Positions 1-64,000 of a DNA stretch of 64,000 bases are shown in pieces. The first letter of the stretch is position 1; each line of letters begins with the position of its first letter. Both the position numbers and the translations under genes were made by a program. Location: positions 14,260,110 through 14,324,109 of the forward strand of contig NC_134030.1 of the NCBI RefSeq assembly GCF_964204645.1, in the 5' to 3' direction. The notes below the pieces were generated by a model. It ran no database searches and was not told the DNA's origin. It was given only the letters and a program-made list of their open reading frames with translations. This DNA is from Tubulanus polymorphus. Its lineage: Eukaryota; Animalia; Nemertea.

Positions 1-716
1 GACATTTATTGAATTCTTTACCGAGTTAAATTGATAGTTTACGCGCTTTATCATTTTTGACATGTAGAAAACAGAAATGTGCCTCACCGATCATATTGTA
101 ACGGCGCATAGTTACTAACACTCGGTTGCTAAGGTGTCATAAATGGAGATTACTTTTGATTGTTTGAAAGTTAACCGCGTAGTGAGAAAGTGCTGTGTTT
201 GAAAAGTTACGATCTACCCGATAATATTCTATCAGTGGAAAGCAAAGACAGATCCTGGTGCGAGAGTTCATCATATTCATTCTGACCATTGAATTCGCTT
301 TTGAACTCAAGTCATTGGCCACTTATAATGTTGGTATTGATGTGTCAGTCTGGAATTGGTAATTTACTAGTGCTGATTTGTTACGGATAGTGAGAAACAT
401 TGATTAGTAAATTTTCATATACCATCTCGAGACGAGATAAAATAACGCATCTTGATTCACCGCTGAACTAATATCATAGAAATATAGATAATCAGTACAC
501 CTAATGAATTAAGCAGTTTTGTTGTATCAAACATCTGGAATTTGGCGGTCGAATATTGACGAAAACATTTATGTAATAAAAATGTAATTTAATCGTGAAT
601 CCTCGTATCAGAATGTCTGCACAATTATCTCATCTAAGTTAAATATTTTCTACAGTTCGATTAATTGCCTGAAATAGATTTTTGAGTTTTTCTTTTTTCG
701 TGAAAATGTAGCCCTG

Positions 717-859
717 GGGCTGGTTCAATAGTCGTGGCTATGACTTAAGACTATCCAGTCTTAGACTATCTTAGTTCTATAGCTAATCTAGCAGCTTAAG
801 ACCAGTCTAAAGATTTCTAGACCACTTTTTGGACTTAAGTCACGACTATGGAACCGTCC
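717..859. mobile_element. Short MITE with imperfect TIRs (PIF/Harbinger-like)
   Basis: GGGCTGGTTCAATAGTCGTG..GACTTAAG mirrored by CTTAAGTCACGACTATGGAACCGTCC; CTG on both flanks (714-716, 860-862) as possible 3-bp TSD. Confidence 0.55.
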
Positions 860-3049
860 CTGGGTTTTTTTCATGACCATGCCCATACGCCATTGGAAAA
901 TATATTTTCCAATATATCATACATGTTATTGCGTTGTCGCATATTTGTTTTGAAATGAAATTCAAGGTTTATGTTACGATTTGATTAGTTAATAACGTTT
1001 GGTGGCGAATTCCAAGAACAAAATATCTTGCCATCATAAAAAGATGTACTAGTAGGAGGTTTCATGCGTTCTTGCTCAAAAGTATAATGAAATAATTCCC
1101 TGGAGGTATCCAACGGCGATGGCCTGTATTTAGTATGGTATGAATCTTTGTACTTTTTCAACACGGTGACACAAACATGTACAAATCAGTAGAAATGTTT
1201 TCCGAAGCATTGTCTCTGCATCGTTATGCAGTTATCAGGAGCATCGCTCAATGAGCACCATCACCATTCAGTATATGAAGTCCCTAAGCCTACCTTTTAT
1301 TGAGTATGTACAGAAAATAAATATTCTATACATTTTATCACCCGACCTTCCAACGGGATTGTCCTACTTCATTCTTGACCTTAACGTCAATCTTCAAAAT
1401 TAGACGCAACGGAACATGATTTCAGAATTTAGTTTCTAACGTGACTTCCCGTTTTTAGGGGAATTGGTCAATAAGCAGCTAAATTCAAACTGGGGTTTGT
1501 TGTCAAACTGGAGCCTATATAGTAAGAAAATTAATTGTAGAAAGATCGCAACTTACCTGCTTTACTCTATCCTAACGTAATCTGACAAAACCCTCGGCGA
1601 TCTCCGAGACTTCTCAGAAAGATTGAAGAAAAATACTGATCTACCCTGGTGACGAGACTAAAACTAATTGTGCCCGTTTCTCTAAGTACATATATTTATA
1701 TATTAGTCCGCTGTTATGCCGTCGTTACTCATGCAATATGACGAGAGATGCTTCATCAAAACATCAAGCTTTAGTTCCGCGCGCGTGCGAGCTCTCACTC
1801 AAACGAGTGACGTCACGCGTCCGATCGGCGGAACAGTTGATCACCTGATCGGAAACTGGGCGTATTTTACCAGTGAATGTTTTATGGAGTTGTTCGAACG
1901 AGGTTGTCGAGTATCAGCAAAGCCTGGTTGTTGATATCCCTCTATTCTTAAACTGAGTGCTCAAATGGCTCCATAAGTCTCCGTTCTCAATCATACTATA
2001 CACTTACCGGTCATGGGAAAAAATCTCAATAACTATCCAAACTTTCAGCTAGCATTCAAAATGGCGATGTGACAATCGCAAATCTATCAATATAATGTAA
2101 AAGCAGAAAAATAAGAAACAGTTATTAAATTGGAGATATCGATTCCAACAAAACGCATCCCCTTTAGAATTCTTAATCTATCAATACATTGAGTCGTTGA
2201 AAATCTGAACATTCTATCAGAAGATATCGAGATAGAGTATTTGATTATTCAGAAATTATTTTGCTATAAAAAACAATAATCAATCACCTTCGAATATCCA
2301 TTTTAATATCTAATGTCTAAGTTGAGTCAAAAATGGCATAAAAGAAGGTTATACCTAGAATAATATTTCGTCGTAAAAATAGTTTCGCGATTAGTGACTA
2401 TTTCGAACCAAACAAATCTTATATGAAATCGTCATATTTCATTTCATTTGGAGTGAGTACTAAACTGTCGGAGACTTTTCTACGTGCTAGGTGAAAGATG
2501 AAAAATGGCAATGAGTTACTTGATCAATTAGAAGTATCTGTTATTTTGGAATATGTCTTTGGAACAAAGATGTTTGAATATTCATTCTAATTTGTTCGAC
2601 ACGACTGAACAAGAATTTAACCGAAACTATGCAGAAAATTGAATGAAAAGATTTATGACATTAATCATTGTGGACGTATTTCCACCTGAAAGCATACTAG
2701 CAGAGCAAATGGGTAGAAATTGAACTGGCGATCACTCAGAAAATCACTAACGTAATTTCAAGTGAGGTAACGTTTAAGACTTAAGTGGTTGGGTATTTAA
2801 ACGGATTTCGGTCGAGCCGCTACGGAAATAGCATGATTTAATAACCAGCATTGTAAGCGTCGGTTTTCAGCCTGTAGCACTGACTCAATATTAGACGCTA
2901 AAAGTGACATTAAATATTGACTGAATGGGTTGTCGCCGATCTCTTCGCGAGAGTGTCGCCATCTCAAATAATAGAGAGGCCTGACCGCAATAGGTTCAAT
3001 ACATACAAAAACAATGTTGTTTAAATCGTCCTAATAATGAAAACTTCTT

Positions 3050-4800
3050 TTTCTTCCCAACGAACTCGCTAGAAATTGATGAAATAGTAAAGAAATTCTC
3101 TGGAAATAAAGGTATTGGCATTGACGGGATTTCTATGGAAATAGTTAAATGATGTGATTAAATATCCACTACACATATATTCTACAATAGCCTACAATCT
3201 GGAGTGGCCCCTGCTGAACTAAAAATTGCTCGGGTGTGCGCTCTGTATAAAAACGGTGAATGCTATTCCTTTGACAATTATCGACCTCTATCTATTTTAC
3301 CATGTTTTTCGAAGATACTAGAAAAACTCGTTCATAAACGTTTAGCCGCTTTTTGTGATAAATTTGAAATTATTGATCACAACCAATTTGGATTACGGAC
3401 AAACTATTCAACATCAATGGCATTAACTCGTACATCGTATAAAAGATAACAACGATTGGAATATTTTTGGATTTGTCTAAAGCTTTCGATACAGTGAATC
3501 ACGGTATACTTTTGGAAAAACTTAACCATTATGGTATTAAAGGCACGGCACTTAATTGGTTTCAAAATTACTTAGAAGGTCGCAAACAAACAGTTCAGAT
3601 TAAAGATATCAAATCTACCGCTTTAGATATTGATATTGCAGTACCACAGGGCTATATTTTAGGTTCACTATTTATATTATTATATAAATGACTGTACTTG
3701 TGCATCCAATGTCCTAAAGTTCATTTTATTTGCTAATGACACGAATGCTTTCTATATTGGTCATCTCATTGACCGCCTGAACGATACAATGAATATTGAA
3801 CTTTCGAAACTTGTTTGGTGTGTGCCAACAAGTGATCAATTAATATTAGTAAGACTTATTATATTATATTTAGTAAAACTTTTGTTGGTAATGCAAAGAT
3901 TTATATCGACGATCGTGAAATTGAACGTGTCCATACTACTAATTTTTGGGGGGTTTTAATAGATGAAAAACGGTCATGGGATGATCACATAAAATCTATA
4001 TGTAACAAATGTCACGTTTTGTTGGCGTTTTACATCGTGTTAAACACAAGTTGTCTTCCAATTCTTTACGTACCTCGTATTCATCCTTAATAGAGCCATA
4101 TCTTCAATATTGTGATATTGTTGGGGGAAGAACTTCCGATTATAAACTGCCTCCATTAACAATCCTACGAAAACGTGCAGTCCGTTTGGTCAGCAAATCC
4201 GATTGTTTAGAACACACTGATCCTATTTTTGCTCAGTTAAATATACTAAAAATTAAGAATATGAACAAACTCCAACTAGCTATTTTTGTACATAAATTCG
4301 TCAGTTCAAAATTACCTAGAACCTTTAACAACTATTGGAACTTCAATTATCAAATTCATGCTAAACCTACGCGTAATAAATTAAAATTAAGATTGCCTTA
4401 TTTTAAAACTGTAACTAGAAAATCTTCTGTTAAAATATCCGATCCCCTATCAGAATCAATTCTAACAATACAAAGCGAACCTGCCCTTAAGCGTACCTGC
4501 ATTAAATCATTATTCAGCACTTGGTAAATTTTCATTCTATACAAACCTATGTTAATGTATAAAATGTGTAAACATTTTTTGTTTCGTTTCGCCTTTAATT
4601 ACTTGTGTGCATGATGTGTGAGTGTGATGAATGTGGTGTGGGGTGTGGATGCTTCTGGGTGATATGGCCTAGACAGACCGTTTCAGTCTCTCCGTAAAGC
4701 CCCATTATACTGTTACATTTTTCTTCGTTTAATCATACTTATTATATCGTCTAATAATGTGACATTTTACTGAAAATGAATTTCAATTTCAACAAATAAA
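3050..4800 (+). mobile_element. 5'-truncated, decayed non-LTR retrotransposon (CR1/L2 group): RT domain and 3' UTR
   Basis: RT motifs across ORFs 3204-3449, 3467-3691, 4009-4527: NYRPLSILPCFSKILEK, NQFGLR, FLDLSKAFDTV, VPQGYILG, FANDT (decayed FADDT at ~3729); stops/frameshifts; TG-rich 3' UTR ending in short TTTCAA repeats. Confidence 0.9.
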
Positions 4801-7316
4801 ACTTTTTTGTAATGAGGTTATCACATCTCTTTTAACCTTGGGCTTTTTTAACAATAAATTTCATTTAATTAAGCAGGTGATATGTGACGCATACGTGGCG
4901 TATAACGAAGAGGTAATAAAATTTAAGGAAATTGATAGCTTACGCTACGTTGTCTAATATTCCCAAACTGGCTGAAACACCCGGTTTTCTCAACTAATAT
5001 TTAGAAGGTCCATTGACCTTTTGTACAATTTCAACTGTAGATATTGGTGGCAAACGGAGACTTCACTTTAGGCATACTCTTAAACATAGTTCATTAATGA
5101 GCCAACTAACTCATAAGGCTGATATTCAAACCCCTAACATAGATACATGCCGTAGTCTGTCAACAAGTTATAACAATAAGTTATAACCTTGTTTTTATTG
5201 TTGATATGATATGATCTATTTTATCCACAGGAATTTTCATAATTAAGAAAATACAGTAGAAAATAATTGGTTGACACCATGCAAGCTTAAAAGCTGCACT
5301 GCCGCAAGTGCTATGACAAGGAACCCCAGTGAAAAAGAAATGTACAAAAACAAATGAATAAGGTGCGGTATTTTGTCATATATAAATCATAGGAATTTCA
5401 AAACTACGAAGTCCAGGAGAATCTGAAAATCCATGGCTTGTTATGTAAAACCTCTCAAAGGTTTGACGTTTTCATTTCATGATTTTATTTTTTTTATTAG
5501 TTCTGAGAGTAAGTTCTGTTAGCTCTTGGTGGCAAAAATTGTAAACACTAGATATACACAGCTTGATATTTTGGTTATTAGGAGGGAGATAGGTGTTGGA
5601 ATTAATGTGGAGAATTCCGTCCACTCGCTCTTAGCCGTTTAGAATGACTGGGAGAAAATGGGAAAAATTGCATTGAATTTTTCCCCATTCTATTAATCGA
5701 TGCACATCACAGGGAAAGCCCTTTAGAAGGGTATAACTTGAAAAGCCCTTTAGAAGGGCTTTACCAGTGGTGTCCTTATCAAGAACATGGTTGTGATTGT
5801 GCTGCCATGTGCTAGTGAGTCTTGCCATACCCATGCCATGTATATCATCAAAGTCGAACATACCTAGTACTGCACAGTGGACCATGATTTCATCTTTATC
5901 AGCTGTTTATACGCTATTGCAAACCCGAGAACAAATCGATTTTCAATAGTAAAATGTCCTCAGTTGATCCTACTGGACACACGGTCCTTTATTTCATAGT
6001 AATGCCCCCCTTAAAAAAACGTTTACAATAATAACGACATTGCAGTGCGCACTGAATGATTCGGTTCGGGGAATTGTTGACAGTGATTTGGCTGCATTAT
6101 CATACGTCTTCGAGCGCGAAGAAGATGTTTATCTTTGAGTAAAATAAAGGTAAAAATCTTTCACCCCGGATGTATCACTTTTTAATGCAAATGATCGATT
6201 GCAAATTTAGAAAAATTGATGAAAATGATACGTGAGGGGATAGATTGGTGATAAGATCTTATATGAGACCATATTTTCTATAGAGATATGTATATATCAT
6301 AAGCTAAATCAGATGTGTTAGTTGAACTTCATGCTTGATTTAACTCACACTCTCGGTGCACCATTAGTCAGGTAACAACTAGACCTTCAGGTGAAACATT
6401 ATCCAATAATACAGAGTACCCTCACTTACCACCGACAGCTACAATGCTGTATATCTATGTGTATCGCTATACTACTGCCCAGGTACGTAGCGATATGTGC
6501 AGGTAGAATTTGACACAAGATAATTATACCGTTATAAGTTTGGTTTACTCTGCAGTCAGTTATAGCTAAACTCTATAGGTTCTAGGTTGGTGGCTTCAGT
6601 CAACTCATTTCATTTATATGCGTGAGTTTCATTTTCATCGGACCTACAGTTCACTGTACGTTAAGATTCAGTGGGTTAAACTGTGGGTTAATTAAACGAC
6701 TGGAACCAAGTCCACATTTTTGATCCCAGAAATAGTCTTCTCACATTTTTGCATTTGTGCATTCGATCTTAGTTTGTTTCTGGTCCACAGGTGGGTTGAA
6801 TTGTCATCATGACCTCACGGGTTTCATTTGATTGGGTTTATTTTGGCTACGCACTATCCTTGGAAGAATCTAACAATTTTATTTTATTTTCAAATGTGGG
6901 GTTATGAAAGGGTAGGGATAAACCGAATGAGCAAACGCAATAGAATCTGCTCAGGGGAATATGCTAGTCGCGTAGGCCATTTCATCGCAGTCTTATTATA
7001 ATTTCCTTTAAACTCCATAAAATGGTGAAACTATTCTTATTCAAAAGGTGCTTGAGTGAACTTCGCGCTTACATAATTGAAGAGGGGGCTTAAATCAACT
7101 GTTAGTCGAAGTCGTATAACTCAGTAAAGTTTCAAAATCGCCAGGGTATGATGTCTCTCACTGCGCTGTTGATTCGGCGTTTTGATTCAAATGATTTATT
7201 ATGATTTATTTATAGTTGTCGAATAAACACTATAATCTGTGTAAACTGTAGATAAATGAAGAAATCCCACACTTCGAATTTGAAATTATATGATCAAATT
7301 TATTATTACGAAACCC

Positions 7317-7352
7317 CAACGTTTCGGCTGTTGACTAACAGCCATCACCAGG
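7317..7352 (-). ncRNA. Degenerate minimal hammerhead ribozyme motif (Penelope-like element remnant)
   Basis: Minus strand CCTGGTGA-T-GGCTGTT-AGTC-AACAGCC-GAAACGTT followed by AATAAA; core is CUGGUGA rather than CUGANGA. Confidence 0.5.
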
Positions 7353-7495
7353 TGGAATGACCAGAAAAACAAGTAACAAAGCATATAAACTCACAGGATC
7401 TAAAATAGAAGCAGTGTGTCAAAAACCAGTATTTAGCTGATTCCACTATGTGTCTCTTATGAATATCTTTGCAAGGATAAATAATGTAATCTATA

Positions 7496-8281
<786 letters not shown>

Positions 8282-8463
8282 AATCGGTCCTCCGTATTAT
8301 TATGTGGAAACTTCGACGTACATAGTCATAAAATCAGTTACAGCAAACCTCCAGCTTAAATCTCGAACCACAAAATTGCCCCCTCTTAATAGTGAAGGTG
8401 ATGATTTGAAAGAAATCATAGACTGGAAACCCGAGAAAAGGGAGCAATTTTCTATAGCACTTG

Positions 8464-8782
8464 GAGAGGAAAGCATTCTTAGCGACAATAAATAACAGAA
8501 TTAAACCAGCAAAAAACAATTTGAAATAAAAAAGTTAGTTGATGTTACAAAAGAAATTGAACATAAAATATTGAAATTAGAAACGATAAAAACTAAATAT
8601 GGAGATACAATATCAGCAAATTTAAGTTACTGTAGTGTTAGTACAACGCGAGAATTTTAAGTATTTTACCTGATAAATGGGCTTCATTGAGTACAGAGGA
8701 ATTAAAAGATTTAGAAGGATTTAATATAATCTATCATGGAAAAAATGAACACGATCATCATGATTTAGAAATTGTTGACTAA
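8464..8782 (+). pseudogene. N-truncated copy of the small Polinton protein at 27742-28069
   Basis: KAFLATINNRIKPAK..KKLVDVTKE..IKTKYGDTISANLSYC..LPDKW..HHDLEIVD, with frameshifts. Confidence 0.7.
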
Positions 8783-8943
8783 ATAAAAAACAAATAATGA
8801 AAAATAAAATAATGAAAAAAATAAAAATAATGAATATCTAGAATCAGAAATGACTTATCTGGACAATTTAATTGCTCCGCATAGATAGACAAAAGTAGTG
8901 AGATATTCAATTAATTAAAAATGAAATTACTTTTCTGCTTTTT

Positions 8944-10564
8944 AGCGAACCTAGTTGGTCTTGTGCCAATATTGCTAGAAAGTGATGTTAACGAGCTACA
9001 TTTTGAAACGGTGATAGACCCGGTCGTATTTCTTGTTGCAGATTATTCAAATAGCCTAATACTCGCTATTGTGCGAATTTCGTTGCGATGTGATTGATCT
9101 AAGCTGTAAAATTTTAGATAATTTGAAAATTTCCTTAGCTTTAATATAGTTTGACATGACCTGGAATGACCTAAGTCATGCATAATCATTAGCAGATGCG
9201 CATGCGCTTAACACTGTGTAGAATGACAGGAGGATCCTCGCTAAAATAGATCCATTTTGTAAAATATCAAGCTGTGTATTGACGATTACTGTTAAGAAAA
9301 CAAATGGCGGAAAAGCACGTTACATTTTTATGCTTTGGTCACTGACTCTTGAAATAAGAGTACCGTCGACGTCAAGATACTCGAAGAAACCGTAGCGTAT
9401 TAACTTCCACCAGTCGTCGGGTATGGTACATGTACGAGGGAGGGAGGTAAGTCTTCAGTTTCTCCTGATGAATTAACGAATCACAATGTATATCCAATAA
9501 AAAGACCTTCATTTTTTCATGACTGGACCTCGTTTGTAAAAAAAATGCCTGCTGAATCGGAATACAAACTTCTTTCAGCTATATCGTTTGCTACTATAGG
9601 TTATTAGGAGAAAAAAAATAATCTTCCACCCCTCCACTTTTTACTCAATGGATTTGATGGCCTTGCGATTGCGCAATACCGATTAATGATGGCAGCACCA
9701 GCTTGCCAATTGAGAACTCTCCACATTTGCGGCTGTCCCTGAAGCTATTTTAATAGCGAATGTGCGATTACTGAATTATTTCCGAAAAAAGTTATAGAAC
9801 ATAATTAAAGACCTGATTTAGCGATATGAACGGTGGGTTTGAATTGCTTTGTCTTCTTATCTGTCGCTACAATGCGTGTTTGTGCATGAAAACAGTTTCT
9901 TCAATGATTTTGATAGAACATTGCACAGGCGTTTAAAACATTTCTTGAGGGTGGCCAGGCTGAAATTTCGAGATGATACGAACGAACTTGTTATTTAGCG
10001 TAATTTAGCAACTCGCGATATTTGGTCATTTATTAGTTTGCTAGGGCAATGGAATACAGAAGCATCAGTAAAACATACATTTTCTCTTTTTTACCTTCAG
10101 GGCCTCTTGTTTAGGTAATGATCTGGCGAGTAGCAGTCATTAAACTTATAACAAAAATTACGACGTTCACGGGAAACCAAAACCTAGATACATGTACGAC
10201 GGAACATCTGAACTATTCAAGATTCAAGTTATTGTAAAAAAATTAGCTTGTTATTTTGCAAAAAAATAAAACATTTTATTTTATATATATGAAGTGTTAC
10301 CTCTCCATCTCACAGTTCTTTGTCAACTAAGCTTTGATTATTACCCCCCCCCCCCTCCACCCCAATTTCAAATGCAAAGTTCAATGTTACCACAGGATTG
10401 ACTGGTAAGATAAACAATACCAGACTTAATCTCTCGATGAGATCTTCCTGACCAAGTACTTATTGGGACCAGGTCAGCAGCTACTTCTTTGAAAGCATAT
10501 TTCGCTTTCTTCCTTTACTTCTCAGATTATCAAGTTGGGGAGCTTCTGGGCCATTGGTCCTTTA
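8944..10564. mobile_element. ~1.6-kb non-coding insertion into the left arm, probably Helentron/HINE-derived and composite
   Basis: Absent from the right arm; sits in a T run without TSD; begins TTTTTAGCG, ends with hairpin GGGCCATTGGTCC-TTTATTT; an internal GGGCCTCTTGTTT end-like motif near 10100. Confidence 0.6.
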
Positions 10565-10856
10565 TTTTCTAAAATATTAATCCATTTTTTATAGTGAACT
10601 TTGGAATTTCAACAGTAGTAGTTTCCGAATCATTAATATGATAAATTTTATTTGATTTTTATACCAACTACACCCAATCAAAATGAATAGAATTACAAAT
10701 CCAGCTGCAAAATATAGATATTTATCAAATATTCTATTATCAGAAGGAGTAGAAATAACAATATTTTCACCATTATCATTAACATTTTCATTATTTATTT
10801 TTTCTTTTTTAGCTTTTTTAAATTCTTTTGATTTAATTCCTAATTAGATAGACCAT

Positions 10857-11471
10857 TCAATTTGTTTCTGAGTTCTCGGTTTTTTCTTCACAATTAATTC
10901 CTTCAATTCTTCCATTTCGCTCATTTATTATACATGTAGAAAAATTTTTACTTTCAATATTTGAAAATGTTATAACTCCAATTGATAATAATGTCATAAA
11001 TCCACCTAATTGAAATGATAAATTTCCAATCCATTTATTTAATTCAGTCATAACTAAATAATAATTTTTTAAATCGAAATATAATTTATTTTCATCTTGA
11101 ATTGGTAGCATATATTTACGTAATTTACTATAACCTTTTACTACATTTTCTGATATCGCGTCATTAATTCTAGCTATTCTCGCAGTTTCATGAATCTTAA
11201 ATAATTTAATAATTTCATCTGATTTCATTGTATCTAATTCATTATAAGTTAAATTTTTACTAATAAAACTTTTACATTTCCCAGATGCAATTAATATTTC
11301 TAAGTGATGTTTGCAATAAATATAATATTCACAATTATTGTTTGTAGTAATATCATTTAAAGCACCATTATTATCTGGTGTTAATTTTGTTTCTGTTATA
11401 CCCAAATCATCCAAAGTTTTTTCAATTGGAACATCACTATTTTTAGATTTTCCTTTCTTTTCACCTCCCAT
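10857..11471 (-). CDS. Polinton hypothetical protein, 204 aa, hydrophobic C-terminal segment (intact copy in left arm)
   Basis: Open ORF with ATAAATG start; near-identical frameshifted copy at 26709-27315 (+). Confidence 0.75.
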   Translation of the reverse strand: MGGEKKGKSKNSDVPIEKTLDDLGITETKLTPDNNGALNDITTNNNCEYYIYCKHHLEILIASGKCKSFISKNLTYNELDTMKSDEIIKLFKIHETARIARINDAISENVVKGYSKLRKYMLPIQDENKLYFDLKNYYLVMTELNKWIGNLSFQLGGFMTLLSIGVITFSNIESKNFSTCIINERNGRIEGINCEEKTENSETN

Positions 11472-11494
11472 TTATATAACAAAAAATTAATTGT

Positions 11495-11780
11495 GTTGTT
11501 GCAACTGATATTTAACTAGAATGTATCTAAAAATATACTAGATTAACAAGCTAGTTGAAATATTATTGTTTCTATTTGATTTTTGTTTCAACTACCAATA
11601 ACTAAAATTTAACTAGAATGTAACTAAAAATATACTAGATTAACAAGCTAGTTGGAATATTATTGTTTTTGTTTATTTCTTGTTGAATTTTATTTGATTT
11701 TTGTTTCAACTACCAATAACTAAAATTTAACTAGAATGTCACTTAAAATATAATAGATTATCAAGATAGTTGAGTTTCGA
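11495..11780. repeat. Short tandem repeats at inner edge of left arm
   Basis: TTTAACTAGAATGTA..AAAATATACTAGATTAACAAGCTAGTTG three times; inverse of 26390-26690. Confidence 0.8.
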
Positions 11781-11971
11781 TAAATTCATATTTAAAGGGG
11801 TGTTGTAATCGAAATAGTAATTTTGACCATTTATTATTTTTCAATTTATCCATATATTTATTGTGTAAATCATGCGGAATAATATCAGTAATTGGTAAAT
11901 CAGGGTTTCAGGCCAGAGGGCGATAGGGCGACACACCACTCATCACCACAAGTAATTTATTTTCTAATAAA

Positions 11972-14900
11972 ATGGGAGACAGTGAGTACCAGACAGAAAA
12001 AAATGATGTTAATGAAAATCAATATTATTGTACATATTGTAAAAAAAAAAATTGATAAATCTCATAAAGCACGACATGAAAAAACTGCAAATCATATAAA
12101 AAATGTTATAGATTTTGAAACTCCAGAAAATTCCAATTAAAGAAAAGAACGATTAGAAAATATGAATGTGGATAAAATAAGATGTGAAGTAATGAATTTA
12201 TAGCAAAAAGGAATTATAAAAGACATCTCGAATCACAAAAACACCATCAAAATTTGAGTAAAAATGTTTTAGGAACAGATTATTTTGATGATAAACCTCA
12301 ACAAGCAAAAAACCAGTTTCAAAAACTAAATCTATTTCAAATAAACCTTACATGGAAAATGTTAGAAATTATATCGATTCACTAGAAATAAAAGATACAA
12401 TTGAAATTTTAGAAACATTACGCAGTAAAATTGGGCCTGCAGCTATTATATTTAGATTTTTTAAAGGAGCAACAATAGAAGATTATAGTAAATTTATTGA
12501 AATCATGGAAAAAATACTAGATTTGGTAACAGATGTTGAATATCCAAAAATTAGTATTTCTGGAAAAGTAAGTTTTATCAAATCAGAAGAAAAAATGGAT
12601 TATAATATTCAAACATACTCTGAAGAAATAATTTCAAAAACACAAATAAAAGAGAAATTAGAAAAAAATATTTCATGAATTTAAACGTCATATTAAGGAA
12701 AGATATTTTGAGAGTCCTGGTTTAACATTGAATGAAATTATATTTTTAGATTTCAATATTTATAATACAAAAAGGAATAAAGCATCAAAAAGTAAAACAA
12801 TGTTTAAAAATGATTCAAACTTTACCACAGAAAAGGATATTTAAGCAACAAGTTATATCAAATTACCATTTACAACAAAAGCAGTAATAAATGTTCAAAA
12901 TGAAGATAATAAATGTTTTCTATGGTCAATTATTAGTTGCTTACATCCAACAGAAGAACATGTTTATAGAATAACAGATTACCGGAAATATGAAACATTA
13001 TATAAAACTGATCAATATCCTGTAACTATAAAAATGATACCTAAAATAGAAAAAGTTGATAATTTAAAAATTAATGTATTCGAATTAATGCAATTACCAG
13101 AGACAAAAGGTGAAAACATTAAAGATTATACATTTTAACAGAATATTATGATGATGAAAATGTTATAGATTTGTTATATTACAAAAACGATGAAAATGAA
13201 CATTATATGTGGTTAAAACAAATAGATTTATTCTTTAGAAGAGGAAGTGATCATCATAATAAAATTTATCTATGTAGAAAATGTTTATCTAAATTTATTA
13301 CTGGGAATGCGTAACTAAAACATAAAGAATTATGTGATAATAAAGATTTTTGTAAATTAATAATGCCAACAAAAAAAGATTGTCAGTTGAAATTTACTAA
13401 TCATAAATTTAAAAATATTGTTCCATTTGTAATTTATTGGGATTTTGAATCGTTGAATAAAGAATTAACTGATCAAGATAGAAAAGAAATATATAATAAA
13501 AAGCAATTTTTAAAATCAATGGATTAAGGAAATGAGCTAAATGAAGATATAATTCAAGACCCACCAATTATAAATACAATTAAAAAGGTTCATCAAAGAG
13601 CTGCTGCTTATGGAATTTATATAAAATCAAATTATCCTGAATTATATGAAAGTCAATATATTTCTTTTAGAGGTGAAGATGTAGTTAATGATTTTTGTAA
13701 TAAAATAATTGAATTAGAAAAAGATTTTGCAAAATTATTAAACAAAAATAAATGTAATATCGTTATGACAAAAGAAGATGAAATTGATTTTAATTATGCA
13801 ACTCATTGTTGTTACTGTGAAAAACGTTTTTATTCATTTGATAAAAATGTTAGAGATCATGATCATTTAAATTCAGAATATCGTGGAGCTGCTCATGAAG
13901 ATTGCAATTTACAAGCTAAGAAAGTTAATTTCGTACCAATATTATTTCATAATTTATCAGGCTATGATACCCATCTATTTATAAAATAATTATCAGGAAA
14001 ATTGGGCGCAATTAATCAAGAAATAGAAGAATATAATGCTATGAATGAAGCAAATGTAAGAAAATATGATTTTAAACTATTAGCTAAAACATCTGAAAAT
14101 TATATTTCATTTCAATTTGGTTGCATTAGATTTTTAGATTCTTATAGATTTCTAACAAGTTCATTAGATAATTTAGCAAAAAGTTTAGTTGATAATGATT
14201 TTATAATGACTCGACATTATTCCCCAAATGAACAAGATTTTAAATCATTGACATATAAAGGCGCAATTCCTTTTCATTTTTCGCAATTCATTTTATAAAA
14301 CACATGATGATTTTAATGTAACAGAATTATTAAAAGAACAATTTTATGATCAATTAAAAGAGGAGTATGTGAAAGATGAAGTGTTTAATAGAACATAAAA
14401 TATTTGGAATCACTTTAAGATAAAAAATCATGGTGAATTAGTAGATTTATACTTAAAATCAGATGTTATGATATTGGCTGACATATTTGAAAATTTTAGA
14501 GAAGTTAATTTAAATCATTTTAATGTTGATCCCTGTTATTGTTATTCAAGTCCTGGTTTAACTTGGCAATGTGGTTTAAATTATACAAATGTAGAATTAG
14601 ATTTATTAAAAGAACCAGACATGGTTTTATTATTTGAAAAATCAATTAGAAGATGAAAATGATGATAAAAGTTATTGGGAAGTGCAATTATGGGTTTAAA
14701 AGATGAAGCACCAATTGGTTATTTCTTTGTAGTTGATTTAGAATATCCTGATAACATAAAGTTTAAAACAAGAAACTGACCATATTGCCCAGAACATTTA
14801 GCCGCAGATGATAGTTATTTAAGTGAATACCAGAAGAAAATAAAACCGAAAGATCATGATTTTACAGAAAAATTAATACTTAATCAAAATAATAAATACA

Positions 14901-16883
14901 ATTATATTGCTCATTATAGAATGTTAAAATCTAAAACAAGGAATGAAATTAAAGAAAGTACATAGATATATTGAATTTAATCAATCGAAGTGGTTTGAAA
15001 AATATATAGATTTTAATACTCAACAGGGAACCATATCAAAAACAGATTTTGAAAAAGATTTCTTCAAATTAATGAATAATAGTTTTTATGGAAAAACATG
15101 TGAAAATATTATAAATAGAAATGATATTGAATCAGTAAATAATTCTGAACGATTAAGACATTTACAATCAAGTCTTAGACAATTAGGAAATAAAAGATTT
15201 GAAGATTATTTAACCGCGGTAAAATTAAAAAGAACGTCAATGAAATTTAATAAACCTATATTCATTGGTTCAACTGTTTTAGAAATATCAGAATTATTAA
15301 TGTATGATTTTTATTATAATGTTTTACAACCACTCTTTGGGGAAAAGCATATTGAAATATTGTATTTTGATTCTGTAACAGCTGATACCCCAATATTATA
15401 AAAATACAATAACCAAATATTAATTAGAAGAATTTCAGAAATAAATCCAAAACAAAATGAACTTTATATTTCGTATGGTGAAAAAGAATTAATACAAATA
15501 AATGGATTAATGGATGTTTGGACAAGAAATGGATGGAAAAAATTAAAGAATATAATTACACATAAAACAAATAAAAAGATTTATAGAGTTGGAACTAAAT
15601 TAGGGTTTGTAGATGTCACTGAAGACCATAGTTTAATTAAACAAAATGGTGATGAAATAAAACCAACTGATATAAAAATTAGAGATGAATTATTACATAA
15701 AAGATTTTTCCAAAGAATGAATCATATGTCATTTGATGAAATAATTGATAACATTTATAATATAGAACCCGACACATTTGAAGAAAAAGAATATTTTATG
15801 AAAGGTTTTTTTATGGGAGATGGTTCAGCAGGTGTGTATAATTATGTTTGGGGTAATAAATATTGTTGGTATTTATGCAATCAAGATTTGAAATTGTTAG
15901 AAAGAATAAAGAAATACTGTGAAGAAGTTTATTCACATAAAACATTTAGAATCATGGATGTTATGAAATCATCAGCAGTTTATAGAATACTCGTGAATAA
16001 CCCCAAAGATTTTGCTACAAAATATAATGATGAATTCCACATTCATGCAATAGTGAAAAGTAATACTTCAACCAAAGAAAAGATAGTTCCAGATTATGTA
16101 TTAAATACAAAATATAATTTTAGCAAATGGTTCTTCATTGGATTCTATGCTGCAGATGGCACTAAAAAATTTATAAAGTATAAAAAGATAACCTTTGCAC
16201 AAAAAGGAAAAGTTGCTATATCAGGATTAAATATATTATGCAATTCATTAGGTTTTAATATGAATATTGAAGATTGATTAAATCTAAACCAAATTGCTTT
16301 AATTTAAGCCATGTAGAAAATGAGTTAACAGAAGAAGTTAAAGATTTATTTGAAATATATAACCCATGAGATTACGTTTATGATTTATCAACTGAAGATG
16401 GAACATTTAACTGTGGATTTCCATTAAAAGCCAAAAATACGGACGCCTACATACTGAAAATCAAGACAAATGACATAACAAAAGACTTAAAAACATTAAA
16501 ACATCATTTTGACTTCAGCAATTATCCAAAAGATCATGAACTATGTAGCAATGATAATAAAACAATTCCTGGTAAATTTACAGATGAATTAGGGAGGATG
16601 AAATGATTGAATTTGTTGGGATAAGAAGTAAAATGTATAGTTATAGAACAAAAGATCATGAAGCTAAAAAGTTAAAAGGAATCACAAAGCATGTGGTTGA
16701 CAAACATATAGAATTTATATTATATTAAGTGTTTACTCAACTCAATAGTTATGAAACATAAAATGAATTGTTTAAGATCACGCGATGTACATTAATGAAG
16801 TTGAAAAAACTAGCTTCAATCCATTCGACGATAAGAGATATATTTTGGATGATGGAATAAAAACATTACCTTATGGCCATTAA
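11972..16883 (+). pseudogene. pPolB: Protein-primed family B DNA polymerase (pPolB), intein-containing, disrupted
   Basis: N-terminal C2H2-like fingers; INVQNEDNKCFLWS; ExoI VIYGDFES; EndoVII-like VRDHDH..YRGAAHEDCN; ExoII FHNLSGYD; ExoIII YLKSDV; motif B FFKLMNNSFYGKT; motif C YFD|TD split by intein; PGKFTDE, RSKMYS, KLKGI, FDDKRY..TLPYGH stop; many stops/frameshifts. Inclusion of the 5' finger region in the same gene is inferred. Confidence 0.93.
15372..16438 (+). mobile_element. Intein with LAGLIDADG homing endonuclease in pPolB motif C
   Basis: Block A SVTADTPIL right after YFD; block B VDVTEDHSL; LAGLIDADG motifs YFMKGFFMGDGS and WFFIGFYAADGT; block F DYVYDLSTEDGTFNCG; block G LKAKN followed by extein TDAY. 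Confidence 0.93.
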
Positions 16884-17111
16884 AAGAGAAAATCAAGATC
16901 ATCATACTCGAAATCACTACTGGTTTCTTCATTTTTATTTAATTGTTTAGGTTCTTCCATTTCATTTTTCTCATTTAAATAAAGTTCTATATTATTCCAC
17001 ATTATCATCTAGCTCTCTTTGTTTCTTTTTGTTCGTTAATTCATCAAATGGAATTATAATATCGATGTTTAAAAAATTTACAATCTTATTTAAACAGAAT
17101 TCATAATTAAT

Positions 17112-18163
17112 TTAATCTGTTATTTTATTATCCACATAATATTTTAATATGTTTGTGAATGTTTCTTTTATATTTTTCATATCTTTTTTTGTTAATTTAG
17201 GTTTTTCATAATAATCGTTTAATAATAAATATAAATACATTTTCTTATTTTTTGTGTCAAATATTAATGGAATAATTGTTTTTATAATATCTTTCTTAAT
17301 TATTTCACCATTTTTATTTTCTATTATTTTCATTTTTTCAATCCATTGCTTATATTCTGGTGTATGATCTTTCATAGAAAATATCTTAAAAATTTCATCT
17401 AGATATTTTAATGTTAATTCTATAAGAATATCTCTAGTTTTTCCATCACCCCATTAATTTCTTTGCCATCCACATTCATTACAAAATATCACAGAATCTT
17501 CTTGTCTTAAGTACTCATAAATACATTGCGGGCATTTTTTTATATCTTGGTAATAGATCTTCATTAAGTTCTTGGTATTTACTTACGTTTTCTTCATGTT
17601 TTATTGTTCTATTATGTAGATTTGAATTACTTGTTGTAATAATCAATTTACAATATTTACAATAATATGTTTTTCTTGCTAATTCATTATATTGTTTTTC
17701 TAACTTTTCAAGTGTTTCTTTATTATCTGGTAACGTTTTCTAATATTTTATTTTTTCTTTCATAAAATTCTGTTTCAAATTTACTAGAAATTTAATCTAT
17801 ATGTACTTTACGAAATTGACGATTCTCCCAATCTTCTATATTTTCGGGGCTATATTTTATTCGACAATACTGATCTTTTATATTATTCTTATCATAGAAT
17901 AAGAAAGGTCTTTTCCAAATAATTTCAGGTTCAGTTTCAAAAGAATTACTATCAATTTCGTTACTATCAACATTAACCATTGAATCATTAATTTTACACT
18001 TCTCTGAATGTTTTTTAACATAATTTCTTGAGAATAATTTATTACAATTTGGGCAGTTTATTTTAGGGGGTTTATAATTTTCATCATGTTTTTTCATATG
18101 TCGAGCCATATTACTTTTTCTTTGAAGTTCACCAGAAATTTCACATGGTATCTTCTCATCCAT
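17112..18163 (-). pseudogene. Polinton zinc-finger hypothetical protein(s), fragmented
   Basis: ORFs 17792-18163 (CPNCNKLFSRNYVKKHSEKC) and 17112-17375; further YYCNICK and CPQC motifs between them; ATAAATG start. Confidence 0.6.
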
Positions 18164-18229
18164 TTATTTAGGAAAAATTTTATTAGAATTAATTTTTAGT
18201 GATGCGAAGTATTTTTTGCGTTATGAATA

Positions 18230-18988
18230 ATGGGTGAATTAAAAGAATATAGAAAATTTGTTGATTCAAGAAGACTTAAAAATTATAAATCTCATAATTT
18301 ACTTGTACAATTAGATAGAGAATTTAAAAATTGTGTAGATTTAAAATTAGTAAATATTAGTTTATGTAGTTCTTTTTATAATATAACTGATAAATCTATT
18401 GATCATAGAGGTTTTGCAGTTATTAATAAGACTAAAAATAAATGGTATCCCCTTTATTTAAAACCAGGGTTATATAATTTAGATACATTATCACAAGAAA
18501 TTAATAGAAAAGACTGGCACAAATTAGGTAGTGATTCCGAATTTAACATTAGATTTTTAAAAAGTGATAGTTCTTATAAAATAAAGATAAGGTTAACTCA
18601 TGGTGAAAAATATAAATTTTTAGTTAAAAAACCTATAGCTAAACTGTTAGGAATTACACCAGATAAACTTTATTCAAATGTTGATGCTACACCAAACTTA
18701 ATACCTTACACACATTTCTATATTTATTGTTATTTAATTGATCCTACAAACACATTCGAAGCAACTAAAGAAACAACTTGTAATTCCAGTATAATAAATA
18801 TTTTACCATTGAAAAATGTTAAACTATTTGGAACACAAATAAATTATAATTTAGCTGAATGTGATTTCAAACCTTGTATTTCACGATTTAATGATTTCAA
18901 ATTAGAAATTAGAAATCAAAATGGATACTTAATTGATTTGAATAACTTTCCTGTGATATATGAATTAGTTATAAGATGTAAAGAATAA
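18230..18988 (+). CDS. Minor capsid protein (penton-like single jelly roll), 252 aa
   Basis: Polinton mCP-like pattern: SFYNI, LKPGLYNL, AKLLGI, FYIYCYLI, IINILP, LEIRNQNGYLIDLNNFPVIYELVI; intact ORF. Confidence 0.7.
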   Translation: MGELKEYRKFVDSRRLKNYKSHNLLVQLDREFKNCVDLKLVNISLCSSFYNITDKSIDHRGFAVINKTKNKWYPLYLKPGLYNLDTLSQEINRKDWHKLGSDSEFNIRFLKSDSSYKIKIRLTHGEKYKFLVKKPIAKLLGITPDKLYSNVDATPNLIPYTHFYIYCYLIDPTNTFEATKETTCNSSIINILPLKNVKLFGTQINYNLAECDFKPCISRFNDFKLEIRNQNGYLIDLNNFPVIYELVIRCKE

Positions 18989-19004
18989 TTTTTTCACTAT
19001 ATAA

Positions 19005-19340
19005 ATGAATATAAAAGTAGGACCGAGTATATGTTTTGGATTTGATTTTAAACGTGAGAAAGAAATGAAATTTAACATTAATGATGTAATAACACATATC
19101 AAAAATATTGCATTTTCTAATGAAACAACATTCGAGTATGAAACAACAATAAATAAAGAAACTTTTAATGTAGAAAAGATAACTGATTTAATTAGAGGGT
19201 TATTAACATTTTATGAATTAGATGAAGATTAAATTATTGATGATATTAAACAAATAACAACTGAAATATATAAAAATGAAACTAATAATATTATCAATGT
19301 TGAAATAATTATAACTAAGTTAACTAAATATTTTGAAGAT
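19005..19340 (+). pseudogene. Polinton hypothetical protein, probably frameshifted after 19232
   Basis: ORF 19005-19232 with ATAAATG start; coding-like sequence continues to the next gene. Confidence 0.5.
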
Positions 19341-19361
19341 AGTAATTTTTTTTATTAATAA

Positions 19362-19589
19362 ATGAGTGATAATAAGTGGATACTAACTGGATTATATAAT
19401 GGTGCCTTACTATCAGTTGGAACTGTTGGTTATTCAATGGTATTAAAAAAGTATTTAAAATGGGAAGTGTTAATGTTGATAGATTTATATAAATGATATT
19501 TTGAAATTAACATGAGCAGTAACTTTATCTAATTTAACAATTGATTTTTTGGAAAAACAAAAATATATTCCTCCCATATAAATGCATAA
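19362..19589 (+). pseudogene. Small hydrophobic Polinton protein, frameshifted
   Basis: ATAAATG start; MSDNKWILTGLYNGALLSVGTVGYSMVLKK; not in ORF track because of disruption. Confidence 0.55.
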
Positions 19590-19605
19590 TTTTTTTGCTA
19601 AATAA

Positions 19606-20022
19606 ATGGCTTCTGCAGTTATAACTATTATAGGATCGGCAATTGTTAACGCGTTAGCATTTACTGGTGGTGGATATTTATTTAAACATATTGATAAAAA
19701 TAGTTCATTAGGAGAACAAAGAAGAGATAATTTAGCGTTAGAGAAATATAATAAAGCTGCAGAAGAATATAGAGAAAAGAGGCAAAACTATATGGATTAC
19801 ATCAATAAAGAATTATATAATCAGAAAATTACACATAGAGATTTCCAATCAGTCGATGAAGCTATGAGTTTATATAACGCAGTAACAAATCGTGAAAAAT
19901 TACATCTATATAAACCTAAATTGTCAGATTATTATACACGAAGTAAAGAACAACAGAAATATGAAATGATTTGGATTTTAGGTGGAACAGTTATTGTATT
20001 ATTTGTTGCATATATTTACTAA
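19606..20022 (+). CDS. Polinton hypothetical membrane protein, 138 aa
   Basis: Hydrophobic N-terminus (IIGSAIVNALAFTGGGYLF), coiled-coil middle, C-terminal TM; ATAAATG start. Confidence 0.75.
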   Translation: MASAVITIIGSAIVNALAFTGGGYLFKHIDKNSSLGEQRRDNLALEKYNKAAEEYREKRQNYMDYINKELYNQKITHRDFQSVDEAMSLYNAVTNREKLHLYKPKLSDYYTRSKEQQKYEMIWILGGTVIVLFVAYIY

Positions 20023-20045
20023 TTAGTAATTTCTTTTCTAAATAA

Positions 20046-20490
20046 ATGGTTGATGAAGTTGATAATATTGATATTATTCCTCATGATATAAATAAAACTA
20101 AATTAAAATTATATTTGGAAAAACAAATATTAGAATTTGAAAATGATTTTAAAGTTAAAAAGAAAAAATATTTAAAAAGTAAAATTATATACTATTTTAT
20201 TATAAGTAGTTCAGTTACAATTAGTCCTGTAATAACATTTCTAGCATTATTCTCACCATTCACACCTTTGGCTATCTCAATTGGAACTTTAGGTTTAAGT
20301 TCAAGTGTATTAACCGGCAGAAGTTCAAAATTAAATATAAAAAGTAAAAAGTCTAAGTTAAAGAAAAAATAAAATCTTATATAAAAGAAATTAATGAATT
20401 AAAAAATACCTTTGGTATATAATAAGTTTAAATGGTAATATAACAGTTGAAGAACAAGATGAATTATTAAAAGAATTAGTAAATTATTAA
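20046..20490 (+). pseudogene. Polinton two-TM hypothetical protein, frameshifted near 20372
   Basis: ORF 20046-20372 with two adjacent hydrophobic helices; ATAAATG start. Confidence 0.6.
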
Positions 20491-20509
20491 TTTTTTTATT
20501 ATATAAAAA

Positions 20510-21959
20510 ATGGTAGATAGTTTTCCAAAAGCTTTCCAATACAATAAATCAATTAAATATAATATTCCAGCAATAAATTTTAGTAAAGATATTTCATATA
20601 GAAATGAAGTTTTAAATTCATTAATTGATTTAGATATTTATGTTACTAAAACTAATAATTTTAATGCAAAGATGGAAAATATATTTCATGTATATTTAAT
20701 TAATTTAAAAAAGATGAAAGATGAAAAACAATGGTTAATAAAATCTAATATGAAGTATTGGCAGAACCAATTACTTTTTGCATTTTATTATGCAACAACA
20801 GGATGTGGAATAAGTTGGAATGATCATTTGAACAATTCTAAATATAAATTAATTCAGAGTTTATTTAGATTCCATACTTATTTTCAAATAAGATTAGTAT
20901 TAAATGAATTAGAGACTCCTTTGCCAGGATCTAGATATTTTAAAGAATTAGATAATAATATTAACTCATCAAAGTTTTATAAAAATTTGTATTGAATTTA
21001 ATATAGATATAAATCATTCTGATTTTAGAACAAAAATTGGAACAATAAGATCACTTCCTTGCCCTAAAAATGTTGCAGCATATTGTAGACTTCCCATACC
21101 ATCTAATATTTTTTATAATATCTATAATCATAAATTAGGTTATGTTTAAATAGAAACTAGGGATTTAGAAACAATAAATTTCAATCAATTACCGAAATTC
21201 TATGATAATTTAAAACAAGAAAACAATAATGGTTGGGTTTATTTCATTTTAGAAAATAGTGAAGGTTTTATTAAATCGGATATGAAAAGAATAAATCAAT
21301 CAATTAGAACTTATTTGATATGTATCCTAGGTGCTCAAGTTGAAACAAGATCCCCGATAATTGGAAATTTAAATACATCATTTGATACACAAAAACAATT
21401 TAAAGTTTTATTTGAAGATTCCATTCATAATGATGAAAATAGTTCGGTTCCAGAAAACATAGTTAGGTACCAAAATTATATAGATAAATCTCATGTAAGA
21501 CTAAATTATTGTATAGGTCCTCATTTATTAATTATTTCCGATGATTTAATATTAAAAATGGGAAATATGATTGGTTATAATAATTTGATTAAAACTGCAA
21601 CAATAAATAATAAGTTTGGATTAAATGATATAAATAAAAAGATTATTACTACTCCAAAACTAATTAAAGGTGAAAAAATTAAAAAACATATTCAATCAAC
21701 AGAAACTAAAACTAAAAATAATAAATTAAATAATTATTCTAAAATAAAAGATTACAATACATCAGAAAATATAAAAACTGATATTATCCAACATGATGTG
21801 ATTAAAACTAATAATGATAATAAATCCCATGAAAATACTAAATTAGCTATAACTTGTATAGAAATTGTAATAGGAGGAATATTATATTTTAAATTTTTTA
21901 ATTATATAAATGGATGTAGAAGTGGGAGAAGATGGATCCTTTTGATGAACCTGGTATAA
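20510..21959 (+). pseudogene. Polinton conserved hypothetical protein with C-terminal TM, split
   Basis: ORFs 20510-20995 (WQNQLLFAFYYATTGCGISW..FRFHTYFQIR) and 21282-21959 (IRTYLICILGAQVETR). Confidence 0.65.
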
Positions 21960-23350
21960 CTGAAGAACAACCACCTGATTTTGATGAAAGAAGTTTTAAT
22001 GACGGTAATGAGCCAGAATATAATAATAAATTTGCAGATAGTGGTTTTAATGATAATATAATAACAACAGGCGATTTTGATAGAAGAGCTGGACGGAGAA
22101 TAAATATTGAAAATGAAAATCCAGATTTAGTAAGACAGAATTTAGAATATAATGAATATAAATAATTTTAAACCTATATTTGAAAAATCTGGATATAATA
22201 TAAATGATAGCGGTGCCAGTTATTAAGTACAAGAATTAAAATCTTTAGATGGTGAATATTACTATCATTTGAAAGATGATTATTATATTAATATCACTTA
22301 TAAAAATCAAAATAAAATATTAGCAGAATCAACTTTGAGTAATTTTGAACCATCTACAATTAAAAGAATAAGTAATAGTAATGAAATAGAAAATGTTACA
22401 CAAGAAGAAATAAATCAAAATAAAAGAATATTTAAACAAAGAATTAATGACATCGAAACAATCAATAATAATTTAGAAACAGAAACAACTTCTGAACAGA
22501 ATATAACTTCCAAAACTAGTAAAATTAAATCAAATAAAGTTCCAATTGAAAACTTTTACCGAATGGGTTACTAGATGCAACAGATCAAGAATTAGAAGGA
22601 TTAGATATATTTTCTGGTAAAACAATTAGAGAAATTATTAGTATAAGACTTGCATCTGATAAAAATGCGCACGATAAAAGTATAAGAGATTTTAAAATTA
22701 GAACTTTAGAAAAAGATAGAACTGATAAAATAAAAGAAATAAAACAATTAAAATTAGATAGAGATAATACAGTTATTAAAGAAATCAAATTTAAAAAAAG
22801 AAATGCATATTTAGAAAAAGAAAAAGATGATTTAGAATATAACATAGAATTTCAGAAAGAAGAAATTGAATTATTAAAAAAATCATATGATTATAATATT
22901 AATTGATTAAAAGTTATTTTTAAAGATTTGTTGATAAAACCAAAATCTGAAATATCATTAAACGATAGAATAAGATTATTATTTAAGTTAGAAGGTATAA
23001 ACATTCTTTCAATTCTAACAGCTGTTACTATGTTATTTACAACAATTGGTTTAGCAATATCAAATTCTTTGAAATCTACTCCTACTCCCAATAAACCGGA
23101 TAAACCCCCGAATGATAATTCTATACAAGATAAAGTTAAAGATGGTTTAAAGAAATTAGCAAAATATTTATGGGAACTATCTAAAAAATCTGCTGCAGCT
23201 TTACCCGGAATTATTGCAACAATTGTTGGTTTTGTTTTAAAATCTGTGGGGAATATTCTTAACTTTGCTGCTGAACATATTATCTTATTTTTAATTACAG
23301 TTGTAAGTGCTATTATTTTTGGGTTAGTGAATATGATCAAAAATAAATGA
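21910..23350 (+). pseudogene. Long acidic/coiled-coil Polinton protein with C-terminal TM helices, fragmented
   Basis: ATAAATG at 21910; fragments 21932-22165, 22269-22574, 22928-23350 (three hydrophobic segments, Pro-rich linker). Confidence 0.6.
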
Positions 23351-23370
23351 TTAATTTTTTTGTTAAATAA

Positions 23371-24625
23371 ATGAGTGGGAGTTATATAAATCCTTCTAAG
23401 AATTCTAGAATATCTAATGCTATTAAAGCGGAGAGATCTCATATCATTACTCATAACCCTTCTAATATTAATCCTGATGAAACTTTATATGTTAGAATCC
23501 CGAGATTAAATCAAAATACTTTTTATGTTCCAAATAGTATTTATTTATCAGCTGATATAAAAGTAACTGGTCATGATAACAATTATGTTGTCGATAATGT
23601 TGGAAGATATTTGATTGAAGAATTAACTATAAAGATTGGACCAGAAACAGTTTTATCATTAGATGATTATAATTTATTTATGCATTATAAAGATTTATGG
23701 TTAGCAAAAGAAAATAGAAATAATATGATATTTCAAGGCATCCAATCAGAATACCAAAATAGATTAAGATCAGAAGCTAATGATGCAGTAGTAGATAATT
23801 TACAGATTTAGTACAGATAATTTGATAAAAAAGATTTATGGAAGCAAATATCAAATTCCATTAGAGTTTGAATTGATAGATAATAATGCACCTTTGTATA
23901 AATACGCAATTCAAGAAGATATTACATTCGAAATAACATTTGCTCCTGTTAATGAAATTGTGCTATCTAACGTTGTTAAAGATATGGGTTATAAATTATC
24001 GAATATATGTTTAGAATATGATACAGTAACTGATGAAAATATTTCAAGCATAATTCAAACTCAATACAATCAAGGATTTTCATTATTATATGATTATATT
24101 GATAAATTTAAAACTGTAACTATTAATGCAAATGATGAAATAATTAATGAGAATATTAACTTCCCAAGAAGATCTATTAAAAGTATGTTAATATTTTTTA
24201 CCATTGCAACATATTGTAATGGTGCAATAAATGATGATAATTATTATAATCCTGAAATATCAAAGGTAGAAATAACTATTGAAGGTATAGCTAATAAATT
24301 ATTTTGCCAAGGAATGAGAATGATTGATCAATGGCCAGATATTAGAAAACATTTTATGAATGAAAAAGTAAAATCATCTGAAAATTGTAATATTAATCAA
24401 AATGATTATTATACCGGCAATAAATATGCACTATGGTTAGATTTTAGAATAACAGAGGATAATTCATTACATGGTTCTGGGAAAAAACGACATAATACAA
24501 AAGATGGAATACAATTATTCATGAAAAAGAAAAAAGGAATCAAAGATTTCAAAATGCAGATTTATATTATATCTGACGCCCGATTAAATTTTATAAATTT
24601 TCAATTCGATAGTATTCAATATTAG
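23371..24625 (+). pseudogene. Major capsid protein (double jelly roll), one frameshift near 23810
   Basis: ITHNPSNINPDETLYVRIP..NVGRYLIEELTIKI..YKDLW, then NICLEYD, INENINFPRRSIK, YYNPEISKVEITIEG, ALWLDFR; ~415 aa combined; position next to integrase and ATPase. Confidence 0.72.
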
Positions 24626-24655
24626 AAATATAAAGTTCAAATTAACGATATATAA

Positions 24656-25766
24656 ATGGGGGATAAAAAAAACTCGAAATACTGAAGAACAATATCTAAG
24701 AAATTTATATTATAATCCTGAGAGTTCGGTTGCTTATTCTTCTGTAAAAAAACATATGGAGTCAAGTCAAACACGATCACAACAATTAGATAAGATAATC
24801 CCACAAAATTGAGTTAAATATAAAGATATAAATGAATTTATGTTAGAACAACCAACATATACAACACATAAAAAAATTGTTAGAAAATATAAAACTCGTA
24901 AAACAATGGTACGTTATGTAGATCAACAGTGGCAACGAGATTTAATTGATATGAAAAATGTTAAGAAAGATAATGATGATTATTGGTGGATATTAAATAT
25001 AATTGATATTTTTAGTCGTTATGTATGGAGCTTCCCACTTTACAGAAAAGATGCTGTACAAACATCAAATGTTTTAAGAAAATTTCTTTCGGATGATAAA
25101 CTAAAACCAGAAAAAATACAATTTGATGATGGAAAAGAATTTGATAATTCACTTGTTCATGAACTCTTAGATAATCATAATATTAAATATTTTTCAACAT
25201 AATCGGATAAAAAAGCAGCAGTTGTTGAACGATTTAATAGAACATTGAGAACAAGAATGTGGAAATATTTTACAGCAAATAATACTTGAATGGATTGATG
25301 TTTTACCAAAATTGAAAAAAGGTTATAATAATTCTTATCATTCTTCTATTGGAATGAAACCTATTGGTGCTAGAAAATCTGAAAATGCTGAAATTGTTTG
25401 GATTAATTTATATTGAGCATTTCTTGTTTTGGTGAACCTAAATTTAAAGTAGGTAAAAATGTTAGAATTTATAAGTATAAAAAGATATTTGACAAAGGAT
25501 ACGATCGAAATTTTACTAGTGAAATATATAAAATAAAAAAGGTAATAATAACAAAACCATGTGTCTAAAATTAGAAGATTTAGATGGTGAAGAAGTTGAT
25601 GGATATTTTTATGAAGAAGAATTAAGTTTAAACTACTGAAAATCTAGAACAAGAATATAAAATTGAAAAAGTATTAAAAACAAAAACTGTTAATAGAAAA
25701 AAATATTCTTTAGTAAAATGGGTTGGATGGCCAGATAAATTCAATGAATGGATAATTATCGAGTAA
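24656..25766 (+). pseudogene. Retroviral-like (RVE) integrase with C-terminal chromodomain
   Basis: YYNP, QWQRDLIDM, IDIFSRY, IQFDDGKEF, VVERFNRTL, YNNSYHSSIGMKP, FKVG, FYEEEL, YKIEKVL..LVKWVGWPDKFNEWI; stops and frameshifts. Confidence 0.92.
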
Positions 25767-25782
25767 AATTAAAACTATATAA

Positions 25783-26408
25783 ATGAATAAGGAATTATTT
25801 ATATTTGAGCCTCATAATATGTTAATTTCTGGTGTAACAAATTGTGGAAAAACTAATTTTATATTGAATTTATTAGAAACTATCTATAAAAACTATTTTG
25901 ATAATATAGTATTATTTTGTCCAACATATGAATTTAATCAAACTTATGATAGAAATATAACTAGAAATAATAAATTTATTGTATCAAATCCTAAACAGTA
26001 AAAGAAAATTTAGATAATTGTATTAAAATAGCAATTGATATTTATAAAGGATCAAATACATTATTCATTATAGATGATTGTGCAAATTTACATGATTCAA
26101 AAATTAGAGATAGTGAATTATGTTATTTAGCGTTCTCTGGATGACATTTTGGGATAACAACTTGGGTTTTAAATCAAAAATATAAATGAATTGTTAAAGA
26201 TTTTAGGGAGAATATTAGATTTTTAGTATTATTCTACAATAAAGATAGGAAATCGATGAAAAATGCGCTTGAGGAAAATGATATTATTCCACATGATTTA
26301 CACAATGAATATATGGATAAATTAAAAAATAATAAAAGATCAAAATTAATATTTCGATTACAACGCCCATTTAAATATGAATTTGTTTTAACTCAACTAG
26401 CTTGTTAA
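25783..26408 (+). pseudogene. Genome packaging ATPase (A32/FtsK-like)
   Basis: Walker A ISGVTNCGKT, Walker B LFIIDD, SG*HFGITTWVLNQKY (Arg of GRH mutated to stop); frameshift near 26000. Confidence 0.9.
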
Positions 26409-26708
26409 TCCAGTATATTTTAGTCACATTCTAGTTAAATTTTAGTTATTGGCATTTCAAACAAAAAAAAATAAATAAAAACAACAATATTTTAACTAGC
26501 CTGTTAATCTAGTATATTTGTAGTTACATTCTAGTTGAATTCTAGTTATTGGTAATTTAAACAAAAATCAAATAAAATTCAACAAAAAATAAATAAAAAC
26601 AACAATATTTCAACTAGCTTGTTAATCTAGTATATTTTTAGTTACATTCTAGTTAAATTCTAGTTGAATTCTAGTTGCAACAACAAAACTAATTTGTTGC
26701 TTATATAA

Positions 26709-27315
26709 ATGGGAGGTGAAAAGAAAATAAAATCTAAAAATAGTGATGTTCCAATTGAAAAAACTTTGGATGATTTAGGTATAACAGAAACAAAATTAGC
26801 GTCAGATAATAATGGTGCTTTAAATGATATTACTACAAACAATAATTATGAATATTATCTTTATTGCAAACATCAATTAGAAATATTAATAGCAACTGGG
26901 AAATGTAAAAGTTTATTAGTAAATATTAAACTTATAATGAATTAGATACAATGAAATCAGATGAAATTATTAAATTATTTAAGATTTATGAAACTGCGAG
27001 AATAGCTAGAATTAATGATGCGATATCAGAAAATGTAGTAAAAGGTCATAGTAAATTATGTAATTATGTGCTGCCAATTCAAGATGAAAATAGATTATAT
27101 TCCGATTTAAAAATGATTATTTAGTTATGACCGAATTAAATAAATGGATAGGATATTTATCATTTCAATTAGGTGGATTTATGACGCTATTATCAACTGG
27201 AGTTATAACATTTTCAAATATCGAAAGTAAGAATTTTTCCACAATAAATGAGCGAAGTGGAAGAGGTGAAAGAATTAACTGTGAAGAAAAAACCGAGAAC
27301 TCAGAAACAAATTGA
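26709..27315 (+). pseudogene. Frameshifted copy of hypothetical protein 10857-11471
   Basis: ORFs 26709-26945 and 27127-27315 match the left copy. Confidence 0.8.
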
Positions 27316-27590
27316 ATGGTCTCGGCAATTAGGAATTAAATCACAGCAATATAAAAGCTGTAAAAGAAAAAATAAGTAATAAAAATGTTAATGAAAATGG
27401 TGAAAATATTGTTATTTCTACTCCTTCTAATAATAGAATATTTGATAAATATCTACATTTTGCAACTGGATTTGTAATTGTATTCATTTTGATTGGGTGT
27501 AGTTGGTATAAGAAATCAAATAAAATTTATGATATTGATAATTCTGAAACTACTAAAACTACCAAAATTCACAATAAAAAAATGGATTAA
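27248..27590 (+). pseudogene. Small basic Polinton protein with TM segment, frameshifted (inverse copy ~10577-10924)
   Basis: ATAAATG start; MSEVEEVKELTVKKKPRTQKQIEWSRQLGIKS..KYLHFATGFVIVFILIG. Confidence 0.55.
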
Positions 27591-27741
27591 TATTTTAGAA
27601 AAAAAGCAAAAAAAATAATTTCATTTTCAATTAATTAAATATCTCACTACTTTTGTCTATCTATGCGGAGCAATTAAATTATCCAGTGAGTCATTTCGGA
27701 TTCTTAATATTTAATTAATTTTATTATCAATTTATTTTTTT

Positions 27742-28069
27742 TAATCAACAATTTCTAAATCATGATGACCGTCTTCATTTTTCCCATGGTAAATTATTTT
27801 AAATCCTTCTAAATCTTTTAATTCCTCTGTACTCAATGAAACCCATTTATCAGGTAAAAATATTTTAAATTCTCGCGTTGTACTAACATTACAGTAACTT
27901 AAATTTGCTGATATTTTAACTCAATGTTTAGTTTTTATCTTTTCTAATTTTAAAATTTTGTGTTTAATTTCTTTTGTAACATCAACTAACTTTTTTATTT
28001 CAAATTGTTTTTTTTTGCAGGTGTAATTCTGTTATTTATTGCCGCTAAGAATGCTTTTCTATCTCCCAT
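27742..28069 (-). pseudogene. Small Polinton protein (~108 aa), beta-rich, function unknown
   Basis: MGDRKAFLAAINNRI..KKLVDVTKEIKHKILKLEKIKTK..FKIFLPDKW..KIIYHGK..LEIVD; one frameshift and one stop. Confidence 0.65.
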
Positions 28070-28153
28070 TTATTAAAAAAAAATTACTTGTGGTGATGAG
28101 CGGTGTGTCGTACTCTCGTACTCTGGTATGAAACTCTGATATTCCAATTACTG

Positions 28154-28848
28154 TTGGATATATGTCGTTCTAGATCAAAGGTCGAATGGTCATAAAAAAC
28201 TAATATTAAAAGTAATTTAAAACTATAATATATTTTCATAGCCGTGTGTATTTTATATTATAAATAAATATTTATTCTAAAATATTAATAATTTTAATTT
28301 TAAAAGCATATTGTATTAAATCATTTGGTCACGTCGCTCCGCTCCGCTCCCAATTGATTAAATTACAATACACAATAAAGAATATATTCATATAATCAAA
28401 TATATTCTAATAATAATAATTTTTCTATTATATAATCTAAAATACACACGGCTCATATATATCATAGTTTTAAATTACTTTTAATATTTGTTTTTTTATG
28501 AGCTCAATCTTTCAACCTTTAATGTAGAACAACATATATCCAATTACTCTAATATTCTTATATATGAAAATCATATTTATGAAAATTTATTATAAGAATA
28601 TATTTGATTATATGAATATATGTTATATGTAATTAAATCAATTGGGAGCGGAGCGAAGCGGAGCGAAGCGGAGCGAAGCGACGTGACCAATTGATTTTAT
28701 ACAATATGCCTTTAAAATTAAAATTGTTAATATTTTAGAATTATGATTATTATTTTTGATTAAGTAATTATTAATGATTAATTATTATTAATTATTATTT
28801 ATAATATAAAATACACACGGCTATGAAAATATATTATAGTTTTTAATT
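28154..28848. repeat. Nested AT-rich palindromes (fold-back region)
   Basis: 28154-28260 inverted at 28435-28543; 28220-28410 inverted at 28590-28848; related to 49208-49510. Confidence 0.85.
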
Positions 28849-29140
28849 AGGGTTTTCTGTTTCATCACAGAAAACCCTATTGAGATTCGCGTGTTTCTTC
28901 TTATTAGGGTTTTATGTTACATCACAGAAAACCCTATTGAGATTCGCGTGTTTCTTATTAGGGTTTTCTGTTACATCACAGAAAACCCTATTGAGATTCG
29001 CGTGTTTCTTATTATTATTAGGGTTTTCTGTTACATCACAGAAAACCATATTGAGATTCGCGTGTTTCTTATTATTAGGGTTTTCTGTTATTTCACAGAA
29101 AACCCTATTGATATCCGCGTGATTATTATTATTATTATTT
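28848..29140 (+). repeat. Five tandem copies (~55-60 bp) of the HINE-A 5' hairpin
   Basis: AGGGTTTTCTGTTACATCACAGAAAACCCTATTGAGATTCGCGTGTTTCTT(ATT)n at ~28849, 28906, 28960, 29020, 29077. Confidence 0.92.
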
Positions 29141-30464
29141 TCTTCCACACTATTTTTACCAAAAGAACATAGGCTTTGTTACCTTACCGCTGTTTCATAT
29201 ACAATCCATATAATATCGTTCAGCTCACTGAGATCTACAAATAGCCCGCGTGTTTTTTCACGAATCATCGTTACAAAAGCGCTGTCGGGCCGTAAACATC
29301 GAAAATTTAGCCCCATTCAATGGGGCGACATGTTTTTCGAGTCGTCATCCCGAAATCAACCCGCAGGCGGACTGTCACTTCGATTATCAATTCAAGTATA
29401 AATGAACTAATTTATTGCCGCAGACTTCACATTCAGTCGCGGTCTTCAAACAGTGATTTTAACAATAGCCCATTTTCCTCATTAGATCATATTACCGATA
29501 CACTGGAAATTTACTACTTTAGATTTTAAAAGCACTGTCGAGCCGTAAACATCGACGAATCGACGTGTGTTACTACATCGTCGTTCCGGGGATCAGCTGC
29601 GAGTTTCTCCTCATCATGAGAATCAAATCGAGTACAAATTAATTTATTACTACCAGTGATTTGGCTGCGGGTTTCAAGGAGTTAGTTTAACAACACCTAT
29701 TTTTCTTTACCGAATTAACCGTGTATGTACTAAGATAAATCTTTAGTGTACCGGGGAATCGTAGGCCTAAACTAAACACGCCGAAGAGATATAGCGGAGA
29801 AAAGCTGTTATGTCGACGAGGTATCAAAATAAAAGAATATATTACTTTATTCGGCCGCTGGCTTCAAACTCTATATCAATACCATCAATACTCTATATTT
29901 CCTACAGTACATACCGATCATTGTCAAATGCACAAGGTATTTACTAAATACAAGTATATAACACACTCTTATCCGTATGCTGGACTCACTTGACATTCGG
30001 AGTAAGCGTTCGCTGTGGGGGAAAGGGATCGTTCGCTGTGTCGCTTGAAGTGTTTATCGAGTTTGACGCGGCTTTAGGCCTACCGGTACTGAGCTTTACT
30101 GTATCAAACAAACACAGTACAATTGTTGCTTTTATTAACGGACTCATTGGATTGAACTTCAAACAAAATTTACGATATTTAGGTGGGTTGTTAAATTCAA
30201 TAGGCCTACGACCAATCTGTCCGGATGTTAGGCCTACGCATATACATAGGCCTACATAGGCTAGTAGCCTCTACTAGGTTAAGCGTTCGCTGTAGGGGAA
30301 AGGAGATCGTTCGCTGTGTCGCTTGAAGTGTTTATCGAGTTTTAAGCGACCTTAAGGCATTAGTATGGTGGCTGATAAGGGCCATGCGTAAAAAAAAACA
30401 CGTATATGCAAATGAGGGCGACATTATGACAAAACGACAAAACTAAAATAACGCGACAAAACAA

Positions 30465-33400
30465 TAATTTTGGTTTTGTCGCCCGCGACAATTCATTATT
30501 TCGGTTTTATCGCCCGCGACAACTCATTATTTTGATTTTATCGCCCGCGACAATTCATTAATTTGGTTTTGTCACCCGCGACAAATCAATATTTTGGTTT
30601 TGTCATCCACGACAATTCAATATTTTGGTTTTATCGCCCGCGAAAATTCATTATTTTGGTTTTATCGCCCGCGACAATTCATTATTTTGGTTTTGTCGCA
30701 CGCGACAATTCATTATTTTGGTTTTATCGCCCGCGACAATTTTTTTTTTGTCGCGGTTTTATCGCCCGGGACAATTCATTATTTTGGTTTTATCGCCCGC
30801 AACAATTCATTAGTTTTGTTTTGTCTTGTCGCCCGCGACAATTCAATATTTTGGTTTTGTCACCCGTGACAAATCAGTATTTTGGTTTTGTCACCCACGA
30901 CAATTCAATTTTTTGGTTTTATCGCCCGCGACAATTCATTATTTTGGTTTTATCGCCCACGACAATTTTTTTTTTGTCGCGGTTTTATCGCCCGGGACAA
31001 TTCATTATTTTGGTTTTATCGCCCGCAACAATTCATTAGTTTTGTTTTGTCGCCCGCGACAATTCAATATTTTGGTTTTGTCACCCGTGACAAATCAGTA
31101 TTTTGGTTTTGTCGCCCACGACAATTCAATTTTTTGGTTTTATCGCCCGCGACAATACATTAATTTGGTTTTGTCACCCGCAACAAATCAATATTTTGGT
31201 TTTGTCGCCTGCGACAATTCAATATTTTGGTTTTATCGCCAGCGACAATTGATTATTTTGGTTTTATCAACCGGAACAATTGATTATTTTGGTTTTATCG
31301 CCCGCGACAATTCAATAATTTTGTTTTGTCACCCGCGACAAATCAATATTTTGGTTTTGTCGCCCACGAAAATTCAATATTTTGGGTTTATCGCCCGCGA
31401 CAATTCATTATTTTGGTTTTATCGCCTGCAACAATTCATTGTTTTGGTTTTGTCGCACGCAACAATTCATAATTTTGGTTTTATCGCCTGCGACAATTTT
31501 TTTTTGTACCGGTTTTATCGCCTGCGACACTTCAATATTTTGGTTTTATTACCTGCGACAATTCAATATTTTGGTTTTATCGCCAGCAACATTTCATTAT
31601 TTTGGTTTTATCGCCCGCGACAATTCATTATTTTGGTTTTATCACCTGCGACAATTCAATATTTTGGTTTTATCAACCGGAACAATTGATTATTTTGGTT
31701 TTATCGCCGCGACAATTCAATAATTTTGTTTTGTCACCCGCGACAAATCAATATTTTGGTTTTCTCGCCAACGAAAATTCAATATTTTGGGTTTATCGCC
31801 CGCGACAATTCATTATTTTGGTTTTATCGCCTGCAACAATTCATTGTTTTGGTTTTGTCGCACGCAACAATTCATAATTTTGGTTTTATCGCCCGCGACA
31901 ATTTTTTTTTGTACCGGTTTTATCGCCTGCGACACTTCAATATTTTGGTTTTATCACCTGCGACAATTCAATATTTTGGTTTTATCGCCAGCAACATTTC
32001 ATTATTTTGGTTTTATCGCCCGAGACAATTCATTATTTTGGTTTTATCGCCCGCGACAATTCATTAGTTTGGGTTTGTCGCCCGCGACAATTCAATATTT
32101 TGGTTTTGTCCCACGCGACAATTCAATGTTTTTGGTTTTATCGCCTGCGACAATTCAATATTTTGGTTTTATCGCCAGCGACAATTCATTATTTTGGTTT
32201 TATCGCCAGCGACAATTCATTATTTTGGTTTTGTCGCCCGCGACAATCCTTCTTTTTAGTTTTGTCGCCCGCGACAATTCATTATTTTGGTTTTATATTT
32301 TGTTTTTGTCGCCCGCGACAATTTTTTTTTTGGTTTTGTCGCCCGCGACAATTCAATATTTTGGTTTTATCGCCCGCGATAATTCATTATTTTGGTTTTG
32401 TCGCCCGCGATAATTCATTATTACGGTTTTATCGCCCGCGACAATTCATTATTTTGGTTTTATATTTTGTTTTTGTCGCCCCTGACAATTTTTTTTGGTT
32501 TTGTCGCCCGCGACAATTCACCATTTTGGTTTTGTCGCCCGCGACAATTCATTATTTTGATTTTATCGCCCGCGACAATTTATTATTTTGGTTTTGTCGC
32601 CCCGACAATTCTTTTTTTGGTTTTGTCGCCCGCGACAATTCATGAGTTTGGTTTTTGTCGCCCGCGACAATTCAATATTTTGGTTTTATCGCCCGCGACA
32701 ATTCGTTACTTTGGTTTTATCTCCAGCGACAATTCATTATTTTGGTTTTGTCGCCCGCGACAATTTTTCTTTTTGGTTTTGTCGCCCGAGAAAATTCATT
32801 ATTTTTTTTTAATATTTTGTTTTTGTCGTCCGCGACAATTTTTTTTTTGGTTTTGTTGCCCGCGACAATTCACCATTTTGGTTTTGTCGCCCGCGACAAT
32901 TCTTTTTTGGTTTTGTCGCCCGCGACAATTCATTAGTTTGGTTTTGTCGCCCGCGACAATTCAATATTTTGTTTTTGTCGCCCGCGACAATTCAATATTT
33001 TGGTTTTATCGCCCGCGACAATTCATTACTTTGGTTTTATCTCCAGCGGCAATTCATTATTTTGGTTTTGTCGCCCGCGACAATTTTTTTTTTGGTTTTG
33101 TTGCCCGCGACAATTAATTATTTTGGTTTAATCGCCCGCGACAATTCAATATTTTCGTTTTATCGCCCGCGATAATTCATTATTTTGGTTTTATCGTCCG
33201 CGACAATTCATTATTTTGGTTGTGTCGCCCGAGACAATTCATTATTTTGGTTTTATCGCCAGTGACAATTCATTATTTTGGTTTTATCGCCCACGACAAT
33301 TCACCATTTTGGTTTTGTCCCGTGGACAATTCACCATTTTGGTTTTGTCGCCCGCGATAATTCATTATTTTGGTTTTGTCGCCCGCGACAATTCATTAGT

Positions 33401-34225
33401 TTGGTTTTGTCTCCCGCGACAATTCAATATTTTGGTTTTATCGCCCGCGACAATTCATTACTTTGGTTTTATCTCCAGCAACAATTCATTATTTTGGTTT
33501 TGTCGCCCGCGACAATTCATTATTTCGGTTTTATATTTTGTTTTTGTCGCCCGCGACAATTCATTATTTTGGTTTTATTTTTTTTTTGTCACCCGCGAAA
33601 ATTCATTATTTTGGTTTTATCGCACGTGACAATTAAATATTATCATTTTGTCGCCCGAGAGAATTCATTATTTTGGTTTTATCGCCCGCGACAATTCATT
33701 ATTTTGGTTTTGTCGCCCGCGAAAATTCATTATTTTGGTTTTATCGCACGTGACAATTAAATATTATGTTTTTGTCGCCCGAGAGAATTCATTATTGTGG
33801 TTTTATCGCCTGCGACAATTCATTAGTTTGGTTTTATCGCCCGCGACAATTCATAAGTTTGGTTTTTTCGCCCGCGACAATTCAATATTTTGGTTTTATC
33901 GCACGTGACAATTAAATATTATGTTTTTGTCGCCCGAGAGAATTCATTATTGTGGTTTTATCGCCTGCGACAATTCATTAGTTTGGTTTTATCGCCCGTG
34001 ACAATTCATTAGTTTGGTTTTTTCGCCCGCGACAATTCAATATTTTGGTTTTATCGCCCGCGACAATTCAATATTTTTGTTTTATCGCCCGCGACAATTC
34101 ATAGTTTGGTTTTATCGCCCCCGACAATTCATTAGTTTGGTTTTGTCGCCCGTGACAATTCAATATTTTCGTTTTATCACCCGCGACAATTCATTAGTTT
34201 GGTTTTGTCGCCCGCGACAATTCTT
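30465..34225. repeat. 31-bp minisatellite, ~120 units
   Basis: Consensus TTTTGGTTTT(A/G)TCGCCCGCGACAATTCATTA. Confidence 0.97.
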
Positions 34226-34226
34226 T

Positions 34227-35657
34227 TTCAGTCCACTTGGGACTTTAGTCCCAGCGGGCTATTGCGTTCACTTTTCGTCCGTCCGTCCGTCCGTCCATAG
34301 ACGGAATCCAGTTATTTCGGGAAGTTTTGAAGACGCTTCAAGGTAATGTCTTGATATTTGGTTTATACATGTATCTACCGGTACCCTAGACACATCATCA
34401 GCCCAAAAACCGGCCCTGTCAGATTCAAGATGGTCGACTGGCAGCCATTGTTGTTTGCCATAATCAGCACTTCTTAAACATTTTCGAAGTTTTCGTGGGA
34501 AATTTTGAAGACGCTTTGATCAATTACCTTGATCTTTCGTTTATATTTGAATCTACCAAAGGCCCATCAGCATAAGAAAATTGGGTTGATCTGACTCAAG
34601 ATGGCCGTCCTATGACCTTTTTAGTGCCCAAAAATGTCAATTTTGGCCAGAATTCTAGGTCCTGTAGCTTCCTGCTGGTTTGCCATTTCTCATTGCAATT
34701 GCTGATGGGTATTCTTTAGAGAGGGATGTTTTATACCTGGGACAGGTATTTGGATCAGCCAATTATGACGCAATTGGCGGCCATCTTGGTGTCATCAGTA
34801 CTCATTCGTAGGTGGGAAAAAGTTTTTCCACATTAAATTGATACCTAAGGATATTGTGTTACTATATTCAATTGGAAAGTTGTAGCCCATAACGTGTTCT
34901 ATGATTTTGGTGAGTTTCAAGGTCATTGGTTTTTGTATGTGGCCATCAGGGGGCGTTGAATAATACAATAACTTAGTATCGCTATATTATATTTGTACCA
35001 AGGCATATTTTGTTACCATGATCAATTGCAAAGTTGTAGTTCATGACATCGTCTATGATTGTGGTGAGTTTTTAAGGACATTAGTTAATCCATATAGTCA
35101 CCAGGGGGCGTTGAATAGTAGAAAAGCTTAGTTTTTCCTTATTAGATTGGTACCTAGGCATAGTTTGTTACCATGATCCATTGTTAAGTTGTAGTTCATG
35201 ACATCGTCAATGATTGTAGTGAGTTTTTAAGGACATTAGTTATTCCATATAGTCACCAGGGGGCGCTGAATAGTAGAATGGCTTAGTATTCCCTTATTTA
35301 GTAGGCTTAGTATTTCCTTATATTTTGTTACTATGATCAATTGCAAAATTGTATTTCATGACATGTACTACGATTGTGGTGAGTTTTAAGGTCACTGGGT
35401 TTTGCATCTGGTCACCAGAGGGCGTTGAATAGTAGAATAACTTAGTATTTCCATATTAAATTGGTAACGAGGCATATTTTATTATCACAATCAATTACAA
35501 AATCATAGCTGCTCACATGTTCTATGATTGTGGTGGGTTTCAAGGTCATTGGTTTTTGTATATGGTCACTAGAGGGCGTTATGTATTTAAATTGTTAGAT
35601 AGTTGAGCATTTGAGACCACTTCCCAAGTGAGCATGGTGTCCCTGGACCCCTAGTTT
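34227..35657 (+). mobile_element. Nested HINE-B copy 1 with ~155-bp internal repeats
   Basis: 5' CACTTGGGA/3' TCCCAAGTG subterminal IRs, 5' hairpin TGGGACT-TT-AGTCCCA, (GTCC)n, 3' hairpin GGTGTCCCTGGACCCC-TAGTTT; inserted in a T run. Confidence 0.85.
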
Positions 35658-35955
35658 GGTTTTGTCGCCCGCGACAGTTCATTATTTTGGTTTTGTCGCA
35701 CGCAACAATTCATTATTTAGTTTTTGCCGTCCGCGACAATTCATTATTTTGGTTTTATCGTCCGGGACGATTCAATAATTTGGTTTTAACGCCCGCGACA
35801 ATTCATTATTTTGGTTTTATCGCCCGCGACAATTCATTATTTTGGTTTTATCGCCCGCGACAATTCATTATTTTTGTTTTGTCACCCGTTACATTTCAAT
35901 ATTTTGGTTTTGTCACCCGTGACAATTCATAATTTTGGTTTTGTCGCCCGTGGTT
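35658..35955. repeat. 31-bp minisatellite
   Basis: Same consensus. Confidence 0.95.
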
Positions 35956-37347
35956 TTGTCGGAACATTAAGTTTTTTGATCGAACAGTGTGTTAAGGTCG
36001 TTTTGGAAATTTGCTCGGTCTGGTACATTTTGGATTACTGTGTATGTCATTTGTCAGGAGATTAAACAGAAGACGACTTAGGATACTACCTTGCGTGACT
36101 CCACTAGTTAGACTGTCTAATTCCAAGATGGGGCGTTCCGTTGATTTCGGTTACAAGTTTCCGTTCAGAGATAACTGCTGAGCCATTTGGGCGACCTATC
36201 ATTGATACTGTTTCCTAATAGCCTGTTTAGTAATGGCTGATGTTGAGCCTTATCAAATGCTTTGTTGAAATCCACCGTTGAACAGGATTCTAAGACTGTG
36301 CAGAAAACCCGTTATCGCTGCTTTGCAGCTATATTTATTATTATTTATTTTCTTCCACACTATTTTTACCAAAAGAACATAGGCTTTGTTACCTTACCGC
36401 TGTTTCATATACAATCCATATAATATCGTTCACCTCACTGAGATCTACAAATAGCCCGCGTGTTTTTTCACGAATCATTGTTACAAAAGCGCTGTCGGGC
36501 CGTAAACATCGAAAATTTAGCCCCATTCAATGGGGCGACATGTTTTTCGAGTCGTCATCCCGAAATCAACCCGCAGGCCGACTGTCACTTCGATTATCAA
36601 TTCAAGTATAAATGAACTAATTTATTGCCGCAGACTTCACATTCAGTAAACTAAACACGCCGAAGAGATATAGCGGAGAAAAGCTGTTATGTCGACGAGG
36701 TATCAAAATAAAAGAATATATTACTTTATTCGGCCGCGGGCTTCAACCTCTATATCAATACCATCAATAATTCTATATTTCCTACAGTACATACCGATCA
36801 TTGTCAAATGCACAAGGTATTTACTAAATACAAGTATATAACACATAATCCTTTCCGTATGCTGGACTCACACTTGACATTCGGAGTAAGCGTTCGCTGT
36901 GGGGGAAAGGGATCGTTCGCTGTGTCGCTTGAAGTGTTTATCGAGTTTGACGCGGCTTTAGGCCTACCGGTACTGAGCTTTACTGTATCAAACAAACACA
37001 GTACAATTGTTGCGTTTATTAACGGACTCATTGGATTGAACTTCAAAACAAAATTTACGATATTTAGGTGGGTTGTTAAATTCAATAGGCCTACGACCAA
37101 TCTGTCCGGATGTTAGGCCTACACATATACAAAGGCCTACATAGGCTAGTAGCCTCTACTAGGTTAAGCGTTCGCTGTGGGGGAAAGGAGATCGTTCGCT
37201 GTGTCGCTTGAAGTGTTTATCGAGTTTTACGCGACCTTAAGGCTTTAGTATGGTGGCTGATAAGGGCCATGCGTAAAAAAAACACGTATATGCAAATGAG
37301 GGCGACATTATGACAAAACGACAAAACTAAAATAACGCGACAAAACA

Positions 37348-39045
37348 ATAATTTTGGTTTTATCGCCCGCGACAATTCATTATTTTGGTTTTATCGCCCG
37401 CAACAATTCATTAGTTTGGTTTTGTCACCCGCGACAATTCAAGATTTTGGTTTTTCTGCCGTGACAATTCATTTTTTGGATTTGTCGCCCGCGACAATAC
37501 AATATTTTGGTTTTATCGCCCGCGACAATTCATTATTTTGGTTTTATCGCCCGCGACAATTCATTATTTTGGTTTTATCGCCCGCGACAATTCATTAATT
37601 TGGTTTTGTCACCCGCGACAAAACAATAATTTTGGTTTTGTCGCCCGCGACAATTCATTATTTTGGTTTCATCGCCCGCGACAATTCATTATTTTGGTTT
37701 TATCGCCCGCGACAATTCATTAGTTTGGTTTTGTCACCCGCGACAAATCAATATTTTGGTTTTGTCGCCCATGACAATTCAATATTTTGGTTTTTATCGC
37801 CTGCGACAATTCATTATTTTGGTTTTATCGCCCGCGACAATTCATTATTTTGGTTTTATCGCCCGCGACAATTCATTATTTTGGTTTTATCGCCCGCAAC
37901 AATTCATTAGTTTGGTTTTGTCGCCCGCGACAATTCAAGGTTTTGGTTTTTCTGCCGCGACAATTCATTATTTTGGTTTTGTCGCCTGGACAATTCACCA
38001 TTTTGGTTTTGTCGCCCGCGACAATTCATTATTTTGGTTTTGTCGCCCCGACAATTCTTTTTTTGGTTTTGTCGCCCGCGACAATTCATTAGTTTGGTTT
38101 TGTCGCCCGCGACAATCAATATTTCGGTTTTATCGCCAACGACAATTCATTACTTTGGTTTTATCTCCAGCGACAATTCATTAATTTGGTTTTGTCGCCT
38201 CGACAATTTTTTTTTTGGTTTTGTCGCCCGCGACAATTCATTAGTTTGGTTTTGTCGCCCGCGACAATTCAATATTTTGGTTTTGTCGCCCGCGACAATT
38301 CAATATTTTGGTTTCATCGCCTGCGACAATTCAATATTTTGGTTTTATCGCCTGCGACAATTCAATATTTTGGTTTTATCGCCCGCGATAATTCATTATT
38401 TTGGTTTTGTCGCCTGAGAAAATTCATTATTTTTGTTTTATCGCCCGCGACAATTCATTATTACGGTTTTATCGCCCGCGACAATTCATTATTTTGGTTT
38501 TGTCGCCCCGACAATCAATATTTTGGTTTTATCGCCCACGACAATTCATTACTTTGGTTTTATCTCCAGCGACAATTCATTATTTTGGTTTTGTCGCCCA
38601 CGACAATTCTTGTTTTTGGTTTTGTCGCCCGCGACAATTCATAATTTTGGTTTTATCGCCCGCGACAATTCAATATTTTGGTTTTATCGCCTGCGACAAT
38701 TCAATGTTTTGTTTTTATCGTCCGCGACAATTCATTATTTTGGTTTTGTCGCCCGAGACAATTCATTATTTTGGTTTTATCGCCCGCGACAATTCATTAT
38801 TTTGGTTTTGTCGCCCGCGACAATTCATTATTTTGGTTTTATCGCCCGCGACAATTCATTAGTTTGGTTTTATCGCCCGCGACAATTCAATATTTTGGTT
38901 TTATCGCCCGCGACAATTCATTAGTTTGGTTTTATCGCCCGCGACAATTCATTAGTTTGGTTTTGTCGCCCGTGACAATTCAATATTTTGGTTTTATCAC
39001 CCGCGATAATTCATTAGTTTGGTATTGTCGCCCGTGACAATTCTT
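37348..39045. repeat. 31-bp minisatellite
   Basis: Same consensus. Confidence 0.97.
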
Positions 39046-39046
39046 T

Positions 39047-40460
39047 TTCAGTCCACTTGGGACTTTAGTCCCAGCGGACAATTGTGTTCACTTTTCGTAC
39101 CTCCGTCCGTCCATAGACGGAATCCAGTTATTTTGGGAAGTTTTGAAGACGCTTCAAGGTAATGTCCTGATATTTGGTTTATACATGTATCTACCCTAGA
39201 CACATCGTCAGCCCAAAAACTGGCCCTGTCAGATTCAAGATGGCCGACTGGCAGCCATTGTTGTTTGCCAAAATCAGCACTTTTTAAACATTTTCGAAGT
39301 TTTCGTGGGAAATTTTGAAGACGCTTCGATCAATTACCTTGATCTTTCGTTTATATTTGAATCTACCAAAGGCCCATCAGCATAATAAAATTGGGTCGAT
39401 CTGACTCAAGATAGCCGTCCTATGACCTTTTTAGTGCCCAAAAATGTAAATTTTGGCCAGAATTCTAGGTCCTGTAGCTTCCTACTGGTTTGCCATTTCT
39501 CATTGCAATTGCTGATGGGTATTCTTTAGAGAGGGATTTTTTATACCTGGGACAGGTATTTTTGATCAGCCTATTATGACGCAATTGACGGCCATCTTGG
39601 TGTCTTCAGTACTCATTCGTAGGTGGGAAAAAGTTTTTCCACATTAAATTGATACCTAAGCATATTGTGTTACTATATTCAATTGGAAAGTTGTAGCCCA
39701 TAACGTGTTCTATGATTTTGGTGAGTTTCAAGGTCTTTGGTTTTAGTATGTGGCCATCAGGGGGCGTTGAATAATACAATAACTTAGTATTGCTATATTA
39801 TATTTGTACCAAGGCATATTTTGTTACCATGATCAATTGCAAAGTTGTAGTTCATGACATCGTCTATGATTGTGGTGAGTTTTTAAGTACATTAGTTATT
39901 CCATATAGTCACCAGGGGGCGTTGAATAGTAGAAAAGCTTAGTATTTCCTTATTAGATTGGTACCTAGGCATATTTTGTTACCATGATCCATTGCAAAGT
40001 TGTAGATCATGACATCATCTATGATTGTGGTGAGTTTTTAAGGACATTAGTTATTCCACATAGTCACCAGGGGGCGTTGATAGTAGAATGGCTTAGTATT
40101 TCCTTATTAGATTGGTACCTAGGCATATTTTGTTACTATGATCAATTGCAAAGTTGTATTTCATGACATGTACTACGATTGTGGTGAGTTTTAAGGTCAT
40201 TGGGTTTTGCATATGGTCACCAGGGGCGTTGAATAGTAGAATAACTTAGTATTTCCATATTAAATTGGTAACGAGGCATATTTTGTTATCACAATCAATT
40301 ACAAAATCATAGCTGCTCACATGTTCTATGATTGTGGTGGGTTCCAAGGTCATTGGTTTTTGTATATGGTCACTAGAGGGCGTTATGTATTGAAATTGTT
40401 AGATTGTTGAGCATTTGAAACCACTTCCCAAGTGAGCATGGTGTCCCTGGACCCCTAGTT
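39047..40460 (+). mobile_element. Nested HINE-B copy 2
   Basis: Near-identical to 34227-35657, same insertion point in the minisatellite. Confidence 0.85.
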
Positions 40461-40880
40461 TGGTTTTTTCTCCCGCGACAATTCATTATTCTGGTTTTGT
40501 CGCACGCAACAATTCAATATTTTGTTTTTGTCGTCCGCGACAATTCATTATTTTGGTTTTATCGCCGCGACAATTCAATATTTTGGTTTTAACGCCCGCG
40601 ACAATTCATTATTGTGGTTTTATCGCCCGCGAAAATTCATTATTTTGGTTTTATCGCCCGCGACAATTCATTATTTTGGTTTTGTCGCCCGTGACAATTC
40701 AATATTTTGGTTTTGTCACCCGCGACAATTCATAATTTTGGTTTTATCGCCCGCGATAATTCATTATTTTGGTTTTATCGCCCGCGACAATTCATTATTT
40801 TTGTTTTGTCGCCCGTGACAATTCAATATTTTGGTTTTGTCACCCGCGACAATTCATAATTTTGGTTTTGTCCCCGTGGG
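40461..40880. repeat. 31-bp minisatellite
   Basis: Same consensus. Confidence 0.95.
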
Positions 40881-42253
40881 TTTGTCGGAACATTAAGTTT
40901 TTTGGTCGAACAGTGTGTTAAGGTCGTTTTGGAAATTTACTCGGTCTGGTATATTTTGGATACAATCCGTCTGATATCATTCAGCTCACTTCGATCTACA
41001 AATAACCCGTGCGTATTTTGAAGAATCATCGTTACAAAAGCACTGTCGGGCCATAAACATCGAAAATTGAGCCCCATTCAAAGAGCCGACATGTTTTTCT
41101 AAGTCCTCTTTCCGAAATCTACCGCACGTTTCTTGTCACATCAATTATCAATTCAAGCATAAATTAACAAATTTATTACCCAAAGATTGCACATTCTGTC
41201 GCGGTTTTTAAAAACTAATTTTAACAATAGCCCATTTTCTTCATAAAATCATATTACCGATATACAGGAAATTTACTACTTTAGATTTTAAAAGCACTGT
41301 CGAGCCGTAAACATCGACGAATCGACGTGTGTCACTACATCGTCGTTCCGGGGATCAGCTGCGAGTTTCACCTCATCATGAGAATCAAATCGAGTACAAA
41401 TTAATTTATTACTACCAGTGATTTGGCTGCGGGCGTCATGCAGTTAGTTTAGCAATACCTATTTTTCTTTATCAAGTTAACCGTGTATTTACTAAGATAA
41501 ATCATAAGTGTACCGGGGAGTCGTAGATCTAAACGAAACACGCCGAAGAGATATAGCGGAGAAAAGCTGTTATGTCGACGAGGTATCAAAATAAAATAAT
41601 ACATTACTTTATTCGGCCGCTGGCTTCAAACTCTATATCAATACCATCAATACTCTATATTTCCTACAGTACATACCGATCATTGTCAAATGCACAAGGT
41701 ATTTACTAGATACAAGTATATAACACACTCCTTTCCGTATGCTGGAGTCACACTTCAAATTTGAGTAAGCGTTCGCTGTGGGGGAAAGGAGATCGTTCGC
41801 TTTGTCGCTTGAAGTGTTTATCGAGTTTTACGTGGCTTTAGGCCTACCGGTATTGAGCTTAACTGTCTCAAACAAACACAGTATAATTGTTGCGTTTATT
41901 AACGGACTCATTGGATTGAACTTCAAAACAAAATTTTCGACATTTAGGAGGGTTGTTATTCAATAGGCCCACGACCAATCTGTCCGGATGTTAGGCCTAC
42001 GCATATACATAGGCCTACATAGGCTAGTAGCCTCTACTAGGTTAAAGCTAAGTTCACTGTAAACGAGGAATCAGATTTATTAAAGTGCATGTTAATTAGT
42101 GATTTACTGGTTCTGACTAGTAACGATCAATCACAATTATCAATTTTATTGACAAAAATGAAGATTTTTTTGAAAATTTCGTCCGAGCAGACAGCTTTAT
42201 AAGCCAGACTTTTCATCATCAATGAAACTGGTATTTCTTTAATTCCTATGACT

Positions 42254-42515
42254 TAAGCCGGGGGTGGCTCGGGGTGGGTCGGCCTTGCGATGGCTTGTGA
42301 CTCACTGCGAGGCCATTCACTGCGACCGCCAGCGACGATTGTGTCGCAACGACTCATCGACCTACGCTACCTTGCGACAGGTTGTGACTGTCAGCAACGC
42401 CAGTGACAAGGAGTCGCACGTGTTCTACTTTCTGCAACGCGACACGACTGTCACAACCGACCTACGTGCTCTTGCGACTGGCAGAAACTAGTCGCACACA
42501 GTCGCTGACAATCAT
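42254..42515. mobile_element. GC-rich fragment with GCGAC/GTCGC repeats, probable truncated MITE
   Basis: Abrupt GC shift after TTAA; joins directly into the middle of a HINE-B. Confidence 0.35.
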
Positions 42516-43135
42516 AGTTGTAGTTCATGACATCGTCTATGATTGTGGTGAGTTTTTAAGGACATTAGTTATTCAATATAGTCACCAGGGGGCGTTGAAT
42601 TGTAGAAAAGCTTAGTTTTTCCTTATTAGATTGGTACCTAGACATAGTTTGTTACCATGATCCATTGCAAAGTTGTAGATCATGACATCATCTATGATTG
42701 TGGTGAGTTTTTAAGGACATTAGTTATTCCATATAGTCACCAGGGGGCGTTGAATAGTAGAATGGCTTAGTATTTCCTTATTAGATTGGTACCTAGGCAT
42801 ATTTTGTTACTATGATCAATTGCAAAGTTGTATTTCATGACATGTACTACGATTGTGGTGAGTTTTAAGGTCATTGGGTTTTGCATATGGTCACCAGGGG
42901 CGTTGAATAGTAGAATAACTTAGTATTTCCATATTAAATTGGTAACGAGGCATATTTTGTTATCACAATCAATTACAAAATCATAGCTGCTCACATGTTC
43001 TATGATTGTGGTGGGTTTCGAGGTCATTGGTTTTTGTATATGGTCACTAGAGGGCGTTATGTATTGAAATTGTTAGATTGTTGAGCATTTGAAACCACTT
43101 CCCAAGTGAGCATGGTGTCCCTGGACACCTAGTTT
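42516..43135 (+). mobile_element. HINE-B copy 3, 3' part only
   Basis: ~155-bp repeats and 3' end TCCCAAGTGAGCATGGTGTCCCTGGACACCTAGTTT. Confidence 0.8.
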
Positions 43136-43432
43136 GGTTTTGTCTCCCGCGACAATTCATTATTCTGGTTTTGTCGCACGCAACAATTCAATATTTTGTT
43201 TTTGTCGTCCGCGACAATTCATTATTTTGGTTTTATCGCCGCGACAATTCAATATTTTGGTTTTAACGCCCGCGACAATTTATTATTGTGGTTTTATCGC
43301 CCGCGACAATTCATTATTTTGGTTTTATCGCCCGCGACAATTCATTATTTTTGTTTTGTCGCCCGTGACAATTCAATATTATGGTTTTGTCACCCGCGAC
43401 AATTCATAATTTTGGTTTTGTCACCCGTGGTT
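43136..43432. repeat. 31-bp minisatellite
   Basis: Same consensus. Confidence 0.95.
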
Positions 43433-45151
43433 TTGTCGGAACATTAAGTTTTTTGGTCGAACAGTGTGTTAAGGTCGTTTTGGAAATTTACTCGGTCTGG
43501 TATATTTTGGATTACTGTGTATGTCATTTGTCAGGACATTAAACAGAAGACGACTTAGGATACTGCCTTGCGTGACTCCACTAGTTAGACCGTCTCATTC
43601 CAAGAGGAGGCGTTCCGTTGATTTCGGTTACAAGTTTCCGTTCAGAGATAACTGCTGAACCATTTAAACGACCTATCATTGATACTGTTTCCTAATAGCC
43701 TCTTCAGTAATGGCCGATGTTGAGCCTTATCAAATGCTTTGTTGAAATCCACCGTTGAACAGGATTCTAAGACTGTGTAGAAAACCCGTTATCGCTGCTT
43801 TGCAGCTATATTTATTATTATTTTCTTCCACACTATTTTTATCAAAAGAACATAGGCTTTGTTACCTTACCGCTGTTTCATATACAATCCATATAATATC
43901 GTTCAGCTCACTGAGATCTACAAATAGCCCGCGTGTTTTTTCACGAATCATCGTTACAAAAGCGCTGTCGGGCCGTAAACATCGAAAATTTAGCCCCATT
44001 CAATGGGGCGACATGTTTTTCGAGTCGTCATCCCGAAATCAACCCGCAGGCCGACTGTCACTTCGATTATCAATTCAAGTATGAATGAACTAATTTATTG
44101 CTGCAGACTTCAAATTCAGTCGCAGTCTTCAAACAGTGATTTTAACAATAGCCCATTTTCCTCATCAAATTATATTACCGATACACTGGAAATTTACTAC
44201 TTTAGATTTTAAAAGCACTGTTGAGCCGTAAACATCGACGAATCGACGTGTGTTACTACATCGTCGTTCCGGGGATCAGCTGCGAGTTTCTCCTCATCAT
44301 GAGAATCAAATCGAGTACAAATTAATTTATTACTACCAGTGATTTGGCTGCGGTTTCAAGGAGTTAGTATAACAATACCTATTTTTCTTTACCGAATTAA
44401 CCGTGTATTTACTAAGATAAATCTTAAGTGTACCGGGGAATCGTAGGCCTAAACTAAACACGCCGAAGAGATATAGCGGAGAAAAGCTGTTATGTCGACG
44501 AGGTATCAAAATAAAAGAATATATTACTTTATTCGGCCGCGGGCTTCAACCTCTATATCAAAATCCATCAATACTCTATATTTCCTACAGTACATACCGA
44601 TCATTGTCAAATGCACAAGGTATTTACTAAATACAAGTATATAAAACACTCCCATCCGTATGCTGGACTCACACTTGACATTCGGAGTAAGCGTTCGCTG
44701 TGGGGGAAAGGGATCGTTCGCTATGTCGCTTGAAGTGTTTATCGAGTTTGACGCGGCTTTAGGCCTACCGGTACTGAGCTTTACTGTATCAAACAAACAC
44801 AGTACAATTGTTGCGTTTATTAACGGACTCATTGGATTGAACTTCAAAACAAAATTTACGATATTTAGGTGGGTTGTTAAATTCAATAGGCCTACGACCA
44901 ATCTGTCCGGATGTTAGGCCTACACATATACATAGGCTTACATAGGCTAGTAGCCTCTACTAGGTTAAGCGTTCGCTGTGGGGGAAAGGAGATCGTTCGC
45001 TGTGTCGCTTGAAGTGTTTATCGAGTTTTACGCGACCATAAGCAGGCTTTAGTATGGTGGCTGATAAGGGCCATGCGTAAAAAAACACGTATATGCAAAA
45101 GAGGGCGACATTATGACAAAACGACAAAACTAAAATAACGCGACAAAACAA

Positions 45152-45370
45152 TAATTTTGGTTTTGTCGCCCGCGACAATTCATTATTTTGGTTTTATCGC
45201 CCGCGACAATTCATTATTTTGGTTTTATCGTCCGCGACAATTCATTAATTTGGTCTTGTCACCCGCGACAAATCAATATTTTGGTTTTGTCGCCCATGAC
45301 AATTCAATATTTCGGTTTTTATCGCCCGCGACAATTCATTATTTTGGTTTTATCGCCCGCGACAATTCTT
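45152..45370. repeat. 31-bp minisatellite
   Basis: Same consensus. Confidence 0.95.
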
Positions 45371-45371
45371 T

Positions 45372-46626
45372 TTCAGTCCACTTGGGACTTTAGTCCCAGC
45401 GGGCTATTGTGTTCACTTTTCGTCCGTCTGTCCCTCCATAGACGGAATCCAGTTATTTTGGGAAGTTTTGAAGACGCTTCAAGGTAATGTCTTGATATTT
45501 GGTTTGTACATGTATCTACCCTAGACACATCGTCAGCCCAAAAACAGGCCCTGTCAGATTCAAGATGGCCGACTGGCAGCCATTGTTGTTTGCCAAAATC
45601 AGCACTTTTTAAACATTTTCGAAGGTTTCGTGGGAAATTTTGAAGACGCTTCGATCAATTACCTTGATCTTTCGTTTATATTTGAATCTACCAAAGGCCA
45701 ATCAGCATAAGAAAATTGGGTCGATCTGACTCAAGATGGCCGTCCTATGACCTTTTTAGTGCCCAAAAATGTAAATTTTGGCCAGAATTCTAGGTCCTGT
45801 AGCTTCCTATTGGTTTGCCATTTTTCATTGCAATTGCTGATGGGTATTCCTTATAGAGGGATGTTATATACCTGGGACAGGTATTTTGATCAGCCAATTA
45901 TGACGCAATTGGCGGCCATCTTGGTGTCATCAGTACTCATTCGTAGGTGGGAAAAAGTTTTTCCACATTAAATTGATACCTAAGCATATTGTGTTACTAT
46001 ATTCAATTGGAAAGTTGCAGCCCATAACGTGTTCTATGATTTTGGTGAGTTTCAAGGTCATTGGTTTTTGTATGTGGCCATCAGGGGGCGTTGAATAATA
46101 CAATAACTTAGTATTGCTATATTTGTACCAAGGCATATTTTGTTACCATGATCAATTGCAAAGTTGTAGTTTATGACATCGTCTATGATTGTGGTGAGTT
46201 TTTAAGGACATTAGTTATTCCATATAGTCACCAGGGGGCGTTGAATAGTAGAATGGCTTAGTATTTCCTTATTAGATTGGTACCTAGGCATAGTTTGTTA
46301 CTATGATCAATTGCAAAGTTGTATTTCATGACATGTACTACGATTGGGGTGAGTTTTAAGGTCATTGGGTTTTGCATATGGTCACCAGGGGGCGTTGAAT
46401 AGTAGAATAACTTAGTATTTCCATATTAAATTGGTAACGAGGCATATTTTGTTATCACAATCGATTACAAAATCATAGCTGCTCACATGTTCTATGATTG
46501 TGGTGGGTTTCAAGGTCATTGGTTTTTGTATATTGTCACTAGAGGGCGTTATGTATTGAAATTGTTAGATTGTTGAGCATTTGAAACCACTTCCCAAGTG
46601 AGCATGGTGTCCCTGGACCCCTAGTT
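45372..46626 (+). mobile_element. Nested HINE-B copy 4 (one fewer 155-bp unit)
   Basis: Same termini as copies 1-2. Confidence 0.85.
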
Positions 46627-46862
46627 TGGTTTTGTCGCCCGCGACAATTCATTATTTTGGTTTTGTCGTCCGCGACAATTCATTATTTTGGTGTTATCGC
46701 CCGCGACAATTCAATATTTTGGTTTTATCGCCCCCGACAATTCATTATTTTGGTTTTATCGCCCGCGACAATTCATTATTTTTGTTTTGTCGCCCGTGAC
46801 AATTCAATATTTCGGTTTTGTCACCCGCGACAATTCATAATTTTGGTTTTGTCACCCGTGGT
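46627..46862. repeat. 31-bp minisatellite
   Basis: Same consensus. Confidence 0.95.
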
Positions 46863-47243
46863 TTTGCCGGAACATTAAGTTTTTTGGTCGAACAGTGTGT
46901 TAAGGTCGTTTTGGAAATTTACTCGGTCTTGTATATTTTGGATTACTGTGTATGTCATTTGTCAGGACATTAAACAGAAGACGACTTAGGATACTACCTT
47001 GCGTGACTCCACTAGTTAGACCGTCTCATTCCAAGATGAGGCGTTCCGTTGATTTCGGTTACAAGTTTCCGTTCAGAGATAACTGCTGAGCCATTTGGGT
47101 GACCATCATTGATACTGTTTCCTAATAGCCTGTTTAGTAATGGCTGATGTTGAGCCTTATCAAATGCTTTGTTGAAATCCACCGTTGAACAGGATTCTAA
47201 GACTGTGCAGGAAACCCGTTATCGCTGCTTTGCAGCTATATTT

Positions 47244-47785
47244 AGATTTGATTTTATTTTCAAGAGGTCTAAAATTTTCCAATTCCAAATAAGTTTTTTA
47301 TTGTATTCATCATTCATGTTAAATTTAGATATTGGTAAGGTATGATCAATATGAAAATAATCTCCATAATTATCTATATTCATGTGACTATCGAATTGAA
47401 ATATAATCCATGATTTGAGAAATTTATCTGTACAACCCAACAAATTAGATAGTGTTTCTGAATGTGTTTCTTTGTTGAATAATTGTGTTAATCTAGATCT
47501 TAAGCATTGTTTCAATCTAAAATTAAGATCTGTTTTATATCTTTCTCTCATATATTCTGTCATATAATCATTATAAGCTTCCCTATTATTTTCTCGGTAT
47601 TGTTTGGCATATAGTTTAATACAAGTTTTACAGCAATATTGAAAACCATCTTTGCTAATCTTACGCTTACTAAATTCTGTTATAGCTAATTTATCTAATT
47701 CACATTTAGAACACTTCTTATAGTATATATTTATGACACCAGTGTTATTTGTAATATTGATAGTTTGTGGTTGTTCTGGTTCCAT
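47244..47785 (-). pseudogene. Zinc-ribbon plus HNH (His-Me finger) endonuclease, copy 1, C-terminus damaged
   Basis: CSKC..CKTC, DLNFRLKQCLRSRL, LGC, NYGDYFHIDHTLP; the last codons of ORF 47219-47785 come from the HINE-A end. Confidence 0.75.
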
Positions 47786-48130
47786 TTATTATACATATTT
47801 TTTTACTAAATTGATTTTAGAAGTTATTCATTTATATGTTATTCAATGATTTAAATATGAATCATTTCAATCACACTTTACTAACACTTTTAATGTTTAA
47901 AAATCTAACTCATACAAATATAAATATTAAAATATGTTTCAAATATATCTATATATCTATTCTATAAGAGCTACCCTCCGCCCTCTGGTATGAAAGCCTA
48001 CTTTTCTAATTACTTATATGTTATTCATGTAAATTATGTTTATATATATGATTATTTTAAGAGTAAAAGGGGAATGTGGCTTTCAGGTTAAAAGTTGAAG
48101 GGGCGAGTGAGTAAAAAATGAAAATAACAA

Positions 48131-48180
48131 TAATTTCTAGTTGAATTAGGAGTGTGCGCGACTAATTCAACTGGAAATTA
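48131..48180 (-). terminator. 19-bp stem hairpin directly downstream of HNH copy 2 stop codon
   Basis: TAATTTCTAGTTGAATTAG-12 nt-CTAATTCAACTGGAAATTA, one mismatch; function inferred. Confidence 0.4.
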
Positions 48181-48183
48181 TTT

Positions 48184-48741
48184 TTATTTTTTAGATTTAA
48201 TTATGTTTTCCTTCTTTTCTAAAGGTCTTAAATTTCTCCAACTCCATATTAGCTTCTTTTTATAATCATCACTCATGTCAAATTTAGAAATCGGCAACAC
48301 ATGATCAATATGAAAGTATTCGCCATAATTATCTATATTCATTTTTTCGTCGAATTGATATATTATCCATGATTTTAAGAATTCATCTGAACAACCCAAG
48401 AAATTAGATAGTGTTTCTGAATGTGTTTCTTTGTTGAATAATTGTGTTAATCTAGATCTTAAGCATTGTTTCAACCTAAAATTAAGATCTGTTTGATATC
48501 TTTCTCTCATATATTCTGTCATATAATCATTATAAGCTTCTCTATGATCTACTCGATATTGTTTGGTATATAGTTTAGTACAAGTTTTACAGCAATATTG
48601 AAAACCATCTTTGCTAATCTTACGCTTACTAAATTCTGTAAATGGTTTACCTAATTCACACTTAGAACACTTCTTGTAGTATATATTTATAACACCAGTG
48701 TTATTTGTAATATTGATAGTTTGTGGTTGTTCTGGTTCCAT
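48184..48741 (-). CDS. Zinc-ribbon plus HNH (His-Me finger) endonuclease, copy 2, intact 185 aa
   Basis: CxxC..CxxC, NYGEYFHIDHVLPISKF..WRNLRPLEKKENIIKS; pattern typical of giant-virus/phage HNH nucleases. Confidence 0.8.
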   Translation of the reverse strand: MEPEQPQTINITNNTGVINIYYKKCSKCELGKPFTEFSKRKISKDGFQYCCKTCTKLYTKQYRVDHREAYNDYMTEYMRERYQTDLNFRLKQCLRSRLTQLFNKETHSETLSNFLGCSDEFLKSWIIYQFDEKMNIDNYGEYFHIDHVLPISKFDMSDDYKKKLIWSWRNLRPLEKKENIIKSKK

Positions 48742-48874
48742 TTATTATACATAGTTTTTTACTAAATTGGTTAGTATTTTAGAATCCTCTTCCATTTCTT
48801 CGACCAACGTCATCCTTTTTCATTCCTCGTTGCTTTTGATAATTCGTTTCGATTCCTTGATATCTAAATCATAC

Positions 48875-49188
48875 CACTAGGCAAGACCGGCCATTCAGGC
48901 CCGGTTTGGATCAATGCGCATGCGCTAATCATAATTATATATTCATTCTGTAAATTCTGTAAAATAGAAACGACCGACATAAAATATCAAAACGCATGTG
49001 CACTAGGCAAGACCGGGCATTCAGGCCCGGTTTGGATCAATGCGCATGCGCTAATCATAATTATATATTCATTCTGTAAATTGTGTAAAATAGAAACGAC
49101 CGACATAAAATATCAAAACGCATGTGCACTAGGCAAGACCGGGCATTCAGGCCCGGTTTGGATCAATGCGCATGCGCTAATCATAATT
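48875..49188. repeat. 126-bp tandem repeat, 2.5 copies
   Basis: CACTAGGCAAGACC starts at 48875, 49001, 49127; each contains TGCGCATGCGC. Confidence 0.95.
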
Positions 49189-49207
49189 GAAACGACTGAA
49201 CATGGTT

Positions 49208-49510
49208 AAAGGTTGAATGGTCGAGCTCATAAAAAAATAAATGTTAAAAGTAATTTAAAACTATAATATATTTTCATAGCCGTGTGTATTTTAGTTAAAT
49301 AATAGAATAATTATTATTATTTGAATATATTTGATTATATGAATTTGTGTATTGTAAATAAATCAATTGGTCGCTTTTAAAATTTAAATTATTAATATCT
49401 TAGAATAAATATTTAGTTATAATATAGAATACACACGGCTATGAAAATATATTATAGTTTTAAATCACTTTTAATATTTATTTTTTAATGAGCTCGACCG
49501 TTCGACCTTT
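49208..49510. repeat. ~300-bp fold-back with ~85-bp inverted arms
   Basis: AAAGGTTGAATGGTCGAGCTCAT..GCCGTGTGTATT versus AATACACACGGC..ATGAGCTCGACCGTTCGACCTTT. Confidence 0.9.
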
Positions 49511-49651
49511 GGCCTGAACCAACTAAACCCCTATTACTGACGACGACGACGACAGTGCTGGTTGTGGTGGCGGCGACAGCGACAATGACGATGAGAATGA
49601 TGACGGACGGGGAGTGACTGATTCAAAAGATTACAGAGTTTTGGAGAGAAT

Positions 49652-50110
49652 TGTTGTGACATAGGCATTTTAATCAATTTAACTACGTATCACTTTCTGC
49701 TATTACGCTATCTCAAGCTCGTGGGACAATTCCTGCTGTTTAGTAATTATAGAATAATTAAAAGCTTTCTGTTCAAACCCGGAATTAGATAAGATAAATT
49801 TCTAGAATAAATGCACGGTACTCTCGGGGAAAAACGGAGAGGGAGAGCAACCTTGGCGGCATCGACCGGAGCAGAGGCAGCGCAACAAGCGGGGTAAGGG
49901 TGATATGATATTGTCAGTTGTCATTTGTTTAAGTTTCATGCAATAGAACGCTTGCATCATTTTATCAACCAGAGTTTAGTGGTTGGTTATGTTTGGTCTC
50001 TGGTTTCTATATCGCCGTGCAGGACACAAGGGGAAGTGCTTACGTCACGAACAAGAACAGCGGCGCTCTCCCACAGCAATTTCGGGTATCCCCCTCCAGG
50101 TCGCACGACA
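49652..50110 (+). repeat. 5' LTR
   Basis: TGTTGTG..CACGACA; about ten mismatches to the 3' LTR by eye. Confidence 0.97.
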
Positions 50111-50114
50111 CATT

Positions 50115-50132
50115 TGGTGCCGAAACCTGGGA
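50115..50132 (+). promoter_or_regulatory. Primer binding site, tRNA-Phe
   Basis: TGGTGCCGAAACCTGGGA, 17/18 to the complement of the animal tRNA-Phe 3' end (TGGTGCCGAAACCCGGGA). Confidence 0.88.
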
Positions 50133-50841
50133 CCAATTTTTTTCGTATGTATACGGTCGTAATCTAGTAAAGTATTTGATTTCGGGATGCATTCATCCAG
50201 GTAGCTATTTGGAAAACTCAGCAGTTGTGTTAATTAATTAGCTTATCGTTTTAGGAATATTAGGAATAATTTTTTTTCAAAGGAAAATATCGTGTTTAAG
50301 AGTGGTAACTGAAGTACTTGCATTAGTTGACATTTTATAATTTTTTTTCACAGTGACTTGCTTTAGCGTTTCCGGTGGGATTTATCGCGTGGTTTGTTGA
50401 ATCTGACAGTAACAGTGTCGTATGTTCTGGGGTATTGAGTGAAGAGATATTGATAAGCATATTAGTTATTTGCGCTGTTGTTCAAGTTGTATGAGGTCGT
50501 TTAAGCGTTAGTATAGAGTATAATGGATTATAAAGTTTTATATGTATGTGCTTGGAATAAAGAGCATATTTTCAAAGTAGTGATAACAATTTATTGCGAT
50601 GATATAATGGTACCAATTATGAGGTTATAAAGGGTAAAATGTTCGGTATTTCAGTGGATTAATGATAAAGGATATTTTTTTAGTATCACAAAATTAAATG
50701 AAGTATAGTAGGAAACGATTTTAGTATAGTTGTAATTGTAGTATAATTAGCATTTTGTTTCAGGTTAATTTAGTCAGTAAGTTGAATTAAGAAAAAATTA
50801 CGGGTTATAATTTTGACTAATATAGTGGTAGATTATTACGT

Positions 50842-51904
50842 ATGTATAGGACACTCAGAAGTAGGACATTGAATATAATGGATCCTGAGGAAGAAATTGT
50901 AGACACTAGTCAAAGGGTAGAACCCACAGAGAAGGATCTTCTCTTTTTAATTGCGCAAAGGTTAGGAAATTCCACTAGTCTCGGGGATATTCTAGCTATT
51001 TCGAAGTTTTCAGGGAGACGGAACGGAGTAGATTTCTCTACGTGGATTCGGACGTATGAGAACACTGCCGATGCTAGAGGTTGGTCGGACGAGCAAAAGA
51101 AACAGTTTATTTTTCAGTATCTGGAAGGGCCTGCTCGTCGGTTCTTTGATGATTTATTAATTTCTCAAGGTACGAAATTTTCCCAGATATTTGAGTCGTT
51201 TAGGGAACAATTTGAATCGGATTCGATTAGGCTTCAAAAAGAAACTGACTATTCGGGACTTTCTCAAAAAAAGGGTGAGACAGTCGATGATTTTTTTTGA
51301 AAGAATTGATAGTCTGGGTCATAGACTCCGAAAATCGGATCGTGATAAACTCATAGCGTTTCTAAATGGTTTAAATAAACAGCTGAAAAAAGAGGTCATG
51401 CTAATGAGACCAGGTACGTTTACACAGGCAATTGAACATGCTCGGGTTGTGGAGCAGCTTTTGGACCAAGATGATATTCCGGCAGTACGTCGGACAGTTA
51501 CGGACAATGGTCTGGAAACAATGTCGGAAATTAAACATATGTTTTCTCAATTTCTTGAAGAACAGAGACGATCCCGTAGTTTTGAAGGCCATGAATCGTC
51601 AGGGCCGAATGATCGATATAGGCAGCCGAATTCAGGGAATCCAAGAAATCGATACCAGAATCAGCGACAGGGAAGGTTTCAACAGTCCGGACGTCCTACT
51701 ACATTTTTACACGATCACCAAGATACTTTCCGCCATGAAAGGAATCTCTCAGGTAATAACAATTGCTTCAACTGTGGACAACCGGGGCACTACCAGATAT
51801 TCTGTCCACATAATCAGTTCACTCCGAGGTATTCACGACGTCCCCAAAATTATTCGTCTATGGGAAATAGACAAGGTCGCCGACCCCAAATGGCAAGCCG
51901 GTGA
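50842..51904 (+). pseudogene. gag: Gag with CCHC zinc knuckle; frameshift in T8 run at ~51291
   Basis: KFSG..FSTWIRTYE..GWSD..YLEGPARRFF, QKKGETV, AFLNGL, CFNCGQPGHYQIFC. Confidence 0.92.
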
Positions 51905-53041
51905 CCGACAGAATGAAATTCAGCCATCAGCATTAGAGCATAAATTCGTTCATAGAATAAGAGATCCACAATACGACTTGAGAGAAATGGTAAGAACAAA
52001 TACGTCAGGTAAGGAAACACCCACACGGGTACCGATAAAAACAACCTGCCGAAAAAGGTCTATTGAAACGAGAGAGTCTATTGAAACTAAAGAGGCACAG
52101 ACTCAGTATTGCTCAGAGGTAAGTATTGAACCACTTCCAATTAATGACTTACCCAGTAATCACAAAAATCACCCTCAGGAAGTTCAAACTGCTGTAGAAA
52201 ACTGTCAATCACTGATAAGTCATGAAACAGGCTCTAACTCATATGTACCGCCGATTTTTGCTTCAGTGGCCAATCGGGTCTCAGGATCGCATCAGGGAAA
52301 TTCGATTTCAGTTCTCGTAGATACAGGTGCAGAAATTACTGTCATCAATGAAGATTACCTAGATAAAACACCGACAATAACCGAAGGTCCAATTGAAAAA
52401 GGTCAATTTCAAGAGGCAAGATCTGTAGACGGAAAATTATTTAGTTTAAAGGGTATTGTTCCGGTCAATTTTTTTCTAGGGGATTGTGATGTTCACCATG
52501 CGATGTATGTAGTGCCTGGAATTGATAGCCATACGATCTTAGGTGCTGACTTTCTACAGACTCATCAGGCCGTAATTGATTTCGGGACGAAGTCGCTTCA
52601 ACTACCTACATCTTGTACTGTTTATTTTACAAATAAAACAAATCTAAATAAGCCAGCTTCTGTTCGAATACGGAGTGTATTCCTCCTTTCTCTGAAAAGA
52701 TTGTTGAAGCTTATTGTAATGATGCTTTAGTAGAAAATAATCAAAAGGAAGATGCATTATTTGAGCCTTCGTGTCAGTTCAAAAGCGAAGGACTGGTAGG
52801 TACAAGTGTAATGGTATCAGTGTCGTCAGTCGGCATTCCAGGTATTGTGGGGAATTTTTCTTCCAAGATGGTCGCAATTCATGAGAATACTTGTTTAGGT
52901 CACCTATGGATCAAACATTGGAAGCCTGAAGCACCGTCGTACCGGCAGAGAAAGGAGTACCATCAACTCAGACCACCTGAAGGTTTACATCGCTGGACGG
53001 GTCCCTGGACAGTAAAGAAGAAAATTGGACCAAACACATAT
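51868..53041 (+). pseudogene. pol: pol remnant: aspartic protease plus extreme C-terminal integrase GPY/F motif; RT, RNase H and IN core missing
   Basis: VLVDTGAEIT..ILGADFL; RWTGPWTVKKKIGPNTY at ~52990-53041; no YxDD or DDE motifs between. Confidence 0.88.
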
Positions 53042-55495
53042 ATGAAAATGTTGACGATATGTGTGGCATATTTGATATTGATGACAGAGGTTTTGGGGAA
53101 GCAACAGACAGTATTACGCCTGAGTTATGGGGTCGCATTTCATCGTATTGGAGGTATTCAAGATGGGAAATCATTTTGGACACATACATTTGCTATACCC
53201 TTCATTAATTTACCTCAAGTTCCGCCTATCACGGCATCGTGTGCTGACAAAGATTATGTTATTTGCAAACCTATTAAGGCAACGTATGAGAAAGTCATCA
53301 CTTCAACATATTTCAGATAGGTTAGGTGAAGTAAGACGGATGATTCCACTAACTATTAACTTACAGTCGGATAGAATTAGGCATAAGAGGGCAGCGCTAG
53401 GATTTTTAGGTAGTATTTTTTCTTCATTGTTCGGTTTAGCGACAGAATCAGAAGTTGCGGTTATTGGGGAACATATTAAAGCTATAGAAAAATAAGAACA
53501 TTTGTCATCAGTTTTTATGACGAAATTAGCATCTTATATTAATGCAACTGATTATAGGATTAAGAACGCATTTACAGCGTTACAAAGTAACCATGAACTC
53601 ATTCAACAATTGAAGTCGCAAGTTCGTTTTCTTAAAACGAAAAGTGCAACCACAAATGACATGATAATTGCGGTCATTTATCTGATGCAGCATGTTGCTT
53701 CATATATAGAAACTTTACAAGAAATACAAATAAGGATAACTGTTTGGGTGCAAGGGGCAGAATGCCTTACACAAGGTTATTTACCTCGTGCCTTAATACC
53801 GCCTACTATGATAGCTAAGACTATAACTTCGCAAAGACTATAACTTAACAAATTTCGCAAGATGTAGAACGAAAGTATTCGAATTTTAAGTTGGCACATC
53901 ACGACGTTGCTTTTTATTATCAGTTCAGAGATATAAGGTTTGCGAGGTCAGAACGATTCATATATATATAACTGTCAAGTTTCCTTTAGCGTCGTCAGAT
54001 AACTATTTTGATCTCTACCGATTGGTAGTTTTACATCACTAATGTTATGCCGTATTTTGGTGTAACTAGGAACAGTAATTTTTATACAGCATTTGATGAC
54101 ACCTTGTATGCTTCTTGTGTAGGTCAAGATGTAAAAACATGTCGATCTATGACGGTATTGCGTCCTAACGCACAAACTAGTTGTGAAAGTGCATTATTTT
54201 TTGACAAACCAATTTTAGTACATAAACACTGCCAGTTTAGATTTGAAACTGTGGGACTGTTTGAGGGTGCGGTAGATCTTGGAAATGATAGATTCCTTGC
54301 AAGTGGAAGTGATACACAATGGACGATGATTTGTCCACCAAATCAACCGCGAGCAGTGCCAGGATGTTTATTTTGTATAATTCGTCTCTCTTGTGGGTGT
54401 ATTCTAAAAAGCACAACGTTTTTGATACCAGCAAGAATTGGTTCATGTCATGTATCGGGAGAGATTACAATGTCGCATCCAGTAAACTTACCGGTGTTGC
54501 ATTCTTTATTTTCGAAAAAGGACCTTAGATCGGTTACAGGGGGGAGTCATTATAATAAAACACCGAATGTTCCTTTACCAAGCTTTGGATTGGCTGAGGC
54601 TAAATGGAAAGATGTTGCTATGGTCGATCAAAAATTTTCGATAGATTTTAAAAAATTGGCAGGGAGTCTTGTAAAGGATAAATTAATCTTTAAATCAAAA
54701 GCAGACGCTTTAAAGTCGTTGCCTTCAATTGAAGATAACACTTTAAAAGGACTTGTTATTAAGATTTTAGCAAGCTGTGCGATAGCTATTTCTACTTTGT
54801 CTATGATTATCTCTATATTTGTTTGCTACAAATCAGGGGGTTTAGGTTTAGTTATGGGTGCATATGTTCCGTCAGTTAGGGCATATAATTTGTACGAGTC
54901 GTTTGTTATTAATGAGTTAGCAAATCATATTAATTTTACTGAAATTGTTAATATTAAGAGTGAACACCCGATTAGTTTTCGGGTAGATGTGTTTTTATTT
55001 TTAGTCATCGTTGTTGGGGTTTTACTTATTCTATTTAGACCAATTTTGATAGCGTGCTTGCGTCGACTTCGTCACTGTCTACCTGCTTGTTGCTGCTGCT
55101 CTGTGCTCAACGAAGCCCCAGCCCGTTTGAAACTACGCTTAGAAAACGGGGCTGGAAAAGTTGATTTGGAATTAATGAAACTTTTGGCTTGTTCGAATCG
55201 ATGTGAAGTTAATGTTGCTCCGCCGACAGAAGTGCAATTGTCAAATTTCTGCGGGAGTTCTAAGTTAAATTTGCAGTGGCAAAATAAATCATTCAATTGT
55301 TCTAATGGTACTAATTACATTTTTCCTTTGGATGTTACGATACCATTGTCAACAAATTTGTCTAAATTGAAACAGATTCTGAATGGCAAAAATAAAATTT
55401 CCTTGGTTTTTGCATTTAGAAAATATGAAAAAGTTTTGGCAAAACCAAGTCATGCTGTTGTCGCTTCATTTAATATGATGGCATTAACGAAATAG
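53042..55495 (+). pseudogene. env: Envelope / class I fusion glycoprotein (baculovirus F / errantivirus Env-like), disrupted
   Basis: Signal peptide MLTICVAYLILMTEVLG, furin site RHKR, fusion peptide AALGFLGSIFSSLFGLA, heptad region, Cys-rich ectodomain, TM; fragments 52811-53320, 53127-53495, 53502-53843, 54047-55495. Confidence 0.88.
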
Positions 55496-56100
55496 TTACG
55501 TCAAATCAATTACAAACTTCGACGGAATATGAAATCCCGTTAATAAATCAACTGGCCCCTAGGTTACAAATTTTACCCCGAAAATCTTTGTATCCAAGTT
55601 TGACGTAAATAATCGTTAAAGGTGAAGGATATTAAATGGTTAAATTTCGGAAAAATAAAGAAACAATTAACGGTTGTATACTAGAGGAAATGGTACTAAT
55701 TGAGTTGTAGAATAAGGTATCGGGTGTCAAAATAATGTGGTTATGGTGTTAATTGCAATTATTGGTGATGAGTAGCCTAATTGAGGATAAGGTATATAAA
55801 CAATTTCTCGGTTATAATGCAAATATAAATAAATTAATGATGATTTAAACGGTTTGGCAAGTATGAAATCTATGAGGTGTACGTTTAATCTCTATTCGTT
55901 GAATCATGCAATAAAACCGATAAAAAGTGATATGTACACATCGATAAGTGGCAGAATAATGAATTGTCATTTTGTTTTTAGCTTAATACAAATACGTATA
56001 TGATATATGTCATCATACACGATTGTATGAAATTGATATAAAACAAGGGAATATATAAAATAGATAATTTATCGTTTTGTAGTTAATTAATGTTAAGGTT

Positions 56101-56262
56101 GTTAATCCCTTAAGGAAAGAGAATGAGCTTTTGGTAATCCCTTAAAAAATAAAAATAAAATTATATATAATTTTTTGTTTATCCCTTCAGGAAAAATAAT
56201 ATTTTGTTAATCCCTTAAGGAAAAAAACGGAAAAATAATTTTGTTAATCCCTTAAGGAAAAG
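56101..56262. repeat. Five spaced GTTAATCCCTTAAGGAAA-like motifs in the 3' non-coding region
   Basis: Copies at ~56101, 56134, 56177, 56206, 56243. Confidence 0.8.
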
Positions 56263-57156
56263 AAAGGAAAATAATAATGTAATGAAAAAAAAAGGATTGT
56301 AAGGTACAATTTTGGAAATATGATTGTGATTCCGTAGGTTATAGCAAGTTGCTCGCTTAGATAAAATAAGCATATAATTATTTGATATTACACGTAAGAC
56401 ACAGATAATAGTGTGACATATAATTTGTTGTATACATGTTTTAAGTTTTATTTTCCACATGATACTTCGCTATGTTTGTACCAGATCAAGACGATAAGCA
56501 TATAGTGAAAAAGTTCTAAAGAAACTATCGGTAGAAATGAAGTCAAAGAATTGATGGCTGGGACAACTTCAACAATAAACGATGACTGAATCATAACCTT
56601 AATGATTGAATTGTGGAATCATTACGGGAAGTTGTATAATGATACACTAGTGATGTATATGTATTTGAAATTGGAAAAATACTACATGTTTAGTTGAGTT
56701 GTTTCTAAGGAACATATATTGTTTATCATAATTGACTAAAATTGAGTTATATATGTCAATTTGCTATAAATTTAAGTAATACATGGAAATTCGTCAACAT
56801 AATACCTAATAATATATTGTGGTATACGTGCCGTTGATAGGCATAGATGGTTTAATTATTATACATTAACGAGAAAATAGCAAAAGTATAGAATAACCTT
56901 ATTCAAACGGATCATAATCATCTTCCACTTAGAATATTGTTGGAATATTGTTGTAATATTTATACGAAATGTTTCAATTTTTTGTTGCATTATTATTGTG
57001 TTAGTTCAGTTATGTCATATTTGATTTTTAGTTTATAAATGCGATTCGTCGCTAGGAAAGTTGTATGGTTGCGTTGCCTGTGCTCTGGGTTTAATATATA
57101 CATATGTATATATATATATTTATATATTTTTCTTTTTGTGTGGGACACTTTGAATT

Positions 57157-57168
57157 GAGTGGGGGTAA
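57157..57168 (+). promoter_or_regulatory. Polypurine tract
   Basis: GAGTGGGGGTAA immediately before the 3' LTR. Confidence 0.8.
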
Positions 57169-57626
57169 TGTTGTGACATAGGCATTTTAATCAATTTAAC
57201 TACGTATCACTTTCTGCTATTACGCTATCGCAAGCTCGTGGGACAATTCCTGCTGTTTAGTAATTATAGAATAATTAAAAGTTTTCTGTTCAAACCCGGA
57301 ATTAGATAAGATAAATTTCTAGAATAAATGCACGGTACTCTCGGGGAAAACGGAGAGGGAGAGCAACATTGGCGGCATCGACCGGAGCAGAGGCAGCGCA
57401 ACAAGCGGGGTAAGGGTGATATGATATTGTCAGTTGTCATTTGTTTAAGTTTCATGCAATAGAACCCTTGCATCATTTTATCAACCTGAGTTTAGTTGTT
57501 GGTTATGTTTGGTCTCTGGTTTCTATATCGCCGTGCAGGTCACAAGGGGAAGTGCATACGTCACGAACAAGAACAGCGGCGCTCTCCCACAGCAATTTCG
57601 GGCTTCCCCCTCCAGGTCGCACGACA
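57169..57626 (+). repeat. 3' LTR
   Basis: Direct repeat of 49652-50110. Confidence 0.97.
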
Positions 57627-58973
57627 GAATGATGCCTGTGATGTAGAAAGTAATGAAAATCCTAGTGATGGGAAAAAGTTCAGTTCGGGAAAAAGATTTG
57701 TCATGTGATAATAATGGTACTTACGAGAAGTTTTCCTCTCCAACAGAACTTGTCGAGGTTGAAATCGAGAATAATAAGGTAAAGGAGTTGAACACAATCA
57801 AAAGAGGGAAAATGCTGTCATCCGAATTGGCTTGTATTGGAAATGGACGGTTTAGATACGAATTGAAGAGACAATACTCTGTGAGAATTCTACAAGTGAG
57901 CGAATTATATTCCAGTTATACAGCTCTGATGGCATTCATATATATGCTGTCATCCAGTACTTTTGGCTTGGAGTTTGTAAGAAACTGCATGGTAATTCAA
58001 AGAGGAAAGAGCCCTACGAGCGCACTAAACCTACCACTATTCAAAGGAACCTGCAATCGTAAGATCGGGTAAACTGAAGTCTGCTGATTATGCAAATTTA
58101 ATTTCTAGTTTACATTGTGGAGAATGTATGAGGGACGTTTCCTTTGCTAAACGGAATCAGAATACGATAAGACTAAATACGATTGGCCCAGATGTCCTAT
58201 GAAATATTGCACAATTTTGTACCACCACATCGCATGTCAAATCTCAACTTCAAAATTGACATGACGTACCAGGCCATTTCTACACAACCTTGTGGTTGTG
58301 CACCACAATTAGCTAGGTTCCCTTGGTACTCAATTGAAGATTTTCAGAAAATGGGAGACATTGATTGATGGAACTGATGGTGAACTTGCCTTAGAAAAAG
58401 GTATGGAGAGTTTCTTTCCCACAGACAAAAGCATAACTCTTAGAAGTTTTATACATCTAGAGAATGATTTCAAAATCCAGCTTAAGAGGCTGGGTTTTGC
58501 TGGAGACCGAGTCAAAGACATTGTGAAATCAATATTAGGTTTTTAGGTGAAGAATACATGGGAAAAGAGTTGCACGTTAAGTTGACTACACAACAAAAGA
58601 GTTCCCTGAGATATACAACCAGGTAGCAGCAACGTGCCCTAAAGCCTTCCGCGAATACATAGACGATAGTAATTGCAAATTGCGACTACGTTCGATTAAA
58701 GATACTCTTCATCTACATATGGGAAAAGACATTCGAATTGAAGCTGGTCTCGGGGACCTACTTCAAAAAATACAAATCAGAGAGCAGAGTGTAAACAATG
58801 TCCTCAAGCAACTACTTAATCGGAGACAAGTGGAGCTTAGTGCTTTGTATGACATTGATATATGGGACTATCTCAGATATGTGATACGTGTTGTCCTTGA
58901 AATGGTTGTCCGTAAAATGATTGTCCGTAAAAATAATGAAATGACCACTCGCGAATTTAGATATATGTGTTGA
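57627..58973 (+). pseudogene. Decayed Mutator-like (MULE) transposase; acidic 5' part continues at 49539-49651
   Basis: FKIDMTY, GTDGELALEKGMESFFP..LRSFIHLEND matching the MULE D..TDGE..CxxH pattern; fragmented. Confidence 0.6.
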
Positions 58974-60087
58974 ACGTTTATTATAACCGACTGGTCCGGA
59001 TGAGTGTAGAGGTACGAATGGCGATGATCGAGGGAGGGATCCTACTATATTCTAAAATGATGGGAGTAGAATCTCACCGTCGGGATCGGATTTCCTTACC
59101 CGATATGGTAAACTGACCGACGGTTCAACTCTCTACATGAAATAGGCATGAGGAGATGAAATGCAGATGAATCATGGGATGAAATGTTGTAACAAATAAT
59201 ATATATAGTACATGGGCTATATATCAGTTTCCCCACCTTCCGAGGATTCGACCCCGAATCGTAAAAAAAATTAAACCTTTACATTAATAAATAGATACAT
59301 GTAATAGTTTCTTTTTTTGATAGAAAAGTAAATAAAAGATAGTCGGCAATAAATAAACCGTAAATAGTAATTCTCAATCCCCTGGATCACCATTCAAGAA
59401 CAAAAACTAGTTCTCTTATCCAAATATCAGCAACCGATGTTTTCATGACGCAGTCAGTTCATAATTAAAACGAATGTCTCACTGTTCATTTCATTGACGC
59501 TGTACGCAGTACACAGTTCTTTTCGGAATCACACACGAGGTTTAAAAGGAAGAGCGAGCTTAGTGGTTACGTGTTGATAGTTAGTGTCCGGTAAAGTGAG
59601 TGGATCGGCTGGGTAACACTCACAGTTTGCTGCAGCTGGTACCGAAGTAAATGATTATTTAGGTACGCACGGCACCGCATTCGCGACTGCGACCATAATG
59701 CACTGTTTATATTTATAATAAATGAAGCTGTCGATTAATTATAGGCGCTTGCTTCCGATAATCTGACGTAAGTACACCTGGTCAGATAGTCCAGGTGTTC
59801 GCTATTTGTTGTCTGCAGTAAGCCACGCTTCTGTAGAAAATTATCGGCAAATCGGCAGGAATATGAGTCGGAAGTATATATTGGTACCTTGATACTAGAA
59901 CCGTACCACTAATTTTAGTCTGAATCCGAGCGAGCGTCGAAAATGAATGCGGATGAGAAACGCAAGTTTCGCATCTTTTTAATTGGACATCTGCTCACTG
60001 GCAAGTTTGATCACGAGTTGTCCGTCGAACGCATAACGTTTTTTTTTTTTTGTTTCGCAGTTTTCGCGATAGTGACCCAGAGAATTA

Positions 60088-63000
60088 CGGTTCCTGAACT
60101 TCGCTGAAAAAGCTGAATCACTGAAACGCTGAAACGCTGAAATAAAAACGCTGAAATTTCAGGGAATTTCCGAAAAACGCCGAAATTTCAGGGAATTCCC
60201 GAAAAACGCTGAAATCGTGCTAGGTACCAACAATACACGTTTTGAAATATTTTCCGGGCCGGTGTCCGCTGCCGAGTCCTGAACCGTGTTTTAGTCTCTA
60301 CCTTCGGTTACAGAGACACGCATGGACAGTATGTGTGGAGTATACTTTTAGAGGGCCACTTGTTGGACAAATTAATTCGCTTGAAATCCAGATTTTTAAT
60401 GCATCTGTCGTAACTCGGTCCCGTTTGCACCGGAGTTAACTTCTGATCGAATGCAGGGAGAACCGACCTACGAGTTCCTCTCAGCCTTTCACCTCACCCA
60501 CGTTCCTATTCAGCAGGATGCAGCTGTGCCGTTCCTCCTTGTCCCGAACTGTAGAAGCCGGTGGGAAGAATCCTCGAACGACCCCGAACCTGCAGAGTAA
60601 ACAACACGTAAACTTTGTCAAATGCCACAGTTTATTCAAGAACGTACTTCACTTCATAGTAATACGAAGACGACTCACTCTACCCTTACAATTATTTACA
60701 ATCACTCTAACAAATATATCTCACATTACATCAAAACTGCATCATTTAATCTTTAATATTTTACTCACCCAAGATTCGTTAATTTATCAAGCAAAAGAAC
60801 TGCGTTACTAAATACTTAAGGACACAGACCACATACACATATAAACCACAAATAATCAACAGCGCCCCCTTGATAACGCTCAGCGCGGGAAAATCTACCA
60901 TGAATAATTTCCCCTAAACACACAATCAATTCACCCCAAACACCCTGACGATCAACAACTCGAAGCTTGAGCACATCGTAGTATACTTTAAAATAGAGAG
61001 AAGATCAAACTAATTTACCTGCAGAGTAAACAACACGTAAACTTTGTCAAATGCCACAGTTTATTCAAGAACGTACTTCACTTCATAGTAATACGAAGAC
61101 GACTGACGCTGCGGGTCTCCAAGGACGCCAACTCAATTTGGCGGCGCCACTTGCCAGACCAGTAAAATGACCGCGGCACGGAATTCGGAGTTACATATCG
61201 ACTCCGGCAAAATCGACACTACGACACATACAGGCAGCATAATGAGGAAAACCCATTCACAAACCGTGCAAGCCAACTTAAACACTATGCTCAATATTCC
61301 CTGCAAGACGCAAAATATCTTATTTGAACGTTCATGTATAAAACATGGAGCAACTTTTCTTTTGTCAACACGTTGATGGGCGACGGACTATGTCACTATG
61401 GTATTCTCTGAAGGAGGTAAATTAAATTTGACAGCCAGTTATATAAATGATGCAGCTTTTGGACAAAAGGGATCTAACTAAATTTCTTTTTAATTCACTG
61501 TGGAATGGAATGGAATGGATTGACGCCAATGGCATGCAGTAGGCCCCTACGTATGGGTCATACTGATTAGCGTCAACCAATTAATCTAAATCGGGCTAAC
61601 CATTCAACAACTGTGAATAATTTATTTGCTGTGGCGTGATAATAATTAGTTTTTTTGAAGAAATGACATACCAACTGTTAGAAAAATGTACCGATTCTTA
61701 TTTTTAGACTACTACTGAATCTATAAAAGGAGGAGTCATAGACAAAGTTGATTTGCTTAGCTGGTGACACTTCTTGTCAAGTACATCATCTCAAGTACTG
61801 GGTGTTTTGTAAGTTTAATTTCAGTATTTATTTACTAAGTGCTGTTCTCTCGGACCTCAGTGCTTTCAAACTAGGCCCACCCCATAGGCTATATAGTCCA
61901 GGGTGTATTAGCCACTATTCTTTTATATCCGACTAAAATGCACCTTTTTCTATTTTTAGATTCAGGCTTAGAATGTGCAAATTTTTTGAGATACTGAGAA
62001 ATCAGATGGCACCAGTAAACTTCAACTGCGAAATTTGCAGCAGGATAGCTGAACGACACAATTTTTAAAAATAAAATGGCTATTCGAATGCTATTTCAAT
62101 TATAACTTGATTCAACCAGAGAGAAATAAGTCAATTGCGGATGTACAGTACACCCACTTTTCTTCCCTGTTTCCTGGTACCAAATTTTTAGTCTTAAGCT
62201 AAGCGATATTCTAAGGTATACTAGTGGATTTCATTAGAATATGAAGCAATGGAACCAGAATTCTAGTTAAGCGAACTATTGATTCTGATATAATGTAAGA
62301 ACTGATTTCCTTTGTATACTCTTGCAGAATGTGTTATGTATTATTTCAAGCTGTTAAATAATATAGTTTGACAAATGTCCAATTATTGGATCTTTCTTGT
62401 TGACTCGTTTAATTTTGTGAGTTAAGAGTTCCAGTCAATCCACAATGTGCAGTGCCTAGCCTTCATCTACACTAAAGCCATGCCTGTGTATGGGAAAAAA
62501 ATATCGTTCGACTCCTATAGGCCAGACACATCAAAGCATGCAATACATTGCAGATAGTAGTCTCCGGCAAGTCGAAAGAGAAAGTAAACCAGGTTTTACC
62601 CCGTACCCTACCCGGGAACAAAGACACTTAAAGATTCCTTCCTCCTTGTAGAAATTGTAGAAATATGGCACCCAATTGTAGCAATGCTAAGTACAGTATA
62701 CTATGACGGTTGAACCTTTATTAACGAATTTCAATGACACCGAAAATAGAATCAAAATAATCATTAGTTCCATGCTAGCACTTAATTTGGGTTATCAGGT
62801 TCAGCCTGATAACCCAACTGTACTTTCAACTGTACTTTCATTCAGCTACTACTTGTATGAGACTTGGCAATGATAAGTTGCAAGAAATCACCAAACATAA
62901 GAAAAAATATTGTGAATTAATATTACTGTGATTAAGAATTTATTCAAATGAAGTGATAACTTCATTGTTAGATCGTACCGGTATATGCACATAAAACTAT

Positions 63001-63303
63001 GGCAAAAAACACATCTAACAATCCACGCAATCCGCAATCGATCAAGTCGATCATGACGACGACCTTCGGGCATGTCTCTGTAACCGAAGGTAGAGCATAA
63101 AACACGGTTCAGGACTCGTCAGCGGACACCGGCCCGGAAAACATTTCAAAACGTGTATTGTCGGTACCTAGCACGATTTCAGCGTTTTTCGGGAATTCCC
63201 TGAAATTTCGGCGTTTTTCGGAAATTCCCTGAAATTTCAGCGTTTTTATTTCAGCGTTTCAGCTTTTCAGTGTTTCAGCTTTTTCAGCGAAGTTCAGGAA
63301 CCG
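60088..63303. mobile_element. Non-autonomous MULE-type DNA transposon
   Basis: ~230-bp TIRs (60088-~60320, ~63072-63303) with internal GCTGAAA repeats; perfect 9-bp TSD AGAGAATTA (60079-60087, 63304-63312). Confidence 0.92.
60588..61104. repeat. 88-bp direct repeat pair inside the MULE
   Basis: 60588-60675 equals 61017-61104. Confidence 0.9.
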
Positions 63304-64000
63304 AGAGAATTAAAAACATTTTGAGCACAAAATATATCTGAAATATAGTAATACATCGATTTTTTTTTTTATGCATTCCTCTAATTACCAATTAATTTTC
63401 CTTCCCAATTATTACCCAAATTATGGTTTAACATCCTGGAGTTAATGATATATAAAAAAACGGGCAACTGATATAAGGAAAAAACGCATTTGCAGGTTAT
63501 GCCTGGTACAATTCCTTACAAGAGAATATCGCAGAGTTACTTAATCAAAAATTCATTATTTAGATATTTCCACCCTAACCGTATCAGTTAGCTTTGGTTC
63601 ACTATCTTCGTTTTATGTTTATCGACTGATTTATATAAGTAATATTCGAATGATCAAAATTAGTAGGGCTACAACTAACAAATCCATGCTGGTGAAACTC
63701 ATGAAACTGTGGGGAATCGAACCCCCTACTGTAAGACATGTTGGTCCCAGCAGTCGCCGCTTCCAGGATCACGCTCAAGCACAGTCCGCAAGTCGTAAAC
63801 TCTGTTTTGAAAATCCAACATGATAGGTATATGTAATAGGTGAAAAACTAGCATATCGATCAGTATCACTCAACGAAAATTTTCCTAGTACGGCCAGGTG
63901 ATGTTGTTACTCAGGCCTGCAACAGCATGTGCGAAATGCGTGTAAACATATGTACAATTACTAATCTAAATTAAACATGCGTCAGTACAGGTAATGCAAT

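Follow-up and report, generated by a model that had tools for sequence, protein, structure and literature searches.

Gene starts resembling poxvirus late promoters in one Polinton lineage, and a possible virophage-like life

In a 64,000-nt stretch of the genome of the nemertean Tubulanus polymorphus (NC_134030.1, positions 14,260,110 to 14,324,109; hereafter the window), nearly every gene of a decayed Polinton begins at ATAAATG, which raises the question of what transcribes it. Expression and particle formation are open questions for animal Mavericks/Polintons, whose virions have yet to be observed (bioRxiv 10.64898/2026.06.19.733378).

The element and its gene starts

The main element carries a pPolB gene (broken in the window copy), a retroviral-type (rve) integrase, a double jelly-roll major capsid protein and an A32-type ATPase, as expected of a Maverick/Polinton. 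Host WGS reads indicate that it is multi-copy, and stops or frameshifts break most of its genes. The TSD is unreadable because the left element end is joined to another copy. The features are as follows.

10589..11886, minus: inverted fragment of a second copy, duplicating about 26280-27530; ATAAATG starts at 11471 and 10924
11886..28850: main Polinton/Maverick-type element, decayed; about 20-27% GC (~23%) versus near 38% in the host
11972..16880, plus: pPolB gene (Pfam DNA_pol_B_2, E 2.5e-4; Endonuclease_7; tblastn against outgroup pPolBs to E 2e-111)
15372..16438, plus: intein with a LAGLIDADG domain, itself broken, splitting motif C of the polymerase between D and TD
17112..18163, minus: zinc-finger gene in pieces; ATAAATG start at 18163, divergent from 18230
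18230..18988, plus: conserved 252-aa gene, candidate minor capsid protein; variant start; family of 29 ORFs across loci
19005..23350, plus: six co-directional genes; ATAAATG at 19005, 19362, 19606, 20046 and 21910, variant at 20510
23371..24625, plus: double jelly-roll major capsid protein with one frameshift; ATAAATG start; 70% to P0001
24656..25751, plus: retroviral-type integrase, broken; ATAAATG start; Pfam rve, E 6e-10
25783..26408, plus: A32-type packaging ATPase, broken; ATAAATG start; Pfam Pox_A32, E 1e-6
26709..27590, plus: two small conserved genes; ATAAATG at 26709 and 27248, the second gene overlapping the end of the first
27744..28069, minus: terminal gene, inward-facing; ATAAATG start within the inverted repeat that also covers the start of the polymerase gene
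28059..28153: terminal inverted repeat remnant, 97 bp, 84.5% to 11886-11982
28170..28530: imperfect AT-rich palindrome where the element ends; 49200-49515 carries another copy (fold z -11.5 and -17.0)
47219..48741, minus: pair of paralogous genes of zinc-finger/HNH type, with ATAAATG at 47785 and 48741 and homologues at five loci of the lineage

The model of the capsid protein P0001 is confident (pLDDT 90) and matches capsid proteins in Foldseek (E 1e-19); a search for longer capsid proteins found none, and three scans of IMG/VR gave no capsid relatives. The product of 18230-18988 is probably a minor capsid protein, judging only from size and conservation. An orthologue of the terminal gene gave a poor model (pLDDT 51) and no match in a fold search, while the L003 homologue of the 47219..48741 genes matched Pfam HNH (E 0.0055). 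No Pfam match to an adenovirus-like maturation protease, a group 1 hallmark, was found in the window pieces and the scanned non-core ORFs of L001, the window copy being decayed and L001 partial. Rfam gave no match and PDB sequence searches no useful one. Flip-flopping ends, suggested by 243 strand-switching reads, are not claimed here, as mapping between near-identical palindrome arms accounts for these reads.

The preliminary description listed ATAAATG at 16 starts, and the motif, with its ATG at the listed base, is present at all of them. These starts are not all independent, because 10924 and 11471 duplicate 27248 and 26709, and 47785 and 48741 are paralogous; removing duplicates leaves 12 in the main element and one HNH-type. 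Starts were located by tblastn of the ORFs of intact relatives, projecting the first Met onto the window. It fell exactly on 19005, 19606, 20046, 20510, 25783, 26709, 27248, 10924 and 11471, within one codon of 18230, 19362 and 23371, and more loosely at 24656, 18163, 28069, 47785 and 48741; 21910 and 11972 had no N-terminal match and were placed by position and by similarity judged by eye. Three near variants also stood as described (TAAAATG at 11972, TAAAAATG at 20510, AATAATG at 18230), and the L001 orthologues of the genes at 20510 and 18230 have exact TAAATG starts. Between 11886 and 28190, 12 of 15 starts but only 16 of 640 other ATGs carry ATAAATG (Fisher p 1e-15), so that the enrichment at starts is borne out. 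The same is true of the T-tract said to precede many starts: at least four T in -15..-10 were found at 12/15 window starts versus 1/30 non-start TAAATGs.

The motif across Polintons and poxviruses

Comparison across Polinton clades, which the preliminary description had proposed, gave a clear result. TAAATG stands at 58/69 ORF starts of the supported capsid clade (20 rows, all 15 loci counted) and at 6/355 in outgroup Polintons, including 1/49 in an AT-rich outgroup; matched for GC, the counts are 48/58 and 1/72. In a wider set of 18 loci, 75/88 starts have it versus 117/2848 other ATGs and 104/1690 in a control for first-ATG-after-stop bias. It is retained at 40-44% GC (L006, L007) and in L021, whose polymerase type differs. 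Position -3 is T in 88% of lineage starts and A in 82% of AT-rich outgroup starts, which disposes of an ordinary Kozak context. The start motif is thus neither AT background nor Kozak context, and it is specific to one Polinton lineage; start-codon context divides Polinton lineages where gene content does not.

Upstream of lineage starts lies a fixed layout of A-run, T-run, 6-7 nt spacer and TAAATG, the T peak reaching 87% at -12 and about 76% at -13 (9 and 10 nt 5' of TAAAT). Vaccinia late promoters combine TAAAT(G) with a T that is conserved ten nt before it (PMC11980589); likewise, TAAAT(G) here overlaps the start codon and a T-rich core lies about ten nt 5' of TAAAT. Among 174 distinct TAAATG starts of poxviruses, 71% have T at -13; these starts are not independent points because they come from chordopoxvirus orthologues of one genome region, entomopoxviruses being absent. 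The T profiles of lineage and poxvirus starts are correlated (r 0.79, permutation p 0.001). With a scoring matrix trained on poxvirus starts only, lineage starts had a mean z of 1.15 (n 75) versus -0.05 for non-start TAAATGs (115) and -0.18 for TAAATG starts of other viruses; with searched pairs removed, the values were 1.22 for the lineage (n 60) and -0.37 for other viruses (n 54), and without the four closest loci lineage starts scored 1.39. The proposed likeness to a poxvirus late promoter therefore extends to its two-part spacing. A second Polinton (L116) has TAAATG at 7/7 starts but no pox-like upstream profile (z 0.26), and two pattern-selected loci of other large DNA viruses have TAAATG at 9/15 (L131) and 4/10 (L084) starts.

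The likeness to the late promoters of vaccinia and mpox (PMC11980589, PMC5294985) thus comprises TAAATG over the start codon, a T-rich core about 9-11 nt 5' of TAAAT and G at +4 (67% vs 64%). The lineage differs in its T peak (-12 vs -13), in stronger A/T at -6..-4 and in carrying the motif, whose promoter function is predicted from sequence, at about 85% of genes, whereas poxvirus late promoters serve one temporal class. Two supporting arguments of the preliminary description did not hold. Intergenic gaps are indeed short (median 24.5 nt, 54 gaps), but those of outgroup Polintons are shorter (7 nt, 191 gaps) and so lend no support. The poxvirus early terminator TTTTTNT is not specifically depleted (0.50 of expectation vs 0.59 for TTTTTN[ACG]), and the T-tract is more plausibly the core of the promoter than an early termination signal.

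Who reads the promoters

We favor, with a probability of roughly 60%, the view that these start signals are late promoters read by the polymerase of a poxvirus-type helper, the element being a virophage-like satellite integrated in its host. We start from the motif, its restriction to one lineage, its match to poxvirus starts and the absence of RNA polymerase families from Pfam scans of the window and lineage ORFs, most loci being partial; from these we infer helper transcription, the type of helper and an animal host. A co-infecting cytoplasmic virus of poxvirus type would read the two-part signal as a late promoter, its RNA polymerase initiating within TAAAT and slipping there, so that the mRNA gains a 5' poly(A) leader. 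The T at -3 would then never be in the mRNA, which would explain this anti-Kozak base. The element would be expressed late, in the helper's factory, replicate by its own pPolB, be packaged by its own capsid and ATPase and integrate by its own integrase, resting in the host genome. These findings suggest that the lineage likely parasitizes an as-yet-unfound poxvirus-type virus and that the host is probably an animal. An Env-like gene, considered as a host marker, had atlas matches below 0.9 and is a lead only.

The virophage-like reading of the preliminary description thus passed the tests of motif, lineage and spacing and lost the gap and terminator arguments. Counting against it are the T peak one base nearer the start than in poxviruses, the TAAATG starts of some genes in other large DNA viruses, and the hundreds of integrated copies, which nuclear transposition explains more easily. 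Poxvirus proteins taken from 18 loci (about 20 kb each, part of each genome) had no match at E 1e-3 in the window or in any of the Polinton loci; one weak match (E 0.013) fell in an outgroup locus.

The same mechanism could instead involve a different DNA element, cytoplasmic or nucleo-cytoplasmic, that has its own RNA polymerase (iridovirus, asfarvirus-like, egovirus-like or linear-plasmid-type), which we consider unlikely, though the most probable of the rival readings. Part of the genes in other large DNA viruses in IMG/VR start at TAAATG, the intein family resides in giant-virus-type polymerases, and in yeast the cytoplasmic linear plasmids pGKL1/2 have TAAAN as initiator, slippage providing their transcripts with 5' poly(A) leaders (PMC6211774), although these plasmids encode their own RNA polymerase and none was found in the lineage. 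However, no T-run precedes the TAAATG starts of the other viruses sampled (z -0.37, n 54), a sample that barely covers the relevant invertebrate viruses, and the motifs reviewed for iridoviruses and ascoviruses are different (PMC5294985).

Less probable still is transcription in the nucleus by the host's RNA polymerase II, the A/T-run and TAAAT forming a compact core promoter, possibly with an element-encoded zinc-finger factor, and the pox likeness being convergent. The element integrates and is multi-copy, private zinc-finger genes occur in the lineage, and TATAAA lies within many motif instances. However, a TATA box sets the transcription start about 25-30 nt downstream, which here would be beyond the ATG. 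Moreover, T at -3, if transcribed, makes a poor initiation context, sister animal Polintons lack the motif, and the lineage shows no enrichment of 3' AATAAA (15/82, 14.0 expected), whereas the AT-rich outgroup shows a weak one (11/40, 5.7 expected).

A signal for translation or 3' processing is very improbable, whether as TAA-ATG stop-start coupling, an overlapping AATAAA that belongs to the gene before it or a protective in-frame stop ahead of the start codon. The TAA is in frame with the ATG, many window instances of the motif read AATAAATG, and +4 is G at 61% of starts. Nevertheless, TAA is the stop of the upstream gene in only 4/75 cases and the motif is present at 18/20 divergently transcribed genes; these counts led us to reject stop-start coupling and poly(A) overlap. 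AATAAA is not required, because CTAA, GTAA and TTAA precede ATG in L021, and the fixed T-run at -12/-13 would be left unexplained. Chance or an AT-rich Kozak context, to which an element of about 23% GC might lend itself, is refuted almost beyond doubt by 12/15 vs 16/640 and the GC-matched 48/58 vs 1/72.

Related systems and the intein

Virophages carry the late promoters of their helpers, and Mavirus and Sputnik resemble the lineage as small capsid-encoding DNA elements with helper-type late promoters at most or all genes (PMC6723459); Mavirus also shares a DNA polymerase, an integrase and integration. Their helpers are mimiviruses in protists, whereas here a Polinton has a pox-type motif, probably an animal host and a hypothetical helper. 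The PLVs found in entomopoxvirus occlusion bodies (Barth et al. 2024, PMC11296320) are Polinton-type elements proposed as poxvirus hyperparasites in animals. Those are tied to poxviruses by co-occurrence in occlusion bodies and the lineage by its start motif; AHEV_PLV1 has a protease and no integrase, whereas the lineage has an integrase and no protease was found. The main text of that paper uses "promoter", "motif" and "intein" 0 times. With Mavericks, Polintons and adintoviruses (PMC8502044; bioRxiv 10.64898/2026.06.19.733378) the lineage shares pPolB, rve integrase, A32 ATPase, double jelly-roll capsid and inverted repeats; it differs in the protease not found, the pPolB intein and the lineage-wide TAAATG starts, and the main texts of both papers have 0 occurrences of "promoter" and of "intein".

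A lineage-wide poxvirus-type promoter makes Polinton expression cheaply and directly testable. The poxvirus-type helper reading predicts poxvirus-like viruses in hosts with none known and, if true, extends the integrated-virophage lifestyle and a possible antiviral role beyond protists to animals. More tentatively, and at somewhat less than even odds, this widespread endogenous animal lineage may consist of provirophages of undiscovered invertebrate poxviruses, its promoters recording the helper's signals; other fixed start motifs of sister lineages would then track other helpers, and start motifs could predict the helpers of Polintons.

The preliminary description also saw in a helper a route for the intein. 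The intein in pPolB is genuine: it interrupts motif C, begins with Ser, ends with Asn and has a LAGLIDADG domain. It belongs to the family found in giant-virus polymerases but points to no specific helper. The site is presumably the one labeled "pol-c" in family-B polymerases. Of the 150 best relatives of the intein, most occupy the YGD/TDS site of PF00136 polymerases, and the family occurs almost entirely in RNA-primed family-B polymerases. The nearest relatives are not poxviral and the intein tree singles out no donor; a donor search for the dNK of L001 likewise yielded no named donor. A compartment shared with a large DNA virus would offer the intein an entry route, and L006 has an empty allele at the intein site.

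Start sites in the main element

The main element (11886..28850) is a decayed Polinton that forms an AT-rich island (about 20-27% GC over 11-29 kb, in surroundings of 32-42% GC). Its genes encode an intein-bearing protein-primed polymerase, a capsid protein of the double jelly-roll type, an rve integrase and an A32 ATPase, and there are ~10 more. On its flanks lie satellite DNA and an LTR element that has an env-like gene. Because 65,929 reads (one WGS run, 1.9 Gb) map to 18.8 kb of the element, mostly at ≤90-95% identity, the Polinton is a multi-copy family. The features of the region are as follows:

15372-16438: intein, within polymerase motif C
8.4-8.9 kb (8464-8943): third copy fragment, in inverted orientation, a terminal gene homologue
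10.6-11.9 kb: fragment of a further Polinton copy
47.2-48.7 kb: fragment of a further Polinton copy
28170-28530: AT-rich palindrome, fold z -11.5
49200-49515: AT-rich palindrome, fold z -17.0
49827-57626: LTR retroelement with 284-nt LTRs (97%), gag, protease, and an env-like gene
29100-47100 and 7340-8300: large tandem arrays, 31-bp and 12-bp, in repeated blocks of several kb

All 16 positions at which the preliminary description placed ATAAATG over a start codon were correct, with duplicates or paralogues making up 4 of them. Of the 19 starts considered, 12 could be placed to within one codon because their N-termini are homologous to those of intact relatives. Within the main element, 12 of the 15 starts have ATAAATG, compared with 16 of the 640 other ATGs, and a T-run at -15..-10 precedes 12 of the 15 starts and 1 of the 30 TAAATGs that are not starts. 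The variant starts look copy-specific, because at two of them reads from other copies differ from the window sequence: at one in the length of the A-run, and at the other in the whole upstream sequence, which is unrelated and in 315 reads likewise ends in the motif. The polymerase start, TAAAATG, is identical to the initiator that PMC12722222 gives for the intermediate promoter of vaccinia G8R, and reading it as an intermediate initiator of that kind would be a guess.

Distribution of the motif among related Polintons

Of 180 confirmed metagenome loci, the best 80 were taken together with 3 genome-bin loci, and their capsid proteins were aligned and placed in a quick maximum-likelihood tree (a thorough search did not complete), in which the window falls in a 20-row clade with support of 98. 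The 15 loci of this clade, none of them dropped, have 69 called ORF starts, of which 58 carry TAAATG. Two more branches also carry it (L021/L079, 14/16; L071/L078, 5/6), and these share an unresolved fork with six motif-less loci (L015, L036, L054, L055, L069, and L073; 0/37 starts), so the tree does not establish one origin of the motif. A pool of 18 loci was used for profiles. It excludes L002, which is near-identical to L003, and the frameshifted L014 (0/2), and it includes L060, added by identity, and the two further branches, added after the motif was seen there. In this pool TAAATG occurs at 75 of the 88 starts and at 117 of the 2848 other ATGs; among first ATGs after a stop, the control for caller bias, it occurs at 104 of 1690. 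Among the 55 outgroup loci it is found at 6 of 355 starts, and in the 13 of these that are AT-rich at 1 of 49; A occupies -3 in 82% of the AT-rich outgroup starts. At matched GC (26-44%), 48 of 58 lineage starts have it versus 1 of 72 in the outgroup. From these counts, the motif is inherited, does not depend on base composition, and at position -3 runs against the Kozak rule. The start signal is real, lineage-wide, and testable. The sole named eukaryote among the capsid relatives, a bivalve, falls in the outgroup clade; together with the satellites and the LTR element on the flanks, this suggests that the host is probably an animal.

Several observations accompany this distribution. L021:8186-12253 belongs to the same capsid group and has the motif (12/14), and its pPolB is of another type, for which tblastn gave no match to the window polymerase; the motif therefore follows the capsid module. 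Other start contexts recur by eye in sister lineages (L015, L036, L054, L069, L073, and L076), with TATAATG in L069/L073 and, close to the start, TATAG/TATAC in L015 and L054; these are possibly signals of other helpers. A sister Polinton without TAAATG encodes a protein with a weak Pox_VLTF3 late-transcription-factor match (L054:6543-7052 and L055:4427-4936; E 6e-4, below the cut-off). A second Polinton-type element, the 9-kb IMG/VR locus L116, with an ATPase, an integrase, and a polymerase-like ORF, has TAAATG at 7/7 starts without the pox-like T-run. A capsid protein of the lineage is also deposited in public databases under several Bartonella genomes (P0007 cluster, contigs of 0.5-1.6 kb), probably through contamination.

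Resemblance to poxvirus starts and the question of a helper

In the pooled lineage starts, positions -18..-16 form an A-run and positions -15..-12 a T-run (T in 87% at -12); a freer spacer follows, and then TAAATG. For comparison, 41 poxvirus loci were retrieved and 18 from divergent lineages used, providing 174 distinct TAAATG starts in 409 ORFs, the starts being orthologues from one genome region. Their T maximum lies at -13 (71%), one base from that of the lineage, and is consistent with PMC11980589, which places a T ten nucleotides before TAAAT; the correlation between the two T profiles is r 0.79 (p 0.001 by permutation). A matrix trained on poxvirus starts alone gave a mean z of 1.15 for lineage starts, 1.55 for the window's 12 starts, -0.05 for lineage non-starts, and -0.18 for 58 TAAATG starts from 15 other IMG/VR viruses chosen by pattern among the matches listed. 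Without starts having the searched pattern, the values were 1.22 for the lineage (n=60) versus -0.37 for the other viruses (n=54, among the matches listed), and dropping the four closest loci gave 1.39.

The likeness to a poxvirus late promoter proposed in the preliminary description held up in these comparisons. Two of its supporting arguments do not discriminate: intergenic gaps are equally short in outgroup Polintons, and TTTTTNT, the early terminator, shows no stronger depletion than the T-runs used as controls. According to PMC12917281 and PMC6211774, the poxvirus polymerase recognizes TAAA at the start site and slips, producing a 5' poly(A) leader, and PMC6723459 describes virophages that carry helper late promoters and an integrated Mavirus woken by its helper. 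The Polinton lineage may have the same arrangement with a poxvirus-type helper, whose polymerase, by starting at TAAA and slipping, would explain why the spacing is fixed and why a T is tolerated at -3. Service by some helper RNA polymerase appears probable, and we put the probability of a poxvirus-type helper at roughly 0.6. No RNA polymerase family was found in the window or lineage ORFs scanned, and the sampled poxvirus proteins had no match to these ORFs at E 1e-3.

A helper other than a poxvirus is possible, since TAAATG starts are found in other large DNA viruses too and TAAAN in yeast linear plasmids (PMC6211774). Stop-start coupling and overlap with a poly(A) signal were rejected because the motif's TAA ends an upstream gene in only 4 of 75 cases and the motif is present at 18 of 20 divergently oriented genes. 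Downstream of stops, AATAAA is at chance level in the lineage (15/82, against an expectation of 14.0), and in the AT-rich outgroup it reaches roughly twice the expected count (11/40, against 5.7). This speaks weakly against 3' processing by the host in the lineage.

PLVs are known from entomopoxvirus occlusion bodies (PMC11296320), in an account whose accessible text does not mention promoters; the accessible main text of two animal Polinton surveys mentions neither promoters nor inteins. An egovirus preprint (10.1101/2024.03.23.586382), in its accessible part, ties pox relatives to protist polintons via KilA, not promoters. Titles and abstract openings yielded no earlier report of lineage-wide pox-type Polinton starts, in a coverage outside which most subscription journals lie.

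Intein and palindromes

The intein site is empty in the related locus L006. The same intein (74%) occurs in P0088, a fragment of another Polinton-type polymerase, and is thus not confined to the window copy. There are 1,689 intein relatives at E 1e-3, the best 150 of which mostly occupy the YGD/TDS site (by pattern); of 34 scanned, 29 match the RNA-primed polymerase family PF00136 and 5 short ones have no match. Its placement in the intein tree is without support. The intein fits contact with large DNA viruses, which the preliminary description proposed as a route for it, and names no helper.

The LTR retroelement has no reverse transcriptase in the ORFs scanned. The two palindromes (310-360 nt, near-perfect arms of ~100 nt, asymmetric centre) have no match in related loci. 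They match each other best in opposite orientation, and are either a hairpin-like element end or a small fold-back element.

Follow-up and report, generated by a model that had tools for sequence, protein, structure and literature searches.

The locus described here raises the question of whether the polymerase gene of a Polinton, on what appears to be an animal chromosome, can host an intein at its catalytic centre, from where such an intein would have come, and whether its family still moves. It lies in a stretch of 64,000 nucleotides (the window, to which all coordinates refer), for which a first-pass annotation had proposed a homing-endonuclease intein within motif C of a protein-primed Polinton polymerase (pPolB). 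We consider it quite probable, for the reading as a whole, that this is a decayed pol-c intein in what is likely an animal host, and that a single transfer from a giant-virus-type PolB likely brought its family into Polintons, where it has likely been homing ever since.

The intein and the Polinton that carries it

The insert of 1067 nt at 15372-16438 lies between EILYFD, which ends at 15371, and TDAYILKIK, which begins at 16439, exactly as annotated. Its removal was said to rebuild the YxDTD motif C, and it does so: the alignment of intein-less pPolBs runs up to 15374 and resumes from 16436, contiguously and with zero residues missing. Intein blocks A, B and F, the terminal Asn, Thr+1 and both LAGLIDADG motifs were all located (Table 1), with block F (YVYDLST) at 16373-16393 and the intein end (KAKN) at 16427-16438. 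In a profile search with the first 301 intein codons, the stop being translated as X, the window intein exceeded the cut-offs of both TIGR01445 intein_Nterm (25.4 bits; cut-off 24.5) and LAGLIDADG_3 (24.7; cut-off 22.5), in agreement with the Hint and LAGLIDADG assignments, and on this partial piece it matched Intein_splicing below the cut-off of that profile (E 2e-4). PF14890 was above its cut-off in the related protein P0011 and below it in the window piece and in P0010, P0012, P0013 and P0264. The segment 15372-16438 is confirmed as a LAGLIDADG intein at the pol-c site (YxD/TD, the slash marking the insertion point) of a Polinton pPolB; the annotated site is borne out by the YxD/TDS position and by kinship with other pol-c inteins.

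The annotation had also remarked on a penultimate Lys instead of His. The residue was read correctly, but it is not an oddity: among 272 delimited inteins this position is His in 137 and Lys in 83, and we rejected it as an anomaly of this intein. A hedgehog-type Hint was rejected as well, since the insert has an endonuclease and is followed by a C-extein, and since exact empty alleles exist.

The copy in the window is dead and can neither splice nor home, because it contains two stops and a frame change and sits in a badly decayed polymerase. The in-frame stops at 15399 and 16367 are present as claimed. A further stop, at 16275, closes the first intein frame where a net change of frame falls (near 16270-16280); the annotated 1-nt frameshift near 16275 therefore holds as a frame change, the size of which is not fixed by the window alone. 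The window intein has no open reading frame, while its relatives do. In run X5 of organism A (described below), the break near 16270 was missing from 97 of 121 reads of other copies, and the stop at 16367 from 119 of 170. The host polymerase, on the state of which the annotation was silent, is broken at many places, and a stretch near 14650-14680 is missing.

The decayed Polinton corresponds to the AT-rich part of the window between about 11.9 and 28.2 kb, and the annotated Polinton host is corroborated by the presence of a pPolB, an rve integrase and an A32 ATPase in the same element. An adenain-type protease was searched for among the longer ORFs of the element and gave no Pfam match. The N-extein showed 40-75% identity by segment to the intein-less relatives P0163, P0164 and P0166 (tblastn), and the DNA_pol_B_2 profile matched at 14928-15371 (E 2e-4). 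The pPolB relatives match PF03175 only weakly (E 1e-13 to 1e-18), from which we infer that the window polymerase belongs to the divergent 'Beta' PolB class. The Endonuclease VII-like insert has no Hint domain and also occurs in intein-less relatives (PF02945, E 1.5e-6 in P0150).

The 97-bp inverted repeat is likely the inner remnant of the terminal inverted repeats. The left end of the element is rearranged: an inverted copy of the right-end genes 26279-28063 (86-87%) takes its place, and no target-site duplication was identified at the ends of the element. The duplicate consists of 8464-8943 and 10562-11887, split by a 1.6-kb insert (8944-10561). The inverted arms 8464-11887 and 26279-28063 were rejected as true terminal repeats, because genes lie in them. 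At the right end, an imperfect palindrome of about 700 bp was observed (28154-28849), and a related palindromic piece (76%) lies at 49206-49511. Beside this second palindrome, an ORF is present in two tandem copies (89%) on the minus strand (47219-48741); it has no significant Pfam match, and its motifs are ones that we take to be zinc-finger-like and HNH-like.

Table 1. Coordinates of the intein, the interrupted polymerase and other parts of the decayed Polinton (window positions)
Feature	Position	Strand	Remarks
97-bp inverted repeat, left	11886..11982	.	84.5% versus 28059-28153
N-terminal extein of Polinton pPolB	12045..15371	+	decayed, many stops and frame changes, start not fixed
Endonuclease VII-like (HNH) insert within polymerase	13780..13914	+	PF02945, E 0.021
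Intein, Hint and two-motif LAGLIDADG endonuclease	15372..16438	+	motif C, pol-c site; broken copy
Intein block A, SVTADTPIL, Ser1	15372..15398	+	
Intein block B (TxxH), VTEDH	15615..15629	+	
LAGLIDADG motif 1, KGFFMGDG	15801..15824	+	acidic residue retained
LAGLIDADG motif 2, IGFYAADG	16137..16160	+	acidic residue retained
Intein blocks F and G (YDL; Lys-Asn end), then Thr+1	16373..16438	+	
C-terminal extein of polymerase	16439..16880	+	decayed
Likely major capsid protein, two frames	23371..24625	+	Capsid_N, E 0.0011, below cut-off
Retroviral-type integrase, piece	24813..25202	+	rve, E 6e-10
A32-type packaging ATPase, pieces	25783..26408	+	Pox_A32, E 1e-6 on 25783-26001
97-bp inverted repeat, right partner	28059..28153	.	

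Intact relatives and empty alleles

The closest matches of the intein were P0010 (61%), P0011 (48%) and P0012 (46%), all complete, open pPolBs with an intein, and the partial P0013 (45%); below these came inteins of RNA-primed PolBs, none above 44%. An extein search yielded 118 more pPolBs, three of which bore an intein (P0264, whole, and P0194 and P0251, incomplete), which makes P0010, P0011, P0012 and P0264 the complete open proteins; the intein was absent in 60 additional cluster members. Ser1, VTEDH, both LAGLIDADG acids, the Asp of block F, the Asn and Thr+1 were retained in each complete pPolB intein that was checked (13 out of 13).

In the AlphaFold model of P0013, a relative with an intact intein, the intein showed a pLDDT of about 80-97 in most blocks, and the best Foldseek matches were the TliVMA, PhoVMA, PI-PfuI and PI-SceI inteins (E 6e-16 to 1e-8). 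The predicted structure of the P0013 intein thus matches the Hint/LAGLIDADG intein fold. Folding of P0013 without an alignment gave a pLDDT of 33, and an alignment-based PDB sequence search returned polymerases only, among the best 60 of 116 matches.

The annotation had predicted that multicopy Polintons would supply intein-less polymerase targets; these were found both in databases and in reads of organism A, and intein-plus and intein-minus alleles coexist in near-identical polymerases. Among the 15 members listed of the 136 in the P0011 cluster, 7 carried the intein, 6 were empty and 2 ended short of the site; the N-exteins in this cluster were 94-99.9% identical. The contigs that carry them measure between 57 kb and 1 Mb, which far exceeds the length of a Polinton. 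In the P0013 cluster (15 of 121 members listed), 5 plus alleles and 1 empty allele with identical flanks were observed, the other listed members not spanning the intein site.

The read runs of organism A had 21-29% of sampled words in common with the window, which indicates that organism A is the host or a close relative. In run X5, intein depth was about 160-260 in 1,934 million letters of reads; depth itself is not a copy number, and for any genome of at least 100 Mb it corresponds to about 10 or more intein copies. Empty sites were present in the same organism: 176 reads left the intein-end side at 16448 for N-extein sequence, which is the exact empty site, and an X1 contig joined 15371 to 16476 with exactly 37 letters, as an empty site predicts. 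The window intein is one of a family of intact and empty alleles, and not an isolated case.

Origin and spread of the intein family

The annotation had derived the intein from that of an RNA-primed viral PolB, and the trees agree with this. In a FastTree analysis of 164 inteins (103 having been dropped by length and 11 as near-duplicates), the 12 Polinton inteins formed a single clade with a support of 0.98, and in IQ-TREE this clade received an SH-aLRT of 99 in a quick tree of 54 rows and supports of 100/99 in a careful tree of 24 rows. It was nested among inteins of RNA-primed, giant-virus-like PolBs; its sister consisted of four long-branch rows in FastTree and was an open fork in IQ-TREE. 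Among the metagenome intein loci, 76 out of 80 were RNA-primed PolBs and none was a pPolB, and the 57 ORFs from 8 scanned metagenome loci included PCNA, D5 primase-helicase, A32 ATPase and topoisomerase II, so that the neighbouring genes on the donor side appear to be as in giant viruses. The simplest reading is a single entry into Polintons from a giant-virus-type PolB; the direction, like the donor, is deduced, since intein diversity is far greater outside Polintons than within them. The same intein family was also observed in type II topoisomerases at D/TDG (15 of the 272 inteins; P0069, P0071, P0074, P0081, P0113 and others), and the occupation of this site suggests that the family jumps between genes with a DTD-like target.

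Class-1 splicing and homing via double-strand break repair are established processes (PMC7765530 and PMC10710043, available text). In an intact precursor, class-1 splicing through Ser1, TxxH, the terminal Asn and Thr+1 would restore YxDTD; once released, the endonuclease would cleave empty polymerase genes at this motif, and repair off the intein-bearing copy would insert the intein together with a few flanking codons. Imprecise loss from this active-site position would presumably be lethal to the element. Intact copies are predicted to splice, cut and home, and the coexistence of intact and empty versions makes it likely that the intein spreads by copying into empty polymerase genes.

The flanks of the intein are consistent with such copying. 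Between the 7 plus and 6 empty alleles of the P0011 family there are 10 fixed differences, all of them at codons -7 to +44; the remaining 1,034 N-extein positions show none. The differences at -7, -6 and -2 agree with carrier P0251, and the ones at +4, +8 and +9 with carriers P0003 and P0006; these three carriers belong to one sister subfamily, the extein of which is about 74% identical to that of the P0011 family. This tract is the pattern expected of co-conversion in homing, although selection for splicing could also explain it. Moreover, P0012 belongs to another polymerase class: its extein is 21-26% identical to those of the other carriers and its intein 42-49%, and the latter was nested within the Polinton clade (AU p 0.046, which is borderline).

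Homing might be confined to free, replicating Polinton genomes, during co-infection or between excised copies, with the chromosomal copies as passive records. We give this somewhat less than an even chance, since Polintons possess virion genes, the window copy is dead and the data are silent on where recombination occurred; what speaks against it is that plus and empty alleles, intact and 98-99.9% alike, occur on many long contigs, apparently of one assembly or few, so that a common nucleus is likely for targets and donors. IMG/VR was scanned with both P0010 and P0013 and returned no relative, a weak point in the same direction. A more far-reaching proposal is that the family resides in animal chromosomes and is driven by its endonuclease between germ-line Polintons, across subfamilies and classes, and that exposed lineages alter their catalytic motif. 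We hold it only tentatively, as a possibility that falls a little short of the balance. Motif C was DTDS in all 37 empty polymerases of the intein-free clade, and in 43 out of 68 of those in intein-exposed clades, the remaining 25 (within P0158-P0275) having DCDS, DTDA or DTDC; since the rows are related, these variants are no more than a lead on resistance to homing.

One ancient invasion followed by mostly vertical descent, repeated precise loss and little present homing appears improbable. The separate intein and extein trees that had been called for agree in outline, P0012 apart, which vertical descent with many losses would match too: P0013 pairs with P0264, the window with P0010, and P0194 with P0011 in both trees. 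Intein and extein identities are also of similar size (63 versus 57, 58 versus 54 and 64 versus 60%). However, the carriers are scattered over the extein tree (117 rows, 10 others in which the site was not located having been left out): the 8 intein carriers require 7 changes, no fewer than shuffled labels, which gave values as low as 7 in 66 of 500 shuffles. Precise loss would be required in 109 of the 117 rows, and vertical descent would leave unexplained the presence of the intein in the polymerase class of P0012, the flank tract of the P0011 family and the endonuclease motifs retained in 13 out of 13 inteins. With homing as the preferred reading, the outline agreement of the trees indicates that the invasion is old and that transfers have mostly been between near kin.

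Host genome and comparison with known systems

To judge from the flanking elements, the host is very probably an animal. No host gene was found in the window, and the named relatives of the polymerase are from two corals (38-42% identity, without the intein). A decayed LINE reverse transcriptase was observed at 3000-4500, presumably CR1/L2-like by its motifs, as well as a (TTGCTG)131 array at 7496-8281 and satellites of 31 bp and 155 bp in 30452-46858. An LTR element at 49652-57626, the LTRs of which (49652-50110 and 57169-57626) are 97.6% identical, encodes gag, a protease and an F-type env with a furin site and a fusion-peptide-like stretch; no reverse transcriptase or integrase ORF was seen in it, and it is possibly a non-autonomous errantivirus-like element. 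Its env ORF matched Baculo_F weakly (E 0.019) and had no significant PDB match. According to the available text of PMC13524379, env-carrying Ty3/gypsy elements occur across invertebrates.

That the host is instead a protist, an alga or a contaminant, and the intein part of an endogenous virus of a microbial eukaryote, is the least probable alternative and very unlikely: the window has no host gene and intein-bearing viral polymerases lie on nuclear scaffolds in algae and a labyrinthulomycete (PMC10710043, available text), but the LTR element is of the invertebrate type just cited, the LINE, the satellites and the coral relatives also argue against it, and the Atlas look-alikes, with scores below 0.9 and thus leads only, are mostly Arthropoda and Mollusca.

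If the preferred reading of an animal host with homing is true, animal genomes can sustain protein splicing and homing where a multicopy element offers empty targets. The Polinton intein would also record an exchange of genes between Polintons and giant viruses, in support of the idea that both share cells, and since plus and empty alleles coexist, existing assemblies can be used to measure the homing rate, the tract length and resistance. In surveys, the inteins of eukaryotes are assigned to fungi, algae, protists and large DNA viruses, and not to animal nuclear DNA (PMC5784728, PMC7765530 and PMC10710043, as far as available). The annotation knew of no description of this case; full-text searches of openly accessible papers gave no report of an intein in either a Polinton polymerase or animal nuclear DNA, and an earlier note in a supplement, Repbase or a subscription journal is possible.

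The Polintons/Mavericks with the divergent 'Beta' PolB class (PMC8502044) share with the window element a pPolB, an integrase, an ATPase and, probably, a capsid-like gene; the available text of that paper does not mention an intein, whereas the window element has one. HNH and VSR inserts in Polinton pPolBs (PMC10748475, PMC11161782) are, like the window intein, endonuclease domains in Polinton polymerases, but the text available mentions neither a Hint domain in them nor a position at motif C, and the window polymerase carries an HNH-like insert separate from its intein. PMC11161782 suggests, in its available part, that these inserts derive from intein invasions, and cites for this PMC10748475, in the main text of which, as available, the words 'intein' and 'LAGLIDADG' occur 0 times; the Polinton intein is a concrete case for that suggestion.

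In microbial eukaryotes, inteins lie in nuclear or endogenised-viral DNA polymerases (examples are pol delta of Chloropicon primus, and Klebsormidium and Tetrabaena; PMC10710043); viruses are their likely carriers, as here, and the C. primus intein protein (match P0070, 31%) is of the same family as the window intein. Those inteins, in the available text, are from algae and protists and in RNA-primed polymerases, with no Polintons; the words 'animal' and 'metazoa' occur 0 times in its main text. The pol-c inteins of archaeal and giant-virus PolBs, such as the Mimivirus PolB (PMC549080, available text), have the same YxD/TDS site, Ser1, Asn and Thr+1, and a LAGLIDADG domain, and many metagenome pol-c inteins are 27-45% identical to those of Polintons. 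In contrast, the Polinton inteins form a clade of their own with a GFPL end motif, and their host is a protein-primed polymerase (PF03175) in a multicopy integrated element. The pol-c intein allele is already known; what is new is the Polinton polymerase as a class of host.
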